DNA of 64,000 nt, from the NCBI RefSeq assembly GCF_050920415.1, contig NZ_CP169309.1; one strand, written 5' to 3'. This stretch comes from Escherichia coli (GTDB taxonomy: Bacteria; Pseudomonadota; Gammaproteobacteria; Enterobacterales; Enterobacteriaceae). A program made the position numbers and the translations under genes. Under the pieces are notes generated by a model. It searched no databases. It had not been told where the DNA came from and saw nothing but the letters and a program-made list of their open reading frames with translations. Numbering within the stretch: position 1 is the stretch's first letter; the number at the start of each line of letters is the position of its first letter. Shown here in pieces: positions 1-64,000 of the stretch.

Positions 1-729
1 TTTTCGCTGGTGGCTGTTAACCTCGATCAAAAGCAACCGGGCTTCCCGGAACACGTTCTGCCCGAGTATCTTGAAAAGCTGGGCATTGAGTACAAGATTG
101 TGGAAGAGAACACTTACGGTATCGTGAAAGAGAAGATTCCGGAGGGCAAAACCACTTGCTCACTGTGTTCTCGTCTTCGTCGCGGAATTCTTTACCGTAC
201 CGCAACGGAACTGGGAGCGACGAAGATCGCGCTGGGTCACCATCGTGACGATATCCTGCAAACGTTGTTCTTAAATATGTTCTACGGCGGCAAGATGAAA
301 GGTATGCCTCCGAAACTGATGAGCGATGATGGCAAACATATTGTGATTCGTCCGCTGGCCTACTGCCGCGAGAAAGATATTCAGCGATTTGCCGATGCAA
401 AAGCGTTCCCGATTATTCCGTGCAACCTGTGCGGTTCACAGCCTAACCTGCAACGTCAGGTGATTGCTGACATGTTGCGTGACTGGGATAAACGTTATCC
501 GGGGCGTATCGAGACGATGTTCAGCGCGATGCAGAATGTGGTGCCGTCGCATCTGTGCGATACCAACCTGTTCGATTTCAAAGGCATTACCCACGGTTCT
601 GAAGTGGTTAACGGGGGTGATCTGGCGTTTGATCGCGAAGAGATCCCTCTACAACCGGCGGGTTGGCAGCCTGAAGAAGATGAAAATCAGTTGGATGAGT
701 TACGACTGAATGTGGTTGAAGTGAAATAA
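1..729 (+). CDS. ttcA: TtcA tRNA-cytidine 2-thiolase, C-terminal part (5' end outside window)
   Basis: Frame open from base 1 (track ORF 10..729); [10 protein letters not shown] and CNLCGS cysteine motifs; recognised as E. coli TtcA. Confidence 0.9.
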
Positions 730-740
730 CCCGGATAGCG

Positions 741-809
741 CCCGATGCGCAAGCTTATCGGGCTACTCTTATGGAGGCCGGATAAGACGCGGCCAGCGTC
801 GCATCCGGC
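741..809. repeat. REP/BIME-type extragenic palindromes
   Basis: CCCGAT..ATCGGG and GCCGGATAAGACGCGGCCAGCGTCGCATCCGGC imperfect palindromes between convergent ttcA and dbpA. Confidence 0.7.
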
Positions 810-857
810 AATCCCGAAGAAGATGTTTACTCTTGCACCCTGCGATTCAACATTTCA

Positions 858-2231
858 TTATTTTAATAACCGCACCCGGCACGTTTTTCCTTTAATCTTC
901 CCGCCCTGTAACTGTTTCCATGCTTTATGAGCAACAGCCTGACGCACCGCGACATAGACATGCGCCGGATGCACGGCGATTTTGCCAATATCTGCGCCAT
1001 CAAGCCCGATATCTCCTGTCAGCGCACCTAATACATCACCCGGGCGCATTTTGGCTTTTTTCCCGCCATCGATACACAACGTTGCCATTTCTGCTTCCAG
1101 CGGCACAATGGAACTATTAACTGGCGGCGTTTGCCAGTTAAGTTTTATCTGCAACATGTCAGAAATGATATTGGCCCGCTGTGCTTCTTCCGGGGCACAG
1201 AAACTGATCGCCAGACCGCTATTTCCTGCACGCGCTGTACGACCAATGCGATGTACATGAACTTCAGGGTCCCACGCCAGTTCAAAGTTCACTACCAGCT
1301 CAAGCGATTTAATATCAAGACCACGCGCAGCAACATCCGTCGCGACCAGCACACGAGCGCTACCGTTAGCAAAACGTACCAGGGTCTGATCGCGGTCACG
1401 TTGCTCCAGATCGCCATGTAACGACAATGCACTTTGCCCTATGTCATTCAGCGCGTCGCAGACAGCCTGACAATCTTTTTTGGTATTGCAAAACACCACG
1501 CAAGAGGATGGCTGATGCAAACTTAATAACCGTTGCAACAGCGGAATTTTGCCTTTGCTGGATGTCTCATAAAATTGTTGTTCAATGGGAGGCAGAGCAT
1601 CTGTTGAGTCAATTTCAATCGCCAATGGATCGCGTTGAACTCGTCCGCTGATTGCGGTGATGGCTTCCGGCCAGGTTGCCGAAAACAGAAGCGTCTGTCG
1701 AGATGCTGGCGCAAAACGGATAACATCATCAATGGCATCGCTAAATCCCATATCCAGCATGCGATCGGCTTCATCCATCACCAGCATATTCAACGCATCC
1801 AGTGATACCGTGCCTTTTTGCAGATGGTCCAGCAAACGCCCCGGGGTTGCCACGATAATATGCGGCGCATGTTGCAACGAATCACGCTGCATACCGAACG
1901 GTTGACCACCGCACAAAGTCAAAATTTTGGTATTTGGCAGAAAACGCGCCAGCCGACGCAATTCACCTGCCACCTGATCCGCCAGTTCACGCGTAGGGCA
2001 CAGCACTAAAGCCTGGGTCTGAAATAGCGACGCATCAATTTTCTGTAGCAGCCCGAGGCCAAAAGCCGCCGTTTTGCCGCTGCCGGTTTTCGCCTGCACG
2101 CGAACATCTTTTCCGGCAAGGATCGCCGGAAGCGCGGCGGCCTGCACCGGCGTCATAGTTAAATAACCCAACTCATTAAGGTTCGTGAGTTGGGCGGGAG
2201 GCAAAACATTCAGGGTAGAAAAAGCGGTCAC
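858..2231 (-). CDS. dbpA: DEAD-box ATP-dependent RNA helicase DbpA
   Basis: 457 aa; AKTGSGKT, VMDEAD, SAT motifs; recognised as E. coli DbpA. Confidence 0.95.
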   Translation of the reverse strand: MTAFSTLNVLPPAQLTNLNELGYLTMTPVQAAALPAILAGKDVRVQAKTGSGKTAAFGLGLLQKIDASLFQTQALVLCPTRELADQVAGELRRLARFLPNTKILTLCGGQPFGMQRDSLQHAPHIIVATPGRLLDHLQKGTVSLDALNMLVMDEADRMLDMGFSDAIDDVIRFAPASRQTLLFSATWPEAITAISGRVQRDPLAIEIDSTDALPPIEQQFYETSSKGKIPLLQRLLSLHQPSSCVVFCNTKKDCQAVCDALNDIGQSALSLHGDLEQRDRDQTLVRFANGSARVLVATDVAARGLDIKSLELVVNFELAWDPEVHVHRIGRTARAGNSGLAISFCAPEEAQRANIISDMLQIKLNWQTPPVNSSIVPLEAEMATLCIDGGKKAKMRPGDVLGALTGDIGLDGADIGKIAVHPAHVYVAVRQAVAHKAWKQLQGGKIKGKTCRVRLLK

Positions 2232-2261
2232 AATCTGTTCTCGTGGTCATCGACGCAAAAA

Positions 2262-2435
2262 TTAGCAAGCGCGTATCCTCGCAGATCTACGCTCACGATG
2301 CGACAATTTAATCGGTTCTTCATCGGGTGGTGGGTCAGGCATGGGTTGCGGGCGAGGGATTGGATCGGGCACTGGAACAGGATCGCCAGGAATCGGTTCA
2401 GGGACAGGAATTTGCAAATAAATGAGTGTCGTCAT
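2262..2435 (-). CDS. 57-aa proline-rich small ORF ending 30 nt upstream of dbpA
   Basis: My own translation (below track cutoff): MTTLIYLQIPVPEPIPGDPVPVPDPIPRPQPMPDPPPDEEPIKLSHRERRSARIRAC; GGAGGG Shine-Dalgarno 4 nt before ATG; same strand as dbpA. Confidence 0.4.
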   Translation of the reverse strand: MTTLIYLQIPVPEPIPGDPVPVPDPIPRPQPMPDPPPDEEPIKLSHRERRSARIRAC

Positions 2436-2492
2436 ATTTCCCTCCGGTCATTGGGTGGACTCTTAAAGGGTAGACGCTGATATATAACAGGC

Positions 2493-2614
2493 AAAAAAAA
2501 GCCGACTCATCAAAGTCGGCGTCGTACGAATCAATTGTGCTATGCAGTAATTCAAAAAAGGAAGTAAGACAATATGGAGCGCAACGCCCATCGCTTGACG
2601 TTGCATTCACCTGC
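2493..2614 (-). ncRNA. fnrS: FnrS small RNA
   Basis: Minus strand reads GCAGGTGAATGCAACGTCAAGCGATGGGCG...GCCGACTTTGATGAGTCGGCTTTTTTTT, matching my recollection of FnrS including its terminator; zntB-dbpA intergenic position as in K-12. Confidence 0.85.
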
Positions 2615-2649
2615 AAGAGAGATATTGCCCTGAATGGGTAGAGAGTTTA

Positions 2650-2663
2650 TTGACTTCGCTCAA
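2650..2663 (-). promoter_or_regulatory. FNR-box-like palindrome upstream of fnrS
   Basis: TTGAGCGAAGTCAA versus consensus TTGAT-N4-ATCAA, centred about 42 bp upstream of the FnrS 5' end. Confidence 0.65.
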
Positions 2664-2709
2664 ACTTTGCGGCGTTTTTGTATACAGATAGTAGGGAAAA
2701 TTGCTGTTG

Positions 2710-3714
<1,005 letters not shown>

Positions 3715-3947
3715 TTATTTTGTAGTCTAGCCTTCTGGCCCTGTTACGCAACATCTCATCACCCCATTACCCTGAAATGATTAATAAAATTCTGTCTAAA
3801 TTGAATACAAAAAGCAAAATGCTTTTCCATATACAAACCGTGTGAAGTGTTAAATAGCGTCTATCATTATCAGAATTATCTGATCATATGACGTGGCTTT
3901 TTTGCGATCGGATAGCAACAAAAATTGATAAAAATAACGGGATCTCA

Positions 3948-5180
3948 ATGATTACGCACAACTTCAATACCCTGGACTTACTCACCAGTCCTGTCTGGAT
4001 CGTTTCGCCCTTTGAGGAACAGTTAATTTATGCCAACAGCGCGGCGCGACTGTTGATGCAAGACCTCACGTTTAGTCAGCTACGAACCGGTCCCTATTCC
4101 GTCTCCTCACAAAAAGAACTACCGAAATACCTCTCCGATCTGCAAAACCAACACGATATTATCGAAATCCTCACTGTTCAACGTAAAGAAGAGGAAACAG
4201 CATTAAGCTGTCGGCTTGTTTTGCGAGAGCTGACAGAAGCAGAACCGGTGATTATTTTCGAAGGTATCGAAGCGCCGGCAACGCTGGGTTTAAAAGCCAG
4301 TCGTTCGGCAAATTATCAGCGCAAAAAACAAGGTTTTTATGCGCGCTTTTTTCTGACTAACTCTGCACCAATGTTGTTGATTGACCCCTCACGAGATGGC
4401 CAAATCGTCGATGCTAACCTCGCCGCGCTCAATTTCTATGGTTATAACCATGAAACGATGTGCCAGAAACATACCTGGGAAATTAATATGCTCGGGCGTC
4501 GCGTCATGCCTATCATGCATGAAATCTCGCATTTACCCGGTGGTCATAAGCCTTTGAATTTTGTTCATAAACTGGCGGATGGTTCGACTCGTCATGTGCA
4601 GACCTATGCTGGGCCGATTGAAATTTATGGCGACAAGCTCATGTTATGTATTGTGCATGATATTACTGAGCAAAAACGGCTGGAGGAGCAGCTGGAACAT
4701 GCTGCCCACCATGACGCGATGACCGGATTACTGAATCGGCGACAGTTTTATCACATTACCGAGCCAGGCCAAATGCAGCACCTCGCCATCGCTCAGGATT
4801 ACAGCTTATTGCTCATCGACACCGATCGTTTTAAACACATTAACGATCTCTATGGGCATTCTAAAGGTGATGAGGTGTTATGCGCCCTCGCCCGCACTCT
4901 CGAAAGTTGCGCTCGCAAAGGCGATTTGGTGTTTCGTTGGGGAGGCGAAGAGTTTGTCTTATTGCTACCAAGAACCCCACTGGATACCGCGCTTTCGCTG
5001 GCTGAAACTATCCGCGTAAGCGTGACAAAAGTGAGTATTTCGGGCTTACCACGCTTTACCGTCAGCATTGGTGTGGCGCATCACGAAGGAAATGAAAGCA
5101 TCGATGAACTGTTTAAACGCGTTGATGATGCTTTGTATCGGGCGAAAAATGATGGACGCAACCGCGTGCTGGCGGCATAA
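3948..5180 (+). CDS. dgcM: Diguanylate cyclase DgcM (YdaM), PAS-GGDEF
   Basis: Track ORF 3888..5180; start moved to MITHNFNTLDLL to give 410 aa as in K-12; RWGGEEF GGDEF motif. Confidence 0.9.
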   Translation: MITHNFNTLDLLTSPVWIVSPFEEQLIYANSAARLLMQDLTFSQLRTGPYSVSSQKELPKYLSDLQNQHDIIEILTVQRKEEETALSCRLVLRELTEAEPVIIFEGIEAPATLGLKASRSANYQRKKQGFYARFFLTNSAPMLLIDPSRDGQIVDANLAALNFYGYNHETMCQKHTWEINMLGRRVMPIMHEISHLPGGHKPLNFVHKLADGSTRHVQTYAGPIEIYGDKLMLCIVHDITEQKRLEEQLEHAAHHDAMTGLLNRRQFYHITEPGQMQHLAIAQDYSLLLIDTDRFKHINDLYGHSKGDEVLCALARTLESCARKGDLVFRWGGEEFVLLLPRTPLDTALSLAETIRVSVTKVSISGLPRFTVSIGVAHHEGNESIDELFKRVDDALYRAKNDGRNRVLAA

Positions 5181-5200
5181 GCCGCGGATGCGTCTCGAGA

Positions 5201-5764
5201 TCAACGACTGCGCTTAGCGTGGCGCTCCCAGTTTTCTTGCTTTGCCTGCGCCGTTTTACGTAGTGCGACGTAACACGCCCCGCTGCCGCCATGATGCGGT
5301 AGCGCGGTACAATATGCCTGGACATCATCAAATTCGGTCAACCAGCGCGCCACATAGCTGCGGACAATATTGGCATGCGATTTATCTTCCCGCCCTTTAC
5401 CATGAATAATCAGCACATTACGCAAACCATCCGCCAGGGCTTGTTGAATGAAACTGAACACCATTTTGCGGCACTCTTCCACCGGCTGGCGCAAAAGATT
5501 CAGGCTCGCCTGTTGCGGATATTTACCACTGCGCAGCTTATCCAGCACCCCATGTTGCAACCCTTCCCGCCGAAACTCCAGCGGCTGGCTTAGCGGAATG
5601 ATGTCGAGAAATCCGGTGGTGAGGAAATTATCAAGTTGCAGCGTGTCGATACGCTGCGGCGCACGTTGGTTACGCGTTGGATGCCAGTGGACATCTGTAG
5701 CACGTTTCAGCGGCTGGACATCTTCCATGGCGTCAAGAAACAGCGATTTGTCGTCAAGGTTCAT
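5201..5764 (-). CDS. smrA: Smr-domain endonuclease SmrA (YdaL)
   Basis: 187 aa; C-terminal Smr domain (LIIHGKG...); K-12 synteny. Confidence 0.9.
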   Translation of the reverse strand: MNLDDKSLFLDAMEDVQPLKRATDVHWHPTRNQRAPQRIDTLQLDNFLTTGFLDIIPLSQPLEFRREGLQHGVLDKLRSGKYPQQASLNLLRQPVEECRKMVFSFIQQALADGLRNVLIIHGKGREDKSHANIVRSYVARWLTEFDDVQAYCTALPHHGGSGACYVALRKTAQAKQENWERHAKRSR

Positions 5765-5991
5765 GTTACATCCTCCCGCAATTAAGAGCGCGATATGATA
5801 ACCAGACCGGGTCGGTCCAACAACGTATTACCCAAAATTCCAGTAATAAGTTCCAAATATTGCCGATATTTTAAGCAAAATGCTTATGCATGATTATTCA
5901 TTCACGATATTAATAATGTAACTTATATTTTCGTGAAATCTGTCACTGAAGAAAATTGGCAACTAAAGGTTAAAACCGTTATAACACAGTC

Positions 5992-6085
5992 ACCGGCGCA
6001 GAGGAGACCATGCCGGATTTAAGACGCGGATGCACTGCTGTGTGTACTGTAGAGTCTGGCGGATGTCGACAGACTCTATTTTTTT
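5992..6085 (+). ncRNA. mcaS: McaS (IsrA) small RNA
   Basis: ACCGGCGCAGAGGAGACCATGCCGGATTTAAGACGCGG...TAGAGTCTGGCGGATGTCGACAGACTCTATTTTTTT matches my recollection of McaS; smrA-abgR intergenic; TATAAC -10 just upstream. Confidence 0.8.
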
Positions 6086-6093
6086 ATGCAGTT

Positions 6094-7002
6094 TTAACTT
6101 TGCAGATAGCCGCATTCTCGCCGAAATTGCGTGATTAATGACGCGGTCAGTGGTGTCTGGCGACTATCACGCCGCTGAATCAAATAATAGGCCGCTTTCG
6201 GTAAAATTTCGATAACCGGCAACATCACCAGCCCCTGTCCGTGCAAGGGATCGCAGCCCATTTCTTCAGGTAGTATGCTGAGAAAATCGCTTTTTGCCAC
6301 CAGACTGATACAGGCTGAAAACGTCTCGCAGACTACGCCGACCTGTGGCGTTTGCGCCTGATCGTCAAGCAATTCACTCAACTGTTTGTAGTAGCTGCCG
6401 TGTGGCGTCGGCATTGTCCAGCTGTAGTCCAGTAACTGTTTGATCGAACGGGCACCAATGGCGGGATGTCCCGGGCGGCAAAAGATCGCGAATTGCTTTT
6501 CCAGTAATTTCTCAAAAGTAAATTCGTGGTCGTAGGGTCCCTGATAATAGGTATTGATGGTGAAATCCAGTTCTCCCTGGCGCAATTCATTAATCATCGA
6601 CACCAGTTGCCCTTCCATAATGCGTACTTTTACCTGCGGATGCTGCTGATGAAAACGAGATATGACAGCTGGCATCAGACTGCGGGAAATACTGGCCCCC
6701 ATGCCGATATTAATTTGCCCTGCCAGTTGCCCTTGTCGTTGGCGAATATCCTCTTGCGCTGCGCGCAGCTCTTCAAGAATAAGACTGGCGTGCTGATAAA
6801 AACTTTCGCCGGCATCAGTTAACGTCACGCCTTTACTACGGCGAAAAAAGAGTTGTGCCGCTAACCCTTCTTCCAGCTCCTGAATAGATTTACTCAGTGC
6901 CGGTTGCGACATATTCAACATTCGGCTCGCTCCGCGAATGCTGCCCTGACGAGCCACTTCAACAAAAGCCCGAATTTGATGAATTTTTACCTGAAAAGCC
7001 AT
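6094..7002 (-). CDS. abgR: LysR-family regulator AbgR
   Basis: 302 aa; N-terminal LysR HTH; divergent from abgA. Confidence 0.93.
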   Translation of the reverse strand: MAFQVKIHQIRAFVEVARQGSIRGASRMLNMSQPALSKSIQELEEGLAAQLFFRRSKGVTLTDAGESFYQHASLILEELRAAQEDIRQRQGQLAGQINIGMGASISRSLMPAVISRFHQQHPQVKVRIMEGQLVSMINELRQGELDFTINTYYQGPYDHEFTFEKLLEKQFAIFCRPGHPAIGARSIKQLLDYSWTMPTPHGSYYKQLSELLDDQAQTPQVGVVCETFSACISLVAKSDFLSILPEEMGCDPLHGQGLVMLPVIEILPKAAYYLIQRRDSRQTPLTASLITQFRRECGYLQS

Positions 7003-7177
7003 GACGCCACCGATAACCGTTATTTATCAGACCAAAGAAACTGGCATCTACTTTAATGCAGATGATTGTGTCAGGGTAATTTATGAACGGTTAAAACTGT
7101 GAAAAATCAGTTAGTGATAAGTAAAAACTATCACTACGTGAACCGGGTCACATTTTTTACTGATGACGGGAAAGGTT

Positions 7178-8488
7178 ATGGAGTCTTTGAATCAATTTGT
7201 TAATTCGCTTGCCCCAAGATTATCGCACTGGCGACGTGATTTTCATCGCTATGCAGAGTCTGGCTGGGTGGAATTCCGCACAGCCACCCTTGTTGCAGAA
7301 GAATTGCACCAGCTCGGCTATTCACTGGCGCTGGGCCGCGAAGTCGTTAATGAAAGTAGTCGGATGGGACTACCTGATGAACTCACTCTACAGCGCGAAT
7401 TCGAGCGCGCTCTTCAACAAGGTGCGTTAGCACAATGGATCGCGGCTTTTGAAGGTGGTTTCACTGGCATCGTCGCCACCCTGGATACCGGTCGCCCCGG
7501 TCCGGTGATGGCTTTCCGTGTCGATATGGACGCGCTGGATCTCAGTGAAGAACGGGATGTCAGCCATCGCCCCTACCGCGACGGTTTTGCGTCATGTAAC
7601 GCCGGAATGATGCATGCCTGTGGTCATGATGGACATACCGCTATTGGGCTTGGGCTGGCGCACACCCTTAAACAGTTCGAGTCCGGACTTCACGGCGTCA
7701 TCAAACTGATTTTTCAGCCTGCAGAGGAAGGTACGCGTGGCGCGCGGGCGATGGTCGATGCAGGTGTAGTGGATGATGTTGATTATTTTACTGCCGTGCA
7801 CATTGGCACTGGCGTACCTGCGGGCACCGTGGTGTGCGGCAGTGATAATTTTATGGCAACAACCAAATTTGACGCGCACTTCACTGGTACCGCCGCTCAC
7901 GCAGGCGCAAAACCACAAGACGGTCACAATGCCTTACTGGCGGCAGCACAAGCAACTCTTGCGCTGCATGGAATCGCCCCGCACAGCGAAGGGGCTTCCA
8001 GAGTAAACGTGGGCGTTATGCAGGCAGGAAGCGGTCGTAATGTGGTTCCTGCCTCGGCGTTGCTGAAAGTTGAAACTCGAGGGGTCAGCGACGTCATCAA
8101 TCAATATGTTTTTGACCGTGCACAACAAGCGATTCAGGGCGCAGCAGCCATGTATGGTGTCGGCGTTGAAACTCGGCTGATGGGTGCAGCTACCGCCAGT
8201 TCTCCTTCGCCGAAATGGGTCGCATGGTTACAAAGCCAGGCGGCTCAGGTCGCGGGGGTCAATCAGGCCATTGAACGTGTTGAAGCGCCTGCGGGTTCCG
8301 AAGATGCCACATTAATGATGGCCCGCGTGCAGCGACATCAAGGGCAAGCCTCCTACATGGTATTTGGCACACAGCTGGCGGCAGGTCATCACAACGAAAA
8401 ATTCGATTTTGACGAGCAGGTTCTCGCTATTACCGTCGAAACGCTGGCGCGCACCGCGCTTAATTTTCCCTGGACGCGAGGTATCTGA
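7178..8488 (+). CDS. abgA: p-aminobenzoyl-glutamate hydrolase subunit A (M20 peptidase)
   Basis: Track ORF 7163..8488; start at MESLNQFVNS gives 436 aa as in K-12. Confidence 0.92.
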   Translation: MESLNQFVNSLAPRLSHWRRDFHRYAESGWVEFRTATLVAEELHQLGYSLALGREVVNESSRMGLPDELTLQREFERALQQGALAQWIAAFEGGFTGIVATLDTGRPGPVMAFRVDMDALDLSEERDVSHRPYRDGFASCNAGMMHACGHDGHTAIGLGLAHTLKQFESGLHGVIKLIFQPAEEGTRGARAMVDAGVVDDVDYFTAVHIGTGVPAGTVVCGSDNFMATTKFDAHFTGTAAHAGAKPQDGHNALLAAAQATLALHGIAPHSEGASRVNVGVMQAGSGRNVVPASALLKVETRGVSDVINQYVFDRAQQAIQGAAAMYGVGVETRLMGAATASSPSPKWVAWLQSQAAQVAGVNQAIERVEAPAGSEDATLMMARVQRHQGQASYMVFGTQLAAGHHNEKFDFDEQVLAITVETLARTALNFPWTRGI

Positions 8489-9933
8489 TGCAGGAAATCT
8501 ATCGTTTTATCGACGATGCGATTGAAGCCGATCGCCAACGTTATACCGATATTGCTGATCAAATCTGGGATCATCCAGAAACACGTTTTGAAGAGTTCTG
8601 GTCAGCGGAACATCTGGCTTCGGCGCTGGAATCTGCAGGCTTCACCGTTACCCGCAACGTAGGCAATATCCCAAATGCCTTTATTGCTTCGTTTGGTCAA
8701 GGCAAACCGGTTATCGCCCTGCTGGGGGAATATGACGCCCTGGCAGGTTTAAGTCAGCAAGCAGGGTGCGCGCAACCTACATCCGCGACGCCCGGTGAAA
8801 ATGGTCACGGTTGCGGACACAATTTGCTCGGAACCGCCGCCTTTGCCGCAGCAATAGCCGTCAAGAAATGGCTGGAACAATATGGGCAAGGCGGCACGGT
8901 GCGCTTTTATGGTTGTCCTGGCGAAGAAGGCGGCTCGGGTAAAACGTTCATGGTCCGCGAGGGGGTATTTGATGATGTGGATGCGGCACTCACCTGGCAC
9001 CCGGAAGCCTTTGCCGGTATGTTCAATACCCGCACGCTGGCAAACATTCAGGCATCATGGCGCTTTAAAGGGATCGCAGCACATGCTGCAAATTCCCCTC
9101 ATTTGGGACGCAGCGCCCTTGATGCCGTAACGTTGATGACCACTGGCACCAACTTCCTCAACGAACATATTATTGAAAAAGCGCGCGTACACTATGCCAT
9201 CACAGAGAGCGGCGGGATCTCGCCCAACGTGGTCCAGGCGCAGGCAGAAGTGCTTTATCTTATCCGCGCCCCCGAAATGACCGACGTGCAGCATATTTAT
9301 GATCGGGTAGCCAAAATCGCCGAAGGTGCGGCATTGATGACCGAAACCACGGTTGAATGCCGCTTCGACAAAGCCTGTTCCAGTTATCTCCCTAATCGCA
9401 CCTTAGAAAAGGCCATGTACCAGGCTCTGTCCCATTTTGGAACCCCTGAATGGAAATCCGAAGAACTGGCTTTTGCGAAACAAATTCAGGCTACGCTCAC
9501 CCCCAACGATCGGCAAAACAGTCTGAATAATATCGCCGCAACCGGTGGAGAAAACGGCAAGGCTTTTGCACTACGTCATCGTGAAACGGTACTGGCGAAT
9601 GAAGTCGCTCCATATGCCGCCACCGATAACGTGCTTGCGGCATCAACTGATGTCGGCGACGTCAGTTGGAAACTGCCTGTTGCCCAGTGTTTAAGCCCCT
9701 GTTTCGCCGTCGGTACACCGCTACATACGTGGCAACTGGTTAGCCAGGGGCGAACGTCTATTGCTCATAAAGGAATGCTGCTGGCGGCGAAAACTATAGC
9801 AGCAACCACACTTAATCTCTTCATTGATTCAGGGCTATTGCAAGAATGCCAACAAGAGCATCAGCAAGTTACGGACACGCAACCGTATCACTGCCCTATC
9901 CCGAAAAACGTGACACCGTCACCTTTAAAATAA
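8488..9933 (+). CDS. abgB: p-aminobenzoyl-glutamate hydrolase subunit B (M20 peptidase)
   Basis: 481 aa; ATGA overlap with abgA stop. Confidence 0.92.
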   Translation: MQEIYRFIDDAIEADRQRYTDIADQIWDHPETRFEEFWSAEHLASALESAGFTVTRNVGNIPNAFIASFGQGKPVIALLGEYDALAGLSQQAGCAQPTSATPGENGHGCGHNLLGTAAFAAAIAVKKWLEQYGQGGTVRFYGCPGEEGGSGKTFMVREGVFDDVDAALTWHPEAFAGMFNTRTLANIQASWRFKGIAAHAANSPHLGRSALDAVTLMTTGTNFLNEHIIEKARVHYAITESGGISPNVVQAQAEVLYLIRAPEMTDVQHIYDRVAKIAEGAALMTETTVECRFDKACSSYLPNRTLEKAMYQALSHFGTPEWKSEELAFAKQIQATLTPNDRQNSLNNIAATGGENGKAFALRHRETVLANEVAPYAATDNVLAASTDVGDVSWKLPVAQCLSPCFAVGTPLHTWQLVSQGRTSIAHKGMLLAAKTIAATTLNLFIDSGLLQECQQEHQQVTDTQPYHCPIPKNVTPSPLK

Positions 9934-9969
9934 CAACAACAACGCAAACACAACAAACGAGGAATGCCC

Positions 9970-11496
9970 ATGAGTATGTCATCCATACCGTCGTCCTCCC
10001 AATCCGGGAAGCTCTATGGCTGGGTCGAAAGAATTGGTAACAAGGTTCCCCATCCTTTTTTGCTCTTTATCTATTTGATTATCGTACTCATGGTGACGAC
10101 GGCAATTTTGTCGGCCTTTGGCGTCAGTGCGAAAAACCCGACCGATGGTACGCCAGTGGTCGTGAAAAACCTGCTCAGTGTGGAAGGATTACACTGGTTT
10201 TTACCCAATGTGATTAAAAACTTTAGCGGTTTTGCCCCACTAGGCGCGATCCTGGCGCTGGTTTTAGGTGCCGGTCTGGCGGAGCGCGTCGGCTTACTGC
10301 CAGCGTTGATGGTTAAAATGGCATCGCATGTGAATGCTCGCTACGCCAGTTATATGGTGCTGTTTATTGCTTTTTTCAGCCACATTTCTTCCGATGCGGC
10401 GTTAGTGATCATGCCACCGATGGGGGCGCTGATTTTTCTGGCGGTGGGCAGGCATCCAGTTGCAGGTTTACTGGCCGCCATTGCAGGCGTCGGTTGCGGC
10501 TTTACAGCTAATTTACTGATTGTCACAACCGACGTGTTGCTGTCGGGGATCAGCACGGAGGCTGCGGCTGCGTTCAATCCGCAAATGCACGTCAGTGTAA
10601 TTGATAACTGGTATTTTATGGCCAGCTCCGTAGTCGTACTGACGGTTGTTGGCGGCCTGATAACCGACAAAATCATTGAGCCACGGTTAGGTCAATGGCA
10701 GGGAAACAGCGATGAGAAACTGCAGACATTGACCGAAAGTCAGCGTTTTGGTTTACGCATAGCAGGTGTCGTATCGCTACTTTTTATTGCTGCGATTGCG
10801 CTGATGGTGATCCCGGTAAACGGTATATTGCGCGATCCGATCAACCACACCGTGATGCCATCCCCCTTTATTAAAGGTATCGTGCCACTGATCATTCTCT
10901 TTTTCTTTGTGGTTTCGCTGGCTTATGGCATCGCTACCCGCACAATTCGACGTCAGGCGGATTTACCGCATTTAATGATTGAACCGATGAAAGAGATGGC
11001 GGGATTTATCGTGATGGTTTTTCCCCTCGCCCAGTTTGTCGCCATGTTTAACTGGAGCAACATGGGGAAATTCATCGCTGTGGGGTTGACCGATATACTC
11101 GAAAGTTCAGGGCTTAGCGGCATCCCGGCGTTTGTCGGTCTGGCGTTGCTTTCCTCTTTCTTATGCATGTTTATCGCCAGCGGTTCCGCAATCTGGTCGA
11201 TTCTGGCCCCCATTTTCGTACCGATGTTTATGCTACTTGGCTTTCACCCGGCATTTGCGCAAATCCTCTTTCGTATTGCCGACTCATCCGTATTGCCTTT
11301 AGCGCCGGTATCTCCTTTTGTTCCACTGTTTCTTGGATTCCTGCAACGCTACAAACCAGACGCGAAACTGGGTACTTACTATTCGTTAGTTTTGCCCTAT
11401 CCACTTATCTTTTTGGTGGTATGGCTGCTGATGTTGCTGGCGTGGTATCTTGTCGGTCTGCCGATAGGTCCGGGGATTTACCCTCGTTTGTCTTAA
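9970..11496 (+). CDS. abgT: p-aminobenzoyl-glutamate transporter AbgT
   Basis: Track ORF 9964..11496; start at MSMSSIPSS gives 508 aa; polytopic membrane protein. Confidence 0.92.
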
Positions 11497-11506
11497 GAGA
11501 GAACGG

Positions 11507-12022
11507 ATGCTGAGATTACTTGAAGAAAAAATTGCCACGCCACTAGGTCCACTGTGGGTGATTTGCGATGAGCAATTTCGCCTGCGGGCGGTTGAATGGG
11601 AAGAGTACAGCGAACGCATGGTGCAGTTGCTGGACATCCATTACCGCAAAGAAGGCTATGAACGCATTTCTGCCACCAACCCAGGTGGTTTAAGCGACAA
11701 GCTTCGTGAATATTTTGCCGGTAATCTTAGCATTATTGATACGCTTCCCACTGCCACGGGGGGGACGCCATTTCAGCGCGAAGTCTGGAAAACATTACGC
11801 ACAATCCCCTGCGGGCAGGTAATGCATTACGGCCAACTGGCTGAACAATTGGGCCGCCCCGGCGCGGCGCGTGCCGTAGGTGCGGCAAATGGATCGAATC
11901 CCATCAGCATTGTTGTGCCTTGTCATCGGGTCATTGGCAGAAACGGTACCATGACCGGATATGCAGGCGGAGTTCAGCGAAAAGAGTGGTTATTACGCCA
12001 CGAAGGTTATCTTTTGCTGTAA
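11507..12022 (+). CDS. ogt: O6-alkylguanine-DNA methyltransferase Ogt
   Basis: 171 aa; PCHRV active-site motif. Confidence 0.95.
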
Positions 12023-12216
12023 ACATTAAACAATTTGTGCCAGCTTGTTCACACTTTTATGTAAAGATACCCTTAACAACTTAAGGGTTTTCAAATAGAT
12101 AGACATATATTTACATCTAATATCGGAATTCTCTGCTGTTAAGGTTTGCTTAGACTTACTTGCTCCCTAAAAAGATGTTAAAATTGACAAATATCAATTA
12201 CGGCTTGAGCAGACCT

Positions 12217-12969
12217 ATGATCCCGGAAAAGCGAATTATACGGCGCATTCAGTCTGGCGGTTGTGCTATCCATTGCCAGGATTGCAGCATCAGCCAGCTT
12301 TGCATCCCGTTCACACTCAACGAACATGAGCTTGATCAGCTTGATAATATCATTGAGCGAAAGAAGCCTATTCAGAAAGGCCAGACGCTGTTTAAGGCTG
12401 GTGATGAACTTAAATCGCTTTATGCCATCCGCTCCGGTACGATTAAAAGTTATACCATTACTGAGCAAGGCGACGAGCAAATCACTGGTTTCCATTTAGC
12501 TGGTGACCTGGTGGGATTTGATGCAATCGGCAGCGGTCATCACCCGAGCTTCGCGCAGGCGCTGGAAACCTCGATGGTATGTGAAATTCCGTTCGAAACG
12601 CTGGACGATTTGTCCGGTAAAATGCCGAATCTGCGTCAGCAGATGATGCGTCTGATGAGCGGTGAAATCAAAGGCGATCAGGACATGATCCTGCTGTTGT
12701 CGAAGAAAAATGCCGAGGAACGTCTGGCTGCATTCATCTACAACCTGTCCCGTCGTTTTGCCCAACGCGGCTTCTCCCCTCGTGAATTCCGCCTGACGAT
12801 GACTCGTGGCGATATCGGTAACTATCTGGGCCTGACGGTAGAAACCATCAGCCGTCTGCTGGGTCGCTTCCAGAAAAGCGGCATGCTGGCAGTCAAAGGT
12901 AAATACATCACCATCGAAAATAACGATGCGCTGGCCCAGCTTGCTGGTCACACGCGTAACGTTGCCTGA
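12217..12969 (+). CDS. fnr: Anaerobic global regulator FNR
   Basis: Track ORF 12160..12969; start at [23 protein letters not shown] gives 250 aa; N-terminal Cys cluster and CRP-family HTH. Confidence 0.97.
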
Positions 12970-13120
12970 TTTTTCCGCATCACTCACTATCCTTCTGTCA
13001 TATCATTAAATTTTTCTGATTTATTGATCTGGCAGAAGGTTCATCACTGTTTCATTCACCAGATATGGGTTAATCTTTTAATTACAAACTGCGTTGACAG
13101 TTGTTGTAAGGAGACCCTGT

Positions 13121-14071
13121 ATGGCTATGTATCACAACATGCTCGTTGTTATCGATCCTAACCAGGACGACCAACCAGCATTGCGGCGAGCTGTTTATTT
13201 ACATCAACGGATTGGTGGCAAAATTAAAGCCTTTTTGCCGATCTATGACTTCTCATACGAAATGACCACCCTGCTCTCCCCGGACGAACGTACCGCTATG
13301 CGTCAGGGCGTCATCAGCCAACGAACAGCCTGGATCCACGAGCAGGCAAAATATTATCTCAATGCTGGCGTTCCCATTGAAATTAAAGTGGTCTGGCATA
13401 ACCGTCCATTCGAAGCCATCATTCAGGAAGTGATCAGCGGCGGGCACGATTTGGTGCTAAAAATGGCGCACCAACATGACCGTCTGGAAGCGGTGATTTT
13501 TACGCCAACGGACTGGCATCTGTTACGCAAATGCCCAAGCCCGGTGTGGATGGTGAAAGACCAGCCGTGGCCGGAAGGGGGTAAGGCGCTGGTGGCGGTG
13601 AATCTCGCCAGTGAAGAGCCGTACCATAATGCGCTCAATGAAAAACTGGTCAAAGAGACGATCGAACTGGCAGAACAAGTCAACCATACCGAAGTTCATC
13701 TGGTTGGCGCTTATCCGGTAACGCCAATTAATATCGCGATTGAACTGCCGGAATTTGACCCGAGCGTTTATAACGATGCCATTCGTGGGCAACATTTGCT
13801 GGCAATGAAAGCTCTGCGGCAGAAATTCGGCATTAATGAAAACATGACACACGTAGAAAAAGGTCTGCCCGAAGAGGTGATTCCTGATTTGGCGGAGCAC
13901 TTACAGGCGGGGATTGTGGTTCTGGGCACGGTCGGACGCACCGGTATTTCAGCAGCATTCCTTGGCAACACGGCGGAACAGGTGATTGATCATCTTCGCT
14001 GCGACCTGCTGGTCATTAAACCTGACCAGTATCAGACACCCGTTGAACTGGATGACGAAGAAGACGATTAA
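13121..14071 (+). CDS. uspE: Universal stress protein E (tandem Usp domains)
   Basis: Track ORF 13094..14071; start at [10 protein letters not shown] gives 316 aa. Confidence 0.93.
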
Positions 14072-14092
14072 CGACTCTTCAATAACTGACAA

Positions 14093-14118
14093 GGCCCGAG
14101 TTATCGGGCCTATTTTTT
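14093..14118 (+). terminator. Rho-independent terminator after uspE
   Basis: GGCCCGAgttaTCGGGCC hairpin followed by TATTTTTT. Confidence 0.75.
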
Positions 14119-14120
14119 AC

Positions 14121-14378
14121 TTACTGCTCTTCGCCGCCAAGGAAATAAATACCCAACGGGATTGCCAGCAACACAGTAAAGACCAGGCTATAAACAAAAA
14201 TCATCGATGACTGAATCACATACATTGATGTCGTCCACTCAGACAGCGGAATATTGTACTGTTCTATAACGCCGCCGATGGTCGCGCGAGTCACAACCGA
14301 CGCCGCAATAATGAAAACCGCCAACAAACCAAAGAGAAATTTCTTCCCTTTCGCTGACTTCAGTTTCGCCATAATCAT
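14121..14378 (-). CDS. ynaJ: Small inner-membrane protein YnaJ
   Basis: 85 aa, two TM segments; recognised sequence and synteny. Confidence 0.88.
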   Translation of the reverse strand: MIMAKLKSAKGKKFLFGLLAVFIIAASVVTRATIGGVIEQYNIPLSEWTTSMYVIQSSMIFVYSLVFTVLLAIPLGIYFLGGEEQ

Positions 14379-14621
14379 GATGTAATCCTTGTGCAGACAA
14401 ATTTCTTGTTACCTAAACGTAACAATACCATGACATTTCACCGTTGTCTGCTCTGAAAACCTCACCTCTTAGCTGGATTTACAATCAACGCATTGATTAG
14501 TTAGCTAATGTTGCTACTTCCTTCCCTGACTATTGATGATCTGAATGAATTGTCGCGGTAAAATAGCCCCGCCAGGGGTTTCCGGCATGACGACAATTAT
14601 CTGGAGGAGCCTGATAAAACA

Positions 14622-15653
14622 ATGATCGCTGAACTGTTTACAAATAATGCGCTTAATCTGGTCATTATTTTCGGTAGCTGCGCAGCATTGATTCTGATGA
14701 GCTTTTGGTTTCGCCGCGGAAATCGTAAAAGAAAAGGATTTTTATTCCATGCGGTGCAATTTTTCATCTACACCATAATTATCAGTGCTGTTGGTAGCAT
14801 CATTAATTATGTTATAGAAAACTACAAACTCCAATTTATCACTCCAGGCGTTATCGATTTTATCTGTACGTCCCTGATTGCTGTTATTCTGACGATTAAG
14901 TTATTTCTGCTGATTAATCAGTTTGAAAAACAGCAGATTAAAAAAGGTCGTGATATCACCAGTGCGCGGATTATGTCGCGTATCATCAAAATCACCATTA
15001 TTGTGGTACTTGTTTTGCTTTATGGCGAACATTTCGGCATGAGCCTTTCTGGCTTGCTGACCTTTGGTGGTATTGGTGGTCTGGCTGTTGGTATGGCCGG
15101 TAAAGATATTCTGAGTAACTTCTTTTCCGGGATTATGCTCTATTTCGACCGTCCTTTCAGTATTGGCGACTGGATCCGTTCACCGGACAGAAATATCGAA
15201 GGTACAGTAGCGGAAATTGGCTGGCGAATTACCAAAATTACGACCTTTGATAATCGTCCGTTATACGTCCCGAACTCGCTGTTTTCGTCTATCAGCGTAG
15301 AAAACCCGGGGCGAATGACCAACCGACGTATTACCACGACAATCGGTTTACGTTATGAGGATGCGGCAAAAGTGGGAGCCATTGTCGAAGCCGTACGTGA
15401 GATGCTTAAAAATCACCCGGCCATCGACCAGCGACAAACCTTACTGGTTTATTTCAACCAGTTTGCTGACTCGTCATTGAATATTATGGTTTATTGCTTT
15501 ACCAAAACCACAGTATGGGCTGAATGGCTTGCCGCCCAGCAGGATGTTTATTTGAAGATTATCGATATTGTACAGTCACACGGCGCGGATTTCGCGTTCC
15601 CAAGCCAGACGCTGTATATGGATAACATTACACCACCAGACCAGGGTCGTTAA
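14622..15653 (+). CDS. ynaI: MscS-family mechanosensitive channel YnaI
   Basis: 343 aa; N-terminal TM helices plus MscS beta domain; synteny. Confidence 0.92.
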
Positions 15654-15664
15654 TTCAGACATCA

Positions 15665-15692
15665 CTGGCGTTACCCACAAGGGTAACGCCAG
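15665..15692. terminator. Bidirectional hairpin between convergent ynaI and mppA
   Basis: GGCGTTACCCacaaGGGTAACGCC perfect 10-bp stem. Confidence 0.7.
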
Positions 15693-15698
15693 TTCACA

Positions 15699-17309
15699 TC
15701 AATGTTTCACAATATACATAGTCCGGCTATACGCCACATCTTCCGGGTTATTAATGGGATAACCTTTCAGCCACGGCTTGATTAATCGTCCATTGGTATA
15801 TTGATAAATTGGTGCAATCGGTGCTTGCTCCATGAGGATTTTTTCTGCCGCATTGTAATCGGCATTACGCGCTTTAACGGTATTTTCCGTCGATGCCTGG
15901 GCCAAAACTTTGTCGTAGGCCGGGTTGTTAAAGCGTGAAATGTTGCCTGAATGCGTTGACGTTAATAATGTCAGGAAGGTGGAGGGTTCATTATAATCCC
16001 CCACCCACGAGGCGCGGATAACATCAAAATTACCTGTATTACGACTATCGATATAGGTTTTCCATTCCTGATTTTGCAGTTTGACATCTACACCAAGGTT
16101 CTTTTTCCACATCGATGCCACAGCAATCGCAATTTTTTGATGGTTTTCTGAAGTATTATACAAAAGCGTCAGCTTCAGCGGTTTTTGCGGACCATAACCG
16201 GCTGCGCTCAACAAAGTTTTTGCCTGCGCATTCAGTTCTTCCTGACTCATTTGTTCAAACGGCGAAGGCTCCGGCGTGAATCCGGCAGTAACATCTGGCG
16301 TAAAATGCCACGCTGGTTTTTCGCCCGTCCCCAACACTTTTTCGGTCATCAGGCGGCGATCTATCGTCATACTTAATGCCAGACGAACGCGCTGATCTGC
16401 CGTCGGCCCTTTTTGCGTGTTAAACGCATAATAATAGGTTCCGAGCTGCGGCGGTGTATAAACCTGCCCCGGAATATCCTTCAACAGCTTCTGATACATA
16501 TTTTTGGGGAAGGATTCGGTGATATCAATATCCCCCGCGAGATAACGCTTAGTGGCTGCGGATTCCTGATTAATTGGCAGGAAGGTCACTTTTTGCAACA
16601 CCGTTTTGGCGTTATCCCAATAATGGGTATTTGGCACCACGACCAGTTTTTCATTGACTACACGCTCTTTAAGAACATAAGCGCCATTGCCGACCAGATT
16701 TCCGGGTTTCGTCCACTCTTTCCCGCTTTCTACGTTAGCTTTTTGCACCGGGAAGAAGGCAAAATTGGCTGTTAAATTCACAAACCACGGCAACGGTTTA
16801 TCAAGCTGGATTTTCAAAGTACGGGCATCAACCGCGGTGACGCCTAGCTGATCAGGCGTAGCTTTACCATCAATAATCGCCTGTGCGTTGTTGATTCCCG
16901 CCAGCGCGGCAAACCAGGCAAACGGCGACAACGTTTTTGGGTCAACCAGACGTTGCCAGCTGTAGACAAAATCCTGTGCCGTTACCGGTGTGCCATCCGC
17001 CCATTTTGCGTTATCGCGCAGGGTGAAAGTCCAGATACGGTTGTCATTACTTTTCCACTGAGTCGCAACGCCGGGGACAATCTCCCCTTTCTCGTTCTGA
17101 TTCACCAGTCCTTCAAAAAGATCGCGAATGACCTGAATCTCTGGCAGACCCACGGCTTTAGCGGGATCCAGCGACGCAGGCTCATCTTTAATATGGCGCA
17201 CCAGCTCCTGCTTCTCTGCCAGTACTGTGCCGCTCGGAACTTCTGCAGCATACGAAAGAGACATTATGCAAAGTGGCAAAAACGATATATAAATCATGAT
17301 TTTATTCAT
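15699..17309 (-). CDS. mppA: Periplasmic murein tripeptide-binding protein MppA with a non-K-12 (phage-derived) signal-peptide N-terminus
   Basis: Track ORF 15699..17345; start chosen at MNKIMIYISFLPLCIMSLSYA|AEVPSG (536 aa). From SLSYAAEVPSG onward it matches my recollection of MppA; the first ~16 codons are AT-rich and differ. Confidence 0.85.
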   Translation of the reverse strand: MNKIMIYISFLPLCIMSLSYAAEVPSGTVLAEKQELVRHIKDEPASLDPAKAVGLPEIQVIRDLFEGLVNQNEKGEIVPGVATQWKSNDNRIWTFTLRDNAKWADGTPVTAQDFVYSWQRLVDPKTLSPFAWFAALAGINNAQAIIDGKATPDQLGVTAVDARTLKIQLDKPLPWFVNLTANFAFFPVQKANVESGKEWTKPGNLVGNGAYVLKERVVNEKLVVVPNTHYWDNAKTVLQKVTFLPINQESAATKRYLAGDIDITESFPKNMYQKLLKDIPGQVYTPPQLGTYYYAFNTQKGPTADQRVRLALSMTIDRRLMTEKVLGTGEKPAWHFTPDVTAGFTPEPSPFEQMSQEELNAQAKTLLSAAGYGPQKPLKLTLLYNTSENHQKIAIAVASMWKKNLGVDVKLQNQEWKTYIDSRNTGNFDVIRASWVGDYNEPSTFLTLLTSTHSGNISRFNNPAYDKVLAQASTENTVKARNADYNAAEKILMEQAPIAPIYQYTNGRLIKPWLKGYPINNPEDVAYSRTMYIVKH

Positions 17310-17351
17310 ATATTTTTTAACCTTAAAATAATATGGTACACACAATGGTAC

Positions 17352-17381
17352 ACAAAAAGAAACGAGGCGTTAGCCTCGTTT
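17352..17381 (-). terminator. Rho-independent terminator after the tail fibre gene
   Basis: Minus strand AAACGAGGCtaacGCCTCGTTT followed by CTTTTTGTG. Confidence 0.75.
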
Positions 17382-17409
17382 CGCGGCGATGTTCTTCGCA
17401 CATCACCTC

Positions 17410-19782
17410 TTATTCTTCGCTTCCGGTCAACTGCTTAACAAGCGCAACCAGTTCGCTAACCTGATTTTCAAGATTGGTGATACGTTCATCCATGACAGTA
17501 ATGTTAGCACGTAAGCTGGCGTTTTCTTCTTCCAGTGCTGTAGCTTTCAACATTAAGGATTGTGTAACGTGCATTGTATCGAGCAATAAAGGCGTAGTAT
17601 CAAGCTCTTTCACCTCTATTTCTTTGTTGTTATTATCATAATGTGTTCTTGTTTTTACATATAACGGATCTATTAGTTCGGCTGATTGTGAAATAATGCC
17701 ACGCCGCACTCTTTCTTTTTCATCACCATTGAATACGAATGTTACGAAATCAAGGTTTTCTAAATTGCTCCACGCTTTATCTACGGTAGCGTGCTGCACA
17801 TTATGCTTAAATCTAATATCAGATATTGCATTTTTAGTAACCGTTGAGGTTTCTGTTACGGAATAATTATCCCATTTGGTAAAGTAAATGTTTGAATCAA
17901 ACGGGGCAATTTCAAGTCTTACTCCGTATTTGTTATCACTATCACCAACGCAGTTTAATGAAGTCCTAGCAAAACTAGTGGTATTGTGATGAATTAAACC
18001 GAGACTATACCAAGTCGCATACCCCGCTGAGGATGCTTGCCCTGCACTAAAATTGGAATTAAACGACCAGTTTTCACCTATATTAGTGTAAGGTACAACG
18101 AATGTTGCGCCGTGCGTTGGGATCTCACCCCAACTTAAAAGTTTTTGCGTTGTAGCCCTAAATGATGCTGATTCAAAAAGCCCGCTATCATTTACCGTAA
18201 TTCTCCCCTTGTTCCCTGATGTTTTATTTTCAACTTCAATAACTGCATAGTGGGATTGATCGATATACGCATCACCCCACATCGACACTTCGCATTCTGA
18301 GGCGTCACCGATCTTGTATACGGATTTTACAACACCTGTAGTTGATTTTGTTCCGGTTGATAGCCTTGTTTTGTCGGCGTTAATTACGCTCCAGGATGTA
18401 TTTGCAGCGGTAAAGCCACCAGATGCACGGATCACCCATACACCAACAAAGTTTCGTGTAAGAATTTCATCTGTTGATGCTCCATAAATCGGGCTACACC
18501 GTGACGCATCAAAAGTACATGTATTATAACGGCCTTCCAAAGCGGTTGTACCGCTAGGAATTGCATCACCTACACCGTCAGGAAATACACTGTTATCGGA
18601 GGAAAATGCACCATAAGATGTGCCAATGGCTTGCGCGTAACTCCCACCGGAATAAGTGGTAAAATAACCAGTAATATTTGGCGCGGCTGATTCAAATAGT
18701 TGTCCGTTTGCACTACTAACGCCACCATCACCTCGACCATAAAGCGCTCTGATCGATCCTTCTTGTATACCGTTTTTATCGGGAACGCGGAAAGTTGTTT
18801 CTCCGTCACCCGTGGAATATTTACCGCGTTGGAATTTATCAGCCAGCCATTCAGAATCATCTATAGCGCCCACCATTTGAGCGTAAGCCCACAATTCAGG
18901 CCAATCTGCACGGTTAAGTAATTGCCCGTCCGATGTAACCTCATAAGGCTGAATATAAGCGCGGCTATCGCGTAAGTGGAAATCCCCTACGCCGTAATTC
19001 ATAACACCGTTCATTGTTGGTCCGACTGTACCACTATTGATATAGTTCATTACCCAACGCATTGTTACAGCGTCGTAATCACTTACCGGATCGCCTGCTA
19101 ATGGCGTTGAACCTATTGGGCGAACGTTCAACCAGGCCGCCGCTCGGTCGGCAAGATCGGAAAGGTTATTTTGTATTCTTAGAAATGAATCCGGGTTTAT
19201 GTCGTTTTTGTACCCTTCCGCTATGTTTTTATATTCTTCGGCGTTAGCGGCGCTTTCTGCTGCGTTTACTGCCGCCCCTGTTGCGGTAACAGCCCCTTCT
19301 TCTGCTGTTTGTGCTGCTGCTTCTGCTGCTGCTTTAGATGATTCGGCGTCTGTTTTGTATTGCTGAGTTGTCGCTTTATCTGCGCTTACTTGCGCTGAGT
19401 CCGTGTGAACTTGGTTAACTAGTGCTATCAATCCATCAAGATCAAATTCCTGAAAAAATTCAACTGCGTTTGCAATTTCGGTTTCCTTGCCCTGATAGTA
19501 ACGCAGAGTTTCAGCAACATCTTGCGCTAAACCATCTACAGAAATCGAGTCTGAAAGCAGAATACTGAATTTTGTCCCGGCAGATATTGCAGGGTCGGCC
19601 GCAGGAGTTACTGATAATTCAGTTCCGCTCTTAATTTCGGTGATGGTAAATATCTGCACAGGATCGCTAACTGCAATCAGCGTGCACCCTTCCCGGATGA
19701 GCGAAAGCGGCGCGGTGAAGCTTGTCCCCAAGCCTGTAACAGTGTTACCACTAATAGCTATTGTTCCTGTTGTATAAATCAT
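17410..19782 (-). CDS. Tail fibre with C-terminal intramolecular-chaperone (peptidase S74-like) domain
   Basis: 790 aa; N-terminus typical of siphovirus side/L-shaped fibres; Ala-rich coiled segment; SDIRFKHNV...GIISQSAELIDPLYV resembles the S74 autoproteolytic chaperone; terminal coiled coil. Confidence 0.75.
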   Translation of the reverse strand: MIYTTGTIAISGNTVTGLGTSFTAPLSLIREGCTLIAVSDPVQIFTITEIKSGTELSVTPAADPAISAGTKFSILLSDSISVDGLAQDVAETLRYYQGKETEIANAVEFFQEFDLDGLIALVNQVHTDSAQVSADKATTQQYKTDAESSKAAAEAAAQTAEEGAVTATGAAVNAAESAANAEEYKNIAEGYKNDINPDSFLRIQNNLSDLADRAAAWLNVRPIGSTPLAGDPVSDYDAVTMRWVMNYINSGTVGPTMNGVMNYGVGDFHLRDSRAYIQPYEVTSDGQLLNRADWPELWAYAQMVGAIDDSEWLADKFQRGKYSTGDGETTFRVPDKNGIQEGSIRALYGRGDGGVSSANGQLFESAAPNITGYFTTYSGGSYAQAIGTSYGAFSSDNSVFPDGVGDAIPSGTTALEGRYNTCTFDASRCSPIYGASTDEILTRNFVGVWVIRASGGFTAANTSWSVINADKTRLSTGTKSTTGVVKSVYKIGDASECEVSMWGDAYIDQSHYAVIEVENKTSGNKGRITVNDSGLFESASFRATTQKLLSWGEIPTHGATFVVPYTNIGENWSFNSNFSAGQASSAGYATWYSLGLIHHNTTSFARTSLNCVGDSDNKYGVRLEIAPFDSNIYFTKWDNYSVTETSTVTKNAISDIRFKHNVQHATVDKAWSNLENLDFVTFVFNGDEKERVRRGIISQSAELIDPLYVKTRTHYDNNNKEIEVKELDTTPLLLDTMHVTQSLMLKATALEEENASLRANITVMDERITNLENQVSELVALVKQLTGSEE

Positions 19783-19941
19783 CTCAACAACTCCATAATG
19801 TTAACTTATGTGTCAATTCTACCATTTTGCGATCTGTGTTACATTTCTGTCTTATACAAAATGTATTTGTTGATTTACATCAATGTTGTGAAAATGCGGT
19901 TTGTGGATACTACAACCAACGAAACAACGGAGGGTAAGACA

Positions 19942-20181
19942 ATGAAAGGCTTAAAAAATATCGCTATCGCTGCAATGGTTGCTGGTCTGGTTGGTTGTGC
20001 TGATATGCCGAAACGTGAATGCACGGCAATTTATCAAACTGGCGGTAATGAGTATGCGGTTGCAGTCTTCGGTGTCGCGGATGTTGGTGGTCACAAAATG
20101 GCTAAGGCTGGGTATCCATTTAATTTTCAATGGGTGAGCGTTGACCACTTCAAGAAAACGGATTGCCCGGAATTGAATTAA
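19942..20181 (+). CDS. 79-aa lipoprotein, opposite strand to the tail genes (Cor/Llp-like superinfection-exclusion candidate)
   Basis: MKGLKNIAIAAMVAGLVGC lipobox; GGAGGG SD; lies inside track ORF 19798..20181. Confidence 0.65.
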   Translation: MKGLKNIAIAAMVAGLVGCADMPKRECTAIYQTGGNEYAVAVFGVADVGGHKMAKAGYPFNFQWVSVDHFKKTDCPELN

Positions 20182-20771
20182 TCATAGGCGTCGGTTTTAA
20201 TGGCGGTGATAGCGTTCCCGTGGTTAATATAGCCAGTTGGTGCATATACGCTACCCGCCTGGATGCCGTAAATTCTAGTTGTGCTTCCGTTGTAATAAGC
20301 CGCCGCATAAATGGATGCACTACCCTGTCCAACGAGCGCCCCTAACAATTGGGGGCAAATAGCATAAGAACCGGATAACGTTTGGTCTATATAAATTCCG
20401 CCGCTTGATCCTGCCGTCCCAACGGTTACAAGGTCTGTTAATATTCTTGATTCATTAGTTAGCACTAGTTCCCCGGAAGCGTTCCAAATAGCCATTCCCC
20501 ACTTCGGCAGCGATGGCGGGAAAATAGTGAAAATATACGCATACCCCGAACCAGCCCCGATTAGTAAAGTTGATGGGCTATTTCTATAAGCTAATACAGC
20601 GGCGGCGGTAGTGCTTTTTACAAATACCATCACGGGCTTCCCGGATGGCACGGCGACGGTTTGATTCGATGATGTTAATGTCACCCGTTCATATAAGCAA
20701 AGCGGCGTTGCTTCCGGTGTAACGAAAATATTCCCGTTACTTAATCTCAAATAAGCTCCGAAGGTTGCCAT
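20178..20771 (-). CDS. Hypothetical tail-associated protein (197 aa)
   Basis: Track ORF; ATGA-coupled to the upstream gene; shares the MATFG N-terminus with 20771..21082. Confidence 0.6.
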   Translation of the reverse strand: MATFGAYLRLSNGNIFVTPEATPLCLYERVTLTSSNQTVAVPSGKPVMVFVKSTTAAAVLAYRNSPSTLLIGAGSGYAYIFTIFPPSLPKWGMAIWNASGELVLTNESRILTDLVTVGTAGSSGGIYIDQTLSGSYAICPQLLGALVGQGSASIYAAAYYNGSTTRIYGIQAGSVYAPTGYINHGNAITAIKTDAYD

Positions 20772-21082
20772 TAAGCCACCTCCGCAAATATAACAATTTC
20801 ACACTGTGACGCGGGCCATATATTAGCGCCTACCGTATCCCCTGCCGAGGAAATGGAAACAGTACCACCCGAAATAGTGATCTTTCTGCGCGTCGTTGAC
20901 GTTGTGCCATAATCAAGCGTCATCCCATAAGATAATTTGCATCCGGTCGGCACTGTAAAGGTATATGTGCCGGATACCTGCCCGGATGATAAGGAAATAT
21001 AACCAACCACAACGGAAGGTTTAATTCCATAGTTATTAGCATTGCCGCTGGCGTCCCAGGTCGCTACGCCGAAAGTAGCCAT
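20771..21082 (-). CDS. Hypothetical tail-associated protein (103 aa)
   Basis: Track ORF; GGAGGTG SD; follows the J-like gene. Confidence 0.6.
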   Translation of the reverse strand: MATFGVATWDASGNANNYGIKPSVVVGYISLSSGQVSGTYTFTVPTGCKLSYGMTLDYGTTSTTRRKITISGGTVSISSAGDTVGANIWPASQCEIVIFAEVA

Positions 21083-21108
21083 AATTACACCTCCTTAATA
21101 AAAAACTG

Positions 21109-21125
21109 AGGCCGAACAAGTCGGC
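21109..21125 (-). terminator. Intrinsic terminator hairpin after the J-like gene
   Basis: Minus strand GGCCGActtgtTCGGCC followed by TCAGTTTTTT. Confidence 0.6.
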
Positions 21126-21134
21126 CCCTTAATT

Positions 21135-24100
21135 CTACCATGATCCGGTAATTCGCCCAATCTGGACGCGCAAAACCCCGTTACCGTCTTTTACCGAAAT
21201 AGTGGTATTAGTTAATTTCATCGCGCCCTCACCACTCACCGCGCCGTAGTTTTCGAATGTCCCGCCTTTATCCAGTTTCCATCCGGTACTGCCGGAAACA
21301 TAGTTATTTGACTGGATGTAAGAACCTATTTTCGCGTTGGTGATTGAGGCGTCTTTTATAAATGCTTCGCGAACATACATAGCGCCGTTTTCAACATAAA
21401 ATGGTGTCGTATATGTGCCGTTGGCGGCTGTCATTAATACGAAGCGGTCAACAAGAAAAATACATTGTGATTGCGTATTTGCGCCATCACCAGTTACCCC
21501 AAGCGATATTCCTGACGCGTATTTCATACCGTTGTTATCAGTAGCGATCTTGAGACTCCAAGTTGCCGACATATCACCATTAATATTGGTAATTGCTGTT
21601 TTGTTTTCCTCAATAAGCACTGATTGCCCATTAATTGATGCGGTTACTTCGCTAATTTGCTGCGCGGTTGCTTTTTCAAGCGTAACCATTGCTTGTTCAA
21701 GGTTTGTGACCTTCCCTTGAATATCATCACTTATTTTTGCTTCAAGCTCTGATAATGCTTTTGCTGTTGCCTCTTTTTCCGTTGCGACAACTTCATCTAT
21801 ACGCGTGATCTCTGCTTTTGATTGTTTCAACTGAGCGGAAAGTGTGCGTCTTGATGTTGTTTGAGCTACGGAATTATTAAGAAGCGCAATGGAAACGTTT
21901 TGCAAGCGGGCGCGAGTTTGTGTTAGTTCGCTATCCTGTTCCGAAAGCTCGACACCTATTTCGTCAATACGACTTTCATGAACCCCTAACCCCTCTTCGT
22001 TATTCTGGACGCGATTAATTAGATCTGATGTGGTATCCTTCAGATCGGTAACATCCCCTTTAAGTGTGCTCGTGTCACTAATCAACCCTTGAAATTGCTC
22101 GCTTTCCATGACTTCTTTCGTCACGAAATCTGTAATTTCGTCGAAGTCCTCCGTAGGCTTCCCGGATGCCTCAATAAAATCTGACACACCGAACGCGTTG
22201 CGGGTGCGAATGTACACATAATACATGTGGCCTGTGCTCATGCCGCCGAACGTCCATTGATAACCACGTCCGGTATACTGCGCTGACGTGGTTATGGTTG
22301 CCGGATCCGTAATCCTGTTTTCTCCGGCGTAATAAAATTCATATGCCGTATCAGTGGTGAGTGTTGTTTTGCTTATCGGGTAGACAGTAGCCTGAAATAC
22401 ACCAGGCACCCAATTTACACCGACAGGCGCGGATGGCGCTCCAATCACCAGATCGACGATGCTTTCTGCACCCTTCATGCCAGTGTCATTTCTGCCGCGA
22501 ACACCTAACGTGTATGAACCAGCATCAATGCCATAAAAATCATAACTGTATTTCGTGGTTTCATAGCTTTTAACCACCGCACCATCTGCATTGTATATGC
22601 GGATCTCGAATGTCATGCGATGAGTGGTAGTCTGTGTCTCCCACGTTGCGCGGCATTGAACTGTTTCCGATCCAATGTTTACTACCTTCAGATTTTCGAT
22701 GTTCGGCACACGGAAGTGATTAAGCGTGTCGCTGTTGATTTCGAAGATTGCGCCTTCATCGACTACGGCTTGTTTGTTAGGGTCGTGCTGCGCGGCTTCG
22801 ATAGTGTATACGCTGTTATTTTGTGTTTCTGCTACGCTGGTGATCCTACACAAAACTGGTTTTGCTGCGTTAGTTGATACAGCAAAAACAGTGCCATTTC
22901 GAATCCATGTTGGGGCCGCAGCAAGGGTGATATTGTTTCCGTTAACTCCGGTGATCTGGTGTTTTTTAAATTTGCCATCGCTATCAAGAAGGCTTATTGT
23001 GTCGCCAGCGGTCACATATTCAGAATCAACCTTATCTACAGTGATCACACGTCCATTGTTAGAGACAATACGACCGCCTAAGCGAGCGCCAGCACGGTTA
23101 TTGTCGAGTATCTCGATGATATCACCTGGCGTAAAGTGAATCGCGTCACGGGCCATTTTAAACGTGAATTTTGAAGGCTCGCGCTTCGCTGTTTCTATCA
23201 GCCATTTACCCGCCCGGTGCGCTTGCCCGCGTGATGTACACCCGAAAGCCTCCAGCGTGGTTTCGTTGTAGCCGTCACGGGCGATTAGTTCATCATCTGC
23301 GACATACTCTTTTGATTGTTCCCAGCCGTTTTCCGGATCAGTCCATGACACAATTACCGCGTTGTAGCATTCTGATCGCGCGATACTTGAACGGGTAAAT
23401 GCACCATCCACGACGTTTGCGTTAGTGATGGTTGCGATTGGGTCTTGTGGTGCATCAATCATTATAGTAAGGCGCTGACCATCCCATAACGCTATACCAC
23501 GGAACATCCCGGCGATGTTGTCCAGTAGGTCGCGGGCGCTCATTTGCTCTGTGATGTACGCGTTTAGCGTGACGCGCGGCTCTAAGCCACCATAGCCATC
23601 ATCAACCAACTGATCGCAGTATTGAGAGAGCGTATACAAAGCACCATCATCAACATCGATATAACCAGCCTGTCGAGCAAGGCCAAAACGCTCGTTTTTA
23701 ACCAAGTAGCGGAATATCCACGCCGGGTTATTTGTGTATGCCTTTTTAAGTCCGCCAAGCCATAAACCGGAATAATTTCGTTTTTCCGGGTCGTAGTTAT
23801 CCGGTACATCGACAATCAGCCCACGCAGATGATAAGTGCGTGTAGGTGTATCGGAGTACTGGTCATGGTCAATTACCGCGCCAGCTACAGCAGTGTGAGG
23901 ATAAGACAAGTTATCGTCGATGATTTCGCTATAACTGTTCCAGCGGGTATCGTTCTGTAATAGGTCGCTTACACTATCAGCCGTCACGCGGCGCACGCGA
24001 ATATCAAATGGCTTTTCATCCGGCGCATCAATGATATGAGACTCCAGATATTCACCGCTAATCTTACCCGGACCGATTTGTACGGCCTTAACCGCCGACC

Positions 24101-24554
24101 AGGTGGAAGACGAGGACGGTTTAACATCGATTGCCATAATGACAGACGTTTCTTTCTGGTTTGATTGGTTATCGCTTTCCACCAGTGAATCCACGCCAAT
24201 ATTTAGCCGGACGCGCGTCACGTTCGGATCTGATACCGTCCTGACCAGTGGCGTATCATGCTTTACCTGTGCGTTAACCATCACCGTTGATTCAATGGCG
24301 TTAAAGCCGTTGATCGGTGACTGGTCGGCAGTACCCGGACGCCAGGCGACACTAACGCCTGGAATGCTGGTATTACCTACCGCATCCGTAACAGGAGTGT
24401 CATTAAGCATTACGCAGTTTAACGGCGCGGCAGTATTGACAGGCCCATAAATCGGCCCTTCGCTCAATATATCAAGCACGCGATAAAACTGCTTATGGAA
24501 CAAGTTATCGTTTATTAATGTTGGTGTTTTTGCTTTACCACCGCCGCCGCCCAT
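21135..24554 (-). CDS. Tail tip host-specificity protein (lambda J family)
   Basis: 1139 aa (lambda J is 1132); follows I/K/L/M homologues in lambda order. Confidence 0.88.
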   Translation of the reverse strand: MGGGGGKAKTPTLINDNLFHKQFYRVLDILSEGPIYGPVNTAAPLNCVMLNDTPVTDAVGNTSIPGVSVAWRPGTADQSPINGFNAIESTVMVNAQVKHDTPLVRTVSDPNVTRVRLNIGVDSLVESDNQSNQKETSVIMAIDVKPSSSSTWSAVKAVQIGPGKISGEYLESHIIDAPDEKPFDIRVRRVTADSVSDLLQNDTRWNSYSEIIDDNLSYPHTAVAGAVIDHDQYSDTPTRTYHLRGLIVDVPDNYDPEKRNYSGLWLGGLKKAYTNNPAWIFRYLVKNERFGLARQAGYIDVDDGALYTLSQYCDQLVDDGYGGLEPRVTLNAYITEQMSARDLLDNIAGMFRGIALWDGQRLTIMIDAPQDPIATITNANVVDGAFTRSSIARSECYNAVIVSWTDPENGWEQSKEYVADDELIARDGYNETTLEAFGCTSRGQAHRAGKWLIETAKREPSKFTFKMARDAIHFTPGDIIEILDNNRAGARLGGRIVSNNGRVITVDKVDSEYVTAGDTISLLDSDGKFKKHQITGVNGNNITLAAAPTWIRNGTVFAVSTNAAKPVLCRITSVAETQNNSVYTIEAAQHDPNKQAVVDEGAIFEINSDTLNHFRVPNIENLKVVNIGSETVQCRATWETQTTTHRMTFEIRIYNADGAVVKSYETTKYSYDFYGIDAGSYTLGVRGRNDTGMKGAESIVDLVIGAPSAPVGVNWVPGVFQATVYPISKTTLTTDTAYEFYYAGENRITDPATITTSAQYTGRGYQWTFGGMSTGHMYYVYIRTRNAFGVSDFIEASGKPTEDFDEITDFVTKEVMESEQFQGLISDTSTLKGDVTDLKDTTSDLINRVQNNEEGLGVHESRIDEIGVELSEQDSELTQTRARLQNVSIALLNNSVAQTTSRRTLSAQLKQSKAEITRIDEVVATEKEATAKALSELEAKISDDIQGKVTNLEQAMVTLEKATAQQISEVTASINGQSVLIEENKTAITNINGDMSATWSLKIATDNNGMKYASGISLGVTGDGANTQSQCIFLVDRFVLMTAANGTYTTPFYVENGAMYVREAFIKDASITNAKIGSYIQSNNYVSGSTGWKLDKGGTFENYGAVSGEGAMKLTNTTISVKDGNGVLRVQIGRITGSW

Positions 24555-24566
24555 AATAACCCCCTA

Positions 24567-25097
24567 TTAACTTACAACGTCCAGCGCGTCTTTATTGTTG
24601 GTTGTATCAATACCCAGGGATCCAACATTCGAACCTATTTTCATTTCACCCAATAAAATTGGAACGGGACGGCCCTGGCCTACTCTGTTTTCTACACTGG
24701 TGTAACTGTTATTTGTGATGCTATTATCCTGCGCACTTTCCGCTGATGTTTTTACTTTCATGTTTCGGGCCATGAAAATAGAAAACGCGATGCTTGCAAC
24801 GGAAAGGCCGATTAACAGCCAGCCAACCACACCGATCCCTGCGATACCACCTTCTACCACTGGCGCAACAATAATTGTTGTTCCGTCAGGGTATTCACTA
24901 TTAACGGCAGCAGGTGCGGTTTTTTCGTCGTAATCTTTCCCGGCAATGCGTAAGCGTAATGGCGTACTTAAAAACGCTCGCTTAAATTCCTGATTCTGTG
25001 CGGTCAATAAGCGAAGCCCTTGCGCGGGCGTATTAACGTTTAAACACACTTTGCTGTAATATCTTCGAAGATTGCCCGTAAATCTAAATTTGAGCAT
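24567..25097 (-). CDS. Tail assembly protein (lambda I family)
   Basis: 176 aa; central hydrophobic segment and position between K and J as in lambda. Confidence 0.75.
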   Translation of the reverse strand: MLKFRFTGNLRRYYSKVCLNVNTPAQGLRLLTAQNQEFKRAFLSTPLRLRIAGKDYDEKTAPAAVNSEYPDGTTIIVAPVVEGGIAGIGVVGWLLIGLSVASIAFSIFMARNMKVKTSAESAQDNSITNNSYTSVENRVGQGRPVPILLGEMKIGSNVGSLGIDTTNNKDALDVVS

Positions 25098-25771
25098 TTG
25101 TCAGATCTCCATATTGAATGCGTTTGTCGAACATACGCTGGCCGCATTTGCTCGCGGCGGCTTAATAGTCCGGCATGGTCATGATGCAAAACCGTGTTAT
25201 CACCCAGGTAAAGCATTGCGTGACATGGATCCGCGCCTTTAAACGGCTGCCGGATGATCACGTCACCAGGCTGGATGTTTTGCGTGTCAATCTGAAAAAA
25301 ACCGTTTAGCGGCAAGTTTTTTAAATACAGGTTTTCACCGCGTAGCCACCACCCATCAAGGCGATCGAAGTCCGGCAGGTCTACGCCGCAAAGGTGATAG
25401 GCATCCCGAAAAAGCGTGTAACAATCAGTTGTCCCGTGTACAAATTTACGTCCTAGCAAGTGCGCCACCGGACGGAACTTCCTGATCTTGCCGCCTGAAT
25501 ATAAAAACCACGGCAGCCCGGAAATAACATGCTGTTGTCGATCCCGTGCCGACAATACCGGAATATCATCAACGTGGGAGTGAAAAACGGCGGTTATAAC
25601 GCCCAATTCGTCAGCTTTGATGTAATCGTCCGGCAAAATTTTAAAGCTGTTATGCGGCGTCTCAGACACGTTCACGCACGGGTAAAAATATTCATTGTCT
25701 ATCACCAGTCCGCAAACTTCCTCAAACGGATGTGCGGCGGCATAACGAAACATTTTGTCTTTCAGCGTCAT
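25040..25771 (-). CDS. Tail tip assembly protein (lambda K family; MPN plus NlpC/P60 domains)
   Basis: Track ORF 25040..25867; start set at MTLKDKMF (ATGA overlap with L stop); HSH..D MPN-like and TDCYTL...H NlpC/P60-like motifs. Confidence 0.8.
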   Translation of the reverse strand: MTLKDKMFRYAAAHPFEEVCGLVIDNEYFYPCVNVSETPHNSFKILPDDYIKADELGVITAVFHSHVDDIPVLSARDRQQHVISGLPWFLYSGGKIRKFRPVAHLLGRKFVHGTTDCYTLFRDAYHLCGVDLPDFDRLDGWWLRGENLYLKNLPLNGFFQIDTQNIQPGDVIIRQPFKGADPCHAMLYLGDNTVLHHDHAGLLSRREQMRPAYVRQTHSIWRSDKCSNLDLRAIFEDITAKCV

Positions 25772-25773
25772 AA

Positions 25774-26511
25774 TCAACCTACCTTGCTTGATCCTGGAAA
25801 ACATGAGATCGGCAATGGATTTGGACGCGGGAAACGCAAGCGACAACCGCTTAGGCGGTGGCTGCACCTGTCTAATGTTGGATCGTTTGTCGGCTCGTCT
25901 TTGTCTGTAGCAACTGGCCCGCCAGAGTACGCACAGCCATCACCTCTATACTGCCACTGGCAAACGTCAGCAAGAATGGTGCGGCCTGGGATCACCGCCT
26001 TATCTGCATCAATTGGCGTTGACAACTCATATTGCACCTGATCCGCTGTTTCTTCACTCATGGCCTCTATAACGTAAAAGGACACCGCCTCAATAGATGG
26101 ATCAGCGTCAGGATTGCCATTTGGGAAGTTAACAGCGTCAAGGTATTTCACTTCCACCTGGCGGCGCGTAACCTTCATGCCTCGAAGGTCGTTATAGTCG
26201 GTATTCATCCCGGTAATGAGTCCGCCAATGTTTGCTACAGCCATTTGAGGGCGAGAATAAACTCCTTCGTTTTTCATTTCGAAGCCAGTAGCCTCGATTG
26301 GATAGCTGTTATAAGCCACGCCCTTCCAGATGACCGGACCGTAATAACCATTCGCGCCGGAATGGAAGCGGACAACCTCGCCACCAAGGGGAGTAAGGTC
26401 CAATTCGAACAAGTCAATGATTGCGCCGACTCCCGCATCGACGGAATCAATAATCATCTCTGTAGGTATATTGCGCATTTTATCACCTTGTTGTTTTGTG
26501 ATCTGCATCAC
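25774..26511 (-). CDS. Minor tail protein (lambda L family)
   Basis: 245 aa; KYLDAVNFPNGNPDADP and CxWxYRGDGCxYSG regions closely resemble lambda gpL. Confidence 0.88.
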   Translation of the reverse strand: MMQITKQQGDKMRNIPTEMIIDSVDAGVGAIIDLFELDLTPLGGEVVRFHSGANGYYGPVIWKGVAYNSYPIEATGFEMKNEGVYSRPQMAVANIGGLITGMNTDYNDLRGMKVTRRQVEVKYLDAVNFPNGNPDADPSIEAVSFYVIEAMSEETADQVQYELSTPIDADKAVIPGRTILADVCQWQYRGDGCAYSGGPVATDKDEPTNDPTLDRCSHRLSGCRLRFPRPNPLPISCFPGSSKVG

Positions 26512-26617
26512 ACCGTGAATGCCAAAATGGATTGATAGCGTGATTTACAATATGTATATTTTACTCAAACGAACGGTAGTAAACAAAATGGCACAGTTTG
26601 GAACAGGATAGGACACT

Positions 26618-26776
26618 ATGAGATCCGCAAAATACGCAGAAAAAGTTTTCGTTGAAGTGAAAGGCGACATGAAAAAATTTATGGATGTTCTTATCAAAGA
26701 GATGGGAAAACCGTTCCATATAGCCGAACGTCAGTATTACGCTTGCAAGGCTAATAGCTACAACAGATACGCATGA
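26618..26776 (+). CDS. Moron small ORF (52 aa)
   Basis: My translation: MRSAKYAEKVFVEVKGDMKKFMDVLIKEMGKPFHIAERQYYACKANSYNRYA; AGGATAGG SD; ordinary composition, unlike the junk-like antisense track ORFs. Confidence 0.45.
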   Translation: MRSAKYAEKVFVEVKGDMKKFMDVLIKEMGKPFHIAERQYYACKANSYNRYA

Positions 26777-26798
26777 CAATAAACACAAAGGTAACACT

Positions 26799-26891
26799 AT
26801 GCAAAAATATCGTCTTGATGTGTGGATGGCTGGAAATAAAGATTGGGAAGGTTTCGGATTATTTGACAGCCGCGAACTGGCTAACGACTAA
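26799..26891 (+). CDS. Moron small ORF (30 aa), possibly the 5' piece of a longer ORF broken by in-frame TAA codons
   Basis: MQKYRLDVWMAGNKDWEGFGLFDSRELAND; same frame continues to 26934 and into 26964..27152. Confidence 0.3.
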   Translation: MQKYRLDVWMAGNKDWEGFGLFDSRELAND

Positions 26892-26972
26892 GGGGAAAAA
26901 CTTGTTAACTTCTTTGGACGGGCCAGGGAGTTTTAAGTAACCCCGGTACAGATAGAAAATAAGGTGGAAGAG

Positions 26973-27152
26973 ATGAAATACGATATTGATAACGACGCTT
27001 GCTTTAAACAAAACTTTGCGGATTCTATGGATCAGTCTTGCCCTGAAATACACGCACACGGTTTCCCGGCAGATAATCCAGACATGAAACGCGAATACGA
27101 AAAAGCGGCGAAAGATTTCTGCATCGACAATCTGGGCGCATTCGATAGATAA
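26973..27152 (+). CDS. Moron small ORF (59 aa, acidic, Cys-containing)
   Basis: Track ORF 26964..27152; ATG at 26973 preceded by AAGGTGG. Confidence 0.5.
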   Translation: MKYDIDNDACFKQNFADSMDQSCPEIHAHGFPADNPDMKREYEKAAKDFCIDNLGAFDR

Positions 27153-27161
27153 GGCGGCAAT

Positions 27162-27410
27162 ATGGCGAGGCGAAAACATAGCGATTATATGTACACGCTG
27201 AAGCAGGCCGCCCGCCTTATCGGTTATCATGAACACGAATTTATTGATTTGCTGATTGAGCGCGGGATTTTATACCAGGTCTGTTTAACGCTGTACCCGA
27301 AAGCGAAATACTTGCAGGAAAAGTTATTCATCATCATGACGGATGAAAACCAGGTTAATCACTCATTCGTCACTGCCAAAGGCGTTAATTATCTGCGCGA
27401 TAACTTATAG
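27162..27410 (+). CDS. KilA-C/ANT-domain-like protein (82 aa)
   Basis: YTLKQAARLIG...YPKAKYLQEKLF...VTAKGVNYLRDNL resembles the phage antirepressor KilAC domain pattern; AAGGCGG SD. Confidence 0.5.
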   Translation: MARRKHSDYMYTLKQAARLIGYHEHEFIDLLIERGILYQVCLTLYPKAKYLQEKLFIIMTDENQVNHSFVTAKGVNYLRDNL

Positions 27411-27420
27411 GTGACAGATT

Positions 27421-27537
27421 ATGAAAATAGAAGTTTTGGCGCTAATAGTAATGGGATTGATAGTATTTGGTGTTCATGCTGTAGATCTGGACTGGAAAAC
27501 GATAGCAGAAAATATAGCGTTAATGGAAATGGAATAA
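27421..27537 (+). CDS. 38-aa small membrane/secreted peptide
   Basis: MKIEVLALIVMGLIVFGVHAVDLDWKTIAENIALMEME; AGGTGA SD; last gene of the plus-strand cassette. Confidence 0.4.
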   Translation: MKIEVLALIVMGLIVFGVHAVDLDWKTIAENIALMEME

Positions 27538-27543
27538 TAATAA

Positions 27544-27560
27544 CCCCGCTTCGCGCGGGG
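27544..27560. terminator. Bidirectional hairpin closing the plus-strand cassette and the minus-strand gpM unit
   Basis: CCCCGCttcgcGCGGGG; the minus strand continues TTATTATTATT. Confidence 0.6.
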
Positions 27561-27566
27561 TCGTGT

Positions 27567-27752
27567 TTATACGCCATCAAGTAAAAATAAAACTTCCTTG
27601 CCTTCTCTTGATCTGCATCCTACATAACCGTCACCCATGTCATGAAGATACCAGGTCTCACCATTATCAGCTTTTACAGTAAGATCGTTGATTTCATAGT
27701 CGTCAAACAATGTAAAAGCGCCCGTGCGGTCCACTACACAAATAGCATACAT
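27567..27752 (-). CDS. Hypothetical protein (61 aa)
   Basis: Track ORF 27567..27785; start at MYAICVV preceded by GGAGGTG. Confidence 0.5.
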   Translation of the reverse strand: MYAICVVDRTGAFTLFDDYEINDLTVKADNGETWYLHDMGDGYVGCRSREGKEVLFLLDGV

Positions 27753-27765
27753 ATTGACACCTCCA

Positions 27766-28119
27766 TTAATTGACAACTTGCTCAAAAGTTGCGTTTAGCG
27801 TGTACAAAGACCCGTCTTTAGTCATGCTCCATCGGCGGCAAACAAAAAGCCTTTGCACGTTATCCATCGACGGCGACCAGTAAAAAGCCTCGACCGCGCC
27901 GCGCGCCCTCAAGAATGCTTCCGCCTGGATTGCTACGTTTTCACCATCACCACATCCGGCGCTACTGCCTTTAAATACCAGGGTGTAGCTATCAAGCAAT
28001 GGATTGATACCTTTTACCTGTCTTTGCTCATAACCATCGCCCAGCTTAACAACGGATACGTCCGGCTCCCTGGTCACGCTGTAGCTTCGTTGTGGCGTCC
28101 ATCTGAACACTTCCGGCAT
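27766..28119 (-). CDS. Minor tail protein (lambda M family)
   Basis: 117 aa; FRW...KLGDGYEQR...FEQVVN parallels lambda gpM, including the identical C-terminal FEQVVN. Confidence 0.88.
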   Translation of the reverse strand: MPEVFRWTPQRSYSVTREPDVSVVKLGDGYEQRQVKGINPLLDSYTLVFKGSSAGCGDGENVAIQAEAFLRARGAVEAFYWSPSMDNVQRLFVCRRWSMTKDGSLYTLNATFEQVVN

Positions 28120-28308
28120 AAAACCCCCATAAGTTACATTTTGTATATATCTTTACGCGCTTCTACGCGAAAAATAAGATCTTCATCACAATGATTATAG
28201 CTAGTTTACAAAATGGCTTCACATAGCACACAACAAGATGTATATAAAAAGCAAGAAGAAAAGCAGTACCAACGAAGGAGGCCCAAAAATGAAACGCTAT
28301 GAGTAGTA

Positions 28309-28443
28309 ATGCTAAACAACGCATTCGAACAAGTGGAAATAGCAATCGTTAAGGGTTTCGACGACGCATTTAAATACGGTCAATTCATGATTAATGCAAA
28401 AGAAGATGAATACCGTGATTTCTTCCTGAAGGCTCTTAATTAA
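28309..28443 (+). CDS. Moron small ORF (44 aa; possible antitoxin-like partner)
   Basis: MLNNAFEQVEIAIVKGFDDAFKYGQFMINAKEDEYRDFFLKALN; preceded by a 5-codon mini-ORF (28289..28306) with AAGGAGG SD and a TAGTAATG stop-start arrangement. Confidence 0.35.
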   Translation: MLNNAFEQVEIAIVKGFDDAFKYGQFMINAKEDEYRDFFLKALN

Positions 28444-28462
28444 GAATAATCGGGGGTGAGCT

Positions 28463-28717
28463 ATGAAACTGGTAGCGATTGACAAAAACCTGAAAGTACA
28501 GAAAAACGCACAGGACCGGATTATCAAGAAAGGTAAGGAACTGCTTAAAGCATTTTTGAAGAAAGAGGCGCGCCCCAAAAAGTTACGCGATGGTTATGGC
28601 TTTAAATTCGATATCAATCATGACTGGCGGCTGTTCAGCGAAGACCTCAAAGTCTGGTTAATAATCGATCACCTGGAATATAACAGGCACTGCGGGGTTA
28701 AAGGGGCGCATAAGTGA
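28463..28717 (+). CDS. Moron ORF (84 aa), weak RelE/ParE-like C-terminal pattern
   Basis: Track ORF; GGGGGTGAG SD; KLRDGYGFKFDINHDWRLFSEDLKVWLIIDHLEYNRH loosely resembles the RelE/ParE toxin core. Confidence 0.5.
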   Translation: MKLVAIDKNLKVQKNAQDRIIKKGKELLKAFLKKEARPKKLRDGYGFKFDINHDWRLFSEDLKVWLIIDHLEYNRHCGVKGAHK

Positions 28718-28725
28718 GGCGGGAT

Positions 28726-28818
28726 ATGGAGGACGATAAATTCACCTGGCGGGAGATCTGGAATATTTGGTTGGTGATGTTTTCTCGCAGCTATATAGCC
28801 AGAAACGGAAGATTGTAA
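28726..28818 (+). CDS. Moron small ORF (30 aa, Trp-rich)
   Basis: MEDDKFTWREIWNIWLVMFSRSYIARNGRL; GAGG SD. Confidence 0.3.
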   Translation: MEDDKFTWREIWNIWLVMFSRSYIARNGRL

Positions 28819-28836
28819 TTTGCGGAGGAAAATAAA

Positions 28837-29013
28837 ATGAAAAACCCGGCAAATAAAAGCAATGTAAAACGTATAGCCTGGATCGTGAAATGGATGGATA
28901 GTAAAGGAGACACATATACTGAACCATTTTTCAAACATACTGATGCAGTATTTGCAAGAAGCGTAAGAGGCGGGAAAATTGAAAGAGGATATACAAGTTT
29001 TGAGAATAACTAA
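28837..29013 (+). CDS. Moron small ORF (58 aa)
   Basis: MKNPANKSNVKRIAWIVKWMDSKGDTYTEPFFKHTDAVFARSVRGGKIERGYTSFENN; GGAGG SD; followed by a terminator. Confidence 0.45.
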   Translation: MKNPANKSNVKRIAWIVKWMDSKGDTYTEPFFKHTDAVFARSVRGGKIERGYTSFENN

Positions 29014-29020
29014 AATATAA

Positions 29021-29044
29021 CCCCGGCATTGTACCGGGGTTTTG
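29021..29044. terminator. Hairpin terminator shared by the plus-strand cassette and the tape measure gene
   Basis: CCCCGGcattgtaCCGGGG followed by TTTTG on the plus strand. Confidence 0.7.
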
Positions 29045-29045
29045 T

Positions 29046-31385
29046 TTATTTGCGGCGCGGTTGCAATATTCCCCCTGGTCTTTGTGATTCCCTTGTTATC
29101 ATTTTCATTGCCACACGTTCCATTGTTTGTTCAAGTCTGCGGCTATCTTCGTCGCTAAATCCGTTTGTGGTCTGAATGTTAATATTGACAGGCATACTAA
29201 TACCGCCGCCACCAATATCACGACCAGGTATAACCCTGCCATTCTCGCCAGGAATCATGTATTGATTGCCGTTAGACGTCTGGAATAGCTCCGGCCTGTT
29301 GTGTTCCCCTACACGGTACATGTTGCCACCAATGACGCTACCACCATTAAAGCGCCCGCCGCCGAAAATGGATGTTGCCAGTGACATGATCGCAGTAAGC
29401 GCCGCCGAGCCAGCCGCCGCCCAGCTACCGCCAGTTGATGCCGCTGTCGCTGCCGCCGCCGGGGCCGCCGCCGCAGCAATGCTTCCCTGAGCGGCAACCG
29501 CGCTTGCCGTTGTGCTGGCCTGCGTGGCCTTGCTTTGTGTCTCCATCATGATTTGATCTGCTATCCAGTTGGCAGCTATGTCCGAAAGTCTGTTACCGAT
29601 ATTCCCAAGTATATTGCTTCCTAAGTTAGCAAAAACATCACTTAATGATTGAGTGCCGTTTAGCAGGCCAACAAGGGCGTTACTCATACCACCTTTAAGG
29701 CCATTAACGCAATCACCGATCAGGCCGTTAGTATCGCTTTGCGCCTGCCATTGCTCCCATTTTAGATCGCGAATCTGTTGCTCATAGGCCAACAATTCCT
29801 GTTTCTGTTGCGCTTCGGTAGCGCCCAGGTCTATAAGCATTTGCTTACGGACGGCCCATTCATTTTGCGCCTGCTGGATGGGGTCAACTTCGCCTTTTAG
29901 CTGGTCCATCGGGCTAACTATTTGCGACCATTTATCACGCAATTCATCTACCGGAATTTGTGCTAACTCTTCTTTTAGCTCCTTGCCGATTCCCTTTTGA
30001 GCGGCGCGGTATTCAAGGAGTGTAATTTTCCCCTGGGCGAATGCAGCATCAATGGCCTTGCCGTTCTCTAACGCTTTGCGCATGGCGGCTGCGTCTTTGT
30101 TGTACTGGTCAGAAACGCTTATGCCTTTGTCACCAAGCCGATCAGCTTCAGTTTTCTTCTCTTTTTTCTGTTTTTTCGGCTTGTCTACTGGCTTGTCGAA
30201 TCCGGTAATAGTTCCGTCATTGGCGGCATTCTGTTCACTTTTCCTTGCTTCTTCTGTAGCCTGGATTGCAGCGGTCAGATCATCCTGTAATTGCATGACC
30301 TTACCAACGGTCTTACCATATTTCTTCTCATAGTTGCTGTCGTATTCGTCGGTTTGTTCTCCTACCACCTCTTTCATCCATTTGTAGCCGTCCATTAGCG
30401 CTTTGATTGGTGTCACCATTGCGATGATCTTCTCTGCCACCTCACCAGCCTTGATTCCGACATCCTCAAATATATCAATGAATTCGCTGCCAGCCGTCTT
30501 CAGGGTGATAAAGCAGGTTTTAGCGAAATCAGCACCATCACCTAAAGCCTTAACACCTTTCGTGACAAGATCGATACCAGCAACAACCGTATCGGATACA
30601 CCAAAAAGATCGTCCAACTGTTCGACAAGCCCCATAACTTCGACTTTAAGCTCATTCAGGGCCATACCGGATGTGCGCGGCAACTGCGCGAACTTCTCGT
30701 TTGTTTCCTGCGTAGCCGCCTGGATTGCGTTAACCATCCTTTCTGCCGTGATCTTACCGTCCAGCATTTCGGCGCGGAATTGGCCCATAGATAACCCCAT
30801 CTGGCGGGCCATTGTCTGTACGATGGTCGGGGTGTTCTCTAACAGGCTATTGAATTCTTCAGCACGAAGCACGCCGCCGTCGATAGACTGACGGAATTGA
30901 CGCATTGAGTTTGACATCTGCTCCGCAGATGCGCCGCCCAACGCCCCCATTTTCTGAATCGTACCTACCAGGTTAAGCAATTGCCCTTCAGTGGCGGACG
31001 TGTTCTTCAGGGAGATAGCCAGGCCTTGCCACAGATCCCCGGTATCCTTCATGCTTTGGCCTGTTTCTTTTGATATTGCTTTCAGGCCGTCGAAAACCCG
31101 CCCGGCGGACTCCGCATCGCCCGTAAGCATTTTGATTTTTACGCGAAGCATTTTTGCTTGCTCCGCCATATCCATAAATTGGCGCACAGCCTCCGCAGCA
31201 ATTAGCAGATGGATAACCCTGGTTAGTGCTTTGATTGATGTCTTCAGTGTGTTTACCTGGCGATCTGCCTGTTTAGCACCGCGCTCTATACGGTCAAAGG
31301 CCTGGTCTGCCTGTCGTTGTGCTACAAGAAGTTGTCCTGTTTTTGCGTCAACTTCGTAATAAATTGTGCCTACACTGGTAGCCAT
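29046..31385 (-). CDS. Tail tape measure protein
   Basis: 779 aa; long alpha-helical Ala/Gln-rich sequence; sits between the tail chaperone and gpM. Confidence 0.88.
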   Translation of the reverse strand: MATSVGTIYYEVDAKTGQLLVAQRQADQAFDRIERGAKQADRQVNTLKTSIKALTRVIHLLIAAEAVRQFMDMAEQAKMLRVKIKMLTGDAESAGRVFDGLKAISKETGQSMKDTGDLWQGLAISLKNTSATEGQLLNLVGTIQKMGALGGASAEQMSNSMRQFRQSIDGGVLRAEEFNSLLENTPTIVQTMARQMGLSMGQFRAEMLDGKITAERMVNAIQAATQETNEKFAQLPRTSGMALNELKVEVMGLVEQLDDLFGVSDTVVAGIDLVTKGVKALGDGADFAKTCFITLKTAGSEFIDIFEDVGIKAGEVAEKIIAMVTPIKALMDGYKWMKEVVGEQTDEYDSNYEKKYGKTVGKVMQLQDDLTAAIQATEEARKSEQNAANDGTITGFDKPVDKPKKQKKEKKTEADRLGDKGISVSDQYNKDAAAMRKALENGKAIDAAFAQGKITLLEYRAAQKGIGKELKEELAQIPVDELRDKWSQIVSPMDQLKGEVDPIQQAQNEWAVRKQMLIDLGATEAQQKQELLAYEQQIRDLKWEQWQAQSDTNGLIGDCVNGLKGGMSNALVGLLNGTQSLSDVFANLGSNILGNIGNRLSDIAANWIADQIMMETQSKATQASTTASAVAAQGSIAAAAAPAAAATAASTGGSWAAAGSAALTAIMSLATSIFGGGRFNGGSVIGGNMYRVGEHNRPELFQTSNGNQYMIPGENGRVIPGRDIGGGGISMPVNINIQTTNGFSDEDSRRLEQTMERVAMKMITRESQRPGGILQPRRK

Positions 31386-31536
31386 GATTTAACCTCATGC
31401 AAAATGTGATCTATGCATCTATTTTATACAAAATGTCTTTATTTTAACGATACCGTTTTGTATAGATGATGTAGGGAAAGATAGAAGAGATGCAGGAAGG
31501 ACGGATGTCCCGGAGGAAGTGAAAGAGGATAAGGAA

Positions 31537-31620
31537 ATGAGAAACGTAAACTACCGTCCCAACGAATATGAACGCTATGCGGACCTTATCGAAGAAATGT
31601 TAAAAGCACTTAAAAAATAA
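31537..31620 (+). CDS. Moron small ORF (27 aa)
   Basis: MRNVNYRPNEYERYADLIEEMLKALKK; AAGAGGATAAGG SD. Confidence 0.3.
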   Translation: MRNVNYRPNEYERYADLIEEMLKALKK

Positions 31621-31687
31621 ACAATATGCGTGTATAACTAAGTTAAAGGAAGCATTTAGCAAATCAGAATAATTACAGGGGTTGATT

Positions 31688-32101
31688 ATGAAACGGTTAG
31701 CAAAAATGGTACTTGCTGTGATTGCTGCACTGGCATTTAACGCGAACGCTAACGAGGCCATAAACATTAACTGTGAAGAAGTGGCAAACCATGTAGCCGC
31801 ATATCACGACATGATCAAAAAAGAACCAGCCGCACCCACAATTCTTTTTAAGGCAATTGATAAAAATTTTGAAGGGAAACCAGTTTGTGCTCGTTGGTTT
31901 AATTATGGCCTTGTAAACGAGGCTGCTGTAGGCGTAGTCTTTGAAAACAACAGCGAAATAAAAAACAGGATAGCTAACGAGTGTAAAGCAAATAAAGTTG
32001 CTTTCGCTGAAAGAATTTTTAATGAAGGCGGCGCTGGTGCAAAAAATCACGCAATTGTCGATTTAGGTAACGGTTTTATTGATATTGTTAGAATCAAATA
32101 A
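31688..32101 (+). CDS. Secreted (periplasmic) protein of unknown function, 137 aa, 4 Cys
   Basis: Track ORF 31682..32101; MKRLAKMVLAVIAALAFNANA|NEA signal peptide; AGGGG SD; opposite strand to the tail genes. Confidence 0.65.
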   Translation: MKRLAKMVLAVIAALAFNANANEAININCEEVANHVAAYHDMIKKEPAAPTILFKAIDKNFEGKPVCARWFNYGLVNEAAVGVVFENNSEIKNRIANECKANKVAFAERIFNEGGAGAKNHAIVDLGNGFIDIVRIK

Positions 32102-32108
32102 GACAAAC

Positions 32109-32130
32109 GCCCGGATCTACCGGGCTTTTT
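32109..32130 (+). terminator. Terminator after the secreted-protein moron
   Basis: GCCCGGatctaCCGGGC followed by TTTTT; overlaps the stop of the convergent chaperone gene. Confidence 0.7.
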
Positions 32131-32803
32131 CTTGCTCACGATTTTTCATTCTTTCGAGTACCTTTTTAGCGGCCTCCATTTGCTCGTCATAAGCACGTTT
32201 ATTTATGTGAACGTTTGGTTTGCTTCTTTCGTTTCTTTCGTCTGGCGGCGTTTTAGCACGCACAGCGGCCCTGTATCCGGTCATAGTCATATTCCATGCT
32301 TCGGATTCTGATAACCCCAGGTGAGCTACGGCAGAATAAACGAATTCAAGAACGTCAAATGTCGGCTTATACTCCCCCTCCCGGATCTCCCCGACGTCTT
32401 CTTCCGGGCCGTCTCCGATTAATCCATGGTACATGCAATGCTGCGCCAGCGTGATAACGTCATCAGTAGGCATCAAACCGGGCTTTAGTCGTAACTTGCC
32501 TGAAGGGGTAAACCTACATTCGCCCAATAACGAGCCTATTTCGTCGTCTGAGCAACATTTAAGGATGTGCATAGATGTTTGCACCATCTCACCATAACAC
32601 CGCGCCAGAATACGATTGCGTAGGTCTGGATCTGCTGGCAAGCGTGATGGATATTTGCCACCGTGGATTGTTGCGAAGTATTCGACCAGTTCGCTGTCAC
32701 CACCGATCTTAGCCATTGCAGCGAAGCACGGATTGAATACATAACGCTTGCCGTCTACCACCGCAGCGAATTGCCCGGTACGAACATGAATCATAATTAT
32801 CAC
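32117..32803 (-). CDS. Tail assembly chaperone-like protein
   Basis: 228 aa between the major tail and tape measure genes; LGLSESEAWNMTMTGYRAAVRAKTPP resembles the phage TAC family; exact start uncertain. Confidence 0.6.
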   Translation of the reverse strand: MIIMIHVRTGQFAAVVDGKRYVFNPCFAAMAKIGGDSELVEYFATIHGGKYPSRLPADPDLRNRILARCYGEMVQTSMHILKCCSDDEIGSLLGECRFTPSGKLRLKPGLMPTDDVITLAQHCMYHGLIGDGPEEDVGEIREGEYKPTFDVLEFVYSAVAHLGLSESEAWNMTMTGYRAAVRAKTPPDERNERSKPNVHINKRAYDEQMEAAKKVLERMKNREQEKAR

Positions 32804-32814
32804 CCTAAAAGAAA

Positions 32815-32830
32815 GGGGCCAAATGGCCCC
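32815..32830 (-). terminator. Intrinsic terminator after the major tail gene
   Basis: Minus strand GGGGCCatttGGCCCC followed by TTTCTTTT. Confidence 0.65.
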
Positions 32831-32848
32831 GATTATTGATCTTGTTTG

Positions 32849-33325
32849 TTATTCTACCGGGATATCGCCTACCGTTACCTGGCCCGCGCTTTCGCACTCA
32901 ATAGACCAGGTGGAAACGTCGTCGTGTGGATCTTCTTCTTTGAAGGTCGTGCAAAGGAACGGACCTTCAGTTACGTCTACAGGAGAAACAATCTTCAGCC
33001 ATACATAAGGTTGCGCTCCGGTGGCTTCACCTGGCGTCATTACGTGGCGTTTCAGCGCTTTCTGATTATGGATTTCTTCAGTACGGGATACGCCGTCGCC
33101 GGAGAAAGAAACGGATTTGTAAGTAACCATTGATTCTTTCGTGTAATCGGCTGATTTATCGGCGGTGGCGTCTGCGGTTTCCCATTCAACGGAAAGTGTT
33201 TTACCACGCATCATGCCTAACGCTTTGTACGCTCCAGCTTCCGGCTTCGCATTTGGACAAGCGATAGCGAAGAATACAGCAACGTCACGGCCTGTAAACG
33301 TGCCTTTTTCGCAAGTCTGAGACAT
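32849..33325 (-). CDS. Major tail tube protein
   Basis: 158 aa; position and size; resembles the TP901-1/phi13-type tail tube family. Confidence 0.7.
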   Translation of the reverse strand: MSQTCEKGTFTGRDVAVFFAIACPNAKPEAGAYKALGMMRGKTLSVEWETADATADKSADYTKESMVTYKSVSFSGDGVSRTEEIHNQKALKRHVMTPGEATGAQPYVWLKIVSPVDVTEGPFLCTTFKEEDPHDDVSTWSIECESAGQVTVGDIPVE

Positions 33326-33337
33326 GTTAATTACCTC

Positions 33338-33724
33338 TTATCTTGATATGATGGTTTGAAAAGCTACGGTAAAAATAAAGCGCCCTTCTCTTGTCTGTAT
33401 TGCAGGAATAGCGCCAACTGGCTTCATGTGTGTAATTTTATCAGTTTTATATTCTGTTAACATACTTTGGCGGATGGCGTCAGCAAGGTCTTCCACTTCA
33501 CTGATATTTGCATCATTACGCGCCGAAATAACCAGGATGCGGAAATAATCACGGGTTATTGATTCTTCACCAGCCGCGCCGCCGTTCTGCTGGATCACGA
33601 TGTATCTGTCATTATTCGAATTACTTCGCTCATTCCAGAAACGGGCCTGCAAAATATAGCCCTCATCGTATCCGTGAGACTGTATCCAGTCTCTTATATT
33701 GTCGTAGACTTCGCTGCGTTTCAT
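33338..33724 (-). CDS. Tail terminator/completion-like protein
   Basis: 128 aa; immediately upstream of the tube gene; operon packing. Confidence 0.5.
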   Translation of the reverse strand: MKRSEVYDNIRDWIQSHGYDEGYILQARFWNERSNSNNDRYIVIQQNGGAAGEESITRDYFRILVISARNDANISEVEDLADAIRQSMLTEYKTDKITHMKPVGAIPAIQTREGRFIFTVAFQTIISR

Positions 33725-34185
33725 ACTTTGTAACCTTCTACAATCTCTTTATAAATATCGTCGGCGTTGTTTGGATCTTCGAATGCCTTACGCAAAAATT
33801 CCGGCTCCGCGTTTGGGTCCCAATATTTACCTTTGCCAGTACCGCCGCCGAACTCAATTACCTGTTTCGGGCCGAAATCTGAAAGGTTATTGGTTTTCCC
33901 GAAATGTTCGCGCGGCTGGCCTTTTAATGTGCCCGGCATATTGTGCACCCATTCAGCATAGCGGGCCGTGTATCCAAGACGTAATTGCAAACCGTCCGCC
34001 GTGTTACCTATATACTGAAATTGACTGTTAATTAAAAACCCCGTATCGACCGGGGTCATGTTCGCCGCGAAGCCACCAGCCAGCATCCCTACTCGCCATA
34101 ACACCTCATGAGTTTTCTTATCTGTGATTTCCTTTAGCTCCTGCTTTAATCGCTCCCTGACACGTTTAACACCCTTGATAGGCAT
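33721..34185 (-). CDS. HK97 gp10-family neck/tail-completion protein
   Basis: 154 aa; TPVDTGFLINS motif typical of the HK97 gp10 family. Confidence 0.6.
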   Translation of the reverse strand: MPIKGVKRVRERLKQELKEITDKKTHEVLWRVGMLAGGFAANMTPVDTGFLINSQFQYIGNTADGLQLRLGYTARYAEWVHNMPGTLKGQPREHFGKTNNLSDFGPKQVIEFGGGTGKGKYWDPNAEPEFLRKAFEDPNNADDIYKEIVEGYKV

Positions 34186-34187
34186 GA

Positions 34188-34556
34188 TTAACCCCCTGTC
34201 ACGATCTTATAATCCGGCGTGTCGTTAAACATGCTCATGTCCCATTCAACGATCCCGGTAATAACGTTGGCCCCAGCCGCCAGCGGGTCGGAAATATTAG
34301 TAGTGTCGCCAGTGGCAATCATCCAGCCGTTTTTCGGGCGCTGCACTGGCTGCATATTATGAAGCAGTTCGGTAAATACGGTTATTGTATTGCTAACCTC
34401 ATTGCCGTTTGTGTCTGTTGCAGTGCCGTCGGTGCGCTCCCATGCGCAGTTAATCAGGTATGGTGCGCCGTATACGTCGGCGTTTGTCCAGTCGTCATGC
34501 GTTACGGGGTAGATGGTGGCTAATGCCTTGTAACTGAATCGCGCAATCTTACTCAT
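34188..34556 (-). CDS. Head-tail connector protein (hypothetical)
   Basis: 122 aa track ORF in the connector block. Confidence 0.5.
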   Translation of the reverse strand: MSKIARFSYKALATIYPVTHDDWTNADVYGAPYLINCAWERTDGTATDTNGNEVSNTITVFTELLHNMQPVQRPKNGWMIATGDTTNISDPLAAGANVITGIVEWDMSMFNDTPDYKIVTGG

Positions 34557-34734
34557 AGCCGTAACTCCAGCTAATGACCTTTGGATGATTTTTCGCCACG
34601 CGCGGGCAAAGAATCACCCATTCACCAGCATCATTGAGATATGCCGCCACCTGTCGCCCGGTGTCAGTCTTCACCCATACGCGGGTAAACGGCTTCGGCA
34701 TTAGTGGCTTCGGTAGTGTTAGGTCGTTCCACAT
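34549..34734 (-). CDS. Hypothetical protein (61 aa)
   Basis: Track ORF overlapping neighbours by a few nt. Confidence 0.45.
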   Translation of the reverse strand: MWNDLTLPKPLMPKPFTRVWVKTDTGRQVAAYLNDAGEWVILCPRVAKNHPKVISWSYGYE

Positions 34735-34736
34735 TG

Positions 34737-35123
34737 TTACATCCTCCTACTCTTACCGATCCATAGTCCGGCGTGCGCGGTGGCTTCGGGATCTGCCGGG
34801 ATTAGTTCGGCTGTGCAATTATGTTTGTCAATTGAACGAAGCAACGAGCAAGCTGCCTTCCATCTTTTATTAAAATCGACATAGCGGTAGGACTGGCTCG
34901 CGCCGTTCGGCCCTGTCTGTGAGGAAATGTATTTATCAGCCTGAGTTAGTCCTAACAGGCCAATGAGATAAAGCTGAATTAATGTTGCAGTGGAGGCCGG
35001 ATAATTGGCATCAAGGCATTCGTTTACGCTATTAGCCTGCTCCACCAGCAAAGATAAGATAATGTCTGGCAGGTCAATACCCTGGCTTTCAAGATATTCC
35101 CGTGCCTGTTCTGTAGTGACCAT
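34737..35123 (-). CDS. Head-tail adaptor-like protein
   Basis: Track ORF 34737..35159; start at MVTTEQAREYL with GGAGC SD; the longer start would lie inside the upstream terminator. Confidence 0.5.
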   Translation of the reverse strand: MVTTEQAREYLESQGIDLPDIILSLLVEQANSVNECLDANYPASTATLIQLYLIGLLGLTQADKYISSQTGPNGASQSYRYVDFNKRWKAACSLLRSIDKHNCTAELIPADPEATAHAGLWIGKSRRM

Positions 35124-35141
35124 TTTGTTTGCTCCACATAC

Positions 35142-35169
35142 AAAAAAAATCCCCGGCATTGCGCCGGGG
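35142..35169 (-). terminator. Intrinsic terminator after the major capsid gene
   Basis: Minus strand CCCCGGCgcaatGCCGGGG followed by ATTTTTTTT. Confidence 0.75.
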
Positions 35170-35189
35170 AGTTACAGGAAACGTTCTAA

Positions 35190-36245
35190 TTAAGATTTTT
35201 TACCGTAAACGACACCGGAACGGCCTAACATGTCGCTGGTGATCTGTAAGCCTTCTGCTGACATGATGCGGAAGTTGTAGTTATCGGTAGGCATGAGGCG
35301 CGGTAGCGGAACTACACCAGTAGTCATACCGATCAGCGGGGTAATCACTGATTTCTGGCGCTGGTAAGCGATGAACTCGTTACCTTTCAGTGCGAAGGTC
35401 TGACGAATTTCACCAACCGGGATGTACGGTTTAATTACATCCAGGACGCGACCAACAACCGCACCATTAACGACGTGAGGCGCGGCAAGGTTAGCCATGA
35501 TTTCAGGGGATACCCACATAACATCGTATTTAGCTACGAAGTTGTTGCGGGCCAGAGTACCGAAAGCGCCAGTAGTAAAGAATGCGATAATTTCCTGGAA
35601 GGTCATCGTAGTGAGATCTTCATTGGTCATCTTTAACTGCTGGGTATTGCGGTGATTTTTGATACCCTGTGCTTTTTTGCCTTCAACGACGATACGGTCG
35701 CTCCCTTCAAGGTAGAAGCGAACACGTTCTTTGTTGAATTTTTTCAGTTTCAGGCGCTGGCTATCCAGAGCAAGGTCGACACCAACGGTGTTTAAACCTG
35801 CTGCGTGACGCCAGTTAACCCCGTAACCTGCCGTGAACATCGGAATCGGATCGCCATCGCTACCGTATTCAGTATGATCGAAGCCATGAGGGGCTTGACC
35901 ATCCATAGAAATGACGACTTCATCATTGATGTCACCTGCTACGCTGTACATTTTCAGTGTTTTACCGATTGGCAGTACAGTCTGCACCCCCATCAGGTCG
36001 TTTACGATCTCGATACCAATTTCTTCGGTGTTTAGTTCGATGATCTGGTTGTCAATTTCCTGCCAGAACTCACGGGCAAAACCGCCAACGGCGTTACATG
36101 CCAGCATTTCAGGGGTCATATTGGCACGGTTAGCAGCAATCATAGAATCATGCTGCTGATTAAAGATGTTACGTTGCGCCCACATTTCTTGCCAGTGACT
36201 TTGCATACGGGCGTTAGTAGCAAGGTTTTCCCTAGTAAAATACAT
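35190..36245 (-). CDS. Major capsid protein
   Basis: 351 aa; follows the scaffold and small decoration-like genes in the DUF2213/DUF2184-type head module order; a terminator follows, as is common for capsid genes. Confidence 0.75.
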   Translation of the reverse strand: MYFTRENLATNARMQSHWQEMWAQRNIFNQQHDSMIAANRANMTPEMLACNAVGGFAREFWQEIDNQIIELNTEEIGIEIVNDLMGVQTVLPIGKTLKMYSVAGDINDEVVISMDGQAPHGFDHTEYGSDGDPIPMFTAGYGVNWRHAAGLNTVGVDLALDSQRLKLKKFNKERVRFYLEGSDRIVVEGKKAQGIKNHRNTQQLKMTNEDLTTMTFQEIIAFFTTGAFGTLARNNFVAKYDVMWVSPEIMANLAAPHVVNGAVVGRVLDVIKPYIPVGEIRQTFALKGNEFIAYQRQKSVITPLIGMTTGVVPLPRLMPTDNYNFRIMSAEGLQITSDMLGRSGVVYGKKS

Positions 36246-36260
36246 TATGTATACCTCTCG

Positions 36261-36674
36261 TTATGCAATACGGACGCGAATAAAGTCAACTTCTCCCAGG
36301 GTTACGTTTTCCTGGCAGTAGGCGACAGCAATTTCAGGTGTTTCTGCTTCTGCATTAACCAGACGGAAGCCAGTTGCATCAATGGTGATAGCTGCGTCTT
36401 TGACGTAATCGCCAGCCGGGAGACGGATTGCGAACTCACGCCCCTCTTCCATGTAGTCAGCGACCATCATTTCATCTTTTGCGATCTTGTCACCAATGCC
36501 TTTACCCTGGTGATAAGCAGGCATAGCAACATATAAACGACCTTCTCCTTTGGTTGCCGGAGTGAATTTGCCGTTAGCGATAACAACAGGTGCGCCAGGT
36601 TGAACGTCAGCGGCTGCTAGATAGCTTTCGGTAATGGATTTACCGTCAATATTTACACGACGAAAACGAAACAT
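36261..36674 (-). CDS. Small head protein (decoration/cement-like)
   Basis: Track ORF 36261..36683; start at MFRFRR; lies between the scaffold and capsid genes. Confidence 0.5.
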   Translation of the reverse strand: MFRFRRVNIDGKSITESYLAAADVQPGAPVVIANGKFTPATKGEGRLYVAMPAYHQGKGIGDKIAKDEMMVADYMEEGREFAIRLPAGDYVKDAAITIDATGFRLVNAEAETPEIAVAYCQENVTLGEVDFIRVRIA

Positions 36675-36686
36675 TGTTATCACCCC

Positions 36687-37961
36687 TTATGCTTTGAAAT
36701 AGGTGTTAAAGTCCGGGACTTCGCCTTTTTTACCTTCGTTTGCTGCGTTGGTTGCCATCGGCGCGGCTTTGCCCAGGGATTTAAACATTGCATCGAGCGC
36801 ATCACCGCTTAATGCGTTAGCAACAATTTCGCCGTGTACTTTCGCAACTGCGGCGCGTTTTTCTGCTTCTTCTTTATTTGCGTTGGCTGCAATTTTTTCT
36901 TTAATTGCTTTCTGGTTGGTCTGTAATTCTTCCACGCTTGCCTGTACTGGTTTCAATGCCTCTGCTACTGCATTAGCGATATTGGCTGATAAGCCTTCGT
37001 TAATTTCTTTTACCAGTTCGGCGCGTTCTTCTTTGGTCAAAGGCATGGGATCGTCCTCCGATTTATTGGCCTTAATTTTTTCATTCAGGGAGAAAAGATT
37101 AGAAAGGTGTTCAGCGAACTGCGTAAACCAGGATTTACTTTCCTCGTTGGTTGCAAGCTCGCCATTATTGAGAATAATTTTATCAGCCTGTTTTTCATAT
37201 GCGCAAACTTGAGCACTTTCTGTATTAGTGGCGATCGTCACCTCTTTATCAGTAAAGTCCACTACATACACATAATCAGCATCAGGGAATAATTCCCGCG
37301 CCGCGTCGGTTAATTGTTTCTCAAGTGTGCGGTAGCTGTTTTCTTTCATTGCCACTGCCATTAACGGTCTCGCCTGGTCAGTATTAACCATCAGGCCAAC
37401 CCCTTGCTCAGGTGATGCGGCGGGCGGCTCATGCAGCAAAATAGCGTCATGGTCGATCGACATGATTTTCACTACATGATCAGCACCCTGGGCTTTCATT
37501 TCTTCGGTGGCTGGCATACGCTGGCGATATACAGCGACGGAGGACCAGATCGGATCCTTGCTTTCACCTTTTTCCAGTGCTTCCAGTCGGGTTAATAATT
37601 CGCGCCCCTGTTCTGAATGGCTGGCTGTTTCAATATCCACCCATTTTTCCACATAAACACGATTGCCGCGTAATTCAACGTTTCTGTTCCACGCTCCACA
37701 AAAACCCGTATTCAATCCTTCAGGGCTAAATGCGGAAACAAATTTACCGTCCACGGTAGGATGGCCCAGCGGGGCAAGCGTACCCTCCAGTGACTGGTAA
37801 TTAGCGATAATTTCAGCTTCCGGGTAATATTCCCGATTCATTACGATGTTAAAGGGTAACGTGTAGGACGGGACAACAATATGTTCACGCCCGTTATACG
37901 TTTCACGGCGGATTGTATTAGCGGTTAATTTTGTATTAACCTGAATCAATTCTTTACTCAC
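36687..37961 (-). CDS. Prohead scaffold/protease-like protein (DUF2213-like N-terminus, coiled-coil C-terminus)
   Basis: 424 aa; LAPLGHP...SSVAVY pattern and Ala/Lys/Glu-rich helical tail. Confidence 0.6.
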   Translation of the reverse strand: MSKELIQVNTKLTANTIRRETYNGREHIVVPSYTLPFNIVMNREYYPEAEIIANYQSLEGTLAPLGHPTVDGKFVSAFSPEGLNTGFCGAWNRNVELRGNRVYVEKWVDIETASHSEQGRELLTRLEALEKGESKDPIWSSVAVYRQRMPATEEMKAQGADHVVKIMSIDHDAILLHEPPAASPEQGVGLMVNTDQARPLMAVAMKENSYRTLEKQLTDAARELFPDADYVYVVDFTDKEVTIATNTESAQVCAYEKQADKIILNNGELATNEESKSWFTQFAEHLSNLFSLNEKIKANKSEDDPMPLTKEERAELVKEINEGLSANIANAVAEALKPVQASVEELQTNQKAIKEKIAANANKEEAEKRAAVAKVHGEIVANALSGDALDAMFKSLGKAAPMATNAANEGKKGEVPDFNTYFKA

Positions 37962-37967
37962 GGTTTT

Positions 37968-38864
37968 TTACTCCCAATCTTCGCCATATTTAGCGTGCGC
38001 AACTTTATAGTTTTCTTGCGCCCGATTTAATATTCGTTCGTTTAATATGTTACCGTCTTCGTCAACTAATACGGTAATCGTGCTACATTTGCAGTTAATA
38101 GAATTTGGGGATCTGCTCCACCATTCGCGCTGCTCATCTATGGTGTATGTTTTCCCGTGCCGTTGCGCGTGCGATAGCCTGGTTGTCGGTGACAATGCCG
38201 AAATGTGCATTTGCATAGTGCGCAGATTAAATTCTTCTGTCGCCGCTTCTGCCTCATCCATACGCGCTGTGCGTAACGCTGTGCATATTTCAGTTCGGGC
38301 AATACGTTTGCATCTGTATAGCGGTAACTGCGTATCCTGATTCAATGTGCGCGCTATTTCCAGTGGATTTAAACCACGGGCCATGCCTTCAGTTAATCGG
38401 CGGGCCATATCCTTTTTTATCTGTGCGGTCAGACCGCGCATCTCTTCAAATACACGGGTACGCACCAGGGCAAGGCGTGTGCGGTAAGTTGTGCTGGATA
38501 GCACGGCGGATACATCAGGATAAGCGCTTGAATATGTGACAGACTGGTTAGCAAGGTTGGCGTATTCCTGCGCGGTCCCTCGCTGATATGCAACCTTCAC
38601 GTACTCCTGCCAAAACCAAAAACTTTCCGGGTCGGTTAGCTCGAATATCTCATCAATCATGTTGCTGGCATCCTCCAGCATGTCGTGCAATTCATCCATG
38701 TAAATCTGGAAGGTGTATTTCTTATTAACAGCCAGGCTATATTGTATTCTGTCCAGTATGGCGATATATGGATCGGCTATTTTCTTCAGGCAGGATTTAA
38801 AACGCTTAATAGCGCCCGACCGCAACTTACCTGTCATGGTCGGGTCTTCGGTGTTAGATGGCAT
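37968..38864 (-). CDS. Head morphogenesis protein (SPP1 gp7 / Mu F family)
   Basis: Track ORF 37968..38912; RIARTEICTA motif typical of Phage_Mu_F; start uncertain (38864 or 38837). Confidence 0.7.
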   Translation of the reverse strand: MPSNTEDPTMTGKLRSGAIKRFKSCLKKIADPYIAILDRIQYSLAVNKKYTFQIYMDELHDMLEDASNMIDEIFELTDPESFWFWQEYVKVAYQRGTAQEYANLANQSVTYSSAYPDVSAVLSSTTYRTRLALVRTRVFEEMRGLTAQIKKDMARRLTEGMARGLNPLEIARTLNQDTQLPLYRCKRIARTEICTALRTARMDEAEAATEEFNLRTMQMHISALSPTTRLSHAQRHGKTYTIDEQREWWSRSPNSINCKCSTITVLVDEDGNILNERILNRAQENYKVAHAKYGEDWE

Positions 38865-40227
38865 TATCGCGGAGGGCGGTATTCTCCTGATTATTTTCTT
38901 CACCTTCATCATCGTTTTCCTCGTCTTCCAGTTCTACTTCACTAGCTGGGCCATCGTATCCGGCAGCTTCGCGGATCTCATCGCCGCTAAATATTTCCTC
39001 ACCAGTAGCGAGACATGCCTGATTGATTTGCGCCATCTTGTGTGCCGCTTCCAGTAGTTCGGCTTTTGTCATAGCATTCAGGTCATCCCATAAAACTGAT
39101 ATATCGACTGGCATACTGATAAGGCGTAGATCTGCCATCTTGCGGAATAGTTCTTCAAGCTCGCCTCCGATTTCCTCACGACGGGTCATACAGCGATTAT
39201 TGAAGTAGCGGAGGTCTTCAGTTGATGCGCGTTCACCCTGCTGATTGCCAACCAGAATACGCGTTGGAATGTCGATACCAGCGGCGGCGGTTTGCAGGTT
39301 GACGTCATAGGTTGCAGATGGATCGGCTACGGCAGTGACCAGCGGGCTAACGGTAGCTCCCTGTAATGCCATCATCACATCATTACCTTTGTTTATATCC
39401 TCTGCCGCTTCATTGAATTTTTCGCGTAGCTCTGTAACGTCGCAACCGTATGTTGCAGCCAGAGAACGGAAATCAATCTCTTTGTCGAATGAGATAGCTA
39501 GTTGACGTGCGGCGTTTTTAAGGAATGACTCACCGCTACCACCTTCCACTTTCTCCAGCGAAACGAAAGCGTTATAGGATGGCTCAAGGAAAGCGATAGC
39601 ATCATCAGAATAGTCACCAAATATAAAGATCCGGTCTGGATGGATTTTCCTTGCTATGGTCTTATTGTTGATGCGTTCTTTGTATTCCCACCATGTCGGC
39701 AGGCCATAGTTTTCATTATCCGGGTTTTCTTCGAAGTCCTTCGGCGTCAGAGCGCCAGCCCACACAGGGGTGAATTTGGCAATGCCTGCACCTTTCGTCA
39801 CTGGCTTATCCCACGGCTGGCTATCTCTGACATGAATTAACAGGCCCGCATAACGACCGATGAGGCGGCGGCGATCACATTCAGCTATGACGCGCCAGAA
39901 TCGATTATCGAATCGTTTTTTGATTTCTCTTTCCCACGGCGTTTCCTTTTCTGCTTTCTCGTCTTCCGTGCCTTCAATCATCGCTGGCCTGGTGCGCCAA
40001 CACGTCGTGATAATCTTTTCAATAGCACCGTGAGCGATACCACCGCGACGATACAGCTTATAAAGATCATCATAGGTGATCTCTTCTTTGAATCCGTATT
40101 CACTCCAGGCGGCATCACGCTTTGCATCAATACCCATTGAGAAAGGATGCGCGGCGGCATAGCGTGCAAAGGCCACCTGACGTTGTGACAAGGCAGCATT
40201 AACCGCCAATTCTAAATTGGATGGCAT
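38854..40227 (-). CDS. Portal protein (DUF1073-type)
   Basis: Track ORF 38854..40248; start at MPSNLELAV; CDRRRLIGRYAGLLIHVRD resembles the DUF1073 portal family; acidic C-terminus. Confidence 0.75.
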   Translation of the reverse strand: MPSNLELAVNAALSQRQVAFARYAAAHPFSMGIDAKRDAAWSEYGFKEEITYDDLYKLYRRGGIAHGAIEKIITTCWRTRPAMIEGTEDEKAEKETPWEREIKKRFDNRFWRVIAECDRRRLIGRYAGLLIHVRDSQPWDKPVTKGAGIAKFTPVWAGALTPKDFEENPDNENYGLPTWWEYKERINNKTIARKIHPDRIFIFGDYSDDAIAFLEPSYNAFVSLEKVEGGSGESFLKNAARQLAISFDKEIDFRSLAATYGCDVTELREKFNEAAEDINKGNDVMMALQGATVSPLVTAVADPSATYDVNLQTAAAGIDIPTRILVGNQQGERASTEDLRYFNNRCMTRREEIGGELEELFRKMADLRLISMPVDISVLWDDLNAMTKAELLEAAHKMAQINQACLATGEEIFSGDEIREAAGYDGPASEVELEDEENDDEGEENNQENTALRDNAI

Positions 40228-40306
40228 AATGTTTACTCCTGAATGCATGTTTACGCGTTGCTACGCGAAAAATAGAAAAATTCGTGATGGATTTGTGAGA
40301 TGGTTT

Positions 40307-41791
40307 TTAAAATCCGCGCAGGCGCTTAGGTAACATAAGGCCCATTGCCTGAGGCTGGCTTAATTCAGTGATACCCCATACCATTGCGTCGAGGCGGTCC
40401 GGGGATTTTTTAGCGGTAGCTGGCACGTATTCCATCATTTGATTTTCCAGCGTGTACAGGCTGCCTGTGTGGGCCACCCTTCCCTGTGCATACAGTGCCG
40501 ATATTGGCTCGGCGCGGGCGAATTTACCTTTGCTTGCGTGCACCTTAACAATGCGGCCTTTGAATCCGGCATTACGTAGCGTGGCTTCCGCCATCTCCCC
40601 GCCCTGGTTTGTTTCGATAACTATCGCGTCAGCTTCATGGATCTCATAAGCGTTCATTGCGGCTTGCGCCCAGTCGTTAGGAGACATGCGGCCTGAGTAG
40701 TCGCCGTCTACTGAATATTGCGCGTGCTTACCACCACCATAAGCGGAACAAGCCATAATCCCTGTTTCGTCAGACTCTTCCGATGATGTTGTTGCCGGGT
40801 CAATGGCTATCACCGTGCGGATCTTGTCCTGCGTTATCTGCATCCGGTGAGCGGCGGTTATCATCGCTTCAGTCCATAACGCGCCTTCTTCGTCGAATTT
40901 ACGCGGGCGCTGCATGTACTGGGCCTCAAATGACCGTCTGTGCGCCTTCAGTCCGGCTTCATGGCTGTCATTGTGCTTTTTAGGCCATAGCCAGCCGTCC
41001 GGCAGGTTGTGAGCAATAGGGATGGCGAATTCGTTTTCCGGGTACAGATCCCAATAGTCGATGCTATTGTCGATCTTCACTGGCAGGTTAAGGTGATACC
41101 ATTTCTCACCACTGCCACCGCGTAACAGGTAGCCGGACAAATCATCGTAGTGGATGCGCTGCATAATGACGATCACGGGCGTGGTTTGCACTGCCAGACG
41201 TGAAGCCAGCGTGTCGTTATAGTTGGTCTTTACCTTCTCCCGCATCACATCAGAGTAAGCGTCAGCGGGCTTTAATGGGTCGTCGATAATCATCGCGCCG
41301 TTAAAGCCTGGCTCCATGTAACCAGCACGAAAACCCGTAATCTGACCGTGTGACGATGCGGCATATATCCCGCCGCCCTGTTCCGTCCACCACATCGATT
41401 TACTGTTGGCATCGTTGCGGATCTTCATGGGCCATAGCTTTTGGTATTCCTGCGAACAAACCATGCTTCTGACTGTCGATGAATTGAGTAATGCCAGATT
41501 GTCGGAATAGGAAACATGAAGGAAGCGTGTGCGGGGATTTATTGCGAGGGACCGCGCCATCATATTGATGGTTGCGATCATGGTTTTACCGTACCCTGGG
41601 GGGATGTTAATGATGAGGCGGGTAATCTCACCATTAATAACACGCTGTAGCGCATCACGGATGGCTATGTGGTGTCCTGAGATTAACATCTTCGTTCCGT
41701 TTGCTTGCTTGTAGAAGTAACGGTTGAAGAACAGGCCATCGTTTTCACATTTTGACTGAATAACCCTTTCTTTGATGGACAACATAATCAC
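40307..41791 (-). CDS. Terminase large subunit
   Basis: 494 aa; Walker A PPGYGKT; IIDDP Walker B; C-terminal nuclease-like region. Confidence 0.88.
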   Translation of the reverse strand: MIMLSIKERVIQSKCENDGLFFNRYFYKQANGTKMLISGHHIAIRDALQRVINGEITRLIINIPPGYGKTMIATINMMARSLAINPRTRFLHVSYSDNLALLNSSTVRSMVCSQEYQKLWPMKIRNDANSKSMWWTEQGGGIYAASSHGQITGFRAGYMEPGFNGAMIIDDPLKPADAYSDVMREKVKTNYNDTLASRLAVQTTPVIVIMQRIHYDDLSGYLLRGGSGEKWYHLNLPVKIDNSIDYWDLYPENEFAIPIAHNLPDGWLWPKKHNDSHEAGLKAHRRSFEAQYMQRPRKFDEEGALWTEAMITAAHRMQITQDKIRTVIAIDPATTSSEESDETGIMACSAYGGGKHAQYSVDGDYSGRMSPNDWAQAAMNAYEIHEADAIVIETNQGGEMAEATLRNAGFKGRIVKVHASKGKFARAEPISALYAQGRVAHTGSLYTLENQMMEYVPATAKKSPDRLDAMVWGITELSQPQAMGLMLPKRLRGF

Positions 41792-42273
41792 ACCTCGTCT
41801 TCTACTTCCTGGACGATGCGGGCGATCTCTTCTTTCGTGACTTCAACCTGGACGGGCGCTTCTTCCTTGTTGCCAATAATCTCTTGTGTGACGCGTTCGC
41901 CATATTTACGCGGTTGCAGTTTTGCCAGTAACCATTTGCGCGTTTCAATCATTAGTTGGTGGCGGCGTAGTTGGTCTTTATCAACGTTTTTAGCATCATC
42001 AGCAATGTCGATGATTTCATCAGCTAATACCTCGAAACCGATCTCCTTCGCGCGCATATACATGTCCGAAAATTCAGGCACATCCCTAAACCACTTAAGA
42101 ATTGTTGAACGTGATGGCATACCAGGCATCTTCGAAATTTTGTTAACGCTCTGACCGTCCGCCACCAGCTCACAAATCTCTAACGCCTTTTCTTCGGTAT
42201 AACCATGCGGACGGCCCACCTTTTTAGCGGCTGGCTTTTTGTCGTCAGCATTTGCCTTTTTAGTGCGGGCCAT
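41788..42273 (-). CDS. Terminase small subunit (HTH)
   Basis: 161 aa; Lys-rich N-terminus; HTH SVNKISKMPGMPSRSTILKW; overlaps the TerL start. Confidence 0.75.
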   Translation of the reverse strand: MARTKKANADDKKPAAKKVGRPHGYTEEKALEICELVADGQSVNKISKMPGMPSRSTILKWFRDVPEFSDMYMRAKEIGFEVLADEIIDIADDAKNVDKDQLRRHQLMIETRKWLLAKLQPRKYGERVTQEIIGNKEEAPVQVEVTKEEIARIVQEVEDEV

Positions 42274-42283
42274 ATTTCACCTC

Positions 42284-42367
42284 TCAATATTTATTGATGA
42301 TATATACGCAAGCTACAAAACTTGCACAGTATGTTAATACTTCCAACCAGTCGAATAGCTCTTTCAT
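42284..42367 (-). CDS. Mini-ORF 10 of the array, 27 aa single-TM peptide
   Basis: MKELFDWLEVLTYCASFVACVYIINKY; AAGGG SD; its stop lies within the terS SD region. Confidence 0.5.
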   Translation of the reverse strand: MKELFDWLEVLTYCASFVACVYIINKY

Positions 42368-42377
42368 TGTTTACCCT

Positions 42378-42449
42378 TTACATAATCGAAAGCGCCCAGG
42401 TAATAAGGACGATAGCCAAAACCATGCAGATAAAATCTGACTCTCTCAT
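42378..42449 (-). CDS. Mini-ORF 9, 23 aa single-TM peptide
   Basis: MRESDFICMVLAIVLITWALSIM; AAGGTGG SD. Confidence 0.5.
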   Translation of the reverse strand: MRESDFICMVLAIVLITWALSIM

Positions 42450-42463
42450 ATTGTCCACCTTGT

Positions 42464-42532
42464 TTACGCGAAGAAAACAATAACAGCTAACAGCGTGCAT
42501 ATAGCCATAATTAAGAAATCACTATCAGACAT
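42464..42532 (-). CDS. Mini-ORF 8, 22 aa single-TM peptide
   Basis: MSDSDFLIMAICTLLAVIVFFA; GGGAGTG SD; start overlaps the upstream stop. Confidence 0.5.
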   Translation of the reverse strand: MSDSDFLIMAICTLLAVIVFFA

Positions 42533-42599
42533 TGATAATCACTCCCACGATAATTAACGCTGCTATACATACGAACAATACAGCTTCGATAACATCCAT
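42525..42599 (-). CDS. Mini-ORF 7, 24 aa single-TM peptide
   Basis: MDVIEAVLFVCIAALIIVGVIINV; AGGTGAG SD. Confidence 0.5.
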   Translation of the reverse strand: MDVIEAVLFVCIAALIIVGVIINV

Positions 42600-42607
42600 T
42601 CGCTCAC

Positions 42608-42676
42608 CTATTGAGTTAGCGCGGTCATGGTAAGAACAATCGCAACGATCAGGAAAAAGAAATCAAGCCATTTCAT
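42608..42676 (-). CDS. Mini-ORF 6, 22 aa single-TM peptide
   Basis: MKWLDFFFLIVAIVLTMTALTQ; ATGA overlap with mini-ORF 5; GGGAG SD. Confidence 0.5.
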   Translation of the reverse strand: MKWLDFFFLIVAIVLTMTALTQ

Positions 42677-42753
42677 TTTTTAAACTCCCGATAAACATCT
42701 ACGGCAATCACTGTAATAACAGCCACCAGCAATAGCATTTCATATGCGTTCAT
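42673..42753 (-). CDS. Mini-ORF 5, 26 aa single-TM peptide
   Basis: MNAYEMLLLVAVITVIAVDVYREFKK; AGGTGA SD. Confidence 0.5.
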   Translation of the reverse strand: MNAYEMLLLVAVITVIAVDVYREFKK

Positions 42754-42761
42754 GCTTTCAC

Positions 42762-42836
42762 CTATACAACGTTATTCCACCAGAAATAGATAATGACTGC
42801 GACCAACGACCACCAGATGAGATCGTAAATGTTCAT
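42762..42836 (-). CDS. Mini-ORF 4, 24 aa single-TM peptide
   Basis: MNIYDLIWWSLVAVIIYFWWNNVV; weak SD only. Confidence 0.4.
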   Translation of the reverse strand: MNIYDLIWWSLVAVIIYFWWNNVV

Positions 42837-42848
42837 GATTAAATACCG

Positions 42849-42923
42849 TCAGCTCTCAATGAATATCATGATCGCCAGCCATACAGCGACGCAGGCAGAA
42901 AGAACAATAAGCGGATCAATCAT
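42849..42923 (-). CDS. Mini-ORF 3, 24 aa single-TM peptide (alternative start 42935)
   Basis: MIDPLIVLSACVAVWLAIMIFIES; GGGTGG SD. Confidence 0.5.
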   Translation of the reverse strand: MIDPLIVLSACVAVWLAIMIFIES

Positions 42924-42935
42924 ATTGCCACCCAT

Positions 42936-43031
42936 CTAATATTTGCTCATTACGGTTATAAGCACGGCGATAACGAAGCCAACCAGAAATATAGATATAC
43001 CTATTAATCCGGCGATGATGCTTTCGTCCAT
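42936..43031 (-). CDS. Mini-ORF 2, 31 aa single-TM peptide
   Basis: MDESIIAGLIGISIFLVGFVIAVLITVMSKY; AGGA SD. Confidence 0.5.
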   Translation of the reverse strand: MDESIIAGLIGISIFLVGFVIAVLITVMSKY

Positions 43032-43033
43032 AA

Positions 43034-43123
43034 CTAATCCTGCATAGACATAACCACCAGAAACAAGCAAAGGATGAATCCAGCCGCCATCCCACCGATG
43101 AAAGTTAGTATTGATGCGATCAT
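43034..43123 (-). CDS. Mini-ORF 1, 29 aa single-TM peptide
   Basis: MIASILTFIGGMAAGFILCLFLVVMSMQD; GAGG SD; starts 2 nt after the upstream stop. Confidence 0.5.
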   Translation of the reverse strand: MIASILTFIGGMAAGFILCLFLVVMSMQD

Positions 43124-43125
43124 AA

Positions 43126-43656
43126 TCAGCCTCGTTTAAAGCTCATAACACGCGGTACAAGCGCTTCTTTTGCTTTCGGCTTACGTTTGCCTTTCTTTGC
43201 GGGTTTTTCTTCCTTCGGCTGTTCTAATGCCTGCTCGACGACTTCAGCCGCCTGCATTGCCGCTACTTGTGCTTCGTTTGATTCAGCCAGGATAGGGAAA
43301 AATGCATCGAAGATACGGCCTACCATGTAAGCGTAAGTCTCATTCGCCGGGTGAGTTGGATCAGTGATCGCCACGACGCCAACATCACTTAAAACGTGGA
43401 ATGTAGTGTGAGCGCATTCATGTACCAGCGTTCCTAACTCATTGTCGAATACTGCGATCACGTAGAAGTTACCGCCTTTCTCACCAGTGCAAGTAAGCGT
43501 CAATCCTCCAGCCAGTTCGAAATCAGGTTCGATTGGAATTCCTGCCTTTTCGCAAAATTCATAAAACATCTCGCGGGTCGGGCAAAAGAAAACGGTTGTA
43601 TGCTCAAAGAGCGGGATCTTGAATTGAGGCAACTTAATGCCTTTAGCCTTAGCCAT
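43126..43656 (-). CDS. HExxH-motif protein (putative zinc metallopeptidase) with Lys-rich C-terminal tail
   Basis: 176 aa; LVHECAHTTFH contains HExxH; C-terminus KEEKPAKKGKRKPKAKE. Confidence 0.55.
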   Translation of the reverse strand: MAKAKGIKLPQFKIPLFEHTTVFFCPTREMFYEFCEKAGIPIEPDFELAGGLTLTCTGEKGGNFYVIAVFDNELGTLVHECAHTTFHVLSDVGVVAITDPTHPANETYAYMVGRIFDAFFPILAESNEAQVAAMQAAEVVEQALEQPKEEKPAKKGKRKPKAKEALVPRVMSFKRG

Positions 43657-43983
43657 CAGAATAATCTCCTGTCTGGTTTGCTTTTACTTCCTGTTTATAC
43701 AGCGGAAGGAATGACATAAAACACTGAAAACGGCGCTTCATCAGTACCGTTTCCAGAATTTTATAAAACTGGACCTGCTTAACATCTCTGATAAACAGAT
43801 CCGGGCGCTCGTCCTACGCATGGCAGGTGAGTGAATGGCGCTTTCTTCTACCCGGGTAGCGCCGACCTGTTAATGGGATGGATGATCCGGTATTACGTGT
43901 TTTTGACTATTCCGCCGTCGCTCGCGGGAAGGATTGCCCCGGTTATGGCTGGCTGGCGGAAACGGCGACACGTCCACGCGCTG

Positions 43984-44454
43984 TTATTTTTTGCGTAAGC
44001 ACTGCGTTTTGATATAGCTCTGAAGTCCGGTGATCTTCGCGTCTTTCTCTTTTAGTTGTTCTCTGAGGGATAGATAAGCCGATTCAGCGTCGGGAGTGAG
44101 TCTACAGGTGGCTCCATCAATGCGGCTGGCGGTTCCGGTATTGTCGAGTAATCGCACTGGCTCGGCGTTGACGTGCAACCGGATAGTACCGCTATCAATG
44201 CCTGCACGCAGATCGGCAATGTCAGATCTGATAGCTTTAATTTCATCGTGATACCTCTTATCAAGTTTTGACAGTTCGGCGTTTCGCTCCTTCATCTGCT
44301 GAATAGTGTTACTTGCTGTTTTTAGTGCGCCTTGCGTCACCGTGACTTCTTCCTGTAACCTTGCCGCCTCACCGTGGTAATAACATGTAACGGCAGCTAG
44401 CCCGGCAATAATGCAAACAACAACGGCGATGATTAACGCCTTTACCTTGTCCAT
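43984..44454 (-). CDS. Spanin inner-membrane subunit (Rz-like)
   Basis: 156 aa; N-terminal TM helix then coiled coil; directly after the endolysin; contains an embedded lipoprotein ORF. Confidence 0.85.
44052..44246 (-). CDS. Spanin outer-membrane lipoprotein subunit (Rz1-like), embedded in Rz in the +1 frame
   Basis: Track ORF 44052..44264; start at [24 protein letters not shown] (lipobox LSGC); Pro-rich mature part. Confidence 0.8.
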   Translation of the reverse strand: MKLKLSDLTLPICVQALIAVLSGCTSTPSQCDYSTIPEPPAALMEPPVDSLPTLNRLIYPSENN

Positions 44455-44933
44455 GTTTCACCCCATTCGCAAACGGCATATTCAACATCACGGCGATTGA
44501 TTAAACCTTGCCACTGCTTACCGCCAGCATAGATCCAGCGTTTAAGCTGTGCGCACGCTTCTGATTTCTTGCCGTCATTGAGTAGCTTCAATAAGGTTGA
44601 TGTTTTGAAATTGGTTGCGCCTACGTTATAGGCGAATGAATAAAGCGCCGCGCGGGTAAAATCTGATATTTCGACTTTAATATACGGGTCAATCGCTTTT
44701 GCGGTCTTGTGGAGATCTTTGTTTAACAAAGCATCGCATTCTGATTGCGTGTAAGTCTTACCAAGCATGATGTCTTTTCCGGTGTGACCATAGCAAACAG
44801 TCCATACACCGATAACATCACGATACGGATCGTACTCCACGCCTTCTAATGGTTTAACCATCACAGCCGCAATAGCGATCGCCCCACCAGCCGCCGCAGC
44901 AATAATCTTATTCTTCAGCGATTGGCTAATCAT
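44442..44933 (-). CDS. SAR endolysin (T4-lysozyme-type, GH24)
   Basis: Track ORF 44442..45014; start at [26 protein letters not shown] (signal-anchor-release helix); E-x8-D-x5-T catalytic triad in [17 protein letters not shown]; strongly resembles the phage 21 R protein. Confidence 0.88.
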
Positions 44934-44934
44934 G

Positions 44935-45135
44935 TTACTTATTCCCCATTCGCGCGTCGTGTTCCTCTTGCGCTCGTTTGTTCTCCTGTGATTTGAAGTA
45001 ATAATTAACGGCAAATGTGCCTATGGTTGATAAGATACCCACAAATACAGCAACATCATTAATGGTTATCGCACCAAAAAAGGCCGTTACGGCCCCTACT
45101 GCATACGCGCACACCTCCCGTATTTTGTCGAACAT
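44935..45135 (-). CDS. Holin (66 aa, two TM segments, charged C-terminus)
   Basis: Track ORF; GGAGG SD; immediately upstream of the endolysin. Confidence 0.75.
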
Positions 45136-45155
45136 AGATTTACCTCCAACAAAGC

Positions 45156-45178
45156 AAAAACCCGGCGCGGGGCCGGGT
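45156..45178 (-). terminator. Intrinsic terminator immediately upstream of the holin RBS
   Basis: Minus strand ACCCGGCcccgcGCCGGGT followed by TTTTGCTTTG, 12 nt before the holin SD. Confidence 0.75.
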
Positions 45179-45240
45179 AATTACAATTTCGCATTGTTAG
45201 GAAATATTTTAATCTATTTGTTTTTTATGCGCGATTATGG

Positions 45241-45417
45241 CTACAGTTTCTTAATTAATAGCCCATTATCAAGTAATAATTGCATTTGCTCGCGGCTCAT
45301 TAGTGAATCTTTCCAGTATGGGTCATCAATAGTCATAATCATCACTTTGTCGCCTTTTAGCATGTAGGCTATACCGAACAAAGTATGTGAATAAACACCA
45401 TCTTCGATCTCATTCAT
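45241..45417 (-). CDS. Hypothetical 58-aa protein, paralogue family member 3
   Basis: My translation: MNEIEDGVYSHTLFGIAYMLKGDKVMIMTIDDPYWKDSLMSREQMQLLLDNGLLIKKL; ATGA overlap with the upstream gene. Confidence 0.5.
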   Translation of the reverse strand: MNEIEDGVYSHTLFGIAYMLKGDKVMIMTIDDPYWKDSLMSREQMQLLLDNGLLIKKL

Positions 45418-45596
45418 AGTCCGCTAACCCTTACCACATCGCCGTTATAAAGCATGATTTCAATCATTGCTCGCGTCATCTCGATGAATGGCTTCCTCCA
45501 GTCACCACCATCAATACAGACACGAATATCATCACCTTCCACGCGGTAAAACATCTCGTCGATTAGTGTTACGGCGTATATACCATCTTCAATCAT
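45414..45596 (-). CDS. Hypothetical 60-aa protein, paralogue family member 2
   Basis: Track ORF; FYRVEGDDIRVCIDGGDWRKPFIEMT parallels neighbour YYRLEGEHVMMRLHQLEPWHEPFLTMT. Confidence 0.55.
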   Translation of the reverse strand: MIEDGIYAVTLIDEMFYRVEGDDIRVCIDGGDWRKPFIEMTRAMIEIMLYNGDVVRVSGL

Positions 45597-45821
45597 TTAA
45601 CTATCCTCTTTGAATAGCCTAAATTTAATATCGCCAATCTTGCGCCAGTATCCGTGATTAAACATCGCGATGATCTCCGCAGATGTCATAGTTAAAAACG
45701 GTTCATGCCACGGCTCAAGCTGGTGTAATCGCATCATTACGTGTTCACCTTCAAGGCGATAATAAGCGCGTGACGCCAATGACTGATAAACACCGTCATA
45801 TTTATGGTCGCTATTTCCCAT
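45597..45821 (-). CDS. Hypothetical 74-aa protein, paralogue family member 1
   Basis: Track ORF 45597..45866; start at MGNSDHKYDG with AAGGGG SD. Confidence 0.55.
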   Translation of the reverse strand: MGNSDHKYDGVYQSLASRAYYRLEGEHVMMRLHQLEPWHEPFLTMTSAEIIAMFNHGYWRKIGDIKFRLFKEDS

Positions 45822-46011
45822 TTTTACGCCCCTTAATGGCTCTTTTGATCTGCGTGCGCGTGGCATCGACGAAAGCGATAAACACCGCTACAGGCCAGAA
45901 AGGAATCTCAAGGCCACCACGATCGAGATCATTAGATTTGATAAAACAATACATCAGGATAGCGCCAGCGATATAAAGGAGAAACACAGCAATGATAAGA
46001 CATTCAATCAT
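45811..46011 (-). CDS. Small membrane protein (66 aa)
   Basis: Track ORF; two hydrophobic segments; basic tail. Confidence 0.5.
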   Translation of the reverse strand: MIECLIIAVFLLYIAGAILMYCFIKSNDLDRGGLEIPFWPVAVFIAFVDATRTQIKRAIKGRKNGK

Positions 46012-46144
46012 CCTCTTTCTCCCCGCCTAAATATTGATATATTTCTTCAGCATTTTCCCCGCGCTCAAAACAATAATGTTCAAACATGCGCCAGTGTTCA
46101 CTAAGAAACATAACAATAAAATTGTTAACGTATTCGTCATCCAT
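46007..46144 (-). CDS. Hypothetical acidic 45-aa protein
   Basis: My translation: MDDEYVNNFIVMFLSEHWRMFEHYCFERGENAEEIYQYLGGEKEDD; fills the gap between track ORFs with overlapping stop/start. Confidence 0.4.
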
Positions 46145-46146
46145 AG

Positions 46147-46398
46147 TTAATCATCCTCTTCATCGTCTTCTTGTTCAGCCAGGAAATCATCGACGGCACG
46201 GTAAGTGACTGGCGGGACGTATTCGAAATCATCACTATCAAGATCGAGCGTCCGGCTGTCGCCGTCGTCGTCCATCGTGTTCATCCCCAGCTCACCGAAA
46301 GGACCGTATCCAATGTGGCCCAGGTATTCGCAACCAGTCGTAAAGCCAGGGTATTCACCTTTACAACGGATTTTGTAAGGTTTATTTGATGCGCTCAA
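46147..46398 (-). CDS. Hypothetical 83-aa protein with strongly acidic C-terminus
   Basis: Track ORF; ends DDFLAEQEDDEEDD. Confidence 0.5.
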   Translation of the reverse strand: MSASNKPYKIRCKGEYPGFTTGCEYLGHIGYGPFGELGMNTMDDDGDSRTLDLDSDDFEYVPPVTYRAVDDFLAEQEDDEEDD

Positions 46399-46705
46399 TT
46401 TTTGAGTCTCCGTCTTCTGTCGGGGTTATTTTGTATTCTGCCGCCAGTTCTGCACCAACCAATTCAACCTCGATTTCAGGGAAAGGATTAAGCATCAGTG
46501 CGGCAAAAACAAAATGTTTAACGTGATTTGCATATTCAAGGTGTTTCACGTCAAAAGGTGGTTCCGATACGTGGAAGCATTTAACGTGCGCGTCGTCTTC
46601 AGTAGCTACACGGAAACATACGCCAGGTTGCCCGGCGAATTTGCCATTTTTTTCATCTTCTGAAATAGTGCCACGGAAAACTTTAACGCTGATAAATTTA
46701 GACAT
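46382..46705 (-). CDS. Hypothetical protein (107 aa)
   Basis: Track ORF; operon packing. Confidence 0.5.
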   Translation of the reverse strand: MSKFISVKVFRGTISEDEKNGKFAGQPGVCFRVATEDDAHVKCFHVSEPPFDVKHLEYANHVKHFVFAALMLNPFPEIEVELVGAELAAEYKITPTEDGDSKIERIK

Positions 46706-46708
46706 TGT

Positions 46709-46963
46709 TTATTCTCCTTCGTAAAAAACAGCTACCAGTTCAGGATTGTTTAATGGGTTGGAGCAAGAATAAAAACCACTTCGCAATAATCCTCTAAGCG
46801 CCTTTATTTTTCTGTGCGCCGGGATTGACTCGCTTAAATAGAAATCATCTTTCCTTTTGTCATAAGGTAGCTCGTAAAACCTACCATAATTGACGAATTG
46901 AACGACGCGGCTGTACTCACCATCAATCCTACTAACGCCGCGCCAAATCCTAAATACAACCAT
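46709..46963 (-). CDS. Hypothetical protein (84 aa)
   Basis: Track ORF; operon packing. Confidence 0.5.
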   Translation of the reverse strand: MVVFRIWRGVSRIDGEYSRVVQFVNYGRFYELPYDKRKDDFYLSESIPAHRKIKALRGLLRSGFYSCSNPLNNPELVAVFYEGE

Positions 46964-46965
46964 AA

Positions 46966-47265
46966 TTAAAACTCCGCACCAGGTAAGCTACGCGCTTCGT
47001 TAATATCGTCCTTTTCAATCCATTTCTTAGCGTGTATATCCATTACGGATATAGCGGCAACTGGCGCATAGTTATTTACTGAGTTGATGTGAAACAATTG
47101 GTTTTTGGTAAAAATCATGTCGTCGTCTGTTATATATAACCAGTCGCCGCGCTTACCAACAACAGTATGAGATCTTCCTAAGCTGTCTTTAAATTCATAA
47201 TTGCAGAAAACATCATCATTAGGCACTTCAACAAAACAGCACGCAATGAATTTAGCACTTTTCAT
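46966..47265 (-). CDS. Hypothetical protein (99 aa)
   Basis: Track ORF 46966..47295; start at MKSAKFIACC with AAGGGTG SD. Confidence 0.5.
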   Translation of the reverse strand: MKSAKFIACCFVEVPNDDVFCNYEFKDSLGRSHTVVGKRGDWLYITDDDMIFTKNQLFHINSVNNYAPVAAISVMDIHAKKWIEKDDINEARSLPGAEF

Positions 47266-47308
47266 AATTACACCCTTCTGGTTTGATGGGGCCATCCGGC
47301 CCCGTGTT

Positions 47309-47449
47309 TTATTCTTCTTCGTCTCCTTTGAATCCTAAACACTCCGCGTATTCGTCAATGCTTAATGCTTCTTCCCCTGGTGCCAGTAATTCAAAATAGC
47401 GGGCGTATAACTCAAAAACCCAGGCCGGATATTTAGCGTTAGCGTTCAT
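47309..47449 (-). CDS. Hypothetical acidic 46-aa protein
   Basis: My translation: MNANAKYPAWVFELYARYFELLAPGEEALSIDEYAECLGFKGDEEE; GGGGGTGA SD. Confidence 0.4.
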   Translation of the reverse strand: MNANAKYPAWVFELYARYFELLAPGEEALSIDEYAECLGFKGDEEE

Positions 47450-47460
47450 GGTTCACCCCC

Positions 47461-47733
47461 TTAAGCCATGCGTGCGAATTCAAGCGCTTTGCATTCATAG
47501 TCTTCTTCTGCCTGTTCCACTACACGGATAATCATCTGATCGGCGTTTTCGAAGCCATAACCTTTAGCGAATTCATTAGCACCGCCTTCGTGGTCATGTT
47601 CTGCGTTCATCGCTTCCACATAGTGGAACTCAAGATTGTTAAGGTAGGGACTAGAAACGCCGTCCTCTTTTTCAATCAGATCCCAAATTGCATTGAATCG
47701 GGACTCTGTTTCTTCGTTAATCCAGCGTTTCAT
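47461..47733 (-). CDS. Hypothetical acidic protein (90 aa)
   Basis: Track ORF; GGAGGG SD; first gene after the 47734..47841 intergenic region. Confidence 0.55.
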   Translation of the reverse strand: MKRWINEETESRFNAIWDLIEKEDGVSSPYLNNLEFHYVEAMNAEHDHEGGANEFAKGYGFENADQMIIRVVEQAEEDYECKALEFARMA

Positions 47734-47815
47734 TTTTCTGCCCTCCGCATCGTTCTCTCTTCAGCTTCTTTATAACAAAATGGCACTGCCGAAACAATGC
47801 CATTTTGTAAACTTT

Positions 47816-47828
47816 GGGGGGGGGGGGG
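47816..47828. repeat. Homopolymeric G13 tract (C13 on the gene strand)
   Basis: Thirteen consecutive G counted directly; intergenic. Confidence 0.95.
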
Positions 47829-47841
47829 TAGATCACGCTTT

Positions 47842-48057
47842 TTATTCGTCCTGCTTGAAGGCCACTACAACCGCGCGATCTTTGTTCTGAATCAACCACC
47901 AGCCACGCGCCTTGCTTGGCGCTGCATACCATAAGTGACCGTAAGTGTCTGTGACAACTAAAAACGGGTTTTTCTGTAATCCGCCTGGCTTTTCCGCTTC
48001 GTACTGGCAACCGTCCTCAAAACAATCAAGATCAGATCCGTGACACGTTAAAATCAT
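47842..48057 (-). CDS. Hypothetical protein (71 aa)
   Basis: Track ORF; AAGGGGG SD. Confidence 0.5.
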   Translation of the reverse strand: MILTCHGSDLDCFEDGCQYEAEKPGGLQKNPFLVVTDTYGHLWYAAPSKARGWWLIQNKDRAVVVAFKQDE

Positions 48058-48066
48058 ATTGCCCCC

Positions 48067-48279
48067 TTAATAACGCTCAAAACTGGCGGAAAAATCAATG
48101 CCTGATATCTCACCGCCACGATAAGTTGGCATAAATCCCCACACATCATCATGATCATCAATCAATACAAGCGCCACGCCAACATCGCTAATCCCATTGC
48201 CATAAACAATGTGAACATCATAAATACGCCCAGGAGTGAAAACGCTGTCATTACTTGAGTATGTGCATTTAACTTGCAT
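48067..48279 (-). CDS. Hypothetical protein (70 aa)
   Basis: Track ORF; operon packing. Confidence 0.5.
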   Translation of the reverse strand: MQVKCTYSSNDSVFTPGRIYDVHIVYGNGISDVGVALVLIDDHDDVWGFMPTYRGGEISGIDFSASFERY

Positions 48280-48553
48280 TATCAGCCACCTTTAAATAAT
48301 TTTTTACATCAACATCAGCCGGATATCTGGAAAATTGCGCTAACCATTGTCCGGTAATGTTTTTCACCAGTGCATAATCAAGATCGCCGCAGTAGAATAC
48401 CTGGTACATTGCCCCTTCGTTATCACTCATAACGAATACCATCTGGTCAGTAGTCGCATTGCGCAATCTGTGAATTGTGTACGCCTGCCCCGTGGTAAAT
48501 TTATATTCGTTACAAGTTGTGCGGCAAAACATCCGGTCAAAATAGCTTTCCAT
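48269..48553 (-). CDS. Hypothetical protein (94 aa)
   Basis: Track ORF; overlapping starts/stops. Confidence 0.5.
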   Translation of the reverse strand: MESYFDRMFCRTTCNEYKFTTGQAYTIHRLRNATTDQMVFVMSDNEGAMYQVFYCGDLDYALVKNITGQWLAQFSRYPADVDVKNYLKVADNAS

Positions 48554-48798
48554 CAGAAAACCCCTTTATAATCGACCGTGTATTTTGCTATCAGGTTCCA
48601 GTCGCAATAATTAAGCATGTCTCGCGGTTGCCAGCCTTTCATCCCGACCGCCCGCCGCGCAGCGTGACGGCGATAATCATCGTTATAGTCAGCTATGCAC
48701 CACGGCTGGAGAACAAACATATAATTTGCTTCATTAACCAGGATAGCCACCCGCTTTCCTGTTGCCTTGTCTTTTGCCCTGAAATAATTCACTTTCAT
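48553..48798 (-). CDS. Hypothetical protein (81 aa)
   Basis: Track ORF; overlapping starts/stops. Confidence 0.5.
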   Translation of the reverse strand: MKVNYFRAKDKATGKRVAILVNEANYMFVLQPWCIADYNDDYRRHAARRAVGMKGWQPRDMLNYCDWNLIAKYTVDYKGVF

Positions 48799-49010
48799 TT
48801 TAATACCTCGTCGATCAACATTTCTTCTTCCAGGTTAGCCGGACGTTTACGGAATATCCCGGCAAAAACCAGATCGTCGAGTAGGTCTTTACGCTTAAAT
48901 AACCACTCTTTCATTATTACCCCGTCATCGCTGCGATATACGACGCCGTTTTTCAGAAAATAAAAAGTGCGGGTATTTGTCTGAAGGTATAAATCTTCGT
49001 AAACGTCCAT
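48795..49010 (-). CDS. Hypothetical protein (71 aa)
   Basis: Track ORF; ATGA overlap. Confidence 0.5.
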   Translation of the reverse strand: MDVYEDLYLQTNTRTFYFLKNGVVYRSDDGVIMKEWLFKRKDLLDDLVFAGIFRKRPANLEEEMLIDEVLK

Positions 49011-49014
49011 GATA

Positions 49015-49242
49015 TTAACCCTCGACTATTTGCAGACCGCGCCCCTTGTCACCCACGAAGTCACCAAGACTGAACGTATACGACCACGCCGGATTGATAT
49101 AATGGTCATCAGCACCAGCGGCAATGAGATCAGCACCATTAATCATGCAAGTAACATCATCGCTATGAACTACATTAACTACCTTACCAACAACCTGTTT
49201 TAATGACGGGTATCCGTGATCGTGCAAGAATTTAACTTTCAT
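49015..49242 (-). CDS. Hypothetical protein (75 aa)
   Basis: Track ORF; operon packing. Confidence 0.5.
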   Translation of the reverse strand: MKVKFLHDHGYPSLKQVVGKVVNVVHSDDVTCMINGADLIAAGADDHYINPAWSYTFSLGDFVGDKGRGLQIVEG

Positions 49243-49472
49243 TCCACTGTCTCCCAGCGGTCAATGCTGATTAAAAAATCCCGGATAGCGTGGCGTTCGT
49301 CGCGCGTTGGCTTGCGCTTCCGGTAAATCTTGAAATCGAACCATTCTTTTTCTTGTTCGAAATCCAGATCGTAAGCAAGCGCCTCAATATATCCGCATTC
49401 GTGATACTGGTACGCCACGCCAGCACGAACAAAAAAGCGGGTTTTATCCCGCTTGTGTTCATAAATACGCAT
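49239..49472 (-). CDS. Hypothetical protein (77 aa)
   Basis: Track ORF; ATGA overlap. Confidence 0.5.
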   Translation of the reverse strand: MRIYEHKRDKTRFFVRAGVAYQYHECGYIEALAYDLDFEQEKEWFDFKIYRKRKPTRDERHAIRDFLISIDRWETVE

Positions 49473-49482
49473 ATTTACCCCG

Positions 49483-49713
49483 TTATGCAGTTGTGTAGCT
49501 GTCTACCAGCTTTTCATCCTTCATTCTGGCAAGCTGTGCGATGTTCATCGTGTAGCCGCCATCAGAGAAAAGCCACTCCGCCGCCTTGCGACGAAAAGTA
49601 ATATCATCATGGTTGCGCGTCCATGTGGCGATCACCACGCGCTTTCCGTCAGTGGCAAACATAGATAATTCATTATCAACTACGTCGATAGCCTGCCAGA
49701 TTTTTAGCTCCAT
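49483..49713 (-). CDS. Hypothetical protein (76 aa)
   Basis: Track ORF; operon packing. Confidence 0.5.
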   Translation of the reverse strand: MELKIWQAIDVVDNELSMFATDGKRVVIATWTRNHDDITFRRKAAEWLFSDGGYTMNIAQLARMKDEKLVDSYTTA

Positions 49714-50069
49714 GATTTATCCCCGTAAATTTTGAATAATTCCCGTGCTTCCTGATCTTCGAATAACTTCATATGCAGATCATGCAGGCGTCGCATTGTG
49801 CGGAAGCGTGGTCTGAATTCTTGACCCCTTTTAATGTATTTATCGCCAATTGAATAAATATGACCGTATGAATACCATCTATTACCGACCCAAATTAGAT
49901 AAATTTCACCCTCATAATTAAATTTGATTGTAAGCTCGTCAACCTCCATTATTAATCCTTTATCGAGTATATCATTTAGCATATCATCCCATTCTTTGAG
50001 GAATGGTTGTTGATAAAAACCGAAAAGAGTATTTACAGCGTGGCAAAGGTAATCAAGGATTATTTGCAT
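49704..50069 (-). CDS. Hypothetical protein (121 aa)
   Basis: Track ORF; operon packing. Confidence 0.5.
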   Translation of the reverse strand: MQIILDYLCHAVNTLFGFYQQPFLKEWDDMLNDILDKGLIMEVDELTIKFNYEGEIYLIWVGNRWYSYGHIYSIGDKYIKRGQEFRPRFRTMRRLHDLHMKLFEDQEARELFKIYGDKSWS

Positions 50070-50073
50070 ATTA

Positions 50074-50289
50074 TCACCACATCATATAATAAACGTTATC
50101 GTTAGCTACTTCGTCGGCTTGTTCTTGTGTTAATAGCGGTGCGCTTTCCATAAAAGCATCAGAGTAATGCCACTCATAAACAAGCATACGCGCCCATTTG
50201 CGGCGCTGGCGCTTATTGTGTCGCAGATCATCAAAAGCCTTTAACGCTTTGTCATACGCCCTTACCAGGCGTTTACGGTTACTTTTCAT
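50074..50289 (-). CDS. Hypothetical protein (71 aa)
   Basis: Track ORF; operon packing. Confidence 0.5.
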   Translation of the reverse strand: MKSNRKRLVRAYDKALKAFDDLRHNKRQRRKWARMLVYEWHYSDAFMESAPLLTQEQADEVANDNVYYMMW

Positions 50290-50299
50290 TTATTACACC

Positions 50300-50599
50300 T
50301 TAAAATCTGTATTGCCAGTAAATATCACACTTTATTGCGAATACCTTCACAGGATCAGGGCCGAATAGTGGATGTTGAATCGACTTGATTTCGTACCCCA
50401 TATAAGGCAATACGATAATCCGGTCTTTCTCATCATCAGATGGATAACCCCATTTAATGATTAATCTTGTGTACTCCCGCCCCTCAAGGCGTTTGCGCCA
50501 ATAGTCATTATAAAGCCGGTATTCCTCCACCTTCTTTCCAGCCCTGATAGCGTGGAAGTATTCTCCTTTTAAATTCAAATGCAGGTGCTTACTTGCCAT
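50300..50599 (-). CDS. ASCH-domain-like protein
   Basis: Track ORF 50300..50635; start at MASKHLHLNLKGEYFHAIRAGKKVEEYR, which matches the ASCH (PUA-like) N-terminal pattern. Confidence 0.5.
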   Translation of the reverse strand: MASKHLHLNLKGEYFHAIRAGKKVEEYRLYNDYWRKRLEGREYTRLIIKWGYPSDDEKDRIIVLPYMGYEIKSIQHPLFGPDPVKVFAIKCDIYWQYRF

Positions 50600-50861
50600 T
50601 GCTATGATCCTGTAAACAGTCGTTATAGCCTTCAATGTATCCGGTTAATCCGGTGTTACTCACTGACCATTCAGCCGTCCGGCGCTTGATGGCTTCGTCC
50701 ATCGTGATTTCGCCACCTGGCCCGCCTGGCTCAATATATTTTTTTAAATCTCTTGCTATCCACGCCCTTAATTGTTGTGTATCACGGCACAACCTCGCGG
50801 ATAATGTCAGGTCATTAACCAGCTTTGCAAATAGATGTTCTTTTAATTTAGGCTTCATCAT
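50589..50861 (-). CDS. Hypothetical protein (90 aa)
   Basis: Track ORF 50589..50870, trimmed to the first ATG. Confidence 0.5.
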   Translation of the reverse strand: MMKPKLKEHLFAKLVNDLTLSARLCRDTQQLRAWIARDLKKYIEPGGPGGEITMDEAIKRRTAEWSVSNTGLTGYIEGYNDCLQDHSNGK

Positions 50862-51048
50862 CGTCACCACGCTTGTAAATTTTCACAGGCTTAATAGGGA
50901 TGGCGGGTAATTCACCTTCATTTAACGCGCTTGCCATACCCAATATTAAACGCGCTTCAGCACCAGTGACTTTTTTGCACCATGCGCCGCCTGTTTTATC
51001 TTCGAATAAGATAACGGCAAACTGATCGTTTATTTCCAGCTTATCCAT
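50848..51048 (-). CDS. Hypothetical protein (66 aa)
   Basis: Track ORF; ATGA overlap with the Q-like stop. Confidence 0.5.
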   Translation of the reverse strand: MDKLEINDQFAVILFEDKTGGAWCKKVTGAEARLILGMASALNEGELPAIPIKPVKIYKRGDDDEA

Positions 51049-51770
51049 TATTCACCCCGTGTTACTCGTTTAATCTCACTTTCCGCGCGGGCCTCTTCTT
51101 TGAATAGCTCAGCTATGGCGTCTTCATAGAAAACCCGGTATTTTTTCCACCATGTTGATCGGCTTACCGGAAAGACAAGCTGGTTAACCGCCTGCCGGAC
51201 AAGATCTACCGGGAAACGCGAGTACCCGCGCCCGCCGCAGTGTTGGCACGTTTTGAATACTGGCATTTCCGCCGCTTCGCTGGCTGCTTTATCCGGTATC
51301 TCGCCGCGACCTTTGCATTGTTTACAATGATTGCGAACCTTTCCATGCCCCTTGCATTTTTTGCAAAGGTGTTTTTCTCCGTAGTCGTCAAACGTAAATT
51401 TATATCCGCCGCACTCCATACAAGTTTTTTCCGTCGCGGCGCTTTGGCAATAATCCCGAAACGCGAAAACGGCAACAAGAATAATAAGATCATTGCGTTG
51501 TTCTTCATTTAATTCCATCACGTATTCGTAATCTTTCGCCATAGCTCTTAAACGCTCTGTAAGTAATACTACGGCCCTGTGTTTTTCGGCTTGCGATAGT
51601 TCCATCTTCCCTAAAAAAGCGCTATATCCAAGCTCTACGCGCGATTGCGCCATACCAGCGGCGGTAAGCGCATCCGTCGTATTAAGTGCATCAGGTGATG
51701 TTCCCCGGCTTTCGTCTGATAATCGCGGTGATTTTGGGAAGTGGAATTTAAGAATGGATTCTAAATTCAT
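51048..51770 (-). CDS. Q-like late-gene antiterminator (phage 21/82 Q-type, zinc-finger repeats)
   Basis: 240 aa; CKKCKGHGK, CKQCKGRGE, CQHCGGRGY CxxCxGxG repeats; directly follows rusA/ninG-like genes as in lambdoid nin regions. Confidence 0.6.
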   Translation of the reverse strand: MNLESILKFHFPKSPRLSDESRGTSPDALNTTDALTAAGMAQSRVELGYSAFLGKMELSQAEKHRAVVLLTERLRAMAKDYEYVMELNEEQRNDLIILVAVFAFRDYCQSAATEKTCMECGGYKFTFDDYGEKHLCKKCKGHGKVRNHCKQCKGRGEIPDKAASEAAEMPVFKTCQHCGGRGYSRFPVDLVRQAVNQLVFPVSRSTWWKKYRVFYEDAIAELFKEEARAESEIKRVTRGE

Positions 51771-51952
51771 TATTTGCCCTCATAACGTGCCGCCAGCCGT
51801 TTACGATCAGAAATGGATTGCACCAGCTTTCTTTCAAACTCTTTCAGCGCAAGTAATTCGCGCATGTGGAAAGCCTGGATTTGTCTGACCGTCTCTAAAT
51901 CACGCTCGTCGCGCTGAATATCTATTTGCAGATCTTTAACTTCGTTTTTCAT
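51770..51952 (-). CDS. Hypothetical coiled-coil protein (60 aa)
   Basis: Track ORF; overlaps neighbours. Confidence 0.45.
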   Translation of the reverse strand: MKNEVKDLQIDIQRDERDLETVRQIQAFHMRELLALKEFERKLVQSISDRKRLAARYEGK

Positions 51953-52356
51953 TGCTCACCCCACATATTCGTCGCGTATTCGTCAATATCCGGTAGCAGG
52001 TCGCCGCGTTCGCGTACCTTGATAAACAATCGCCCGCCTTTTACCTTCCGGCAGCGTACAATTTTTATTGAGTCGATTTGTCCGTCGTCAGTCCAGAATC
52101 CGGCGTAAGTAAGGCTATCAAAAAGGCATTTGGGGATATTATCCAGATCTCTGATCCGGTTATCCGGCGGCGCGGCATAAATGGCGATTGCCAGTCGGCA
52201 AGATAGGTTAATGTCTAAATTTAATAATTCGATGATGTCTTTTACTTGCTCCCGGTATTCCTTCCCCACTTTGCTGATATAGTGAAAACCGCGCGAATGT
52301 CGGTAATAGCGGTTATTCGATGGCGGGTAAGGCAGGCTAAAAGTATATTCATTCAT
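51949..52356 (-). CDS. rusA: Holliday junction resolvase RusA
   Basis: 135 aa; LPYPPSNNRYYRH...RDLDN...GGRL closely parallels E. coli RusA. Confidence 0.88.
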   Translation of the reverse strand: MNEYTFSLPYPPSNNRYYRHSRGFHYISKVGKEYREQVKDIIELLNLDINLSCRLAIAIYAAPPDNRIRDLDNIPKCLFDSLTYAGFWTDDGQIDSIKIVRCRKVKGGRLFIKVRERGDLLPDIDEYATNMWGEQ

Positions 52357-52958
52357 GCCGCCTTTCTCCTTAAGGCGTCCAATTTTGCCTGATAGATGTT
52401 TATTAGCTCCTTACATTCTGCGATCGTCCATTTGTGCGTATCGTTGTTGTTCTCCAGTGCTACCACCCTGGCGAGGCCAATTTTTCGAATCAGCGCCGGG
52501 CGATACCCTCCGATGTTGCCGTCTAGTGTCTGGTTGCAGTGCCTGCATTGCTTGTGACAATTATCCTCGTTGAAGCGAAGGTGTCCGGCGGCGGCTACCG
52601 TCCTGTAATGGCCTGCATCCCACCCGCATTGCTCACCGTAGTAAGTCCCGCATGATATGCACGGCAATCGCGCGTCACGCTCGCGTATATAAGCGTTAAA
52701 AACGTTTTGCGCCTGTTTAATCCAGTAGCTACGCGGATTTAACTGCTTCCGCTTCCGGTTGCGTTCTTCCCGCTGGCTATCACGGCGTTTCTTCCGTTCC
52801 ATAGCCTTCATAGCCTTCTCACGGTCGCGGCATAGCTGATCAAACTTCAGTTCTTCCAGACATTCATCGCTGCACCACGTTTGATTGTGATATTTAGGCT
52901 CAAAAAAAACGCCGCAGCATTTGCAACGGCGTCTTATGGGTTTTTTAGGGTTCTGCAT
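52353..52958 (-). CDS. ninG: NinG/Rap-family recombination endonuclease
   Basis: Track ORF 52353..53048; start at MQNPKKPIRRRCKCCG with AGGGGTGG SD (201 aa); Cys/His-rich NinG pattern. Confidence 0.8.
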   Translation of the reverse strand: MQNPKKPIRRRCKCCGVFFEPKYHNQTWCSDECLEELKFDQLCRDREKAMKAMERKKRRDSQREERNRKRKQLNPRSYWIKQAQNVFNAYIRERDARLPCISCGTYYGEQCGWDAGHYRTVAAAGHLRFNEDNCHKQCRHCNQTLDGNIGGYRPALIRKIGLARVVALENNNDTHKWTIAECKELINIYQAKLDALRRKAA

Positions 52959-52972
52959 AAAAACCACCCCTA

Positions 52973-53149
52973 TTATTTTTGATTCTCTGTTTCGTTCAGC
53001 CTTTCGGCGTGTCCGGCCCTTAGCCGATGATCTAAGCATTCGTTGCACTCGTTACGGCCTCCTTTCTTCGTGCTGCATACATTGCACATTGCACGCATGA
53101 CGCTCTCTCGTTCATAGTCGTCATGCCATTGGTAATCATCAAAAGACAT
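52973..53149 (-). CDS. Cys-rich 58-aa protein
   Basis: My translation: MSFDDYQWHDDYERESVMRAMCNVCSTKKGGRNECNECLDHRLRAGHAERLNETENQK; AAGGAGAG SD. Confidence 0.45.
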   Translation of the reverse strand: MSFDDYQWHDDYERESVMRAMCNVCSTKKGGRNECNECLDHRLRAGHAERLNETENQK

Positions 53150-53270
53150 AATGCTCTCTCCTTTTCAGGTGATTTCTACGCATTTCAGCGCTGCCGGATT
53201 TTTAAAGAGCATTTCGTTTGCTTGAAGTATACAAAATGGATGCACCTGAACAAGGCAAAAAGCGCCATTA

Positions 53271-53286
53271 TGTGACCAAAATCACA
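53271..53286. promoter_or_regulatory. Perfect CRP-consensus-core palindrome TGTGA-N6-TCACA
   Basis: TGTGAccaaaaTCACA read directly; lies between two inverted copies of the 14-bp element. Confidence 0.5.
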
Positions 53287-53308
53287 CAATGACGCCATTT
53301 TGTAAACT

Positions 53309-54067
53309 TTAGTCCGGTAAAACGCGGTTAAGCGTAGTCCGCGTGATGGCCCGGTCGTTAGCCAGGAATACAGCACGGGCGAAGCCGCGCGGCGTTAGTG
53401 ACCGGATCATCTTTGTTCGCTTTGCCCGGCCTCCGGTTTTCGCCCACCCAGGGTTATCACCAGAGTTAAGATCTACAGGTCTAAAAATCGGCTGTTTAAA
53501 TCCGTTGCCGCACCAGATGCAAGTTTTCTTCGTGTACGCGTCGCGCGCCGGGTAAACATCCGGGAAAGCAGGATGCTTGTCATCTTCCGGCAGATAGCCA
53601 CCGTAAGCGCACGGATTGAAGATAAAATCTGGTTTACGCCATAACGTTGACAGTGCTCCTACCGGATTTTCCACCATCCACGGGACGTTATACATGTCAG
53701 CCAGTGTTTCGACCAGTTTCGCGTTATATGCCGCCTTCACCTGGAAGTCAGGATCTTTTTCACGCTTGCTGGAGAACCAACGAGCGCCGGACACGGCGAG
53801 ATCGTCGCATGGTGGGAAGGCAAAAATAATGTCAGGATCTGGATAAACAGACAATTCAGGGGAGAATATTACCAGGAAATGGCTATCAATCCAGACATTG
53901 ACATATTCAATATTGGGATGAATTACTTTTACTCCGTCATAATCCCCGTGATTAGCGCCGTCATAGTTGAAGCAATAGCACTTATATCCAGCTTCAGCCC
54001 AATCTTTAACGGCGTACCCGCTGCCATCGTAAAGCGACCATACCACCCAATTTTTAAGACTGCTCAT
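53309..54067 (-). CDS. C-5 cytosine DNA methyltransferase-like protein (short form)
   Basis: 252 aa; LYDGSG (motif I-like), FPPCDDLAVSG (PC motif IV), MVENPVG (ENV motif VI), TPRGFARAVF (motif X-like). Confidence 0.6.
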   Translation of the reverse strand: MSSLKNWVVWSLYDGSGYAVKDWAEAGYKCYCFNYDGANHGDYDGVKVIHPNIEYVNVWIDSHFLVIFSPELSVYPDPDIIFAFPPCDDLAVSGARWFSSKREKDPDFQVKAAYNAKLVETLADMYNVPWMVENPVGALSTLWRKPDFIFNPCAYGGYLPEDDKHPAFPDVYPARDAYTKKTCIWCGNGFKQPIFRPVDLNSGDNPGWAKTGGRAKRTKMIRSLTPRGFARAVFLANDRAITRTTLNRVLPD

Positions 54068-54567
54068 CTTCTACCCTCAAACGTAAAATAGCGGCGCATG
54101 ATGATAGTAATCACCGTTACCGCTGCCATTTTTGAGATGAATTGCATAGCTGATATTTCAGGCATGAATGCCATAAACGATAGCGTAGGAAAAATTAACG
54201 CATCGCCAATGGCGGACGCTATATTTGCAGGCCAGCGTTTTGAATCGAAATCACCAGGTAAAACCCGGTAAACGCCGCCAGAAATAAGCGCACCGGAAAC
54301 AACCGCGACGAATGACGCGATCGCCACCATCCCGGCGTCGTAATTTATCAGCACCGTGATTGCGCCAGCGGCGGCGCATGTTGTAGCCGACCATTTCAGG
54401 CCGCCGTCATATAACAAGAAGTCACGAATCATCATATTGACGCACACAGCGGCTACCGTGGTGATCGGAATTACCCACGGGCCGCAATGGTTAACAATAA
54501 GATTAATGATCACGAAAACGGCGACATAAACGCAGGCTAATAACCTGTCAATTGTCACCTTTTCCAT
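54064..54567 (-). CDS. Polytopic membrane protein, possibly VUT/YhhQ (DUF165) family
   Basis: Track ORF 54064..54609; about 5 TM segments; NMMIRDF and IGDALIFPTLSF loosely resemble YhhQ conserved motifs. Confidence 0.4.
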   Translation of the reverse strand: MEKVTIDRLLACVYVAVFVIINLIVNHCGPWVIPITTVAAVCVNMMIRDFLLYDGGLKWSATTCAAAGAITVLINYDAGMVAIASFVAVVSGALISGGVYRVLPGDFDSKRWPANIASAIGDALIFPTLSFMAFMPEISAMQFISKMAAVTVITIIMRRYFTFEGRR

Positions 54568-55060
54568 TTGGATCATACCTCTTATCGCGAATAGCTTCTG
54601 ATCTATCAAACTTCACATTAAGCCGATTAGTGGCCTCACCGTTAAACATCACAGTATGGATTGTTTTTCCTGGAATAAGCGACGGATCCGGCCCTGATAA
54701 ATCATCGTAAAGTTTTATCCCTCCGCCAATTGGGAGATCAAAAACAGCTTGTTTCTTCCTTTGTTCTTCCTCACGCTCCGTTAATATTTGTTCAGCTTTT
54801 AGTGCGCTGTAGCTAATCAAATCGATTAACGTATCAGTAGGGTCGCTTCCATTGCTTAAAATGGCCTCTAATCGCGCTTCCTTAAGGCAAATCATTAGAT
54901 CCCATACATCAAGCGGGGTTAAATCTGCTCCCTTCTTAGCGTTGTAAATAGCGGCTATTTTTGGCGCTGATTTTTCCTCTTTTTTGTCGTAGCCGTTTTG
55001 TTTGCCTCTTTGCTCTATTGTTTCCGCTGCAAGTCTTAACAAGTCTGTTGCCTTAGTCAT
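54548..55060 (-). CDS. Hypothetical protein with DUF6378-like N-terminal domain
   Basis: Track ORF 54548..55078; start at MTKATDLL with AAGAGGTG SD; RGKQNGYDKKEEKSAPKIAAIYNAKKGADLTPLDVWDLMICLKEARL pattern. Confidence 0.45.
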   Translation of the reverse strand: MTKATDLLRLAAETIEQRGKQNGYDKKEEKSAPKIAAIYNAKKGADLTPLDVWDLMICLKEARLEAILSNGSDPTDTLIDLISYSALKAEQILTEREEEQRKKQAVFDLPIGGGIKLYDDLSGPDPSLIPGKTIHTVMFNGEATNRLNVKFDRSEAIRDKRYDPNGKGDN

Positions 55061-55592
55061 TATTCGCACCTCTTGCATATAGCTCTTTACGTGTTATCTG
55101 CGTGAAAATACATTCATGTCTGCACCGTGGATGCCAGATTAAAAACAAGCTCCCCTTATTATTCCCGCTCGCTGGCTTACCAGTAGCGGCATTAATAAAC
55201 GCCAGCCGCCCGCGCGTAATTAATCGGCATTCGTTTGCCGTCTCCACGCCGTTCATAAACCAGCCAACAGAAATGTCGGCTGGCAATAACATTACGCATC
55301 CGATATGGTTTCGGTTGTGTTCAAGCGCCGCTTTATCAACGAATGGCCCCGGATTAGAATATGGTGGATTAAGCCAGACATACTCACCAGGCATTGCCAC
55401 CGCTCCCCACGGATAATGCAACGTGTCCATTTCTTCGGTTATATATCGCGGAACTAATGCGTTTGCTTTGTTTGCCGCCACGTCCGCGACGAATTCGAAT
55501 TCCCGATCCATTCCTCTAAAAACTGGTTTTGGCGTTTGCCATAAGTCTTTTATTTCTTTCGGCGTATGGCTGCCGCCGTAATCATTTTTCAT
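55053..55592 (-). CDS. Phage Dam-type N6-adenine DNA methyltransferase
   Basis: 179 aa; WQTP and NPPYS motifs. Confidence 0.78.
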   Translation of the reverse strand: MKNDYGGSHTPKEIKDLWQTPKPVFRGMDREFEFVADVAANKANALVPRYITEEMDTLHYPWGAVAMPGEYVWLNPPYSNPGPFVDKAALEHNRNHIGCVMLLPADISVGWFMNGVETANECRLITRGRLAFINAATGKPASGNNKGSLFLIWHPRCRHECIFTQITRKELYARGANND

Positions 55593-55601
55593 TACGCCCC
55601 C

Positions 55602-55835
55602 TTAGAAATAATCCTGATCTGTTCCCCAGCGGTTATTCAGATACCCCACCAACCACACAAAACGCTCAATACTGATTAGCGGGGCGACCTTGCGATAATG
55701 CTTGTCGAGTATCAGCCGCGTGGCTTTATCGCTGTAGCCGTTCTTTTCTACCTCCGCTTTGCAGGCCGAAAGCGCGGCGCGTGCGGCAGTCTTTACGGCG
55801 TTAAATTGCGGCTCAGACATATTAAATAAAGCCAT
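55602..55835 (-). CDS. Hypothetical protein (77 aa)
   Basis: Track ORF 55602..55886; start at MALFNMSEPQ with GGTGA SD. Confidence 0.45.
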   Translation of the reverse strand: MALFNMSEPQFNAVKTAARAALSACKAEVEKNGYSDKATRLILDKHYRKVAPLISIERFVWLVGYLNNRWGTDQDYF

Positions 55836-55839
55836 AGGA

Positions 55840-56076
55840 TCACCATGTATCATCCCAATCCGGCGCGGCAGTCCAGCAAAAACCAATGAATGCGCTCACA
55901 GCCAATAAAGCGCGGGCTGCAAAAAGAATATTCCCAATGTCGTTAAATTCAGGCAGCGACCACGTAATAAACATAGCCCCAAGCATGACAACACCGATAA
56001 CAGTCAGGGCCGCAAGGAAAACAAAAAGCGTAGCCAAAAGCCACGCCCCCAACCAGTTAAAAAAGCTCTTAAGCAT
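55840..56076 (-). CDS. Small polytopic membrane protein (78 aa)
   Basis: Track ORF 55840..56091; start at MLKSFFNWLG with GAGGA SD. Confidence 0.5.
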   Translation of the reverse strand: MLKSFFNWLGAWLLATLFVFLAALTVIGVVMLGAMFITWSLPEFNDIGNILFAARALLAVSAFIGFCWTAAPDWDDTW

Positions 56077-56077
56077 T

Positions 56078-56281
56078 TTAAACGTCCTCAATTACCCCGC
56101 CTTTCACGCGTTCTTTAATATCCCATACGTGAGGCTTGCATATTTCTTGATAATAGCGATCCGGCCTGCTGCCGAAATACCATTTACCATCCATATAAAA
56201 ATAAACGCCAGAAAAATTACCAGGTGCGGCCTTTGTTGCTGATTCTGGAATTTTCCATTCTCTGTAATTTTTAAATCGCAT
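56078..56281 (-). CDS. Hypothetical protein (67 aa), paralogue of 56271..56465
   Basis: Track ORF; shared G-x-FSG-x-Y-x-Y segment. Confidence 0.5.
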   Translation of the reverse strand: MRFKNYREWKIPESATKAAPGNFSGVYFYMDGKWYFGSRPDRYYQEICKPHVWDIKERVKGGVIEDV

Positions 56282-56465
56282 GTAATGACACCTCCCTGAT
56301 AAGTTTGCTTAACTCAATGTTTATTAATCTGCGGAAATGTTGCTTTCCATCAGCAAAGTGCACCAAGTAAATATCACCAACAATGTTATAGTAGTAACAG
56401 CCGCTAAAACCAATTCCTGCCAATTTAGCGTTATCAGGCAACGTATAACCGCCAACATTTTTCAT
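56271..56465 (-). CDS. Hypothetical protein (64 aa)
   Basis: Track ORF; AGGTGA SD. Confidence 0.5.
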   Translation of the reverse strand: MKNVGGYTLPDNAKLAGIGFSGCYYYNIVGDIYLVHFADGKQHFRRLINIELSKLIREVSLHAI

Positions 56466-56468
56466 ATA

Positions 56469-56561
56469 TCACCTCATATGGTATTCAATAAACCACCTGA
56501 TAAACAGGCATAAGGCAATAAAACCCCAGCAACAGCACATATAAAACAATGTGTCGTCCAT
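56469..56561 (-). CDS. 30-aa Cys-rich single-TM peptide
   Basis: My translation: MDDTLFYMCCCWGFIALCLFIRWFIEYHMR; starts 3 nt after the upstream stop. Confidence 0.4.
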   Translation of the reverse strand: MDDTLFYMCCCWGFIALCLFIRWFIEYHMR

Positions 56562-56563
56562 AA

Positions 56564-56782
56564 TTAAGCCTCAATAACACCGTAATCAAACGTGCCTAAA
56601 TACCGTTCGATACTTACAACCTCAATACCATCAATGCACCGTTTCCACACAGACACCTGGCTTTCATTTTCTCTGAAGTGCATATTAGAAAGCACTTCAT
56701 CGGCTGGATAGCCTTTCCCAGCGGCGTAGGCATCGTGACCTACGCCACCTTCTACGCAATAAAGCATGAATTCGCGTTCCAT
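56564..56782 (-). CDS. Hypothetical protein (72 aa)
   Basis: Track ORF; GGAGGAAG SD. Confidence 0.5.
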   Translation of the reverse strand: MEREFMLYCVEGGVGHDAYAAGKGYPADEVLSNMHFRENESQVSVWKRCIDGIEVVSIERYLGTFDYGVIEA

Positions 56783-56881
56783 TTTTGCTTCCTCCGCACC
56801 GTAAACCTTTTGATTTCGGATTACAAAACGGATATGCGATTACAATACATAATGTATATTCATGTGATCGGAATCACTCGG

Positions 56882-57501
56882 TTAATGCAGTACACGTTTT
56901 CCCTGTTCAGGCATCGGCTGTGCGTTTTTCCTTGCATCGTTAAGCGTAGCGATAGCTGCCTGTACTCCCAAAACACTAGCGCGCATATCATCGCCAACAA
57001 AATTACCGTAAAGCACAGGAATAAAAGCCTTAATGTTATCTTCTTCGTGTCCTTCCTCAATAAATTTCTGCAACATCTTAACTTCAAATATTTTTTCATC
57101 ATTCCGCGAATAGAATACAAAGAAGCGCTACCCATTCTGTTTTCATCAATAGGGAAGATAACAGCACTACCAAAAGCCATAGGATCAACATCTTCAGGCA
57201 CTGGAACGCGTCCGAATTCTTCCTCCATGCGTTTTACAAAAGAAAGGCAGAATACATAACGCGCCACCGTTGTTTTTTCTTCCAGGCTTAAAGACACGTA
57301 ATCGCGGATTGACGCATCCATCATAATATCAACAATATGTAGCGCCAGGTTTAAATCACCGTCATACACGCCAGCATCCATATCTTTTAATACTTCGTGA
57401 TAATCCTTAGTTACCACTTCGTGAAAGCTCGCGTCTTCTGTGTAGCGAGTGATTAACATGCCTTCGCTGCCGAGTGAATAAGCTGTTTTGATGTTGTTCA
57501 T
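56882..57501 (-). pseudogene. Roughly 206-aa hypothetical gene split over two frames at an A6 run (frameshift, or slippage-dependent expression)
   Basis: Track ORFs 56860..57501 and 56882..57076 overlap in different frames; protein-like sequence switches frame at ATGAAAAAATAT (plus-strand T6 at 57091..57096). Confidence 0.5.
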
Positions 57502-57514
57502 GATATTTATCCTT

Positions 57515-57847
57515 TTATAGTGGGTGATGCCATTTCATTTCTGTTTCTGAATTAAACGGGTTTCCTTCGCTTGAAAGGAATAAATCACGCTCCCGTTTCA
57601 GTTCTTCCGGGCTTATTTCTATTTCATCAATCTGACCGAACGATCCCGGCATCATTCTTTTTAAATCAGATAGCGGACGCATAAGGCCGCAACCGCGTAA
57701 CAGCATATCGACCGCGAATTGTCTACGTCCGGCGGCGTCATTAAAGCGCCGTGCCCAGGGCACAACCACGATCCGGCGTTCGAATTCGATAAATAGTGAT
57801 AGCTTGTTTGTTTCGCTATCATATGCTTTATGGAATTTAATTTTCAT
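57515..57847 (-). CDS. Hypothetical protein (110 aa)
   Basis: Track ORF; operon packing. Confidence 0.5.
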   Translation of the reverse strand: MKIKFHKAYDSETNKLSLFIEFERRIVVVPWARRFNDAAGRRQFAVDMLLRGCGLMRPLSDLKRMMPGSFGQIDEIEISPEELKRERDLFLSSEGNPFNSETEMKWHHPL

Positions 57848-58028
57848 TTAACACCTCGACGTATTGCTCAAGATGCCATTTACCAACTTCATCCATGTTT
57901 TCGTCGTATATAATGACCTCTCCGCCTTGCCTGAATCTGAAAGCAGTAGCTGTAAATTCACGGCCCCACCACGCCTTTAAGCGCTCCCCGCCTTTCAGGT
58001 GTTTAACCTTTACTTCTTTTATAGCCAT
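57837..58028 (-). CDS. Hypothetical protein (63 aa)
   Basis: Track ORF; operon packing. Confidence 0.5.
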   Translation of the reverse strand: MAIKEVKVKHLKGGERLKAWWGREFTATAFRFRQGGEVIIYDENMDEVGKWHLEQYVEVLNEN

Positions 58029-58291
58029 ACGCCAAACATCCCATTCAGTCCGGCGAACAATTTCCGCCAGTGGTTTTCAGCATAAGCCCGGAACGGCTTA
58101 ACGCGAACATTGCGGGCCTTCAGTTCAATCTTGTCGAAGAAACGCGGCTCTATAATTGTTCCGTCCAGATATTTAACCAGGATCGGGCGCTCAAGATCGT
58201 TATAAGTCTTGTTCAGCACGACCAGGCCAGGGTCGCTACGATATTCTGGCAAAATAACAAGATCGCCCTCTTTTGCATTCCAAGTAACCAT
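58019..58291 (-). CDS. Hypothetical protein (90 aa)
   Basis: Track ORF 58019..58294, trimmed to the ATG; GGGGGTGA SD. Confidence 0.5.
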   Translation of the reverse strand: MVTWNAKEGDLVILPEYRSDPGLVVLNKTYNDLERPILVKYLDGTIIEPRFFDKIELKARNVRVKPFRAYAENHWRKLFAGLNGMFGVWL

Positions 58292-58410
58292 CACATCACC
58301 CCCTTACCAATAAAAGCCAATACCGCAGCAAGTGCTCCACAAAATACAACCGTAAACAGGAAACAAATAACGCAAAACGCGACATTCACAATGTCCTTAC
58401 CGACTTTCAT
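58291..58410 (-). CDS. 39-aa single-TM peptide
   Basis: My translation: MKVGKDIVNVAFCVICFLFTVVFCGALAAVLAFIGKGVM; GAGG SD; TGATG overlap with the next gene. Confidence 0.45.
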   Translation of the reverse strand: MKVGKDIVNVAFCVICFLFTVVFCGALAAVLAFIGKGVM

Positions 58411-58418
58411 GATTAACC

Positions 58419-58532
58419 TCACATATTAGTAATCAGTTTTATGATCGCTACCGTGATATAAAGAGAAGCAGCAAGATAAGCAACAGCTATTGCAACTCCA
58501 GCGGATAACGCTGCTATTTTGATTATGTTCAT
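58419..58532 (-). CDS. 37-aa single-TM peptide
   Basis: My translation: MNIIKIAALSAGVAIAVAYLAASLYITVAIIKLITNM; ATGA overlap with the upstream stop. Confidence 0.45.
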   Translation of the reverse strand: MNIIKIAALSAGVAIAVAYLAASLYITVAIIKLITNM

Positions 58533-58780
58533 TTTTCAGCCTCCGCAATAAATCTATCCAACCATTTATTATTCGCCAGGCGTTCGGCATCTTCGCCAAA
58601 TGATTTACGATCGCTTAATTCCTGTCGAGTAGGGAAAGGCCATTTATCAACCCAGCCCGCAGACGTTTCGAATTCATAGTTGCCGCCGCCGAAATCAACA
58701 AATACATCACTATCATCAAGGCTTTCAGCAGTTCTCTGAAAACCTCTACCGTTATTTTCGCTTAATGTTGTAGCTGTCAT
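58529..58780 (-). CDS. Hypothetical protein (83 aa)
   Basis: Track ORF 58529..59008; start at MTATTLSENN with GAGGTG SD; the longer version overlaps the neighbour. Confidence 0.45.
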   Translation of the reverse strand: MTATTLSENNGRGFQRTAESLDDSDVFVDFGGGNYEFETSAGWVDKWPFPTRQELSDRKSFGEDAERLANNKWLDRFIAEAEK

Positions 58781-58793
58781 GATTAACACCTCA

Positions 58794-59072
58794 TTAATCG
58801 TTAATAACCTGGCCCATACGCCCGCGATATTTGCGCATACGTGGATCGACATATTCAGGCCAATGCATATCCGGTTTTCTTTGCAGTGGGTAAAAACTTG
58901 CCTGCCAGTTGTCGAACCATATTTGCTTTGCGTACAGGTCACTAAATCTTTTTGCCATCCGATCCGCTGCCGTGCCGCATAAAAAAAGCCCGCGATCGAT
59001 TTGATCACGGGCTTCTTTTAATACTTGCTCTTTTGTTCGTGGTTGCGGTGGCGGTTTTAGATAATCACTCAT
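58794..59072 (-). CDS. Hypothetical protein (92 aa)
   Basis: Track ORF 58794..59204; start at MSDYLKPPP, downstream of the ssb stop. Confidence 0.45.
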   Translation of the reverse strand: MSDYLKPPPQPRTKEQVLKEARDQIDRGLFLCGTAADRMAKRFSDLYAKQIWFDNWQASFYPLQRKPDMHWPEYVDPRMRKYRGRMGQVIND

Positions 59073-59088
59073 CGCTAACGCATTGATT

Positions 59089-59508
59089 CTAAAAAGGAAT
59101 ATCGTCGTCGAAGTCCATCGGAGGCGGATTATTCCCGTTATTATTCTGCTGCTGCGGCGGCGCTTTCTGCTGCTGTCCTTGCTGCTGGCCTTGTTGGTTA
59201 ACATTCATGAATTCAAATTCGTTAACCGCCACTTCTACCGCAGTCCCCTTCGTGCCGTCGTTCCGGTCATATTGCCGAACATCCAGGCGACCGCTTACCA
59301 CTATTTTTCCACCCTTGCGGATATGTGGCGCTAATTTTTCCGCACGCTCGCCAAATACCAGACAAGTGATCCACATTACCCGCTTATTATCACCGTAGCC
59401 ATTCGTTACAGCTAACGGGAAGCTACCGATCGCTTTACCGCTTTGCGTGTAGCGGACTTCCATGTCATTTCCGATATTCCCGCCCAGCGTAATTGAATTT
59501 AAGCTCAT
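59089..59508 (-). CDS. ssb: Single-stranded DNA-binding protein
   Basis: 139 aa; OB-fold N-terminus; Gln/Pro-rich linker; C-terminal DFDDDIPF tip. Confidence 0.92.
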   Translation of the reverse strand: MSLNSITLGGNIGNDMEVRYTQSGKAIGSFPLAVTNGYGDNKRVMWITCLVFGERAEKLAPHIRKGGKIVVSGRLDVRQYDRNDGTKGTAVEVAVNEFEFMNVNQQGQQQGQQQKAPPQQQNNNGNNPPPMDFDDDIPF

Positions 59509-60149
59509 TAACCCATCTCCCCGTTAAGCTCTGATTTTCTGATCTGGTATACGTCGCTCGCTTTCTGTCGTTGCTCTGAGTTTTCAGGTAATAACTTCCA
59601 GCATTTAGCAAAAATATCTTTAAGTGCTTTTTCGTCCTGCGCTTTCGCTGCCGCATCACAGAAACGTGCTAATACTTCATCAGGATTTGGCGGCGCTTTC
59701 TGCTGCTGCGGTTGTTGTTTTGGTGGGTTTTTCTGTTGTCGCGGCTGCTGGCCTGTCTGCTTCGCGTAAGCATCAGTATCAGGATCGCGAGCATCATCTA
59801 TACAGAATAAACCGTTCAAAGCATATTTCCGCGCGTAACTTGATGTTGCTCCTGTTAGCTGGCTGGCGTCCATACCCTTCTTGCTTTCTTCCTCCCTGGC
59901 ATAAGCAGTTACCGCTATTACGTCTTCACCGTCGCTTAGCGTCGCCGTAGCTTTCACATAATAGCGATTGCCGATCAGGACAATTTCATCACTAACAGTC
60001 AGCGTGATATTTTGAAGCAGTGGTTTAACCGCCTCTAAAATATCCTCCGCCGACCTGTAATTATACCCGCCAAAATTATTACGCTGATTTTTCGGCGCGT
60101 TCAGCGTTTGCTGAATCGTCCATAGTTTTTTATGTAACTCTGTTTTCAC
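59508..60149 (-). CDS. erf: ERF-family single-strand annealing recombinase
   Basis: 213 aa (GTG start); NFGGYNYRSAEDILEAVKPLL and ATSYARKYALNGLFCIDD resemble P22 Erf. Confidence 0.8.
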   Translation of the reverse strand: MKTELHKKLWTIQQTLNAPKNQRNNFGGYNYRSAEDILEAVKPLLQNITLTVSDEIVLIGNRYYVKATATLSDGEDVIAVTAYAREEESKKGMDASQLTGATSSYARKYALNGLFCIDDARDPDTDAYAKQTGQQPRQQKNPPKQQPQQQKAPPNPDEVLARFCDAAAKAQDEKALKDIFAKCWKLLPENSEQRQKASDVYQIRKSELNGEMG

Positions 60150-60268
60150 CCTTTAATCTCCTTCGCTGTTAACACTACGTATAAGGCTTTATTCGCGGCG
60201 CTCCACATTTCGGCATCGTGAAGCATTTCCGCTACCGCCAGTTTGAATTGAAGCGCCCGAATAACCAT
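60146..60268 (-). CDS. Hypothetical 40-aa protein
   Basis: My translation: MVIRALQFKLAVAEMLHDAEMWSAANKALYVVLTAKEIKG; GGAGGTG SD; GTGA overlap with the erf start. Confidence 0.4.
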   Translation of the reverse strand: MVIRALQFKLAVAEMLHDAEMWSAANKALYVVLTAKEIKG

Positions 60269-60298
60269 AATGTCACCTCCGGATGTTTACATTTTGTA

Positions 60299-60589
60299 TT
60301 AATGGTAGCGGACTTTATCCAGGGGTTTTTCCCCTAAATGGCGTGGTTGCGTTGCGTGGTAGTAGCTGCCGCTTTCATTTTCCGTATACCATTTTACTGG
60401 TCCTTTGCGACGTTCTTTAATGCTATTTGGTTTGCATCTTTCCTCGTTTGCAAATCGAATAGCTTTATCCACATTGTCTGTTTTATTGATTGCAGGTGAT
60501 GATTTTCTTTCGTTTTCTCTTTTTATCCTTCTGCGTTCCCTGGCATTCAGTTTACTGTCACATTTGCCATACATAATTGTAACGCTCAT
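60299..60589 (-). CDS. Arg-rich 96-aa protein, N-like antiterminator candidate
   Basis: First gene after the PL-like promoter and nutL; NARERRRIKRENERK arginine-rich motif near the N-terminus; GGAG SD. Confidence 0.45.
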   Translation of the reverse strand: MSVTIMYGKCDSKLNARERRRIKRENERKSSPAINKTDNVDKAIRFANEERCKPNSIKERRKGPVKWYTENESGSYYHATQPRHLGEKPLDKVRYH

Positions 60590-60644
60590 AATCTGATCTC
60601 CGTATATCCTTGATGAAACTTAATAAAAATCATCTTCGTTAATT

Positions 60645-60682
60645 GCCGCACTTCCAGCGGCTGACCAGATTGTTAATGAGCG
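60645..60682 (-). promoter_or_regulatory. nutL-like site (boxA plus boxB hairpin)
   Basis: Minus strand CGCTCATTAACAATCTGGTCAGCCGCTGGAAGTGCGGC; boxA resembles TGCTCTTTAACAA; 5-bp GCCGC/GCGGC stem; shares GCTCnTTAAnAATCTGGT with the plus-strand site at 61901. Confidence 0.6.
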
Positions 60683-60936
60683 GCTTAACATCTTTCAACT
60701 AATCCCGCAATCATCGCCGTTCCCGGCGTGACCTTGCTCACTCCAAGCAAGCTGACTCGTCGCCTTGCGTGCGGTTTCGTGGGGGATGTAACGCTTTAAA
60801 CACCCCATGCGCCTTGTTATCAGTGCCGCTTTCGGTCCCCCATCGGGGAGTTACTCCACGGTTGACAAGGTGTTAAGCCTGATTTTTAAAGTGCCAGGAA
60901 GTTGCTTTTGTTACCTGCGCCCTTCCTTTGACTCGC

Positions 60937-60965
60937 AATATACGCCCCGTAAAACACCGAGTCAA
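60937..60965 (-). promoter_or_regulatory. PL-like sigma70 promoter
   Basis: Minus strand TTGACT, 17 nt spacer, TATATT; two copies of the 14-bp element immediately upstream (60967..60980, 60989..61002). Confidence 0.65.
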
Positions 60966-61060
60966 TCCATTTTGTATACTTTTTTAAAACATTTTGTATG
61001 CTATTGATATTTAAGCAATAAATAACGCTTCCTGTTTACGTTTTGGTGTTTTCCGGGCAA

Positions 61061-61082
61061 AGAAAAGCCGCCATCCGGCGGC
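61061..61082 (-). terminator. Rho-independent terminator after the repressor gene
   Basis: Minus strand GCCGCCggatGGCGGC followed by TTTTCTTTG. Confidence 0.75.
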
Positions 61083-61088
61083 TAATGT

Positions 61089-61736
61089 TTATGGCAGGTT
61101 TACGATCTTCGCATCAACCACCACACCTATGATTTTTGATTCTGGATTCATAGGGATTGGCGGATACAGAGGGTTGAGCGAACGTAAAAGCCTTTGACCT
61201 CCATCAATAATCAACTGTTTAAACGTCGGTATCTGCCCTTCCTCAAGCTGGGCTATAACCAGTTTGCCGTCAATAGCTGGCGCGTGCGGATCGACAAGTA
61301 TCATCGTCCCCGCTGGTATACTCAATCCTTGCGGCGCGTTCATTGATTCGCCTTTAGCTACCAGCCAATAACTATCATCTGAACAAATAACGCTAGTCGT
61401 AACGTGTGGTAATGTTGATCGCCTTGTATCATCCATATTGTTTACTGTGTCCTTCCAGTCAACAACCGGGTAACTGCCTAAATCACGCTGCGGCGCTCCC
61501 GGTAACGTGTTAGAAACAGAATCATCAATGACCATTCCATCATGTGTAACAGTGAATTGCCGACGACCAAGCGCCCGCATAATCCGCGCAATATCTTCAA
61601 GATTTGGCTCGCGGCGACCGTTAAGCCAGTGTGACAGGCCGCCTTTAGTTATCCCCATGAGATCCGCGAGTGAATCCTGGCTCATGCCTTGCGCTCGCAT
61701 GAGCTGCTTTGCTAAGTCATACCATTTTGTTTTCAT
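61089..61736 (-). CDS. CI-like repressor (XRE HTH plus S24 LexA-type autopeptidase domain)
   Basis: 215 aa; QDSLADLMGITKGGLSHWLNGRREP HTH; C-terminal GESM ... K pattern of S24 peptidases. Confidence 0.85.
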   Translation of the reverse strand: MKTKWYDLAKQLMRAQGMSQDSLADLMGITKGGLSHWLNGRREPNLEDIARIMRALGRRQFTVTHDGMVIDDSVSNTLPGAPQRDLGSYPVVDWKDTVNNMDDTRRSTLPHVTTSVICSDDSYWLVAKGESMNAPQGLSIPAGTMILVDPHAPAIDGKLVIAQLEEGQIPTFKQLIIDGGQRLLRSLNPLYPPIPMNPESKIIGVVVDAKIVNLP

Positions 61737-61795
61737 GTCGCTACCCTATAACCTCAAAAAGTTTGATACAAGTCACAAAATGTATTTTTCAAGTC

Positions 61796-61823
61796 TTGAC
61801 CTAAAAACGCCATTCTGTAAACT
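61796..61823 (+). promoter_or_regulatory. PR-like promoter
   Basis: TTGACC, 16 nt spacer, TAAACT; the -10 lies inside the element copy CCATTCTGTAAACT. Confidence 0.55.
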
Positions 61824-61900
61824 TGCAGACAAGGTAGGGCCATAGTTGCAAAGACGCAAGAAAAAAGATAACGGAATAGCACAAAAAGGCGCATACCTTA

Positions 61901-61934
61901 TGCTCTTTAATAATCTGGTGTCGCTGCGAAGCGA
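61901..61934 (+). promoter_or_regulatory. nutR-like site (boxA plus boxB hairpin)
   Basis: TGCTCTTTAATAA (12/13 to rrn boxA TGCTCTTTAACAA), 7 nt, then TCGCTgcgaAGCGA hairpin with a GNRA loop. Confidence 0.65.
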
Positions 61935-62041
61935 AAAACAAATATCACGCAACGGCGGGATCTGTTAAGCGGTCAATCACTGCTACCTAATACTAATGGG
62001 ATACCCGCCCGCGCGTTCACTCTAACATAGGAGAAAACACA

Positions 62042-62296
62042 ATGAGTATGCACATGATGAATGAAGTATGGAAATTAAAACTTAACAGCCCTATTCAAAA
62101 ACTTGTCTTAATGGCGATGGCTGAAAAGGCAGATAACAAAGGACGGGTACATGTATCACGCAAAGAAGTAGCCGCAATGTGTGAACTTCCTGTTTATACG
62201 GTACATGATGCCTTCGCCGCGTTAATGGATAAAGGATTTGTTTGTCGTCTTGATGCATTCAGTGATGTCTATGTAGTGATGTTGCCGGAGGAATGA
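62042..62296 (+). CDS. Small winged-helix/HTH DNA-binding protein (84 aa)
   Basis: Track ORF; GGAGAA SD; first plus-strand gene after nutR; SRKEVAAMCELPVYTVHDAFAALMDKGF. Confidence 0.5.
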   Translation: MSMHMMNEVWKLKLNSPIQKLVLMAMAEKADNKGRVHVSRKEVAAMCELPVYTVHDAFAALMDKGFVCRLDAFSDVYVVMLPEE

Positions 62297-62299
62297 TCC

Positions 62300-63400
62300 A
62301 TGAAGTGGTTTAAGCATGATAGCGATGCGAACCGCGATGAAAAGCTCCAAAACGTTTTGCTTGATTATGGTCTGGAAGGATACGGGCTTTACTGGTATTG
62401 CATCGAGTTAATAGCTTATGAAGTAGATCAACATAATCTGACATTCGAACTAAAACACGATGCGAGAATTATTGCCCGTAACGTCGGATCAACTCCGAAA
62501 CGTGTAGAAGAAATGATGAGATACTTCATCGAAGTTGGCTTGTTCGATTGCTCGCATGGCGTTGTAAGATGCCTGTCGTTAGCAAAAAGACTTGATCAAT
62601 CAATGGCTTCATCAAAAAGCGAATTTAGGGAAGCAATTAAAAGGCTAAACGTCAAAAAAAATAAAAAGTTAGATAATCCTTTAGTGGAAGTAAATAATTC
62701 ACCAGATACAGAAAAAGAAAAAGAAAAACCATGGCACAACCATGATGCAGCCATGGCACAACCATGTCATAGCCATGGATTAGAAGTAGAAGTAGAAGAA
62801 GAAATAGAAAAAGATATATACACTTCGTGTATTAGCGAAAATGGACAAAAAACGGTCAATCAGGACGGTGTAAGCGAAGCTGCCTTGCGTTGCCTGGCTT
62901 TCTACAACGAAAAGGCAGGATGCAAGTGTCGTGATACTAAGCCATTCATCGAACTACTGACAGAAACAAAAACACGTAAGGCATATACGGAGGAAGAGAT
63001 CACATTAGTAATTGAGTGGGCTTTAACCCAATGGCGTAGCCGTGGTGGAGTACCTAAGCCTATCAACATTTGCCGGGTAACTAAGTTTGATGGGTATCTG
63101 GCTGATGCTGAACAATGGCGCAAGTTATCAGCTACTGTAAACGCTGCCGACGTGGTGGGAGAATTTAACAGCACGTTTGACGGCCTGTTACCACCTGCCG
63201 AACTGGATCGGGATCTTGAACGCAAGATCTATGCGTTCACTGACTACCTGAAAGACAAAAGTATTAACGGCTTTGTCGCCTACTTCGAAACGTTCAAAAA
63301 CACGGCTTCAGATTTTTACTTCGGCAATGGCTTCACTGCGACACTTGATTTTCTGCTTAAACCAAAAACGCTACGTGATACACGCGCTGGCGTTCTTTGA
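62300..63400 (+). CDS. Replication initiation protein (DUF4373-like N-terminus plus conserved phage C-terminal domain)
   Basis: 366 aa; MKWFKHDSDANRDEKLQ...GYGLYWYCIELI is typical of DUF4373; C-terminal half resembles the phage replication conserved C-terminus. Confidence 0.6.
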   Translation: MKWFKHDSDANRDEKLQNVLLDYGLEGYGLYWYCIELIAYEVDQHNLTFELKHDARIIARNVGSTPKRVEEMMRYFIEVGLFDCSHGVVRCLSLAKRLDQSMASSKSEFREAIKRLNVKKNKKLDNPLVEVNNSPDTEKEKEKPWHNHDAAMAQPCHSHGLEVEVEEEIEKDIYTSCISENGQKTVNQDGVSEAALRCLAFYNEKAGCKCRDTKPFIELLTETKTRKAYTEEEITLVIEWALTQWRSRGGVPKPINICRVTKFDGYLADAEQWRKLSATVNAADVVGEFNSTFDGLLPPAELDRDLERKIYAFTDYLKDKSINGFVAYFETFKNTASDFYFGNGFTATLDFLLKPKTLRDTRAGVL

Positions 63401-63533
63401 CCAACCACGATCCGCAAAAATCCAAAATTACCCATAAAACAACCTCACCAGCGAGCTAAATAGCATATGCTGCTACACTTGCTTACCTTTTTGCGATTAG
63501 CTCGTTATAGAGCGTTACAGAGAGGATTTTAAA

Positions 63534-63635
63534 ATGGACGGTAAACACGTTTTCGCCCTGGCCTTTGCCATCGCTGCGGCAATCGCTGTTAACGTCGCTT
63601 TGTTCGGCGGTTTGTACCTTCTCGTTAATCCATAA
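63534..63635 (+). CDS. 33-aa single-TM peptide
   Basis: My translation: MDGKHVFALAFAIAAAIAVNVALFGGLYLLVNP; AGAGG SD. Confidence 0.35.
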   Translation: MDGKHVFALAFAIAAAIAVNVALFGGLYLLVNP

Positions 63636-63796
63636 CCTACCTACCAGTCTGTAAATCGAAAATTAGCCACCTGATAGCGCCTCTGGCGCAAAAAAGACAC
63701 TGCACCCTTACAAGTGGGTTACGCGGTGGAATTTTGCGTTGTAGCGCGTTTTACGGAAAATAAATATACATTCTGTAAACATGAGGAAGTAACATT

Positions 63797-64000
63797 ATGT
63801 CGCAAAGAAAGATCAGCGATGAGGAATTAATCGCTGAGTACAAGAAGGGGAAAACTTACAAGCAAATAGCCGAAGAATATGGAATGGCAAAACGCAACGT
63901 CGAACGACTGGGCGCGCGGTTGGCGAAACGCGGTTTAATATCCACGCGTCGCGCGCCGGGTTTTGGCGTCAATGGTGAGTCTTTGCTCGTTGATAAAGAT
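63797..64000 (+). CDS. HTH protein, 5' part (continues beyond window)
   Basis: MSQRKISDEELIAEYKKGKTYKQIAEEYGMAKRNVERL resembles resolvase/sigma-type HTH; GAGGAAG SD; open to the window end. Confidence 0.4.
   Translation, partial: MSQRKISDEELIAEYKKGKTYKQIAEEYGMAKRNVERLGARLAKRGLISTRRAPGFGVNGESLLVDKD

Follow-up and report, generated by a model that had tools for sequence, protein, structure and literature searches.

How can mppA keep an open reading frame when phage DNA begins within its first codons? In the window, by which we mean the whole 64,000-nucleotide stretch of DNA analysed here, the frame occupies positions 15699..17309 on the minus strand and encodes 536 amino acids. Its N-terminus reads MNKIMIYISFLPLCIMSLSYA up to the mature sequence AEVPSG, whereas mppA of K-12 has MKHSVSVTCCALLVSSISLSYA before the same AEVPSG. 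To explain the difference, an earlier note on this DNA had proposed that a prophage integrated within the 5' end of mppA and that its border both rebuilt a functional signal peptide and supplied a promoter. The intact frame and the K-12 N-terminus given in the note were both borne out by the open reading frame and the sequence comparison with K-12.

The junction between mppA and the prophage

Alignment with K-12 mppA revealed that identity begins exactly at 17261 and is gone from 17262 upward. The match ends at window positions 17261-17264 in 5,414 of the 5,426 complete E. coli genomes. The host part of the gene equals K-12 save for scattered substitutions and contains the Pfam domain SBP_bac_5 (E=1.8e-94). 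Codons 1-16 are unrelated to K-12 and, as the note had claimed, AT-rich: they have 25% GC in contrast to 48% in the remaining mppA, where the lowest 48-nt window is not under 29%. They also run into phage DNA, with a terminator and a tail-fibre gene adjoining (Table 1).

Table 1. Features at the mppA end of the prophage (window coordinates).
Feature	Position	Strand	Description
Host-derived mppA part	15699..17253	-	Cleavage region (..SYA/AEV, slash at the cleavage site) and mature murein-tripeptide binding protein, to the stop codon
8-bp crossover core TCTCTTTC	17254..17261	-	Common to attB, attP and both prophage junctions
Phage-supplied start codon and 15 codons, MNKIMIYISFLPLCIM	17262..17309	-	n- and h-regions of the putative chimeric signal peptide
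IHF-like site AATCATGATTTTA	17292..17304	+	One mismatch to WATCAANNNNTTR; consensus match only
Short 5' untranslated stretch	17310..17332	-	Weak Shine-Dalgarno TAAGG (AAGG 17321..17324), 10 nt from the ATG
Sole sigma-70 promoter candidate	17328..17355	-	TTGTGT (17350..17355), 16 nt, TATTAT (17328..17333); overlaps the decamer repeats
Two direct decamers TGTGTACCAT (coding strand; ATGGTACACA on the other strand)	17333..17342, 17345..17354	-	12 bp apart
Intrinsic terminator of the tail-fibre (late) transcript	17354..17382	-	10-bp stem, 4-nt loop, T-run
Tail-fibre gene	17410..19782	-	Last gene at the mppA end of the prophage; Pfam Peptidase_S74 chaperone domain
mEpimmI (mEp021-like) prophage	17262..64000	-	Runs off the window; about 6.3 kb missing (replication genes, integrase, second junction)

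The crossover core measures 8 bp. In native mppA it falls on codons 18-20, encoding Ser-Leu plus the opening two bases of a further Ser codon, and the breakpoint 17261/17262 sits at codons 17-18. The same 8 bp are found in attB of K-12, in an attP from IMG/VR and in both junctions of strain GF66.2, with mismatches bordering them on either side. The attP is uninterrupted in the viral metagenome contig IMG/VR UViG_3300045988_060283, where tail fibre, terminator, decamers, leader ORF, core and integrase follow in this order, with phage genes on both sides.

While one junction is visible in the window, both ends could be inspected in two sister lysogens, GF66.2 and O157:H7 LSU61, the only ones among the 5,426 complete genomes that share the junction. 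Both carry a collinear prophage of about 54 kb with the tail-fibre gene adjoining mppA, and in both the chimeric gene is annotated by RefSeq as full-length mppA. The far end in GF66.2 consists of pgrR, the native mppA promoter, a 66-bp mppA start (22 codons), the core, a phage arm and a tyrosine integrase; the far end in LSU61 is 100% identical. The displaced mppA start, the second copy of the core and the integrase that the proposed integration called for are thus present, and the N-terminus beginning with MNKIMIY is seen only together with the prophage, in these two genomes and in this window. The window prophage is 94-96% identical to the two others at the junction, and collinearity with GF66.2 suggests that its own second junction and integrase would lie about 6.3 kb past the window. 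Judged by the sequences compared, this is a genuine site-specific integration at mppA, in which attB lies within coding sequence and phage DNA holds the frame open.

Genome-wide nucleotide similarity and collinearity place the prophage in the mEpimmI group. Alignments to mEp010, mEp021 and MagusPhagus cover 65-85% of it at 83-90% identity, and a collinear match to the GF66.2 prophage covers 86%. In comparison with mEp021, mEp010 and related phages, positions 17310-42000 are 65-78% covered at 83-88% identity and positions 42001-64000 are 72-85% covered at 87-90% identity. The gene ending at 17410 is annotated as tail fibre in GF66.2, LSU61 and the mEp phages. The integrase of GF66.2 contains the domains PF00589 (Phage_integrase, 4e-17) and PF13356 (Arm-DNA-bind_3, 2e-19), and the type III integrases of GF66.2, LSU61 and the IMG/VR phage are 47-49% identical to type I and type II integrases.

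The 10-bp direct repeat reported in the note was confirmed at its exact positions. The decamer ATGGTACACA has no further copy in the 64 kb, and a search that tolerated one mismatch added none. An att duplication was rejected as its origin because the decamers match repeats on the other arm and in related phages: although the window shows the tail-side att arm only, related 26-nt units are present on the integrase-side arm of attP and in the attP arms of mEp010 and mEp021. The attP sites of mEp010, mEp021 and the type III phage from IMG/VR are bordered by the tail-fibre terminator on one side and the integrase gene on the other, and each arm contains TGTGTACCA-type repeats. Due to this recurrence, the decamers are most likely arm-type integrase-binding sites of the tail-side att arm, to which the Arm-DNA-bind_3 domain of the integrase would bind. 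The IHF-like site lies within the leader codons, and a match is present at the equal position in the IMG/VR attP, which suggests that the leader DNA may also serve an att-arm function.

The phage-derived leader and its expression signals

The phage provides 16 codons in place of 17 native ones, so the chimeric signal peptide would comprise 21 amino acids compared to 22 in the native protein. A rule-based check for Sec-type (signal peptidase I) signal peptides asked for a positive n-region, an h-region of about 10-15 hydrophobic residues without charge, and a small residue at each of the positions -3 and -1. The layout MNK, IMIYISFLPLCIM and SLSYA before the cleavage site fits these rules. The n-region has one Lys, acidic residues are absent, and the residues at -3 and -1 are the same as in the native leader. 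Pro and Ser occur in the h-region, and the maximum 10-residue hydropathy is 2.27, compared to 2.55 for the native leader. Taken together, this layout is consistent with a leader that acts as a Sec signal peptide. The phage segment has no similarity to the displaced mppA segment except beside the core, and a similar leader is absent from all MppA relatives retrieved.

Comparison of four leader alleles (window, GF66.2, LSU61 and IMG/VR) gave three synonymous changes plus the substitutions S to L, I to V and M to I, and one codon is found in three different synonymous forms. ATG, frame and hydrophobic character are kept in all four, and the amino-acid changes are conservative. DNA conservation of the leader is no higher than that of the adjoining non-coding arm, and the substitution pattern has little statistical weight, as only four alleles exist.

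Regarding expression, the tail-fibre terminator had been recognized correctly, but its coordinates (17352..17381) were slightly off: the stem-loop extends from 17382 to 17359 and is followed by the T-run. With 10 pairs it reaches -21.1 kcal/mol, a value matched by none of 200 shuffles, and it is conserved in the mEp phages and annotated there as terminator. Between this strong terminator and the ATG, consensus scan and shuffle test detected no significant promoter. The best sigma-70 match (TTGTGT-16-TATTAT) agrees with the consensus at 8 of 12 positions, falls below the threshold of the scan and is equalled in score by 15-21% of the shuffles, which leaves the phage-supplied promoter of the earlier note unsupported. 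Its position is conserved in the four alleles, and the mRNA leader would be about 11 nt long. The Shine-Dalgarno site is conserved in the four alleles as well; its duplex energy with the anti-Shine-Dalgarno sequence is -3.9 kcal/mol in contrast to -6.3 kcal/mol for native mppA. If mppA is transcribed in the lysogen, the transcript must begin within phage DNA. Since the promoter is not significant and the Shine-Dalgarno site is weak, mppA is perhaps poorly expressed or silent; on the favoured reading, weak promoter activity at the phage border would keep the gene transcribed.

The same signals fit an alternative in which the integration is real but the leader functionless. Here, mppA would be effectively silenced, cut off from its promoter, and the frame would be open only owing to the recency of the event and to an AT-rich arm that encodes hydrophobic residues by chance. 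The absence of a promoter above chance, the strong terminator directly upstream and the weak Shine-Dalgarno site agree with this idea. In addition, MppA is not known to be essential, phages with type I integrase from the same group merely truncate their target dgcM without rebuilding it, and, given the IHF-like site, att function alone could account for the AT-richness of the leader. However, among composition-matched shuffles of the arm, just 0.22% yield an in-frame leader with the shape of a signal peptide, and ATG, frame and hydrophobicity persist in phages 5-15% apart, with the conservative and synonymous changes described above. We regard a silenced mppA with a meaningless leader as improbable.

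A model for integration with a rebuilt signal peptide

To account for the locus, we propose that a temperate phage of the mEpimmI (mEp021-like) group, equipped with a 'type III' tyrosine integrase, inserted itself by recombination between its attP and an attB located where mppA encodes its signal peptide, strand exchange taking place inside the 8-bp core. In attP, the arm from terminator to core already carries the ATG and 15 codons in frame with the core. Integration would then fuse this arm to the remaining mppA, with n-region (MNK) and hydrophobic h-region (IMIYISFLPLCIM) made by the phage. The c-region and cleavage site (SLSYA/AEV) would be supplied by the host, so mature MppA should be unchanged. 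The native promoter, the 5' UTR and the first 17 codons would be displaced by about 54 kb to the integrase end of the prophage. The three lysogens represent independent events, with prophages that differ by 5-15% and reside in different host backgrounds; the fusion is therefore a property of attP and not a repair after integration.

The junction, the core, attP and attB, the second junction in the sister lysogens and the in-frame leader with its conservation are observed directly in the sequences, and we have high confidence in an integration with built-in frame restoration, in line with the leader shaped like a signal peptide that the note had envisaged. For the further step, that the lysogen actually produces exported MppA, arguments are evenly balanced. 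As an overall explanation, mEpimmI integration in mppA with an attP arm that rebuilds the signal peptide is probable.

An extended version of this model is a two-way swap of expression signals. In one direction, the phage arm would equip mppA with a weak promoter and with a functional Sec signal peptide of non-homologous origin; in the other, transcription from the native mppA promoter would enter the integrase gene. At that end, a fused remnant ORF of 28 codons adjoins the native promoter, and the integrase gene follows about 170 nt downstream with no predicted terminator between. Because the candidate promoter in the phage arm overlaps the putative arm-type sites, it might be occluded by integrase. 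This extension is tentative, and we rate it as rather unlikely in its full form. If true, integrase supply and excision would be tied to host regulation of cell-wall peptide recycling, and MppA levels would be set by the phage.

The leader could also be primarily a phage element. In the free attP it is a complete ORF of 27 codons (MNKIMIYISFLPLCIMSLSNATYRAQA) with its own stop; the integrase gene, which has the same orientation, follows after about 150 nt, and no terminator is predicted in the gap. The ORF might be a uORF or leader of the integrase or encode a small membrane peptide, the fusion to mppA being a by-product of the core position. This is very unlikely: searches gave no homologue or family for the peptide, and a search with 75 aa gave native-type MppA leaders only. 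It also leaves unexplained both the frame match with mppA across the core and the continuation SLSNA in attP, which mimics SLSYA of the host. Finally, an ordinary mppA allele or a non-phage recombination with phage genes as mere neighbours, which has nothing but the intact reading frame in its favour, is refuted by the breakpoint shared against 5,414 genomes, the restriction of the variant to genomes with the prophage, the existence of a reciprocal junction and an attP found intact, and its probability is negligible.

The favoured model, in which the attP arm rebuilds the signal peptide, has several consequences. To keep its target gene open, a phage may bring in, instead of a diverged copy of the displaced piece, a sequence unrelated to it that takes over its task, here a start codon and the central part of an export signal. 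The 48 bp of the leader must double as att arm, a compact form of dual coding. Integration cuts mppA off from its promoter and from pgrR, the regulator gene next to it, and aims the host promoter at the integrase gene; through this exchange of promoters, lysogeny could alter both murein-tripeptide uptake and prophage stability. Furthermore, automated pipelines will call such chimeric genes normal mppA.

Comparison with known integration sites

The insertion site is already published. For the type III integrase of mEpimmI, the 'initiation region of mppA' had been identified as the site in the LSU61 prophage (Front Microbiol 2025, PMC11893012), which has phage group and att locus in common with the window. 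That study gives site and integrase type only; the restored frame, the replacement of the signal peptide, the codon context of the 8-bp core and the exchange of promoters are absent from it. The substitute signal peptide is not yet published, and the window prophage is a further, diverged member beside those of LSU61 and GF66.2. Our finding refines a published integration site and is not a new kind of system.

Two precedents exist for integration at 5' ends. In E. coli K-12, the att site of Rac lies in the 5' coding region of ttcA, where the phage end supplies the N-terminus and excision alters the N-terminal residues (PMC4632033). Like the window prophage, Rac keeps its target open with a phage-supplied N-terminus; in ttcA, four amino acids of a cytoplasmic enzyme differ, whereas in mppA 17 codons give way to 16 unrelated ones, and the segment exchanged is the functional n- and h-region of the native export signal. 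Gifsy-1 of Salmonella likewise integrates inside coding sequence, near the 5' end of lepA with the recognition site within the first 123 bp, and no loss of function was reported (PMC4632033, PMC13090387). The lepA product is a cytoplasmic GTPase, so that, unlike in mppA, no signal peptide is involved.

The earlier note had called the mppA prophage a 5'-end counterpart of phages in icd and tRNA genes. The rebuilding of a 5' end holds, but the published mppA site and the examples of Rac and Gifsy-1 weaken a reading of it as unusual. For e14 and phage 21 in icd and for phages in tRNA and tmRNA genes, attP carries a substitute for the displaced part of the target (PMC4632033), a principle common to these phages and the mppA prophage. 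While the former restore the lost 3' end through a diverged homologue and leave the host promoter in place, the mppA prophage rebuilds the 5' end with a non-homologous segment that appears functionally analogous, and the host promoter is lost.

Junction, core and attachment site in mppA

The reading frame of mppA is intact in the window, as the earlier note had claimed, and the chimeric protein starts with MNKIMIYISFLPLCIMSLSYA|AEVPSG (opening residues also written MNKIMIYISFLPLCIMSLSYAAEVPSG..), compared to MKHSVSVTCCALLVSSISLSYA|AEVPSG in K-12; the K-12 N-terminus given in the note was identical to the sequence fetched from NC_000913. Pairwise alignment revealed identity to K-12 from TCTCTTTCGTATGCT.. 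on, which corresponds to position 17261 and below, and none upstream. The 16 divergent codons are indeed AT-rich, with a GC content of 25% versus 48% in the remaining mppA, and no 48-nt stretch elsewhere in the gene falls below 29%. They run straight into phage DNA, also in agreement with the note: the 49 nt directly upstream of the ATG on the coding strand (22% GC) contain two exact copies of the decamer TGTGTACCAT, and beyond them lie an intrinsic terminator and the stop codon of a tail-fibre gene. The folding energy of this terminator was matched by 0 of 200 shuffles; its presence was correctly noted, but its position, given as 17352..17381, needed a small shift (see table).

A 331-bp query across the junction was searched in 5,426 complete E. 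coli genomes. It matched 5,414 of them, and the match ended at window position 17261-17264 in all but two genomes, GF66.2 (95.5% identical) and O157:H7 LSU61 (93.9%), which span the junction. In both strains the same tail-fibre gene adjoins mppA, and RefSeq calls mppA full length. The GF66.2 prophage has a length of about 54 kb. At its far end, pgrR is followed by an IS1, the native mppA upstream region and the native mppA start (a 66-bp pseudo-CDS), and then by phage DNA and a site-specific integrase gene. This second junction is 100% identical in LSU61 and present in no other genome searched.

The alignment with K-12, proposed before as a way to define the core, was extended to a comparison of attB (..GCAGCATT TCTCTTTC GTATGCTGCAG..) with the mppA-side junction (..TTGCRTAATG TCTCTTTC GTATGCTGCAG..) and the integrase-side junction (..GCAGCATT TCTCTTTC TAATGCTACATACC..), which places the crossover within an 8-bp core (..TAGCATTAGAAAGAGA.. 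when written in the order integrase, native mppA start, pgrR). A 54.5-kb IMG/VR contig harbours an uninterrupted attP, flanked on both sides by phage genes, in the order tail fibre, terminator, decamers, ATGAATAAAATAATGATTTATATATCGTTTTTGCCACTTTGCATAATG, TCTCTTTC, TAATGCTACATACCGCGCACAAGCGTAA, more repeats and integrase. The GF66.2 integrase combines a domain for arm-DNA binding with a catalytic domain of the tyrosine-recombinase kind. Phage integration in the first codons of mppA is supported by the homology break, the reciprocal junction in the sister lysogens and the uninterrupted attP, and the displaced native mppA start, the second core and the integrase expected at the other end were found in both GF66.2 and LSU61.

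Neither a second core nor a native mppA start was detected within the 64-kb window, and the prophage runs past its end. Because the window stops short and its prophage shows the same gene order as the GF66.2 prophage (collinear, 86% coverage at 83-94% identity), we infer that the second junction of this genome is located about 6.3 kb past the window end. Over 17.5 kb, the host flank shares only 97.2% identity with GF66.2. Exact-sequence queries with the chimeric MppA and with the product of the last ORF in the window had no match in the assembly index; the strain is not one of the 5,426 complete RefSeq genomes and may belong to a divergent lineage. Insertion elements were also seen: in GF66.2 an IS1 separates pgrR from the displaced mppA start, and K-12 carries, between ynaI and ynaJ, an IS5 that is absent from the window.

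The 10-bp direct repeat of the earlier note is exact and correctly positioned, but it is not the att duplication. Allowing one mismatch, the two decamers are the sole copies in 64 kb. A 26-nt unit of two TGYGTACCA-type decamers is present once on the tail-side arm of attP and twice on its integrase-side arm, where one of the copies is degenerate. The decamer motif also flanks the cores of mEp010 and mEp021, which differ from this one. Given that the integrases share a conserved N-terminal DNA-binding part across types (PMC11893012) and that an Arm-DNA-bind_3 domain is present, the decamers are most likely arm-type sites for the integrase.

Coordinates of features at the mppA junction and related loci (window positions unless a locus is named)
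Feature	Position	Strand	Remark
mppA	15699..17309	-	intact ORF, 536 aa
Divergent 16 codons	17262..17309	-	phage-supplied
Core TCTCTTTC	17254..17261
Decamers	17333..17342; 17345..17354
Intrinsic terminator	17382..17359		stem-loop and T-run; -21.1 kcal/mol; strong
Tail-fibre gene	stop codon at 17410		790 aa; upstream of mppA on coding strand
IHF-like site AATCATGATTTTA	17292..17304	+	one mismatch to WATCAANNNNTTR; within leader codons
Best promoter candidate	17355..17328		TTGTGT-16-TATTAT
Host flank	1..17498
Type I attB core CTGTCTGGA	3991..3999		dgcM codons 15-17; unoccupied
11-bp match ACTTATCTTTT	11403..11413		near abgT 3' end
Small lipobox gene	19942..20181	+	within ORF 19798..20181
Native mppA promoter and fused 28-codon ORF	L003 (GF66.2 locus) 34310..34560; L007 8850..9030	- (L003)
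IS1	L003 34813..35510
IS5	L001 (K-12 locus) 8045..9239
Type I junction check	L011 1600..1680

A leader carried by attP

Between terminator and core, the attP arm already contains an ATG followed by 15 codons that are in frame with the core. This makes the fusion a built-in property of the phage that arises at every integration, and a leader-mppA fusion is present in three lysogens with different host backgrounds. The chimeric leader comprises 21 aa (22 aa in the native protein), with the n-region MNK, which lacks an acidic residue, and the uncharged h-region IMIYISFLPLCIM, whose maximum 10-residue hydropathy is 2.27 (native leader: 2.55). The host provides both c-region and cleavage site (SLSYA|AEV), and the sequence of mature MppA is unchanged by the fusion. 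In shuffles of the 97-nt arm, an in-frame ATG leader of 15-35 aa occurred in 7.7% and a signal-peptide-shaped one in 0.22%. Judged from sequence, the attP frame together with the leader layout supports the earlier proposal that the phage end rebuilds an in-frame leader with the shape of a signal peptide.

The four alleles (window, GF66.2, LSU61 and IMG/VR) vary at five leader sites, and each change is synonymous or the residue is still hydrophobic: AAA/AAG (synonymous), ATC/ATA/ATT (all Ile), TCG/TTG (Ser to Leu), ATA/GTA (Ile to Val) and ATG/ATA (Met to Ile). An IHF-like site within the leader codons is conserved in free attP, which would fit DNA that also works as an att arm.

Capture of the leader from MppA or OppA of another species was rejected, as a 75-aa search of a large protein database retrieved only native-type leaders (MKHSVSV.., MKHPVSL.., MNKKVHF..) and none like MNKIMIY. 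No similarity between the chimeric and the native leader could be detected, and a degenerate DNA pattern of the chimeric leader gave 0 matches in species-representative genomes, 0 in metagenome contigs and one among viral contigs. It looks like a functional analogue and not like a captured homologue.

Expression of mppA and of the integrase gene

If mppA is transcribed in the lysogen, the transcript must start in phage DNA. The phage-supplied promoter put forward in the earlier note is not supported: a strict consensus promoter scan of the coding strand found none, and the best weight-matrix candidate is no better than chance, its score being equalled in 15-21% of shuffles, with a position that is kept in 4/4 alleles. 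As this candidate ends 18 nt before the ATG, it would leave a leader of only about 11 nt. The sole Shine-Dalgarno-like element is TAAGG with a 10-nt spacing (-3.9 kcal/mol versus -6.3 for the native one), and MppA output may be low in the lysogen.

At the second junction of the lysogens, a fused ORF of 28 codons (MKHSVSVTCCALLVSSISLSNATYRAQA and stop) and the native mppA promoter are directed towards the integrase gene, which begins about 170 nt further downstream, and no terminator is predicted in between. The host promoter could thus drive the integrase gene in lysogens. Because the native promoter faces the integrase gene without a predicted terminator, integration may exchange promoters in both directions.

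Phage group and precedents

The tail-fibre end, terminator and repeats match mEp010, mEp013, mEp044, mEp554, mEp021 and mEp515. Compared with these phages and MagusPhagus, the whole prophage aligns over 65-85% of its length with 83-90% identity, and the GF66.2 integrase is only 47-49% identical to their integrases. In 2025 the 'mEpimmI' group was defined and its integrases were sorted into four types, with sites in the 5' region of ydaM (dgcM) for type I, the 3' region of abgT for type II, 'the initiation region of mppA' for type III (sole member LSU61) and an unmapped site for type IV (PMC11893012). Since type III was mapped there to the mppA start, the integration site is already published, and the prophage in the window is another, diverged member of type III. 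That study mentions neither a restored frame nor a signal peptide. The type III integrase was absent from the species-representative genomes.

Rebuilding of 5' ends as a trait of the phage group was rejected: at the type I site in dgcM, which was checked with the junction of strain MIN12 and with a predicted reciprocal one on the integrase side, no ATG is present and a stop codon lies 7 codons upstream of the core. The type I phage therefore truly truncates dgcM, as also stated in PMC11893012.

Other sites related to this group occur in the window. The type I attB core is unoccupied, and an 11-bp stretch that matches the mEp010 attP region in reverse complement is a candidate for an unoccupied type II attB. 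A small gene, located between J and the tail-fibre gene and on the opposite strand to the late genes, encodes MKGLKNIAIAAMVAGLVGC.. with a lipobox (LVGC) and is probably a superinfection-exclusion lipoprotein, as described for mEpimmI phages (PMC11893012, section 3.7).

Taken together, these results support integration into the first mppA codons with a leader that the phage itself carries. The literature already covers the attachment site, and there are precedents for the general mechanism: attP-borne sequences are known to restore the target gene in the case of icd and of tRNA and tmRNA genes. No relevant report of a signal peptide supplied by a phage at its att site was found among the papers searched. 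Cases at the 5' end, like that of the mppA phage, are Rac, whose excision alters four N-terminal residues of TtcA (PMC4632033), and Gifsy-1, whose integration falls in the first 123 bp of lepA and for which no loss of gene function is reported (PMC4632033, PMC13090387). The mppA case differs from these precedents in two respects: what is replaced is the part of an export signal that forms its working core, and the sequence that takes its place shares no homology with it.

Follow-up and report, generated by a model that had tools for sequence, protein, structure and literature searches.

A short element recurs in the intergenic regions of a prophage within a 64,000-nucleotide stretch of Escherichia coli DNA (the window), which raises the question of what it does there. 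The prophage is a member of the mEpimmI group (mEp021 relatives), whose repressor operators are unmapped in the published family paper. The original prediction offered two readings, a phage-specific promoter class or dispersed repressor operators, and each found support in part. We conclude, with a probability of about 0.72, that the lambda-type CI repressor of the prophage, which is homologous to Rep021 of phage mEp021, uses the element as its operator at dispersed intergenic promoter regions. Whichever Cro protein a phage carries presumably binds the element too.

An over-represented 17-bp pseudo-dyad in non-coding prophage DNA

The 14-mer CCATTTTGTAWACT has five exact matches in the window, compared to 0.00 in 100 shuffles: CCATTTTGTAAACT at 28203-28216 (-), 47800-47813 (+) and 53295-53308 (+), and CCATTTTGTATACT at 53226-53239 (-) and 60967-60980 (+). 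These coordinates and a one-mismatch copy at the PR-like promoter (61810-61823) are as originally predicted. The strong enrichment was confirmed in a computed scan with CCATTTTGTAWAC at up to two mismatches, which gave 27 matches against 4.55 expected, a number reached by 0 of 100 shuffles. The word CATTTTGTA occurs 10 times (1.03 expected), and the top over-represented 8-mer of the prophage is CATTTTGT (18 copies against 2.85 under a Markov model). The latter has 0 copies in the 17.4 kb host flank, in line with the claim that host DNA is free of the motif.

The 14-mer appears asymmetric because most copies pair a strong arm with a weak one (nnWTCC). In full, a site spans 17 bp as a pseudo-dyad, GTWTAC-N5-GTAWAC, whose centre is rich in A and T (ATTTT), and its 17-mer forms include GTTTACATTTTGTATTA and CAATCCATTTTGTATAC. 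A pure 6-5-6 arm scan found 15 sites against 6.1 expected and missed most class-1 copies. The dyad symmetry is only partial and the footprint asymmetric, and a simple symmetric operator whose centre is uncontacted would not account for the conserved CC and T-tract; both observations sit uneasily with the operator model.

About 22 credible copies occupy 11-12 loci, which together extend across at least 44 kb and reach into both the late (tail) region and the replication operon (Table 1). On a gene map curated by hand from ORF lists, in which a 127-aa ORF (19798..20181, +) overlapping one motif locus was treated as presumed spurious, all 22 listed sites fall in the non-coding 11.1% of the prophage, as had been claimed, and so do 17 of the 24 prophage 13-mer matches (2.7 expected). 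Neighbouring sites are 25, 25, 25, 24, 25 and 22 bp apart, centre to centre. With respect to transcription, 10 sites are co-oriented and 9 opposed.

The variants listed earlier are real, with three corrections. The last copy, given as 63772-63785, lies at 63768-63781; a looser palindrome at 43756-43772 (CCAGAATTTTATAAAACTGG) differs in sequence and was rejected as a member; and two copies described as flanking the -35 of the PL-like promoter are both upstream of it, with centres at -41 and -63. The variant at 26546-26556 is better given as the dyad 26543-26559, and copies at 60938-60954, 28229-28245 and, weakly, about 26519-26535 were newly found.

Table 1. Operators, promoters and associated features, ordered by position in the window
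Feature	Position	Strand	Basis or remark
Dyad AAATAC ATTTT GTATAA, 5' of 790-aa tail-fibre gene	19852..19868	.	sequence
Weak site CAATCC ATTTT GGCATT, about -40 of island-C promoter	26519..26535	-	24 bp from 26543..26559 dyad
Island-C promoter, TTGATA-17-TATATT	26532..26560	+	promoter scan 10/12, best in 19-33 kb
Dyad ATTTAC aatat GTATAT over island-C -10 (-16)	26543..26559	.	dyad scan
Operator, CTGTGC CATTT TGTTTA region (CCATTTTGTTTACT)	26579..26595	-	about 70 nt 5' of gpL start
Full dyad AGTTAC ATTTT GTATAT	28132..28148	.	just 5' of gpM ribosome-binding site
Operator GAAGCC ATTTT GTAAAC	28204..28220	-	sequence; -16 of gpM-directed -10, -41 of island-B promoter
Island-B promoter, TTCACA-17-TATATA	28218..28246	+	layout identical to P_gp17
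Weak operator CACAAC AAGAT GTATAT over island-B -10	28229..28245	+	25 bp from 28204..28220 site
Operator AAAGAC ATTTT GTATAA, 38 nt 5' of tape-measure gene start	31424..31440	-	sequence
Operator GATACC GTTTT GTATAG, faces opposite-strand island gene 31682..32101	31449..31465	+	sequence; 25 bp from partner 31424..31440
Operator AGTGCC ATTTT GTTATA, upstream of gene 47461..47733	47771..47787	-	sequence, family conservation
Operator AATGCC ATTTT GTAAAC	47796..47812	+	25 bp from 47771..47787 partner
Third early promoter (putative), TTGTTC-16-TATACT	53226..53253	-	family alignment
Operator GCATCC ATTTT GTATAC, overlaps -10 of nutR2 promoter	53227..53243	-	sequence, family alignment
Intrinsic terminator, 16-bp stem, t4 of mEp021 map (TERM_4)	53261..53296	-	terminator scan, mEp021 annotation
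Auxiliary operator GACGCC ATTTT GTAAAC	53291..53307	+	directly after cytosine methyltransferase stop codon
Operator ATATCC GTTTT GTAATC, upstream of gene 56564..56782	56819..56835	-	sequence
Full dyad, minus strand ATATAC ATTAT GTATTG	56843..56859	.	24 bp from 56819..56835 site
Full dyad GTTTAC ATTTT GTATTA	60285..60301	.	between gp17 stop codon and next gene's ribosome-binding site
P_gp17 early promoter, TTGACT-17-TATATT	60937..60965	-	promoter scan; reads toward nutR1 and gp17
Operator over -10/spacer of P_gp17, ATATAC gcccc GTAAAA, centre 60946 (-16)	60938..60954	.	dyad scan 10/12
Operator CAATCC ATTTT GTATAC, centre 60971 (-41 of P_gp17)	60963..60979	+	sequence
Third, weak operator TAAAAC ATTTT GTATGC, centre 60993 (-63 of P_gp17)	60985..61001	+	sequence
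cI-type immunity repressor gene, 215 aa	61089..61736	-	Pfam HTH_3 5e-13, Peptidase_S24 4e-19
PRM-like promoter (putative), TTGTAT-17-TAGGGT	61743..61771	-	sequence; family-wide conservation
Second OR operator, + strand AGTCAC AAAAT GTATTT, centre 61779	61771..61787	-	sequence
P_cro early promoter, TTGACC-16-TAAACT	61796..61823	+	promoter scan 9/12, sequence
Operator at P_cro, AACGCC ATTCT GTAAAC, centre 61814 (-16 of P_cro)	61806..61822	+	sequence
Full dyad ATATAC ATTCT GTAAAC	63764..63780	.	immediately 5' of ribosome-binding site of gene from 63796

A lambda-like layout around cI

The motif is the sole word common to both early promoter regions flanking cI, and the cI product is its presumed binder. 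The protein matches lambda repressor (3bdn) over its full length (E 3e-19) and is 91-100% identical to the repressors of 44 IMG/VR contigs. The immunity region has a lambda-like arrangement: one site covers the -10 of each of P_cro and P_gp17 (at -16), further sites lie 22-25 bp upstream of these, and a site at -43 of a probably leaderless PRM-like promoter occupies the place from which lambda CI activates PRM.

The P_cro operator is kept in 45 loci and varies only in its central triplet (TTT, TCT or TAT). A boxA (GCTCTTTAA) follows about 70 nt downstream of P_cro, and the nut site has been described (PMC11893012). The second OR element (CCATTTTGTGACTTG), which is the one at -43 of the PRM-like promoter, is retained in the divergent L203 lineage. 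The two recognisable OR sites are 35 bp apart, unlike the 24-25 bp found elsewhere, and this spacing is not what the operator model would lead one to expect. The A of the cI ATG (61736) is 7 nt past the PRM-like -10, suggesting that cI mRNA from this promoter would be leaderless; the relative L048 has the same cI geometry (TATAAT-6-ATG).

P_gp17, which precedes the N-like gene gp17, is the top promoter-like match in 46-64 kb (10/12) and is invariant across the family. The site over its -10 was found via the dyad scan and not via the 14-mer, and in the family its arms are TTTTAC, TATCAC or TTATAC ... GTATAT. The -41 operator, 25 bp away, overlaps the -35 by 3 bp and is invariant in 44 loci, whereas the -63 site is degenerate (ATATTTTATAT) in most relatives. 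The strong site at -41 of P_gp17 and of the island promoters is in an activating position in lambda, an observation that goes against the operator model.

Dispersed sites as probable promoter-operator modules

Unlike in lambda, the same putative operator recurs at about ten more intergenic loci. A strong arm followed by T reads as a -10 hexamer (TAWACT or TATATT), so that many of these copies may be promoter-operator modules. In the window, the strong arm GTAWAC is followed by T in 6 of 8 cases, giving TAnnnT, and the best sigma-70-like matches of the region coincide with motif sites. At least six copies lie within credible sigma-70 promoters, at P_cro, P_gp17, the nutR2 promoter and two moron-island promoters.

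One module would be a third early promoter preceding nutR2. Its -35 is conserved, while the distal spacer is free to vary; the left arm of its operator is GTATCC in most relatives. The nutR2 boxA (about 53202-53210; nutR2 position from PMC11893012) is 15 nt downstream. The terminator t4 sits between this operator and the auxiliary site, which are 64 bp apart, and L203 keeps a site pair, 57 bp apart, at the syntenic position.

Two copies of the P_gp17-type module (CAAAATGG-N-[-35]-N17-TATATW) would drive opposite-strand accessory islands among the tail genes. The island-B promoter precedes a ParE-like toxin cassette (ParE_like Pfam 5.5e-11), and the island-C promoter serves the + strand genes 26618..27584, including an ANT/KilAC-domain protein (ANT Pfam 1.8e-7). 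The P_gp17, island-C and island-B promoters align without gaps across the core, and the island-C promoter looks like a copy of P_gp17; the left half of its weak upstream site is identical to that of the P_gp17 -41 site. Further copies would place -10-like sites in front of the genes for the tape measure, gpM, gpL and the tail fibre, directed toward them. The gpM-directed -10 is TAAACT, followed by an invariant TATAAT, the site 5' of gpL reads GCCATTTTGTTAACT in relatives, and a degenerate copy, CCATTTTGCGATCT (19822-19835), lies 34 bp from the tail-fibre dyad.

Several of these features would also be expected of a promoter class working without a repressor, in which TAWACT is the -10 and CCATTTTG an upstream extension read by host RNA polymerase or by a phage activator replacing the -35. 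The T after six of the eight strong arms fits such a class, as do the TAWACT -10 with a -35 16 bp upstream at P_cro and the nutR2 promoter, the co-oriented copies 20-85 nt 5' of gene starts, and a mean best -35 match of 3.05 compared to 2.43 for background TAnnnT hexamers. However, a credible -35 is present at only about six sites, the TG lies at -14/-13, off the extended -10 position, and the T at -7 is conserved across orthologues no better than the flanks (minor-allele frequency 0.107). At 56819-56835, CCGTTTTGTA is conserved but the -10-like hexamer is not (TAAGCC in many relatives). Moreover, about half of the copies oppose local transcription, the site over the P_gp17 -10 retains the arms, not CATTTTG, and six related prophage lineages have this dyad type at OR and OL alone. 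We therefore regard this explanation as distinctly improbable. The promoter reading in the original prediction is thus half right: the use of GTAWAC plus T as a -10 hexamer stands for the copies within credible sigma-70 promoters, but a -35 is missing at most copies. The antisense promoters proposed for some copies are unneeded, since an upstream (-41, -63) or auxiliary operator accounts for each of them.

In genomes with unrelated opposite-strand cassettes upstream of the tape-measure gene, similarity starts exactly at the 31424-31465 pair, and motif sites flank all three tail-region accessory islands. Both findings could mean that the copies serve module exchange as conserved joints, where cassettes meet at short targets for recombination and regulation is not the primary role, likened to the promoter-stem-loop cassettes of T4-type phages. 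This is very unlikely, since many copies are away from variable junctions (OR, P_gp17, after gp17, nutR2), positions relative to the -10 and -35 hexamers are too regular, and related repressors have this very sequence as their OR/OL dyad. Recombination at these places can be a by-product of the conservation of regulatory sequence.

The pair at 47771-47812, upstream of a gene with a TGnTATAAA extended -10 (47461..47733), folds into a 15-bp hairpin (-20.2 kcal/mol, z-score -5.2), and several copies are just 5' of ribosome-binding sites, as might be expected of RNA hairpins acting in processing, termination or translational control. Five other pairs, however, fold no better than shuffled controls (z-scores -1.1 to +1.0), some copies stand alone or form direct repeats, and both orientations relative to transcription occur, which makes a role as RNA extremely unlikely.

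The dyad after gp17 is kept in 44 loci with only GTTTAC, GTATAC or ATTTAC as left arm, and its L203 counterpart is TTATAC gtttt GTATAC. The centre of the dyad at 56843..56859 is ATTTT in most relatives. The gene from 63796 belongs to the rightward replication operon, and relatives have related copies before operon genes.

The motif follows the CI recognition helix

The motif is family-specific: each of 15 mEpimmI genomes has between 15 and 24 copies, a density of 3.4-5.2 per 10 kb. In 817 kb of tail-gene loci of other phages the density is 0.17 per 10 kb, and CATTTTGTA has zero occurrences. Conservation of orthologous sites persists where the flanks and the adjacent cassettes diverge. Most substitutions affect central positions that are symmetric: A to G at position 1, T to C at position 5, and changes of the middle T's.

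The 6-5-6 dyad type is shared by six further prophage lineages whose CI is related, and there it is confined to OR and OL. Lineages from Tatumella (L209), Enterobacter (L208) and Serratia (L210), with the recognition helix I/VTKGAVSHW, have three dyads at OR and a pair at OL with a spacing of 25 bp (GTATAC-ATTTC-GTATCT, ATATAC-ATTTT-GTATTG and similar). With the helix VSKGAVGHW (L046-048) the dyads are GTATAC-N5-GTATAA or GTAGAT, and with ITQGGLGHW (L206/207) they are TAATAC-N5-GTATTG. The half-site thus changes with the recognition helix. Gene content otherwise differs between them, L209 being lambdoid with CII/O/N and L206 and L210 of a primase-helicase type. In L203-205, which have mEpimmI synteny, CI is 55% identical to that of the window and its recognition helix is identical. 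These lineages keep the CCATTTTGTAWAC motif at syntenic places despite an unrelated Cro; the Cro-like proteins of the window and L203 gave no alignment.

These comparisons bear on whether the binder is instead another phage protein, such as the Cro-like protein alone, a late or middle activator or an Xis-like HTH protein. The most conserved part of the footprint, CATTTTGTAW, is asymmetric and about 10 bp long, as a monomer or a different fold could give; copies precede late (tail) genes, which is unexpected for a CI operator, and the strong -41 sites resemble class II activator sites. Nevertheless, such a binder is unlikely, as the motif is identical where the Cro-like proteins are dissimilar, its type tracks the CI helix across lineages of otherwise different gene content, and the sole motif common to both early promoters must serve immunity. 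CI remains our preferred binder, and the finding that plasmid-expressed Rep021 blocks 6/6 tested mEpimmI phages (PMC11893012) fits a motif common to all of them.

Comparison with known operator systems

Three lines of evidence support the operator reading in the original prediction: where the sites lie at both early promoters, their lambda-like spacing and the comparison with related repressors. Lambda operators (OL1-3, OR1-3), bound by CI and Cro, have a centre-to-centre spacing of 23-24 bp. As in lambda, the sites are 17-bp pseudo-dyads (6-5-6) with a strong and a weak half, cover part of the -10 or -35 of the two early promoters on either side of cI, occur in tandem (here 22-25 bp apart) and include one near -42 of the probably leaderless promoter from which the repressor itself is expressed; this repressor is homologous to lambda CI and has the HTH+S24 architecture. 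The operator sequence differs (GTWTAC-ATTTT-GTAWAC), and OR has two recognisable sites 35 bp apart instead of three. The main difference is that about 22 sites are found at 11-12 loci, whereas lambda has two clusters.

Dispersal itself has precedents. The P1 C1 repressor has 22 'widely dispersed' operators (PMC8546580). As proposed here, a single immunity repressor acts on many promoters through operators scattered over the genome, most of which overlap promoters of separate operons; P1 operators, however, are asymmetric (ATTGCTCTAATAAATTT), and P1 is a plasmid prophage without an N/Q antitermination cascade. C1 is not known to be related to lambda CI or to cleave itself as S24 proteins do. 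The analogy originally drawn was to the stoperators of cluster A mycobacteriophages (L5 gp71 type), more than 20 repressor sites in short intergenic regions genome-wide (PMC9283540). Stoperators are also dispersed in addition to an early-promoter operator, but they are asymmetric, 13 bp long and recognised by a monomer that has two DNA-binding domains, and their orientation follows transcription, as is required for blocking elongation. The analogy fails, since the sites here are pseudo-symmetric 17-mers, the repressor is of the lambda HTH+S24 type and orientation is independent of transcription.

The dispersed sites appear to resemble the CIRs of Streptomyces phage phiC31, inverted repeats of about 17 bp at many genome positions that are bound by the c repressor, the immunity repressor of that phage. 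Many CIRs adjoin a conserved early promoter class, which in phiC31 is distinct and of non-sigma-70 consensus; repressor and host are unrelated to those here.

In the lysogen, CI dimers would occupy the sites, cooperatively where these are paired, and this occupancy would keep a distributed set of promoters under immunity control.

A repeated intergenic element shared by the mEpimmI phage family

The prophage extends from about 17.4 kb of the window to its right end and belongs to the mEpimmI group, being 87-90% identical to the Escherichia phages mEp010, mEp021, mEp554 and MagusPhagus. According to their description in 2025 (PMC11893012), mEpimmI phages are non-lambdoid, Nus-dependent coliphages with one common immunity. 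Almost all prophage genes lie on the minus strand, in the order N-like gp17, recombination, ninG, Q, lysis and head/tail from a promoter just 3' of the repressor gene cI, while the cro-like gene and the replication genes are transcribed rightward. Host DNA forms the left flank, and the prophage end (17410) abuts the start of an MppA-like solute-binding gene (15699-17345, minus strand; SBP_bac_5, 2e-94), which fits mppA, a less common attachment site of these phages (PMC11893012). A search of the GTDB species genomes with the repressor gave no match, and in a search with the N-like protein for heteroimmune relatives all 43 of 43 matches carried the same repressor.

The original prediction held that a 14-bp element recurs between the genes of this prophage and is lacking from the host DNA. 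Exact 14-mers were indeed found where predicted (five matches versus none expected), and the enrichment was confirmed with CATTTTGTA, present in 10 copies versus 1.0 expected. When k-mers were scanned without bias, CATTTTGT(A) ranked first in over-representation among the 8-, 9- and 10-mers of the prophage, and in agreement with the prediction it was absent from the host flank. The 13-mer with at most two mismatches gave 27 matches versus 4.6 expected. The 22 accepted sites are spread over 11-12 loci between 19.8 and 63.8 kb of the window, and all are intergenic as claimed: on an ORF map curated by hand, only 11.1% of the prophage is non-coding, and this fraction contains every one of them.

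Several candidates were left out of this count. The 13-mer matches in the tail-fibre gene (17872, 18309 and 18758), in cI (61433 and 61722) and at 35120 were regarded as chance matches or start-codon contexts. A dyad at 36238-36254 (AAATAC attat GTATAC) was omitted because it is found in only two of 15 family genomes; it overlaps the ribosome-binding site and start codon of a major capsid-like gene. The palindrome at 43756-43772, listed earlier as a looser member, differs in sequence from the element. The 20-bp palindrome CCAGAATTTTATAAAACTGG at this place (43756-43775), intergenic and upstream of gene 43126..43656, is unrelated to it.

Each of 15 family genomes carries 15-24 copies of the element, and syntenic copies are present in mEp021 itself. 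In control tail-gene loci of other phages, 817 kb in total, there were 0.17 copies per 10 kb and not a single copy of CATTTTGTA. The element is a property of the phage family.

The element as a 17-bp pseudo-dyad

The copies within the window were aligned with orthologous copies in 44-72 related loci. Constraint was maximal on C-A-T-T-T-T-G-T-A-W, giving an asymmetric conservation footprint. Substitutions cluster centrally (position 1 A to G, position 5 T to C, middle T to A or C), amid which the flanking ..AC and GTA.. remain invariant, and the changes at positions 1 and 5 are symmetric equivalents. In the common 14-mer the right arm is strong (GTAWAC) and the left arm weak (nnWTCC), whereas some sites are full dyads (see the table). 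These features are best summarised by a 17-bp pseudo-dyad, GTWTAC-N5-GTAWAC, of partial symmetry.

A purely symmetric operator model was considered as well. Scanning for both arms with at least 10 of 12 matches returned 15 sites versus 6.1 expected, and WTAC-N5-GTAW occurs eight times in the prophage versus about 0.7 expected from the rate in control phages (0.15 per 10 kb), with none in the host flank. However, most copies have only one good arm, and the symmetric model, although enriched, misses most of the 14-mers; we therefore speak of a pseudo-dyad whose halves differ in strength, one strong and one weak. Judging from the incomplete symmetry and from the conservation of the CC and the T-tract, recognition may be more asymmetric than that of lambda or depend on DNA shape.

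Sites of host factors were also compared. The TyrR box has the consensus TGTAAA-N6-TTTACA, the GalR/LacI family TGTAAAC-GTTTACA and LexA CTG-N10-CAG. For TyrR, the GalR/LacI family, OmpR and LexA the order or the spacing of the arms does not match the element; these candidates were set aside as improbable, also in view of the lack of copies in the host flank.

Sites of the element and associated predicted promoters in the window
Feature	Position	Sequence	Remarks
Site	19818-19868		before tail-fibre gene
Three sites	26519-26595		before gpL
Island-C promoter	26532-26560	TTGATA-17-TATATT	best promoter-like sequence in 19-33 kb; island encodes ANT-domain protein
Three sites	28132-28245		before gpM
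Full dyad	28132-28148	AGTTAC ATTTT GTATAT
ParE-like toxin island promoter	28218-28246		layout same as P_gp17
Pair	31424-31465		before tape-measure gene
Pair	47771-47812
Pair	53227-53307		around terminator t4
Pair	56819-56859
Full dyad	56843-56859	ATATAC ATTTT GTATTG	as read in most relatives
Site, full dyad	60285-60301	GTTTAC ATTTT GTATTA	3' of gp17
P_gp17	60965-60937 (-)	TTGACT-17-TATATT	toward nutR1 and gp17
Site from dyad scan	60938-60954		centre 60946, -16; directly over P_gp17 -10
Site	61771-61787		centre 43 bp upstream of cI start codon
P_cro	61796-61823	TTGACC-16-TAAACT	site centre 61814, -16
Site, full dyad	63764-63780	ATATAC ATTCT GTAAAC	replication operon

Putative operators at the early promoters

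The 215-aa repressor has Pfam HTH_3 and Peptidase_S24 domains and matches the lambda repressor (PDB 3bdn) with an E-value of 3.3e-19 over residues 15-208, as a full-length CI homologue. The element is the only word common to both early promoter regions, and the putative sites overlap core promoter elements of the divergent early promoters on either side of cI, P_cro and P_gp17. The latter is the strongest promoter-like sequence in the right-hand 18 kb. Both copies noticed originally lie upstream of it, at -41 and -63; the site over its -10 has kept its arms in all relatives and has a G+C-rich centre. In front of cI, TTGTAT-17-TAGGGT-6-ATG suggests a leaderless, PRM-like promoter, and lambda CI activates PRM from the operator position that corresponds to 61771-61787 relative to this promoter. 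The centres of neighbouring sites are 25, 25, 25, 24, 25 and 22 bp apart. Lambda operators are spaced by 23-24 bp, and the similar spacing here of 22-25 bp, about 2.3 helical turns, would permit cooperative dimer pairs.

The core of P_gp17, from its -35 to around +1, is enclosed by an 8-bp inverted repeat, TTGACTCG ... CGAGTCAA (60931-60965). Conservation of this repeat extends through the family, some members having the form CGAATCAA, and the operator model does not account for it. Between P_gp17 and nutR1 the window (60590-60930) and other family genomes carry a conserved insert. Two relatives, g047979 and g063525, are without about 190 aligned columns in this interval, so that boxA is close to the promoter there.

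Co-variation with the recognition helix of related repressors

Relatives of the repressor were collected by protein search and their loci were examined for dyads; this comparison is the most informative step of the analysis. The Tatumella locus L209 is a classical lambdoid with CII, O, DnaB and N. In this locus, in L208 (Enterobacter) and in L210 (Serratia), three dyads are located in the cI-cro spacer (for example GTATAC ATTTC GTATCT and ATATAC ATTTT GTGTCT) and two, 25 bp apart, 3' of cI (for example ATATAC ATTTT GTATTG). L208 and L210 each have one stray match; otherwise dyads were found only at these operator regions, OR and OL. The OL spacing is 25 bp in L206, L208, L209 and L210, and 23 bp in L046 and L048. 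The loci L046-048 have arms GTATAC/GTAGAT and a leaderless cI (TATAAT-6-ATG), and the TATACT of their cro promoter lies inside an operator arm.

Among these relatives the operator sequence co-varies with the recognition helix. Repressors with the helix I/VTKGAVSHW or VSKGAVGHW have GTATAC-type arms, and those of L206/207, with ITQGGLGHW, have TAATAC/GTATTG. The divergent lineage L203-205 has the mEpimmI gene order and a CI of 55% identity in which the recognition helix is unchanged, and no similarity was detectable between its Cro and that of the window. In these loci CCATTTTGTAWAC is retained at syntenic positions, among them those of the pair on either side of the nutR2 terminator. The shared architecture, together with the same helix, dissimilar Cro and same motif of L203-205, indicates that the element tracks the DNA-binding domain of CI, and not Cro or the remaining genome. 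Across this whole clade of enterobacterial CI repressors, CATTTTGTA forms the conserved core of the predicted operator. L203-205 (Logan contigs SRR23253299_32704 and others) further encode a longer N-like protein (115 aa) and an unrelated cro with an HTH_3 domain; their matches in the phage collection were limited to about 250 bp in the immunity region.

From the positions of the sites and the comparison with related repressors we infer binding by CI. The element is most likely the operator of a lambda-type immunity repressor, dispersed as promoter-operator modules.

Predicted promoter-operator modules among the dispersed sites

It had been suggested that the element represents a phage-specific class of promoters. 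Part of this holds, as some dispersed sites are predicted promoter-operator modules in which GTAWAC plus T forms the -10 hexamer. As a general description it fits the data poorly. A -35 with at least 4/6 matches is located 16-18 bp upstream in only 4 of 19 copies and the two type-A promoters, against a background rate of 9.9%, and a credible -35 is present in only about six copies. The final T occurs in 9 of 19 copies and, although invariant at four sites, is not generally conserved; as the T at -7 of a promoter it shows no special conservation. Moreover, at one well-conserved site many relatives lack a usable -10, half of the copies are oriented against transcription, and the -16 site of P_gp17 retains its arms without the T-tract. 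Late-activator boxes of the P1 Lpa or P2 Ogr type were rejected since the -16 position does not fit; a literature search for such boxes gave no usable consensus.

In the module at 53226-53253, the predicted nutR2 promoter, the -35 (cTTGTT), the putative operator and the -10 are conserved, whereas the distal spacer varies freely, which points to a construction like that of P_cro, and the boxA of nutR2 follows 15 nt downstream. A third nut site has been reported in mEpimmI phages (PMC11893012). The arrangement offers an explanation for the three nut sites, each of which would stand behind its own operator-controlled promoter.

The tail operon is broken by three islands on the opposite strand, each ending in a bidirectional terminator. 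The promoter of one of them, island C, aligns with P_gp17 over the core without internal gaps, including the CAAAATGG-N-[-35] junction and the ..AC-N5-GTATAT putative operator over the -10, and looks like a copy of the P_gp17 promoter-operator module. This island (26618-27584, plus strand) holds five small genes between gpL and gpM, among them one for an 82-aa ANT/KilAC-domain protein (27162..27410). If this antirepressor-like gene is under immunity control, positive feedback upon induction would be expected. A second opposite-strand cassette (28298-28717, plus strand) lies between the tape-measure gene and gpM, with a ParE-like toxin gene (28463..28717; Pfam 5.5e-11) preceded by a 44-aa ORF; compared with 13 relatives, a 1-bp deletion near 28300 in the window removes their upstream start. 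On the 5' side of the tape-measure gene, genomes with unrelated cassettes can be aligned exactly from the site pair onwards, which assigns the pair to the backbone and not to the cargo.

The inverted pairs could also act at the RNA level, as hairpins or processing sites, and the pair 47771-47812, by far the strongest, does form a perfect 15-bp hairpin together with the sequence separating its two sites (-20.2 kcal/mol, z-score -5.2). However, the other five of the six pairs fold no better than shuffled sequence, making such roles unlikely. The hairpin lies between the post-Q small-gene block and gene 47461..47733. A run of 13 G (47814-47826; C13 on the coding strand) adjoins the site 47796-47812, where relatives carry a short mixed sequence; this run may be prone to slippage or may stem from an error of assembly.

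Comparison with known dispersed operators

The original prediction also drew a parallel to the stoperators of cluster A mycobacteriophages, which are asymmetric 13-bp sites bound in an orientation-dependent manner by a monomeric two-domain repressor to block elongating RNA polymerase (PMC9283540). The parallel is apt in that the prophage has many intergenic sites genome-wide, 22 in the small non-coding fraction. It breaks down for the asymmetry, the monomeric repressor and the orientation dependence: the prophage repressor is lambda CI-like with an S24 domain, the sites include full dyads, and on the hand-curated gene map the strong arm points along local transcription at 10 sites and against it at 9. 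Phage P1, with 22 dispersed operators under one repressor and the 17-bp asymmetric consensus ATTGCTCTAATAAATTT (PMC8546580), is the best-fitting functional parallel, although its C1 repressor and operator are unrelated to those of the prophage, where the consensus differs and the repressor is of the lambda CI type. A lambda-type CI is normally limited to OL and OR. In contrast, the prophage sites are not confined to clusters beside cI. The motif strings were absent from the literature searched, and repressor operators were not mapped in PMC11893012; the 2023 Arch Virol work on mEp021 antitermination might include such mapping.

A wider proposal, possible but in our judgement rather doubtful, is that the mEpimmI CI is a genome-wide regulator working by means of portable promoter-operator cassettes, so that immunity, accessory genes and tail-restart promoters would form one regulon. 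Copies of the early module (operator at -41, -35, operator at -16 over TATATW) would have been placed among the tail genes, serving there as fixed 'sockets' for the expression of interchangeable opposite-strand cargo such as the ParE-type toxin cassette or the ANT-domain antirepressor-like gene, and a third operator-controlled early promoter would account for the unusual third nut site. Through strong -41 sites CI may activate some promoters in the lysogen, like lambda CI at PRM, and weak -16 sites would allow repression at high CI.

For the mEpimmI phages, a new and common group of gut coliphages known only since 2025, the analysis proposes a specific operator sequence together with the positions of about 22 sites, and the operator reading can be tested directly with existing mEp021 strains and plasmids. 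Dispersed control is known in P1 and in cluster A mycobacteriophages, with unrelated repressors. Our data suggest that here a lambda-type CI controls promoters genome-wide, including those of accessory islands among the tail genes. If true, this would allow the evolution of a dispersed immunity regulon from a lambda-like switch to be followed by direct comparison, as close relatives of the repressor keep the classical two-cluster layout.

Follow-up and report, generated by a model that had tools for sequence, protein, structure and literature searches.

Background

The link between the cor cassette and FhuA, a TonB-dependent ferrichrome transporter, has been reported since 2006. The extended cor cassette occurs in T1, HK022, N15, ES18 and phi80, all of which depend on FhuA, and the 10 BASEL phages that carry the full cassette all use this receptor (10/10) (PMC13164509). 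Taken by themselves, Cor-like and Llp-like proteins are not strictly specific for FhuA: BtuB-dependent T5-like phages are reported to have Llp-like proteins, and one Tempevirinae group carries Cor with only one partner gene (PMC13164509). The locus downstream of gpJ has been described as holding four unrelated protein families, specific for FhuA, BtuB, LptD or YncD (bioRxiv 10.64898/2026.04.02.716166). T5 Llp is a lipoprotein of the outer membrane and targets FhuA from the periplasmic side; in the crystal structure of Llp with FhuA (8A60), the phage-binding site is occluded by the extracellular loops EL7 and EL8, which fold inward (PMC9586334). In an AF3 model, KanT1 Cor docks onto FhuA at the same place as Llp (PMC13164509).

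The mEpimmI phages form a non-lambdoid group, reported as new in 2025, that integrates at ydaM, abgT or mppA, with an integrase of type III (prophage LSU61) associated with the mppA initiation region; prophages of UMNK88 and Ecol_244 were included in the group (PMC11893012). Its members carry four lipoprotein sequence types, of which type A (mEp021) excludes OmpA-dependent members and type C (mEp010) excludes LamB-dependent members as well as lambda; for both of these lipoproteins, exclusion of the phage's own receptor class was shown by plasmid expression (PMC11893012). The text and supplements of that study contain no mention of Cor or FhuA for mEpimmI prophages. Here we describe a gene in a prophage of this group that encodes a Cor-family exclusion lipoprotein and is the last gene of a cassette that probably specifies FhuA use; its product would block FhuA against FhuA-dependent phages.

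Results

A prophage of the mEpimmI group in mppA

The window analysed here is a 64,000-nucleotide stretch of the Escherichia coli contig NZ_CP169309.1. Its left 17.2 kb is E. coli chromosome (abgABT, mppA), and homology to thousands of E. coli genomes ends near position 17262, inside the 5' end of mppA. Judged by this boundary, the window from there onward is a prophage integrated in the 5' end of mppA. Between positions 17400 and 42300, 76-78% of the window matches MagusPhagus, mEp010 and mEp021 at 83-88% nucleotide identity, and the structural module matches these three phages together with mEp044, mEp554, mEp515 and mEp013, also at 83-88%. On the strength of the structural module, a CI-like repressor beside an N-like gene and the integration in mppA, we assign the prophage to the mEp021-like mEpimmI group. 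Close DNA matches to a 601-bp query region around the lipoprotein gene were found in 3 of 5,426 complete E. coli genomes (UMNK88, Ecol_244 and M15; 87-90% identity), and the relatives in UMNK88 and Ecol_244 have the same gene order as here, with the lipoprotein gene named "cor" by PGAP.

The cor gene and the extended cor cassette

The genes and signals around cor are as follows (window positions).

17410..19782, minus strand: side (lateral) tail fibre gene, 790 aa (PHROG 6921, E 1.2e-188; Pfam Peptidase_S74)
19929..19933, plus strand: Shine-Dalgarno sequence GGAGG, 8 nt 5' of the ATG, read from the sequence
19942..20181, plus strand: cor, encoding a 79-aa prolipoprotein, from the open reading frame and its translation (stop codon included in the coordinates)
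19942..19998, plus strand: lipoprotein signal peptide and lipobox, MKGLKNIAIAAMVAGLVG followed by C, read from the sequence
Predicted mature Cor: 61 aa, first residue Cys19, read from the sequence
20178..20771, minus strand: 197-aa gene, second after J (T1 gp31 / phi80 gp23 / N15 gp23 family; PHROG 425, E 5.5e-50)
20771..21082, minus strand: 103-aa gene, first after J (T1 gp32 / phi80 gp22 / N15 gp22 family; PHROG 557, E 1e-28)
21135..24554, minus strand: J-like central tail fibre / tail tip protein, 1139 aa (Pfam Phage_Tail_Tip, FNIII-A_GpJ, Ig_J and Phage-tail_3; PHROG 31)

The longest open reading frame at this site runs from 19798 to 20181 (+) and has 127 aa; the gene itself takes up only the final 79 codons, starting from the ATG at 19942. 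Its product begins with MKGLKNIAIAAMVAGLVGCADMPK, and the signal peptide MKGLKNIAIAAMVAGLVG leads into a mature start CADMPK... The signal peptide is of type II, with K2 and K5 in the n-region, a hydrophobic core of 12 residues and the lipobox L16-V17-G18-C19, in which Cys19 is the predicted acylation site after cleavage. Under the Lol sorting rule, a +2 residue other than Asp directs a lipoprotein to the outer membrane. Because the residue after the lipobox Cys is Ala, not Asp, an outer-membrane location is predicted for Cor. The Shine-Dalgarno sequence is kept in UMNK88 and Ecol_244, and the cor coding sequence is 94-95% identical to theirs. The first-pass annotation had described a 79-aa frame with a classical lipobox (LVG before the Cys) and a strong Shine-Dalgarno sequence, on the strand opposite to the tail genes and between the tail fibre gene and two genes after J; the sequence and the gene calls bear out both the features and the placement.

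cor lies on the strand opposite to all of its neighbours (all minus). It is convergent with the 197-aa gene, with which it shares overlapping stop codons (20178-20181), and divergent from the start of the side tail fibre gene, whose product carries an S74 intramolecular chaperone domain at its C-terminus. The 197-aa protein is 70% identical to its counterpart in PeterMerian, 45% to phi80 gp23 and 42% to T1 gp31, and the corresponding values for the 103-aa protein are 60% (PeterMerian), 52% (phi80 gp22) and 41% (T1 gp32). Neither protein matched any entry in Pfam-A or NCBIfam. The order J, a gene of about 100 aa, a gene of about 200 aa and cor is common to T1, PeterMerian, phi80, UMNK88 and Ecol_244, with all three small proteins homologous, and the 197-aa protein is a candidate FhuA-specific receptor-binding or accessory protein. 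By these comparisons, the known extended cor cassette is present here, and cor is its third gene after J. The earlier label "lipoprotein moron" thus stands for the lipoprotein, as read from its sequence, and not for a free-standing moron, the cassette including the two genes after J. In T1 and PeterMerian both the order and the orientation are the same as here, with cor convergent on the other strand, whereas phi80 has the same gene order with cor co-directional with the tail genes. The opposite-strand orientation of cor is not unusual, being the rule in T1 and related phages.

Family membership

To place the 79-aa protein, we compared it with curated families and with phage genomes. It matched NCBIfam NF047972, "phage exclusion lipoprotein Cor", at 53.9 bits (E 1.3e-14; residues 7-75 of 79), where the cut-off of this curated equivalog model is 31 bits, and PHROG 1119, "Cor superinfection exclusion protein", at E 3.6e-23 (residues 5-76 of 79). 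A tblastn search of 50,697 phage records with Cor matched 212, almost all of them annotated as Cor or as superinfection exclusion protein. The closest phage homologues, at 60-65% identity, are in T1-like Drexlerviridae and Dhillonvirus; Cor is 61% identical to the Cor of PeterMerian, 51% to that of T1 and 33% to that of phi80 (33-36% across phi80/HK022-type Cor), and 94-96% identical to the PGAP-annotated "cor" of E. coli UMNK88 and Ecol_244.

The first homologue search gave 8 close relatives and the profile search 24, a shallow alignment for AlphaFold. Across 21 aligned homologues, G18, C19, C27, G57-Y58-P59-F60 and C75 are invariant and V65 and S66 are nearly so; the mature-domain signature of Cor, two further cysteines and a (K/R)AGYPF..(W/Y)VS motif, is present. 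The dN/dS of cor is 0.12 against UMNK88 and 0.07 against Ecol_244, and cor is therefore under purifying selection. Taken together, the PHROG match, the NCBIfam match, the same gene call by PGAP in two relatives and the low dN/dS indicate that cor is not a chance open reading frame, and by its profile matches the protein is a member of the Cor phage exclusion lipoprotein family. This much is already known for its close relatives, which the NCBI annotation pipeline names "phage exclusion lipoprotein Cor".

A palindromic element upstream of cor

Two features precede the Shine-Dalgarno sequence.

19853..19867, plus strand: palindromic element TATACAAAATGTATT with the core TACA-N3-TGTA, found by k-mer counting across the window
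19867..19895, plus strand: candidate cor promoter, TTGTTG (19867-19872), a 17-nt spacer and an extended -10 TGtGAAAAT (19887-19895), read by eye only

The first-pass annotation had reported copies of a 14-bp element upstream of the gene. The element is real, and there is one clear copy (19853-19867); "copies" overstated the number, since the TACA..TGT stretches on either side of it (about 19840 and 19876) are spaced by 4 nt instead of 3 and do not match it. A local repeat search of positions 17300-21200 did not reveal the 14-bp element. Across the window, the 15-mer TATACAAAATGTATA with up to 3 mismatches has 16 matches against 3.0 expected, all inside the prophage, and for the exact core TACA-N3-TGTA there are 7 copies in the prophage, where 0.67 would be expected, and 0 in the 17-kb chromosomal flank.

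The position of the element upstream of the lipoprotein gene is conserved in Ecol_244, mEp021 and mEp010. When these three are compared with the window, the region from the start codon of the tail fibre gene through the palindrome to about position 19885 is conserved, and beyond about 19885 the sequences diverge into three unrelated lipoprotein genes (window/Ecol_244, mEp021 and mEp010). The phage group therefore has a conserved slot, with its upstream region, for different exclusion genes.

A further copy of the palindrome, at 26544, precedes the gene at 26618, the first gene of another opposite-strand moron cluster, with palindrome copies 60-90 nt before that gene; the copy at 31425 precedes a plus-strand open reading frame at 31682, and mEp021 has copies at matching places. 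Degenerate tandem palindromes at 60964 and 60986 lie directly upstream of a promoter, TTGACT-17-TATATT (PL-like, early), which is situated between the CI-like repressor gene (61089..61736) and the arginine-rich N-like gene (60299..60589); the proximal palindrome copy and this promoter are conserved in mEp021. By its counts and positions, the palindrome is a real, over-represented element that marks moron and early promoter regions across the phage group.

The dyad symmetry of the element suggests a dimeric regulator, and on the by-eye promoter reading the palindrome would be centred near -42 of the putative cor start site. A consensus scan of positions 19500-20500 found no plus-strand sigma-70 promoter and no terminator on either strand, and no annotated operators were found in the mEp021 GenBank record. 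We tentatively propose that a dimeric regulator encoded by the prophage, possibly the CI-like repressor, could use the palindrome as its operator and would co-regulate all opposite-strand moron cassettes of the tail region along with the early promoters. As part of the same tentative proposal, mEpimmI phages would have a dedicated "exclusion slot" under the control of this regulator, its promoter and operator conserved, in which unrelated receptor-blocking lipoproteins are swapped (Cor/FhuA, type A/OmpA, type C/LamB) together with the receptor-binding genes that match them, exchange with virulent T1-like phages being one route.

Relation to T5 Llp and proposed mechanism

In hhalign, the Cor profile aligned with full-length T5 Llp end to end, with both mature cysteines aligned (probability 94.8%, E 5.4e-8, 71 columns, 25% identity), and T5 Llp itself matches PHROG 1119 (E 1.1e-19). 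By this comparison Cor is a remote homologue of T5 Llp, at the level of a superfamily and not close. The Cor/Llp-type identity that had been proposed for the gene is thus what all three profile comparisons (NF047972, PHROG 1119 and hhalign against T5 Llp) return.

A search of PDB sequences with the Cor profile found no Cor structure; T5 Llp (8a60_B) was matched at E 0.0017, partly via the signal peptide. The top matches in that search were designed repeat proteins, which we rejected as artefacts of repeated weak matches. The AlphaFold2 model of Cor, built on 21 sequences, has five beta strands and a pLDDT of 80-91 for the mature part. Foldseek of this model against the PDB gave no match at E <= 0.001; 8a60_B, Llp in the FhuA-Llp crystal, ranked 4th at an E value of 0.085 that is non-significant alone (TM 0.56, target-normalised; rmsd 2.7 A; 52 columns; 27% identity). 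It was the only top-ranked match with more than 20% identity, and small beta barrels of Tudor and chromo-like type rank beside Llp.

We propose that the 79-aa precursor would be exported, lipidated at Cys19 and cleaved by signal peptidase II. The 61-residue all-beta mature domain, probably disulfide-bonded between C27 and C75, would then bind the periplasmic face of FhuA, in a binding mode that we infer by homology to T5 Llp. FhuA would be locked in a conformation that FhuA-dependent phages, the prophage's own virions included, could not use. The outcome would be superinfection exclusion, and released progeny would be spared dead-end adsorption to cell debris. J, the gene of about 100 aa, the gene of about 200 aa and cor would form a portable receptor-specificity cassette that specifies the use of FhuA and occupies the conserved slot of an mEp021-like prophage, where sister phages carry unrelated lipoproteins that exclude OmpA- or LamB-dependent phages.

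The same protein, acting on the same target, could have lytic conversion as its main role: Cor would be made early after induction or infection and protect progeny against inactivation on FhuA of cell debris, rather than serve as an exclusion function expressed in the lysogen. In virulent phages, T5 Llp and T1 Cor are described as acting in this way (PMC9586334, PMC13164509). The element found upstream of cor also occurs beside the PL-like early promoter, which hints at co-regulation with early genes. However, the temperate phages phi80, N15 and HK022 reportedly exclude FhuA phages through Cor, in work ascribed to Uc-Mass in 2004 and Hernandez-Sanchez in 2008. We regard lytic conversion as possible but doubt that it is the main role; exclusion and lytic conversion are not mutually exclusive.

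FhuA as the predicted target

FhuA is the most likely target of the Cor-family exclusion lipoprotein, judged by the association of its gene with the cassette: homologues of all three cassette genes are present in FhuA-dependent T1, PeterMerian and phi80, and none were found in the loci checked of phages that use other receptors. These negative controls were the loci downstream of J, with experimentally assigned receptors, in KarlJaspers (BtuB; a 50-kb stretch), AugustePiccard (LptD), IsaakIselin (YncD), mEp021 (OmpA) and mEp010 (LamB). The closest phage homologues of Cor, at 60-65% identity, sit in phages with experimentally shown FhuA dependence, namely PeterMerian, GeorgBuechner, JakobBernoulli and LeonhardEuler (BASEL S5 table; PMC8594841) and JLBYU41, JLBYU37 and Teewinot (PMC10373560). 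Wherever the receptor of a tblastn phage homologue could be looked up, it was FhuA. The 197-aa protein has 42-70% identity to the FhuA versions, above the 30% family threshold quoted from 10.64898/2026.04.02.716166.

We also considered the C-terminus of J as evidence for the receptor. The best matches of its C-terminal 250-321 aa are FhuA-dependent lambdoid phages (45-47%). However, the C-terminal 250 aa do not separate FhuA from BtuB phages (38.8% identity to BtuB-dependent KarlJaspers vs 38.4% to FhuA-dependent PeterMerian), and we therefore dropped this evidence and read the receptor from the cassette alone.

We consider it improbable that Cor is instead a Cor/Llp-type lipoprotein blocking another outer-membrane receptor used by the prophage, such as BtuB or another TonB-dependent transporter. 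Such a target would be in keeping with the Cor/Llp-like proteins of BtuB-dependent phages (PMC13164509), with the use of OmpA or LamB by sister mEpimmI phages (PMC11893012) and with the distance of Cor from its relatives, as its identity to any phage homologue, and to any phage Cor with a known receptor, is at best about 60-68%. It sits poorly, however, with a complete three-gene cassette in which each gene matches the FhuA versions, with the lack of cassette-gene matches at the BtuB, LptD, YncD, OmpA and LamB loci tested, and with the uniform FhuA dependence of the homologues that could be looked up. It is very hard to credit that the gene encodes a conversion lipoprotein from an unrelated family (a Bor/Iss-like serum-resistance protein, or an Lpp of mEpimmI type A or type C), or that it is a remnant in decay and not expressed: all that speaks for this is generic, namely the small size, the lipobox and the place among tail genes, and it is contradicted by the family tests, in which a Pfam-A scan at E <= 1 matched Cor to no family, Bor included, so that the homology to an unrelated family such as Bor that the first-pass annotation had raised was not found, and in which the type-A and type-C proteins belong to PHROG 4281 and 12984, neither of them PHROG 1119, as well as by an intact open reading frame with the family-invariant residues kept and a dN/dS of about 0.1.

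Discussion

A blocking action of Cor on FhuA leads to the prediction that the prophage described here and its relatives in UMNK88, Ecol_244 and M15 use FhuA. If this is true, FhuA would join OmpA and LamB, the only receptors shown so far for mEpimmI, as a third receptor class of the group, and a function would be assigned to lipoprotein types left uncharacterised in the mEpimmI paper. The case also shows one FhuA cassette, at 60-70% protein identity, moving between T1-like phages that are virulent and a temperate backbone unrelated to them, and the slot with its element, being shared, suggests that genes for receptor binding and exclusion are exchanged as modules, virulent T1-like phages among the partners. 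Lysogens would be expected to resist T1, T5 and phi80-type phages, and their uptake of ferrichrome, as well as their sensitivity to albomycin and colicin M, may be changed; this would be relevant to phage therapy and to fermentation strains. The new part is small: it is the location of a cor cassette in an mEpimmI prophage, together with the modular exchange that the shared slot suggests, and the gene itself adds little.

Comparison with known systems

The lipoproteins Lpp021 (type A) and Lpp010 (type C) are small proteins of the same phage group, encoded in the same slot with the element-bearing upstream region; their genes, too, lie between J and the side fibre gene and run on the opposite strand. 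They differ from Cor in family: Lpp021 is PHROG 4281 and Lpp010 is PHROG 12984, both unrelated to Cor, and they are linked to OmpA and LamB, not to FhuA. In BLASTP, Cor matched mEp021 Lpp (gp81) only in the signal peptide (E 0.018), and no homology of the mature protein to type A (mEp021 gp81) or type C (mEp010 gp116) was found.

T5 Llp shares PHROG 1119 with Cor, at a sequence identity too low for the Cor equivalog model, and its small beta fold may resemble the Cor AlphaFold2 model, the Foldseek match being consistent with this but not significant on its own. The setting of its gene is different: llp adjoins and diverges from the receptor-binding gene pb5 (oad) and does not follow J, whereas cor here is flanked by the side fibre gene and by the 103-aa and 197-aa genes that go with J.

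phi80, N15, HK022 and the mEp lambdoids are, like the carrier of this cor, temperate, and they have the order J-gp22-gp23-cor-tail fibre and an association with FhuA dependence. phi80 has its own terminator after cor, and lambdoid Cor is only 33-36% identical to the protein described here. The backbones are unrelated, mEpimmI being described as non-lambdoid (PMC11893012).

The Cor proteins of T1, PeterMerian, JLBYU41 and GeorgBuechner are 51-65% identical to the one described here and have the same lipobox, the same cysteine pair and the AGYPFNFQWVS motif. In T1, cor and gp31 are separated by a bidirectional terminator; here the stop codons overlap and no terminator was found by the scan. The FhuA-dependent Drexlerviridae and Dhillonvirus are virulent, and recombination genes adjoin their cor, whereas the carrier here is a temperate mEp021-like prophage in which the gene after cor is a side tail fibre gene.

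Conserved upstream region of the lipoprotein gene

To compare the lipoprotein locus among mEpimmI genomes, we aligned window 19700-19890 with the Ecol_244 prophage (L002), mEp021 (L003) and mEp010 (L006) (alignment A4). The upstream region of the lipoprotein gene, comprising the tail fibre start, the intergenic region and its palindrome, was kept in the four mEpimmI genomes; past about 19885, these genomes hold three unrelated lipoprotein families, namely Cor, type A (mEp021) and type C (mEp010). Judged from this alignment, the locus looks like a fixed expression slot in which exclusion genes could be exchanged.

The palindrome, which the first-pass annotation called the 14-bp element, has the core TACA-N3-TGTA and the extended form TATACAAAATGTATA. 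We located the following copies in the window:

19855, 26546, 28135, 36241, 56846, 60288 and 63767: exact TACA-N3-TGTA cores
31425, 46506, 53228, 60964, 60986, 61772 and 62817: degenerate copies

The element was over-represented about 10-fold in the prophage, and zero copies were found in the chromosomal flank within the window. Copies lie upstream of opposite-strand moron cassettes and beside a promoter of PL type, downstream of the gene for the CI-like repressor, and their positions are kept in mEp021. The palindromic element probably serves as operator for a dimeric phage regulator.

Tail operon and cor cassette

The minus-strand tail operon contains further small-gene clusters on the opposite strand, at 26618-27410 (+) and 31682-32101 (+); as a set, these are syntenic with mEp021 genes 71-74 and 63.

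An 82-aa ORF among these clusters occupies the same position as the mEp021 "putative antirepressor." The J protein (21135-24554 (-), 1139 aa) is much shorter than its counterparts in the UMNK88 prophage (L001, 1680 aa), the Ecol_244 prophage (1350 aa), mEp021 (1727 aa) and mEp010 (1707 aa), and it seems to lack most of the internal repeats reported in the J proteins of mEpimmI phages.

The 103-aa and 197-aa cassette proteins (20178-21082 (-)), at a locus to which recent work assigns the receptor-binding protein, both start with MATFG. Residues 88-101 of the 197-aa protein are similar to the N-terminus of the 103-aa protein, suggesting that tandem duplication of the smaller domain gave rise to the larger protein.

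Prophage junction in mppA

The prophage-chromosome junction falls inside mppA, at its 5' end (about 17262-17345); mppA is already known as the integration site of mEpimmI integrase type III (PMC11893012). The first codons of the MppA ORF (MNKIMIYISFLPLCIM...) are now of phage origin and are joined to SLSYA|AEV, the end of the host signal peptide; a hybrid signal peptide thus seems to be retained.

Cor homologues and the cor gene end

T1-type Cor genes 60-64% identical to cor were present in unannotated records that bear Campylobacter jejuni phage labels ("Campylobacter phage" A16a, A15b, A144 and A13a; MG065636, MG065637, MG065648 and MG065679). One such record, C13, also matches E. coli-type tail fibre DNA (85%). 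These records are probably coliphage sequences, either mislabelled or from contamination. The llp/lpp gene of T5 (L012, NC_005859.1 110429-110662) is currently labelled "Cor superinfection exclusion protein" in RefSeq, a name inherited from PHROG 1119, in which Cor and Llp are merged.

Finally, cor and the 197-aa gene are convergent, with overlapping stop codons (ATTAAT, 20178-20181). A scan of both strands over 19500-20500 revealed no terminator, so that cor transcription and late tail transcription would collide. In T1, by contrast, a bidirectional terminator lies at the corresponding point, between cor and gp31.
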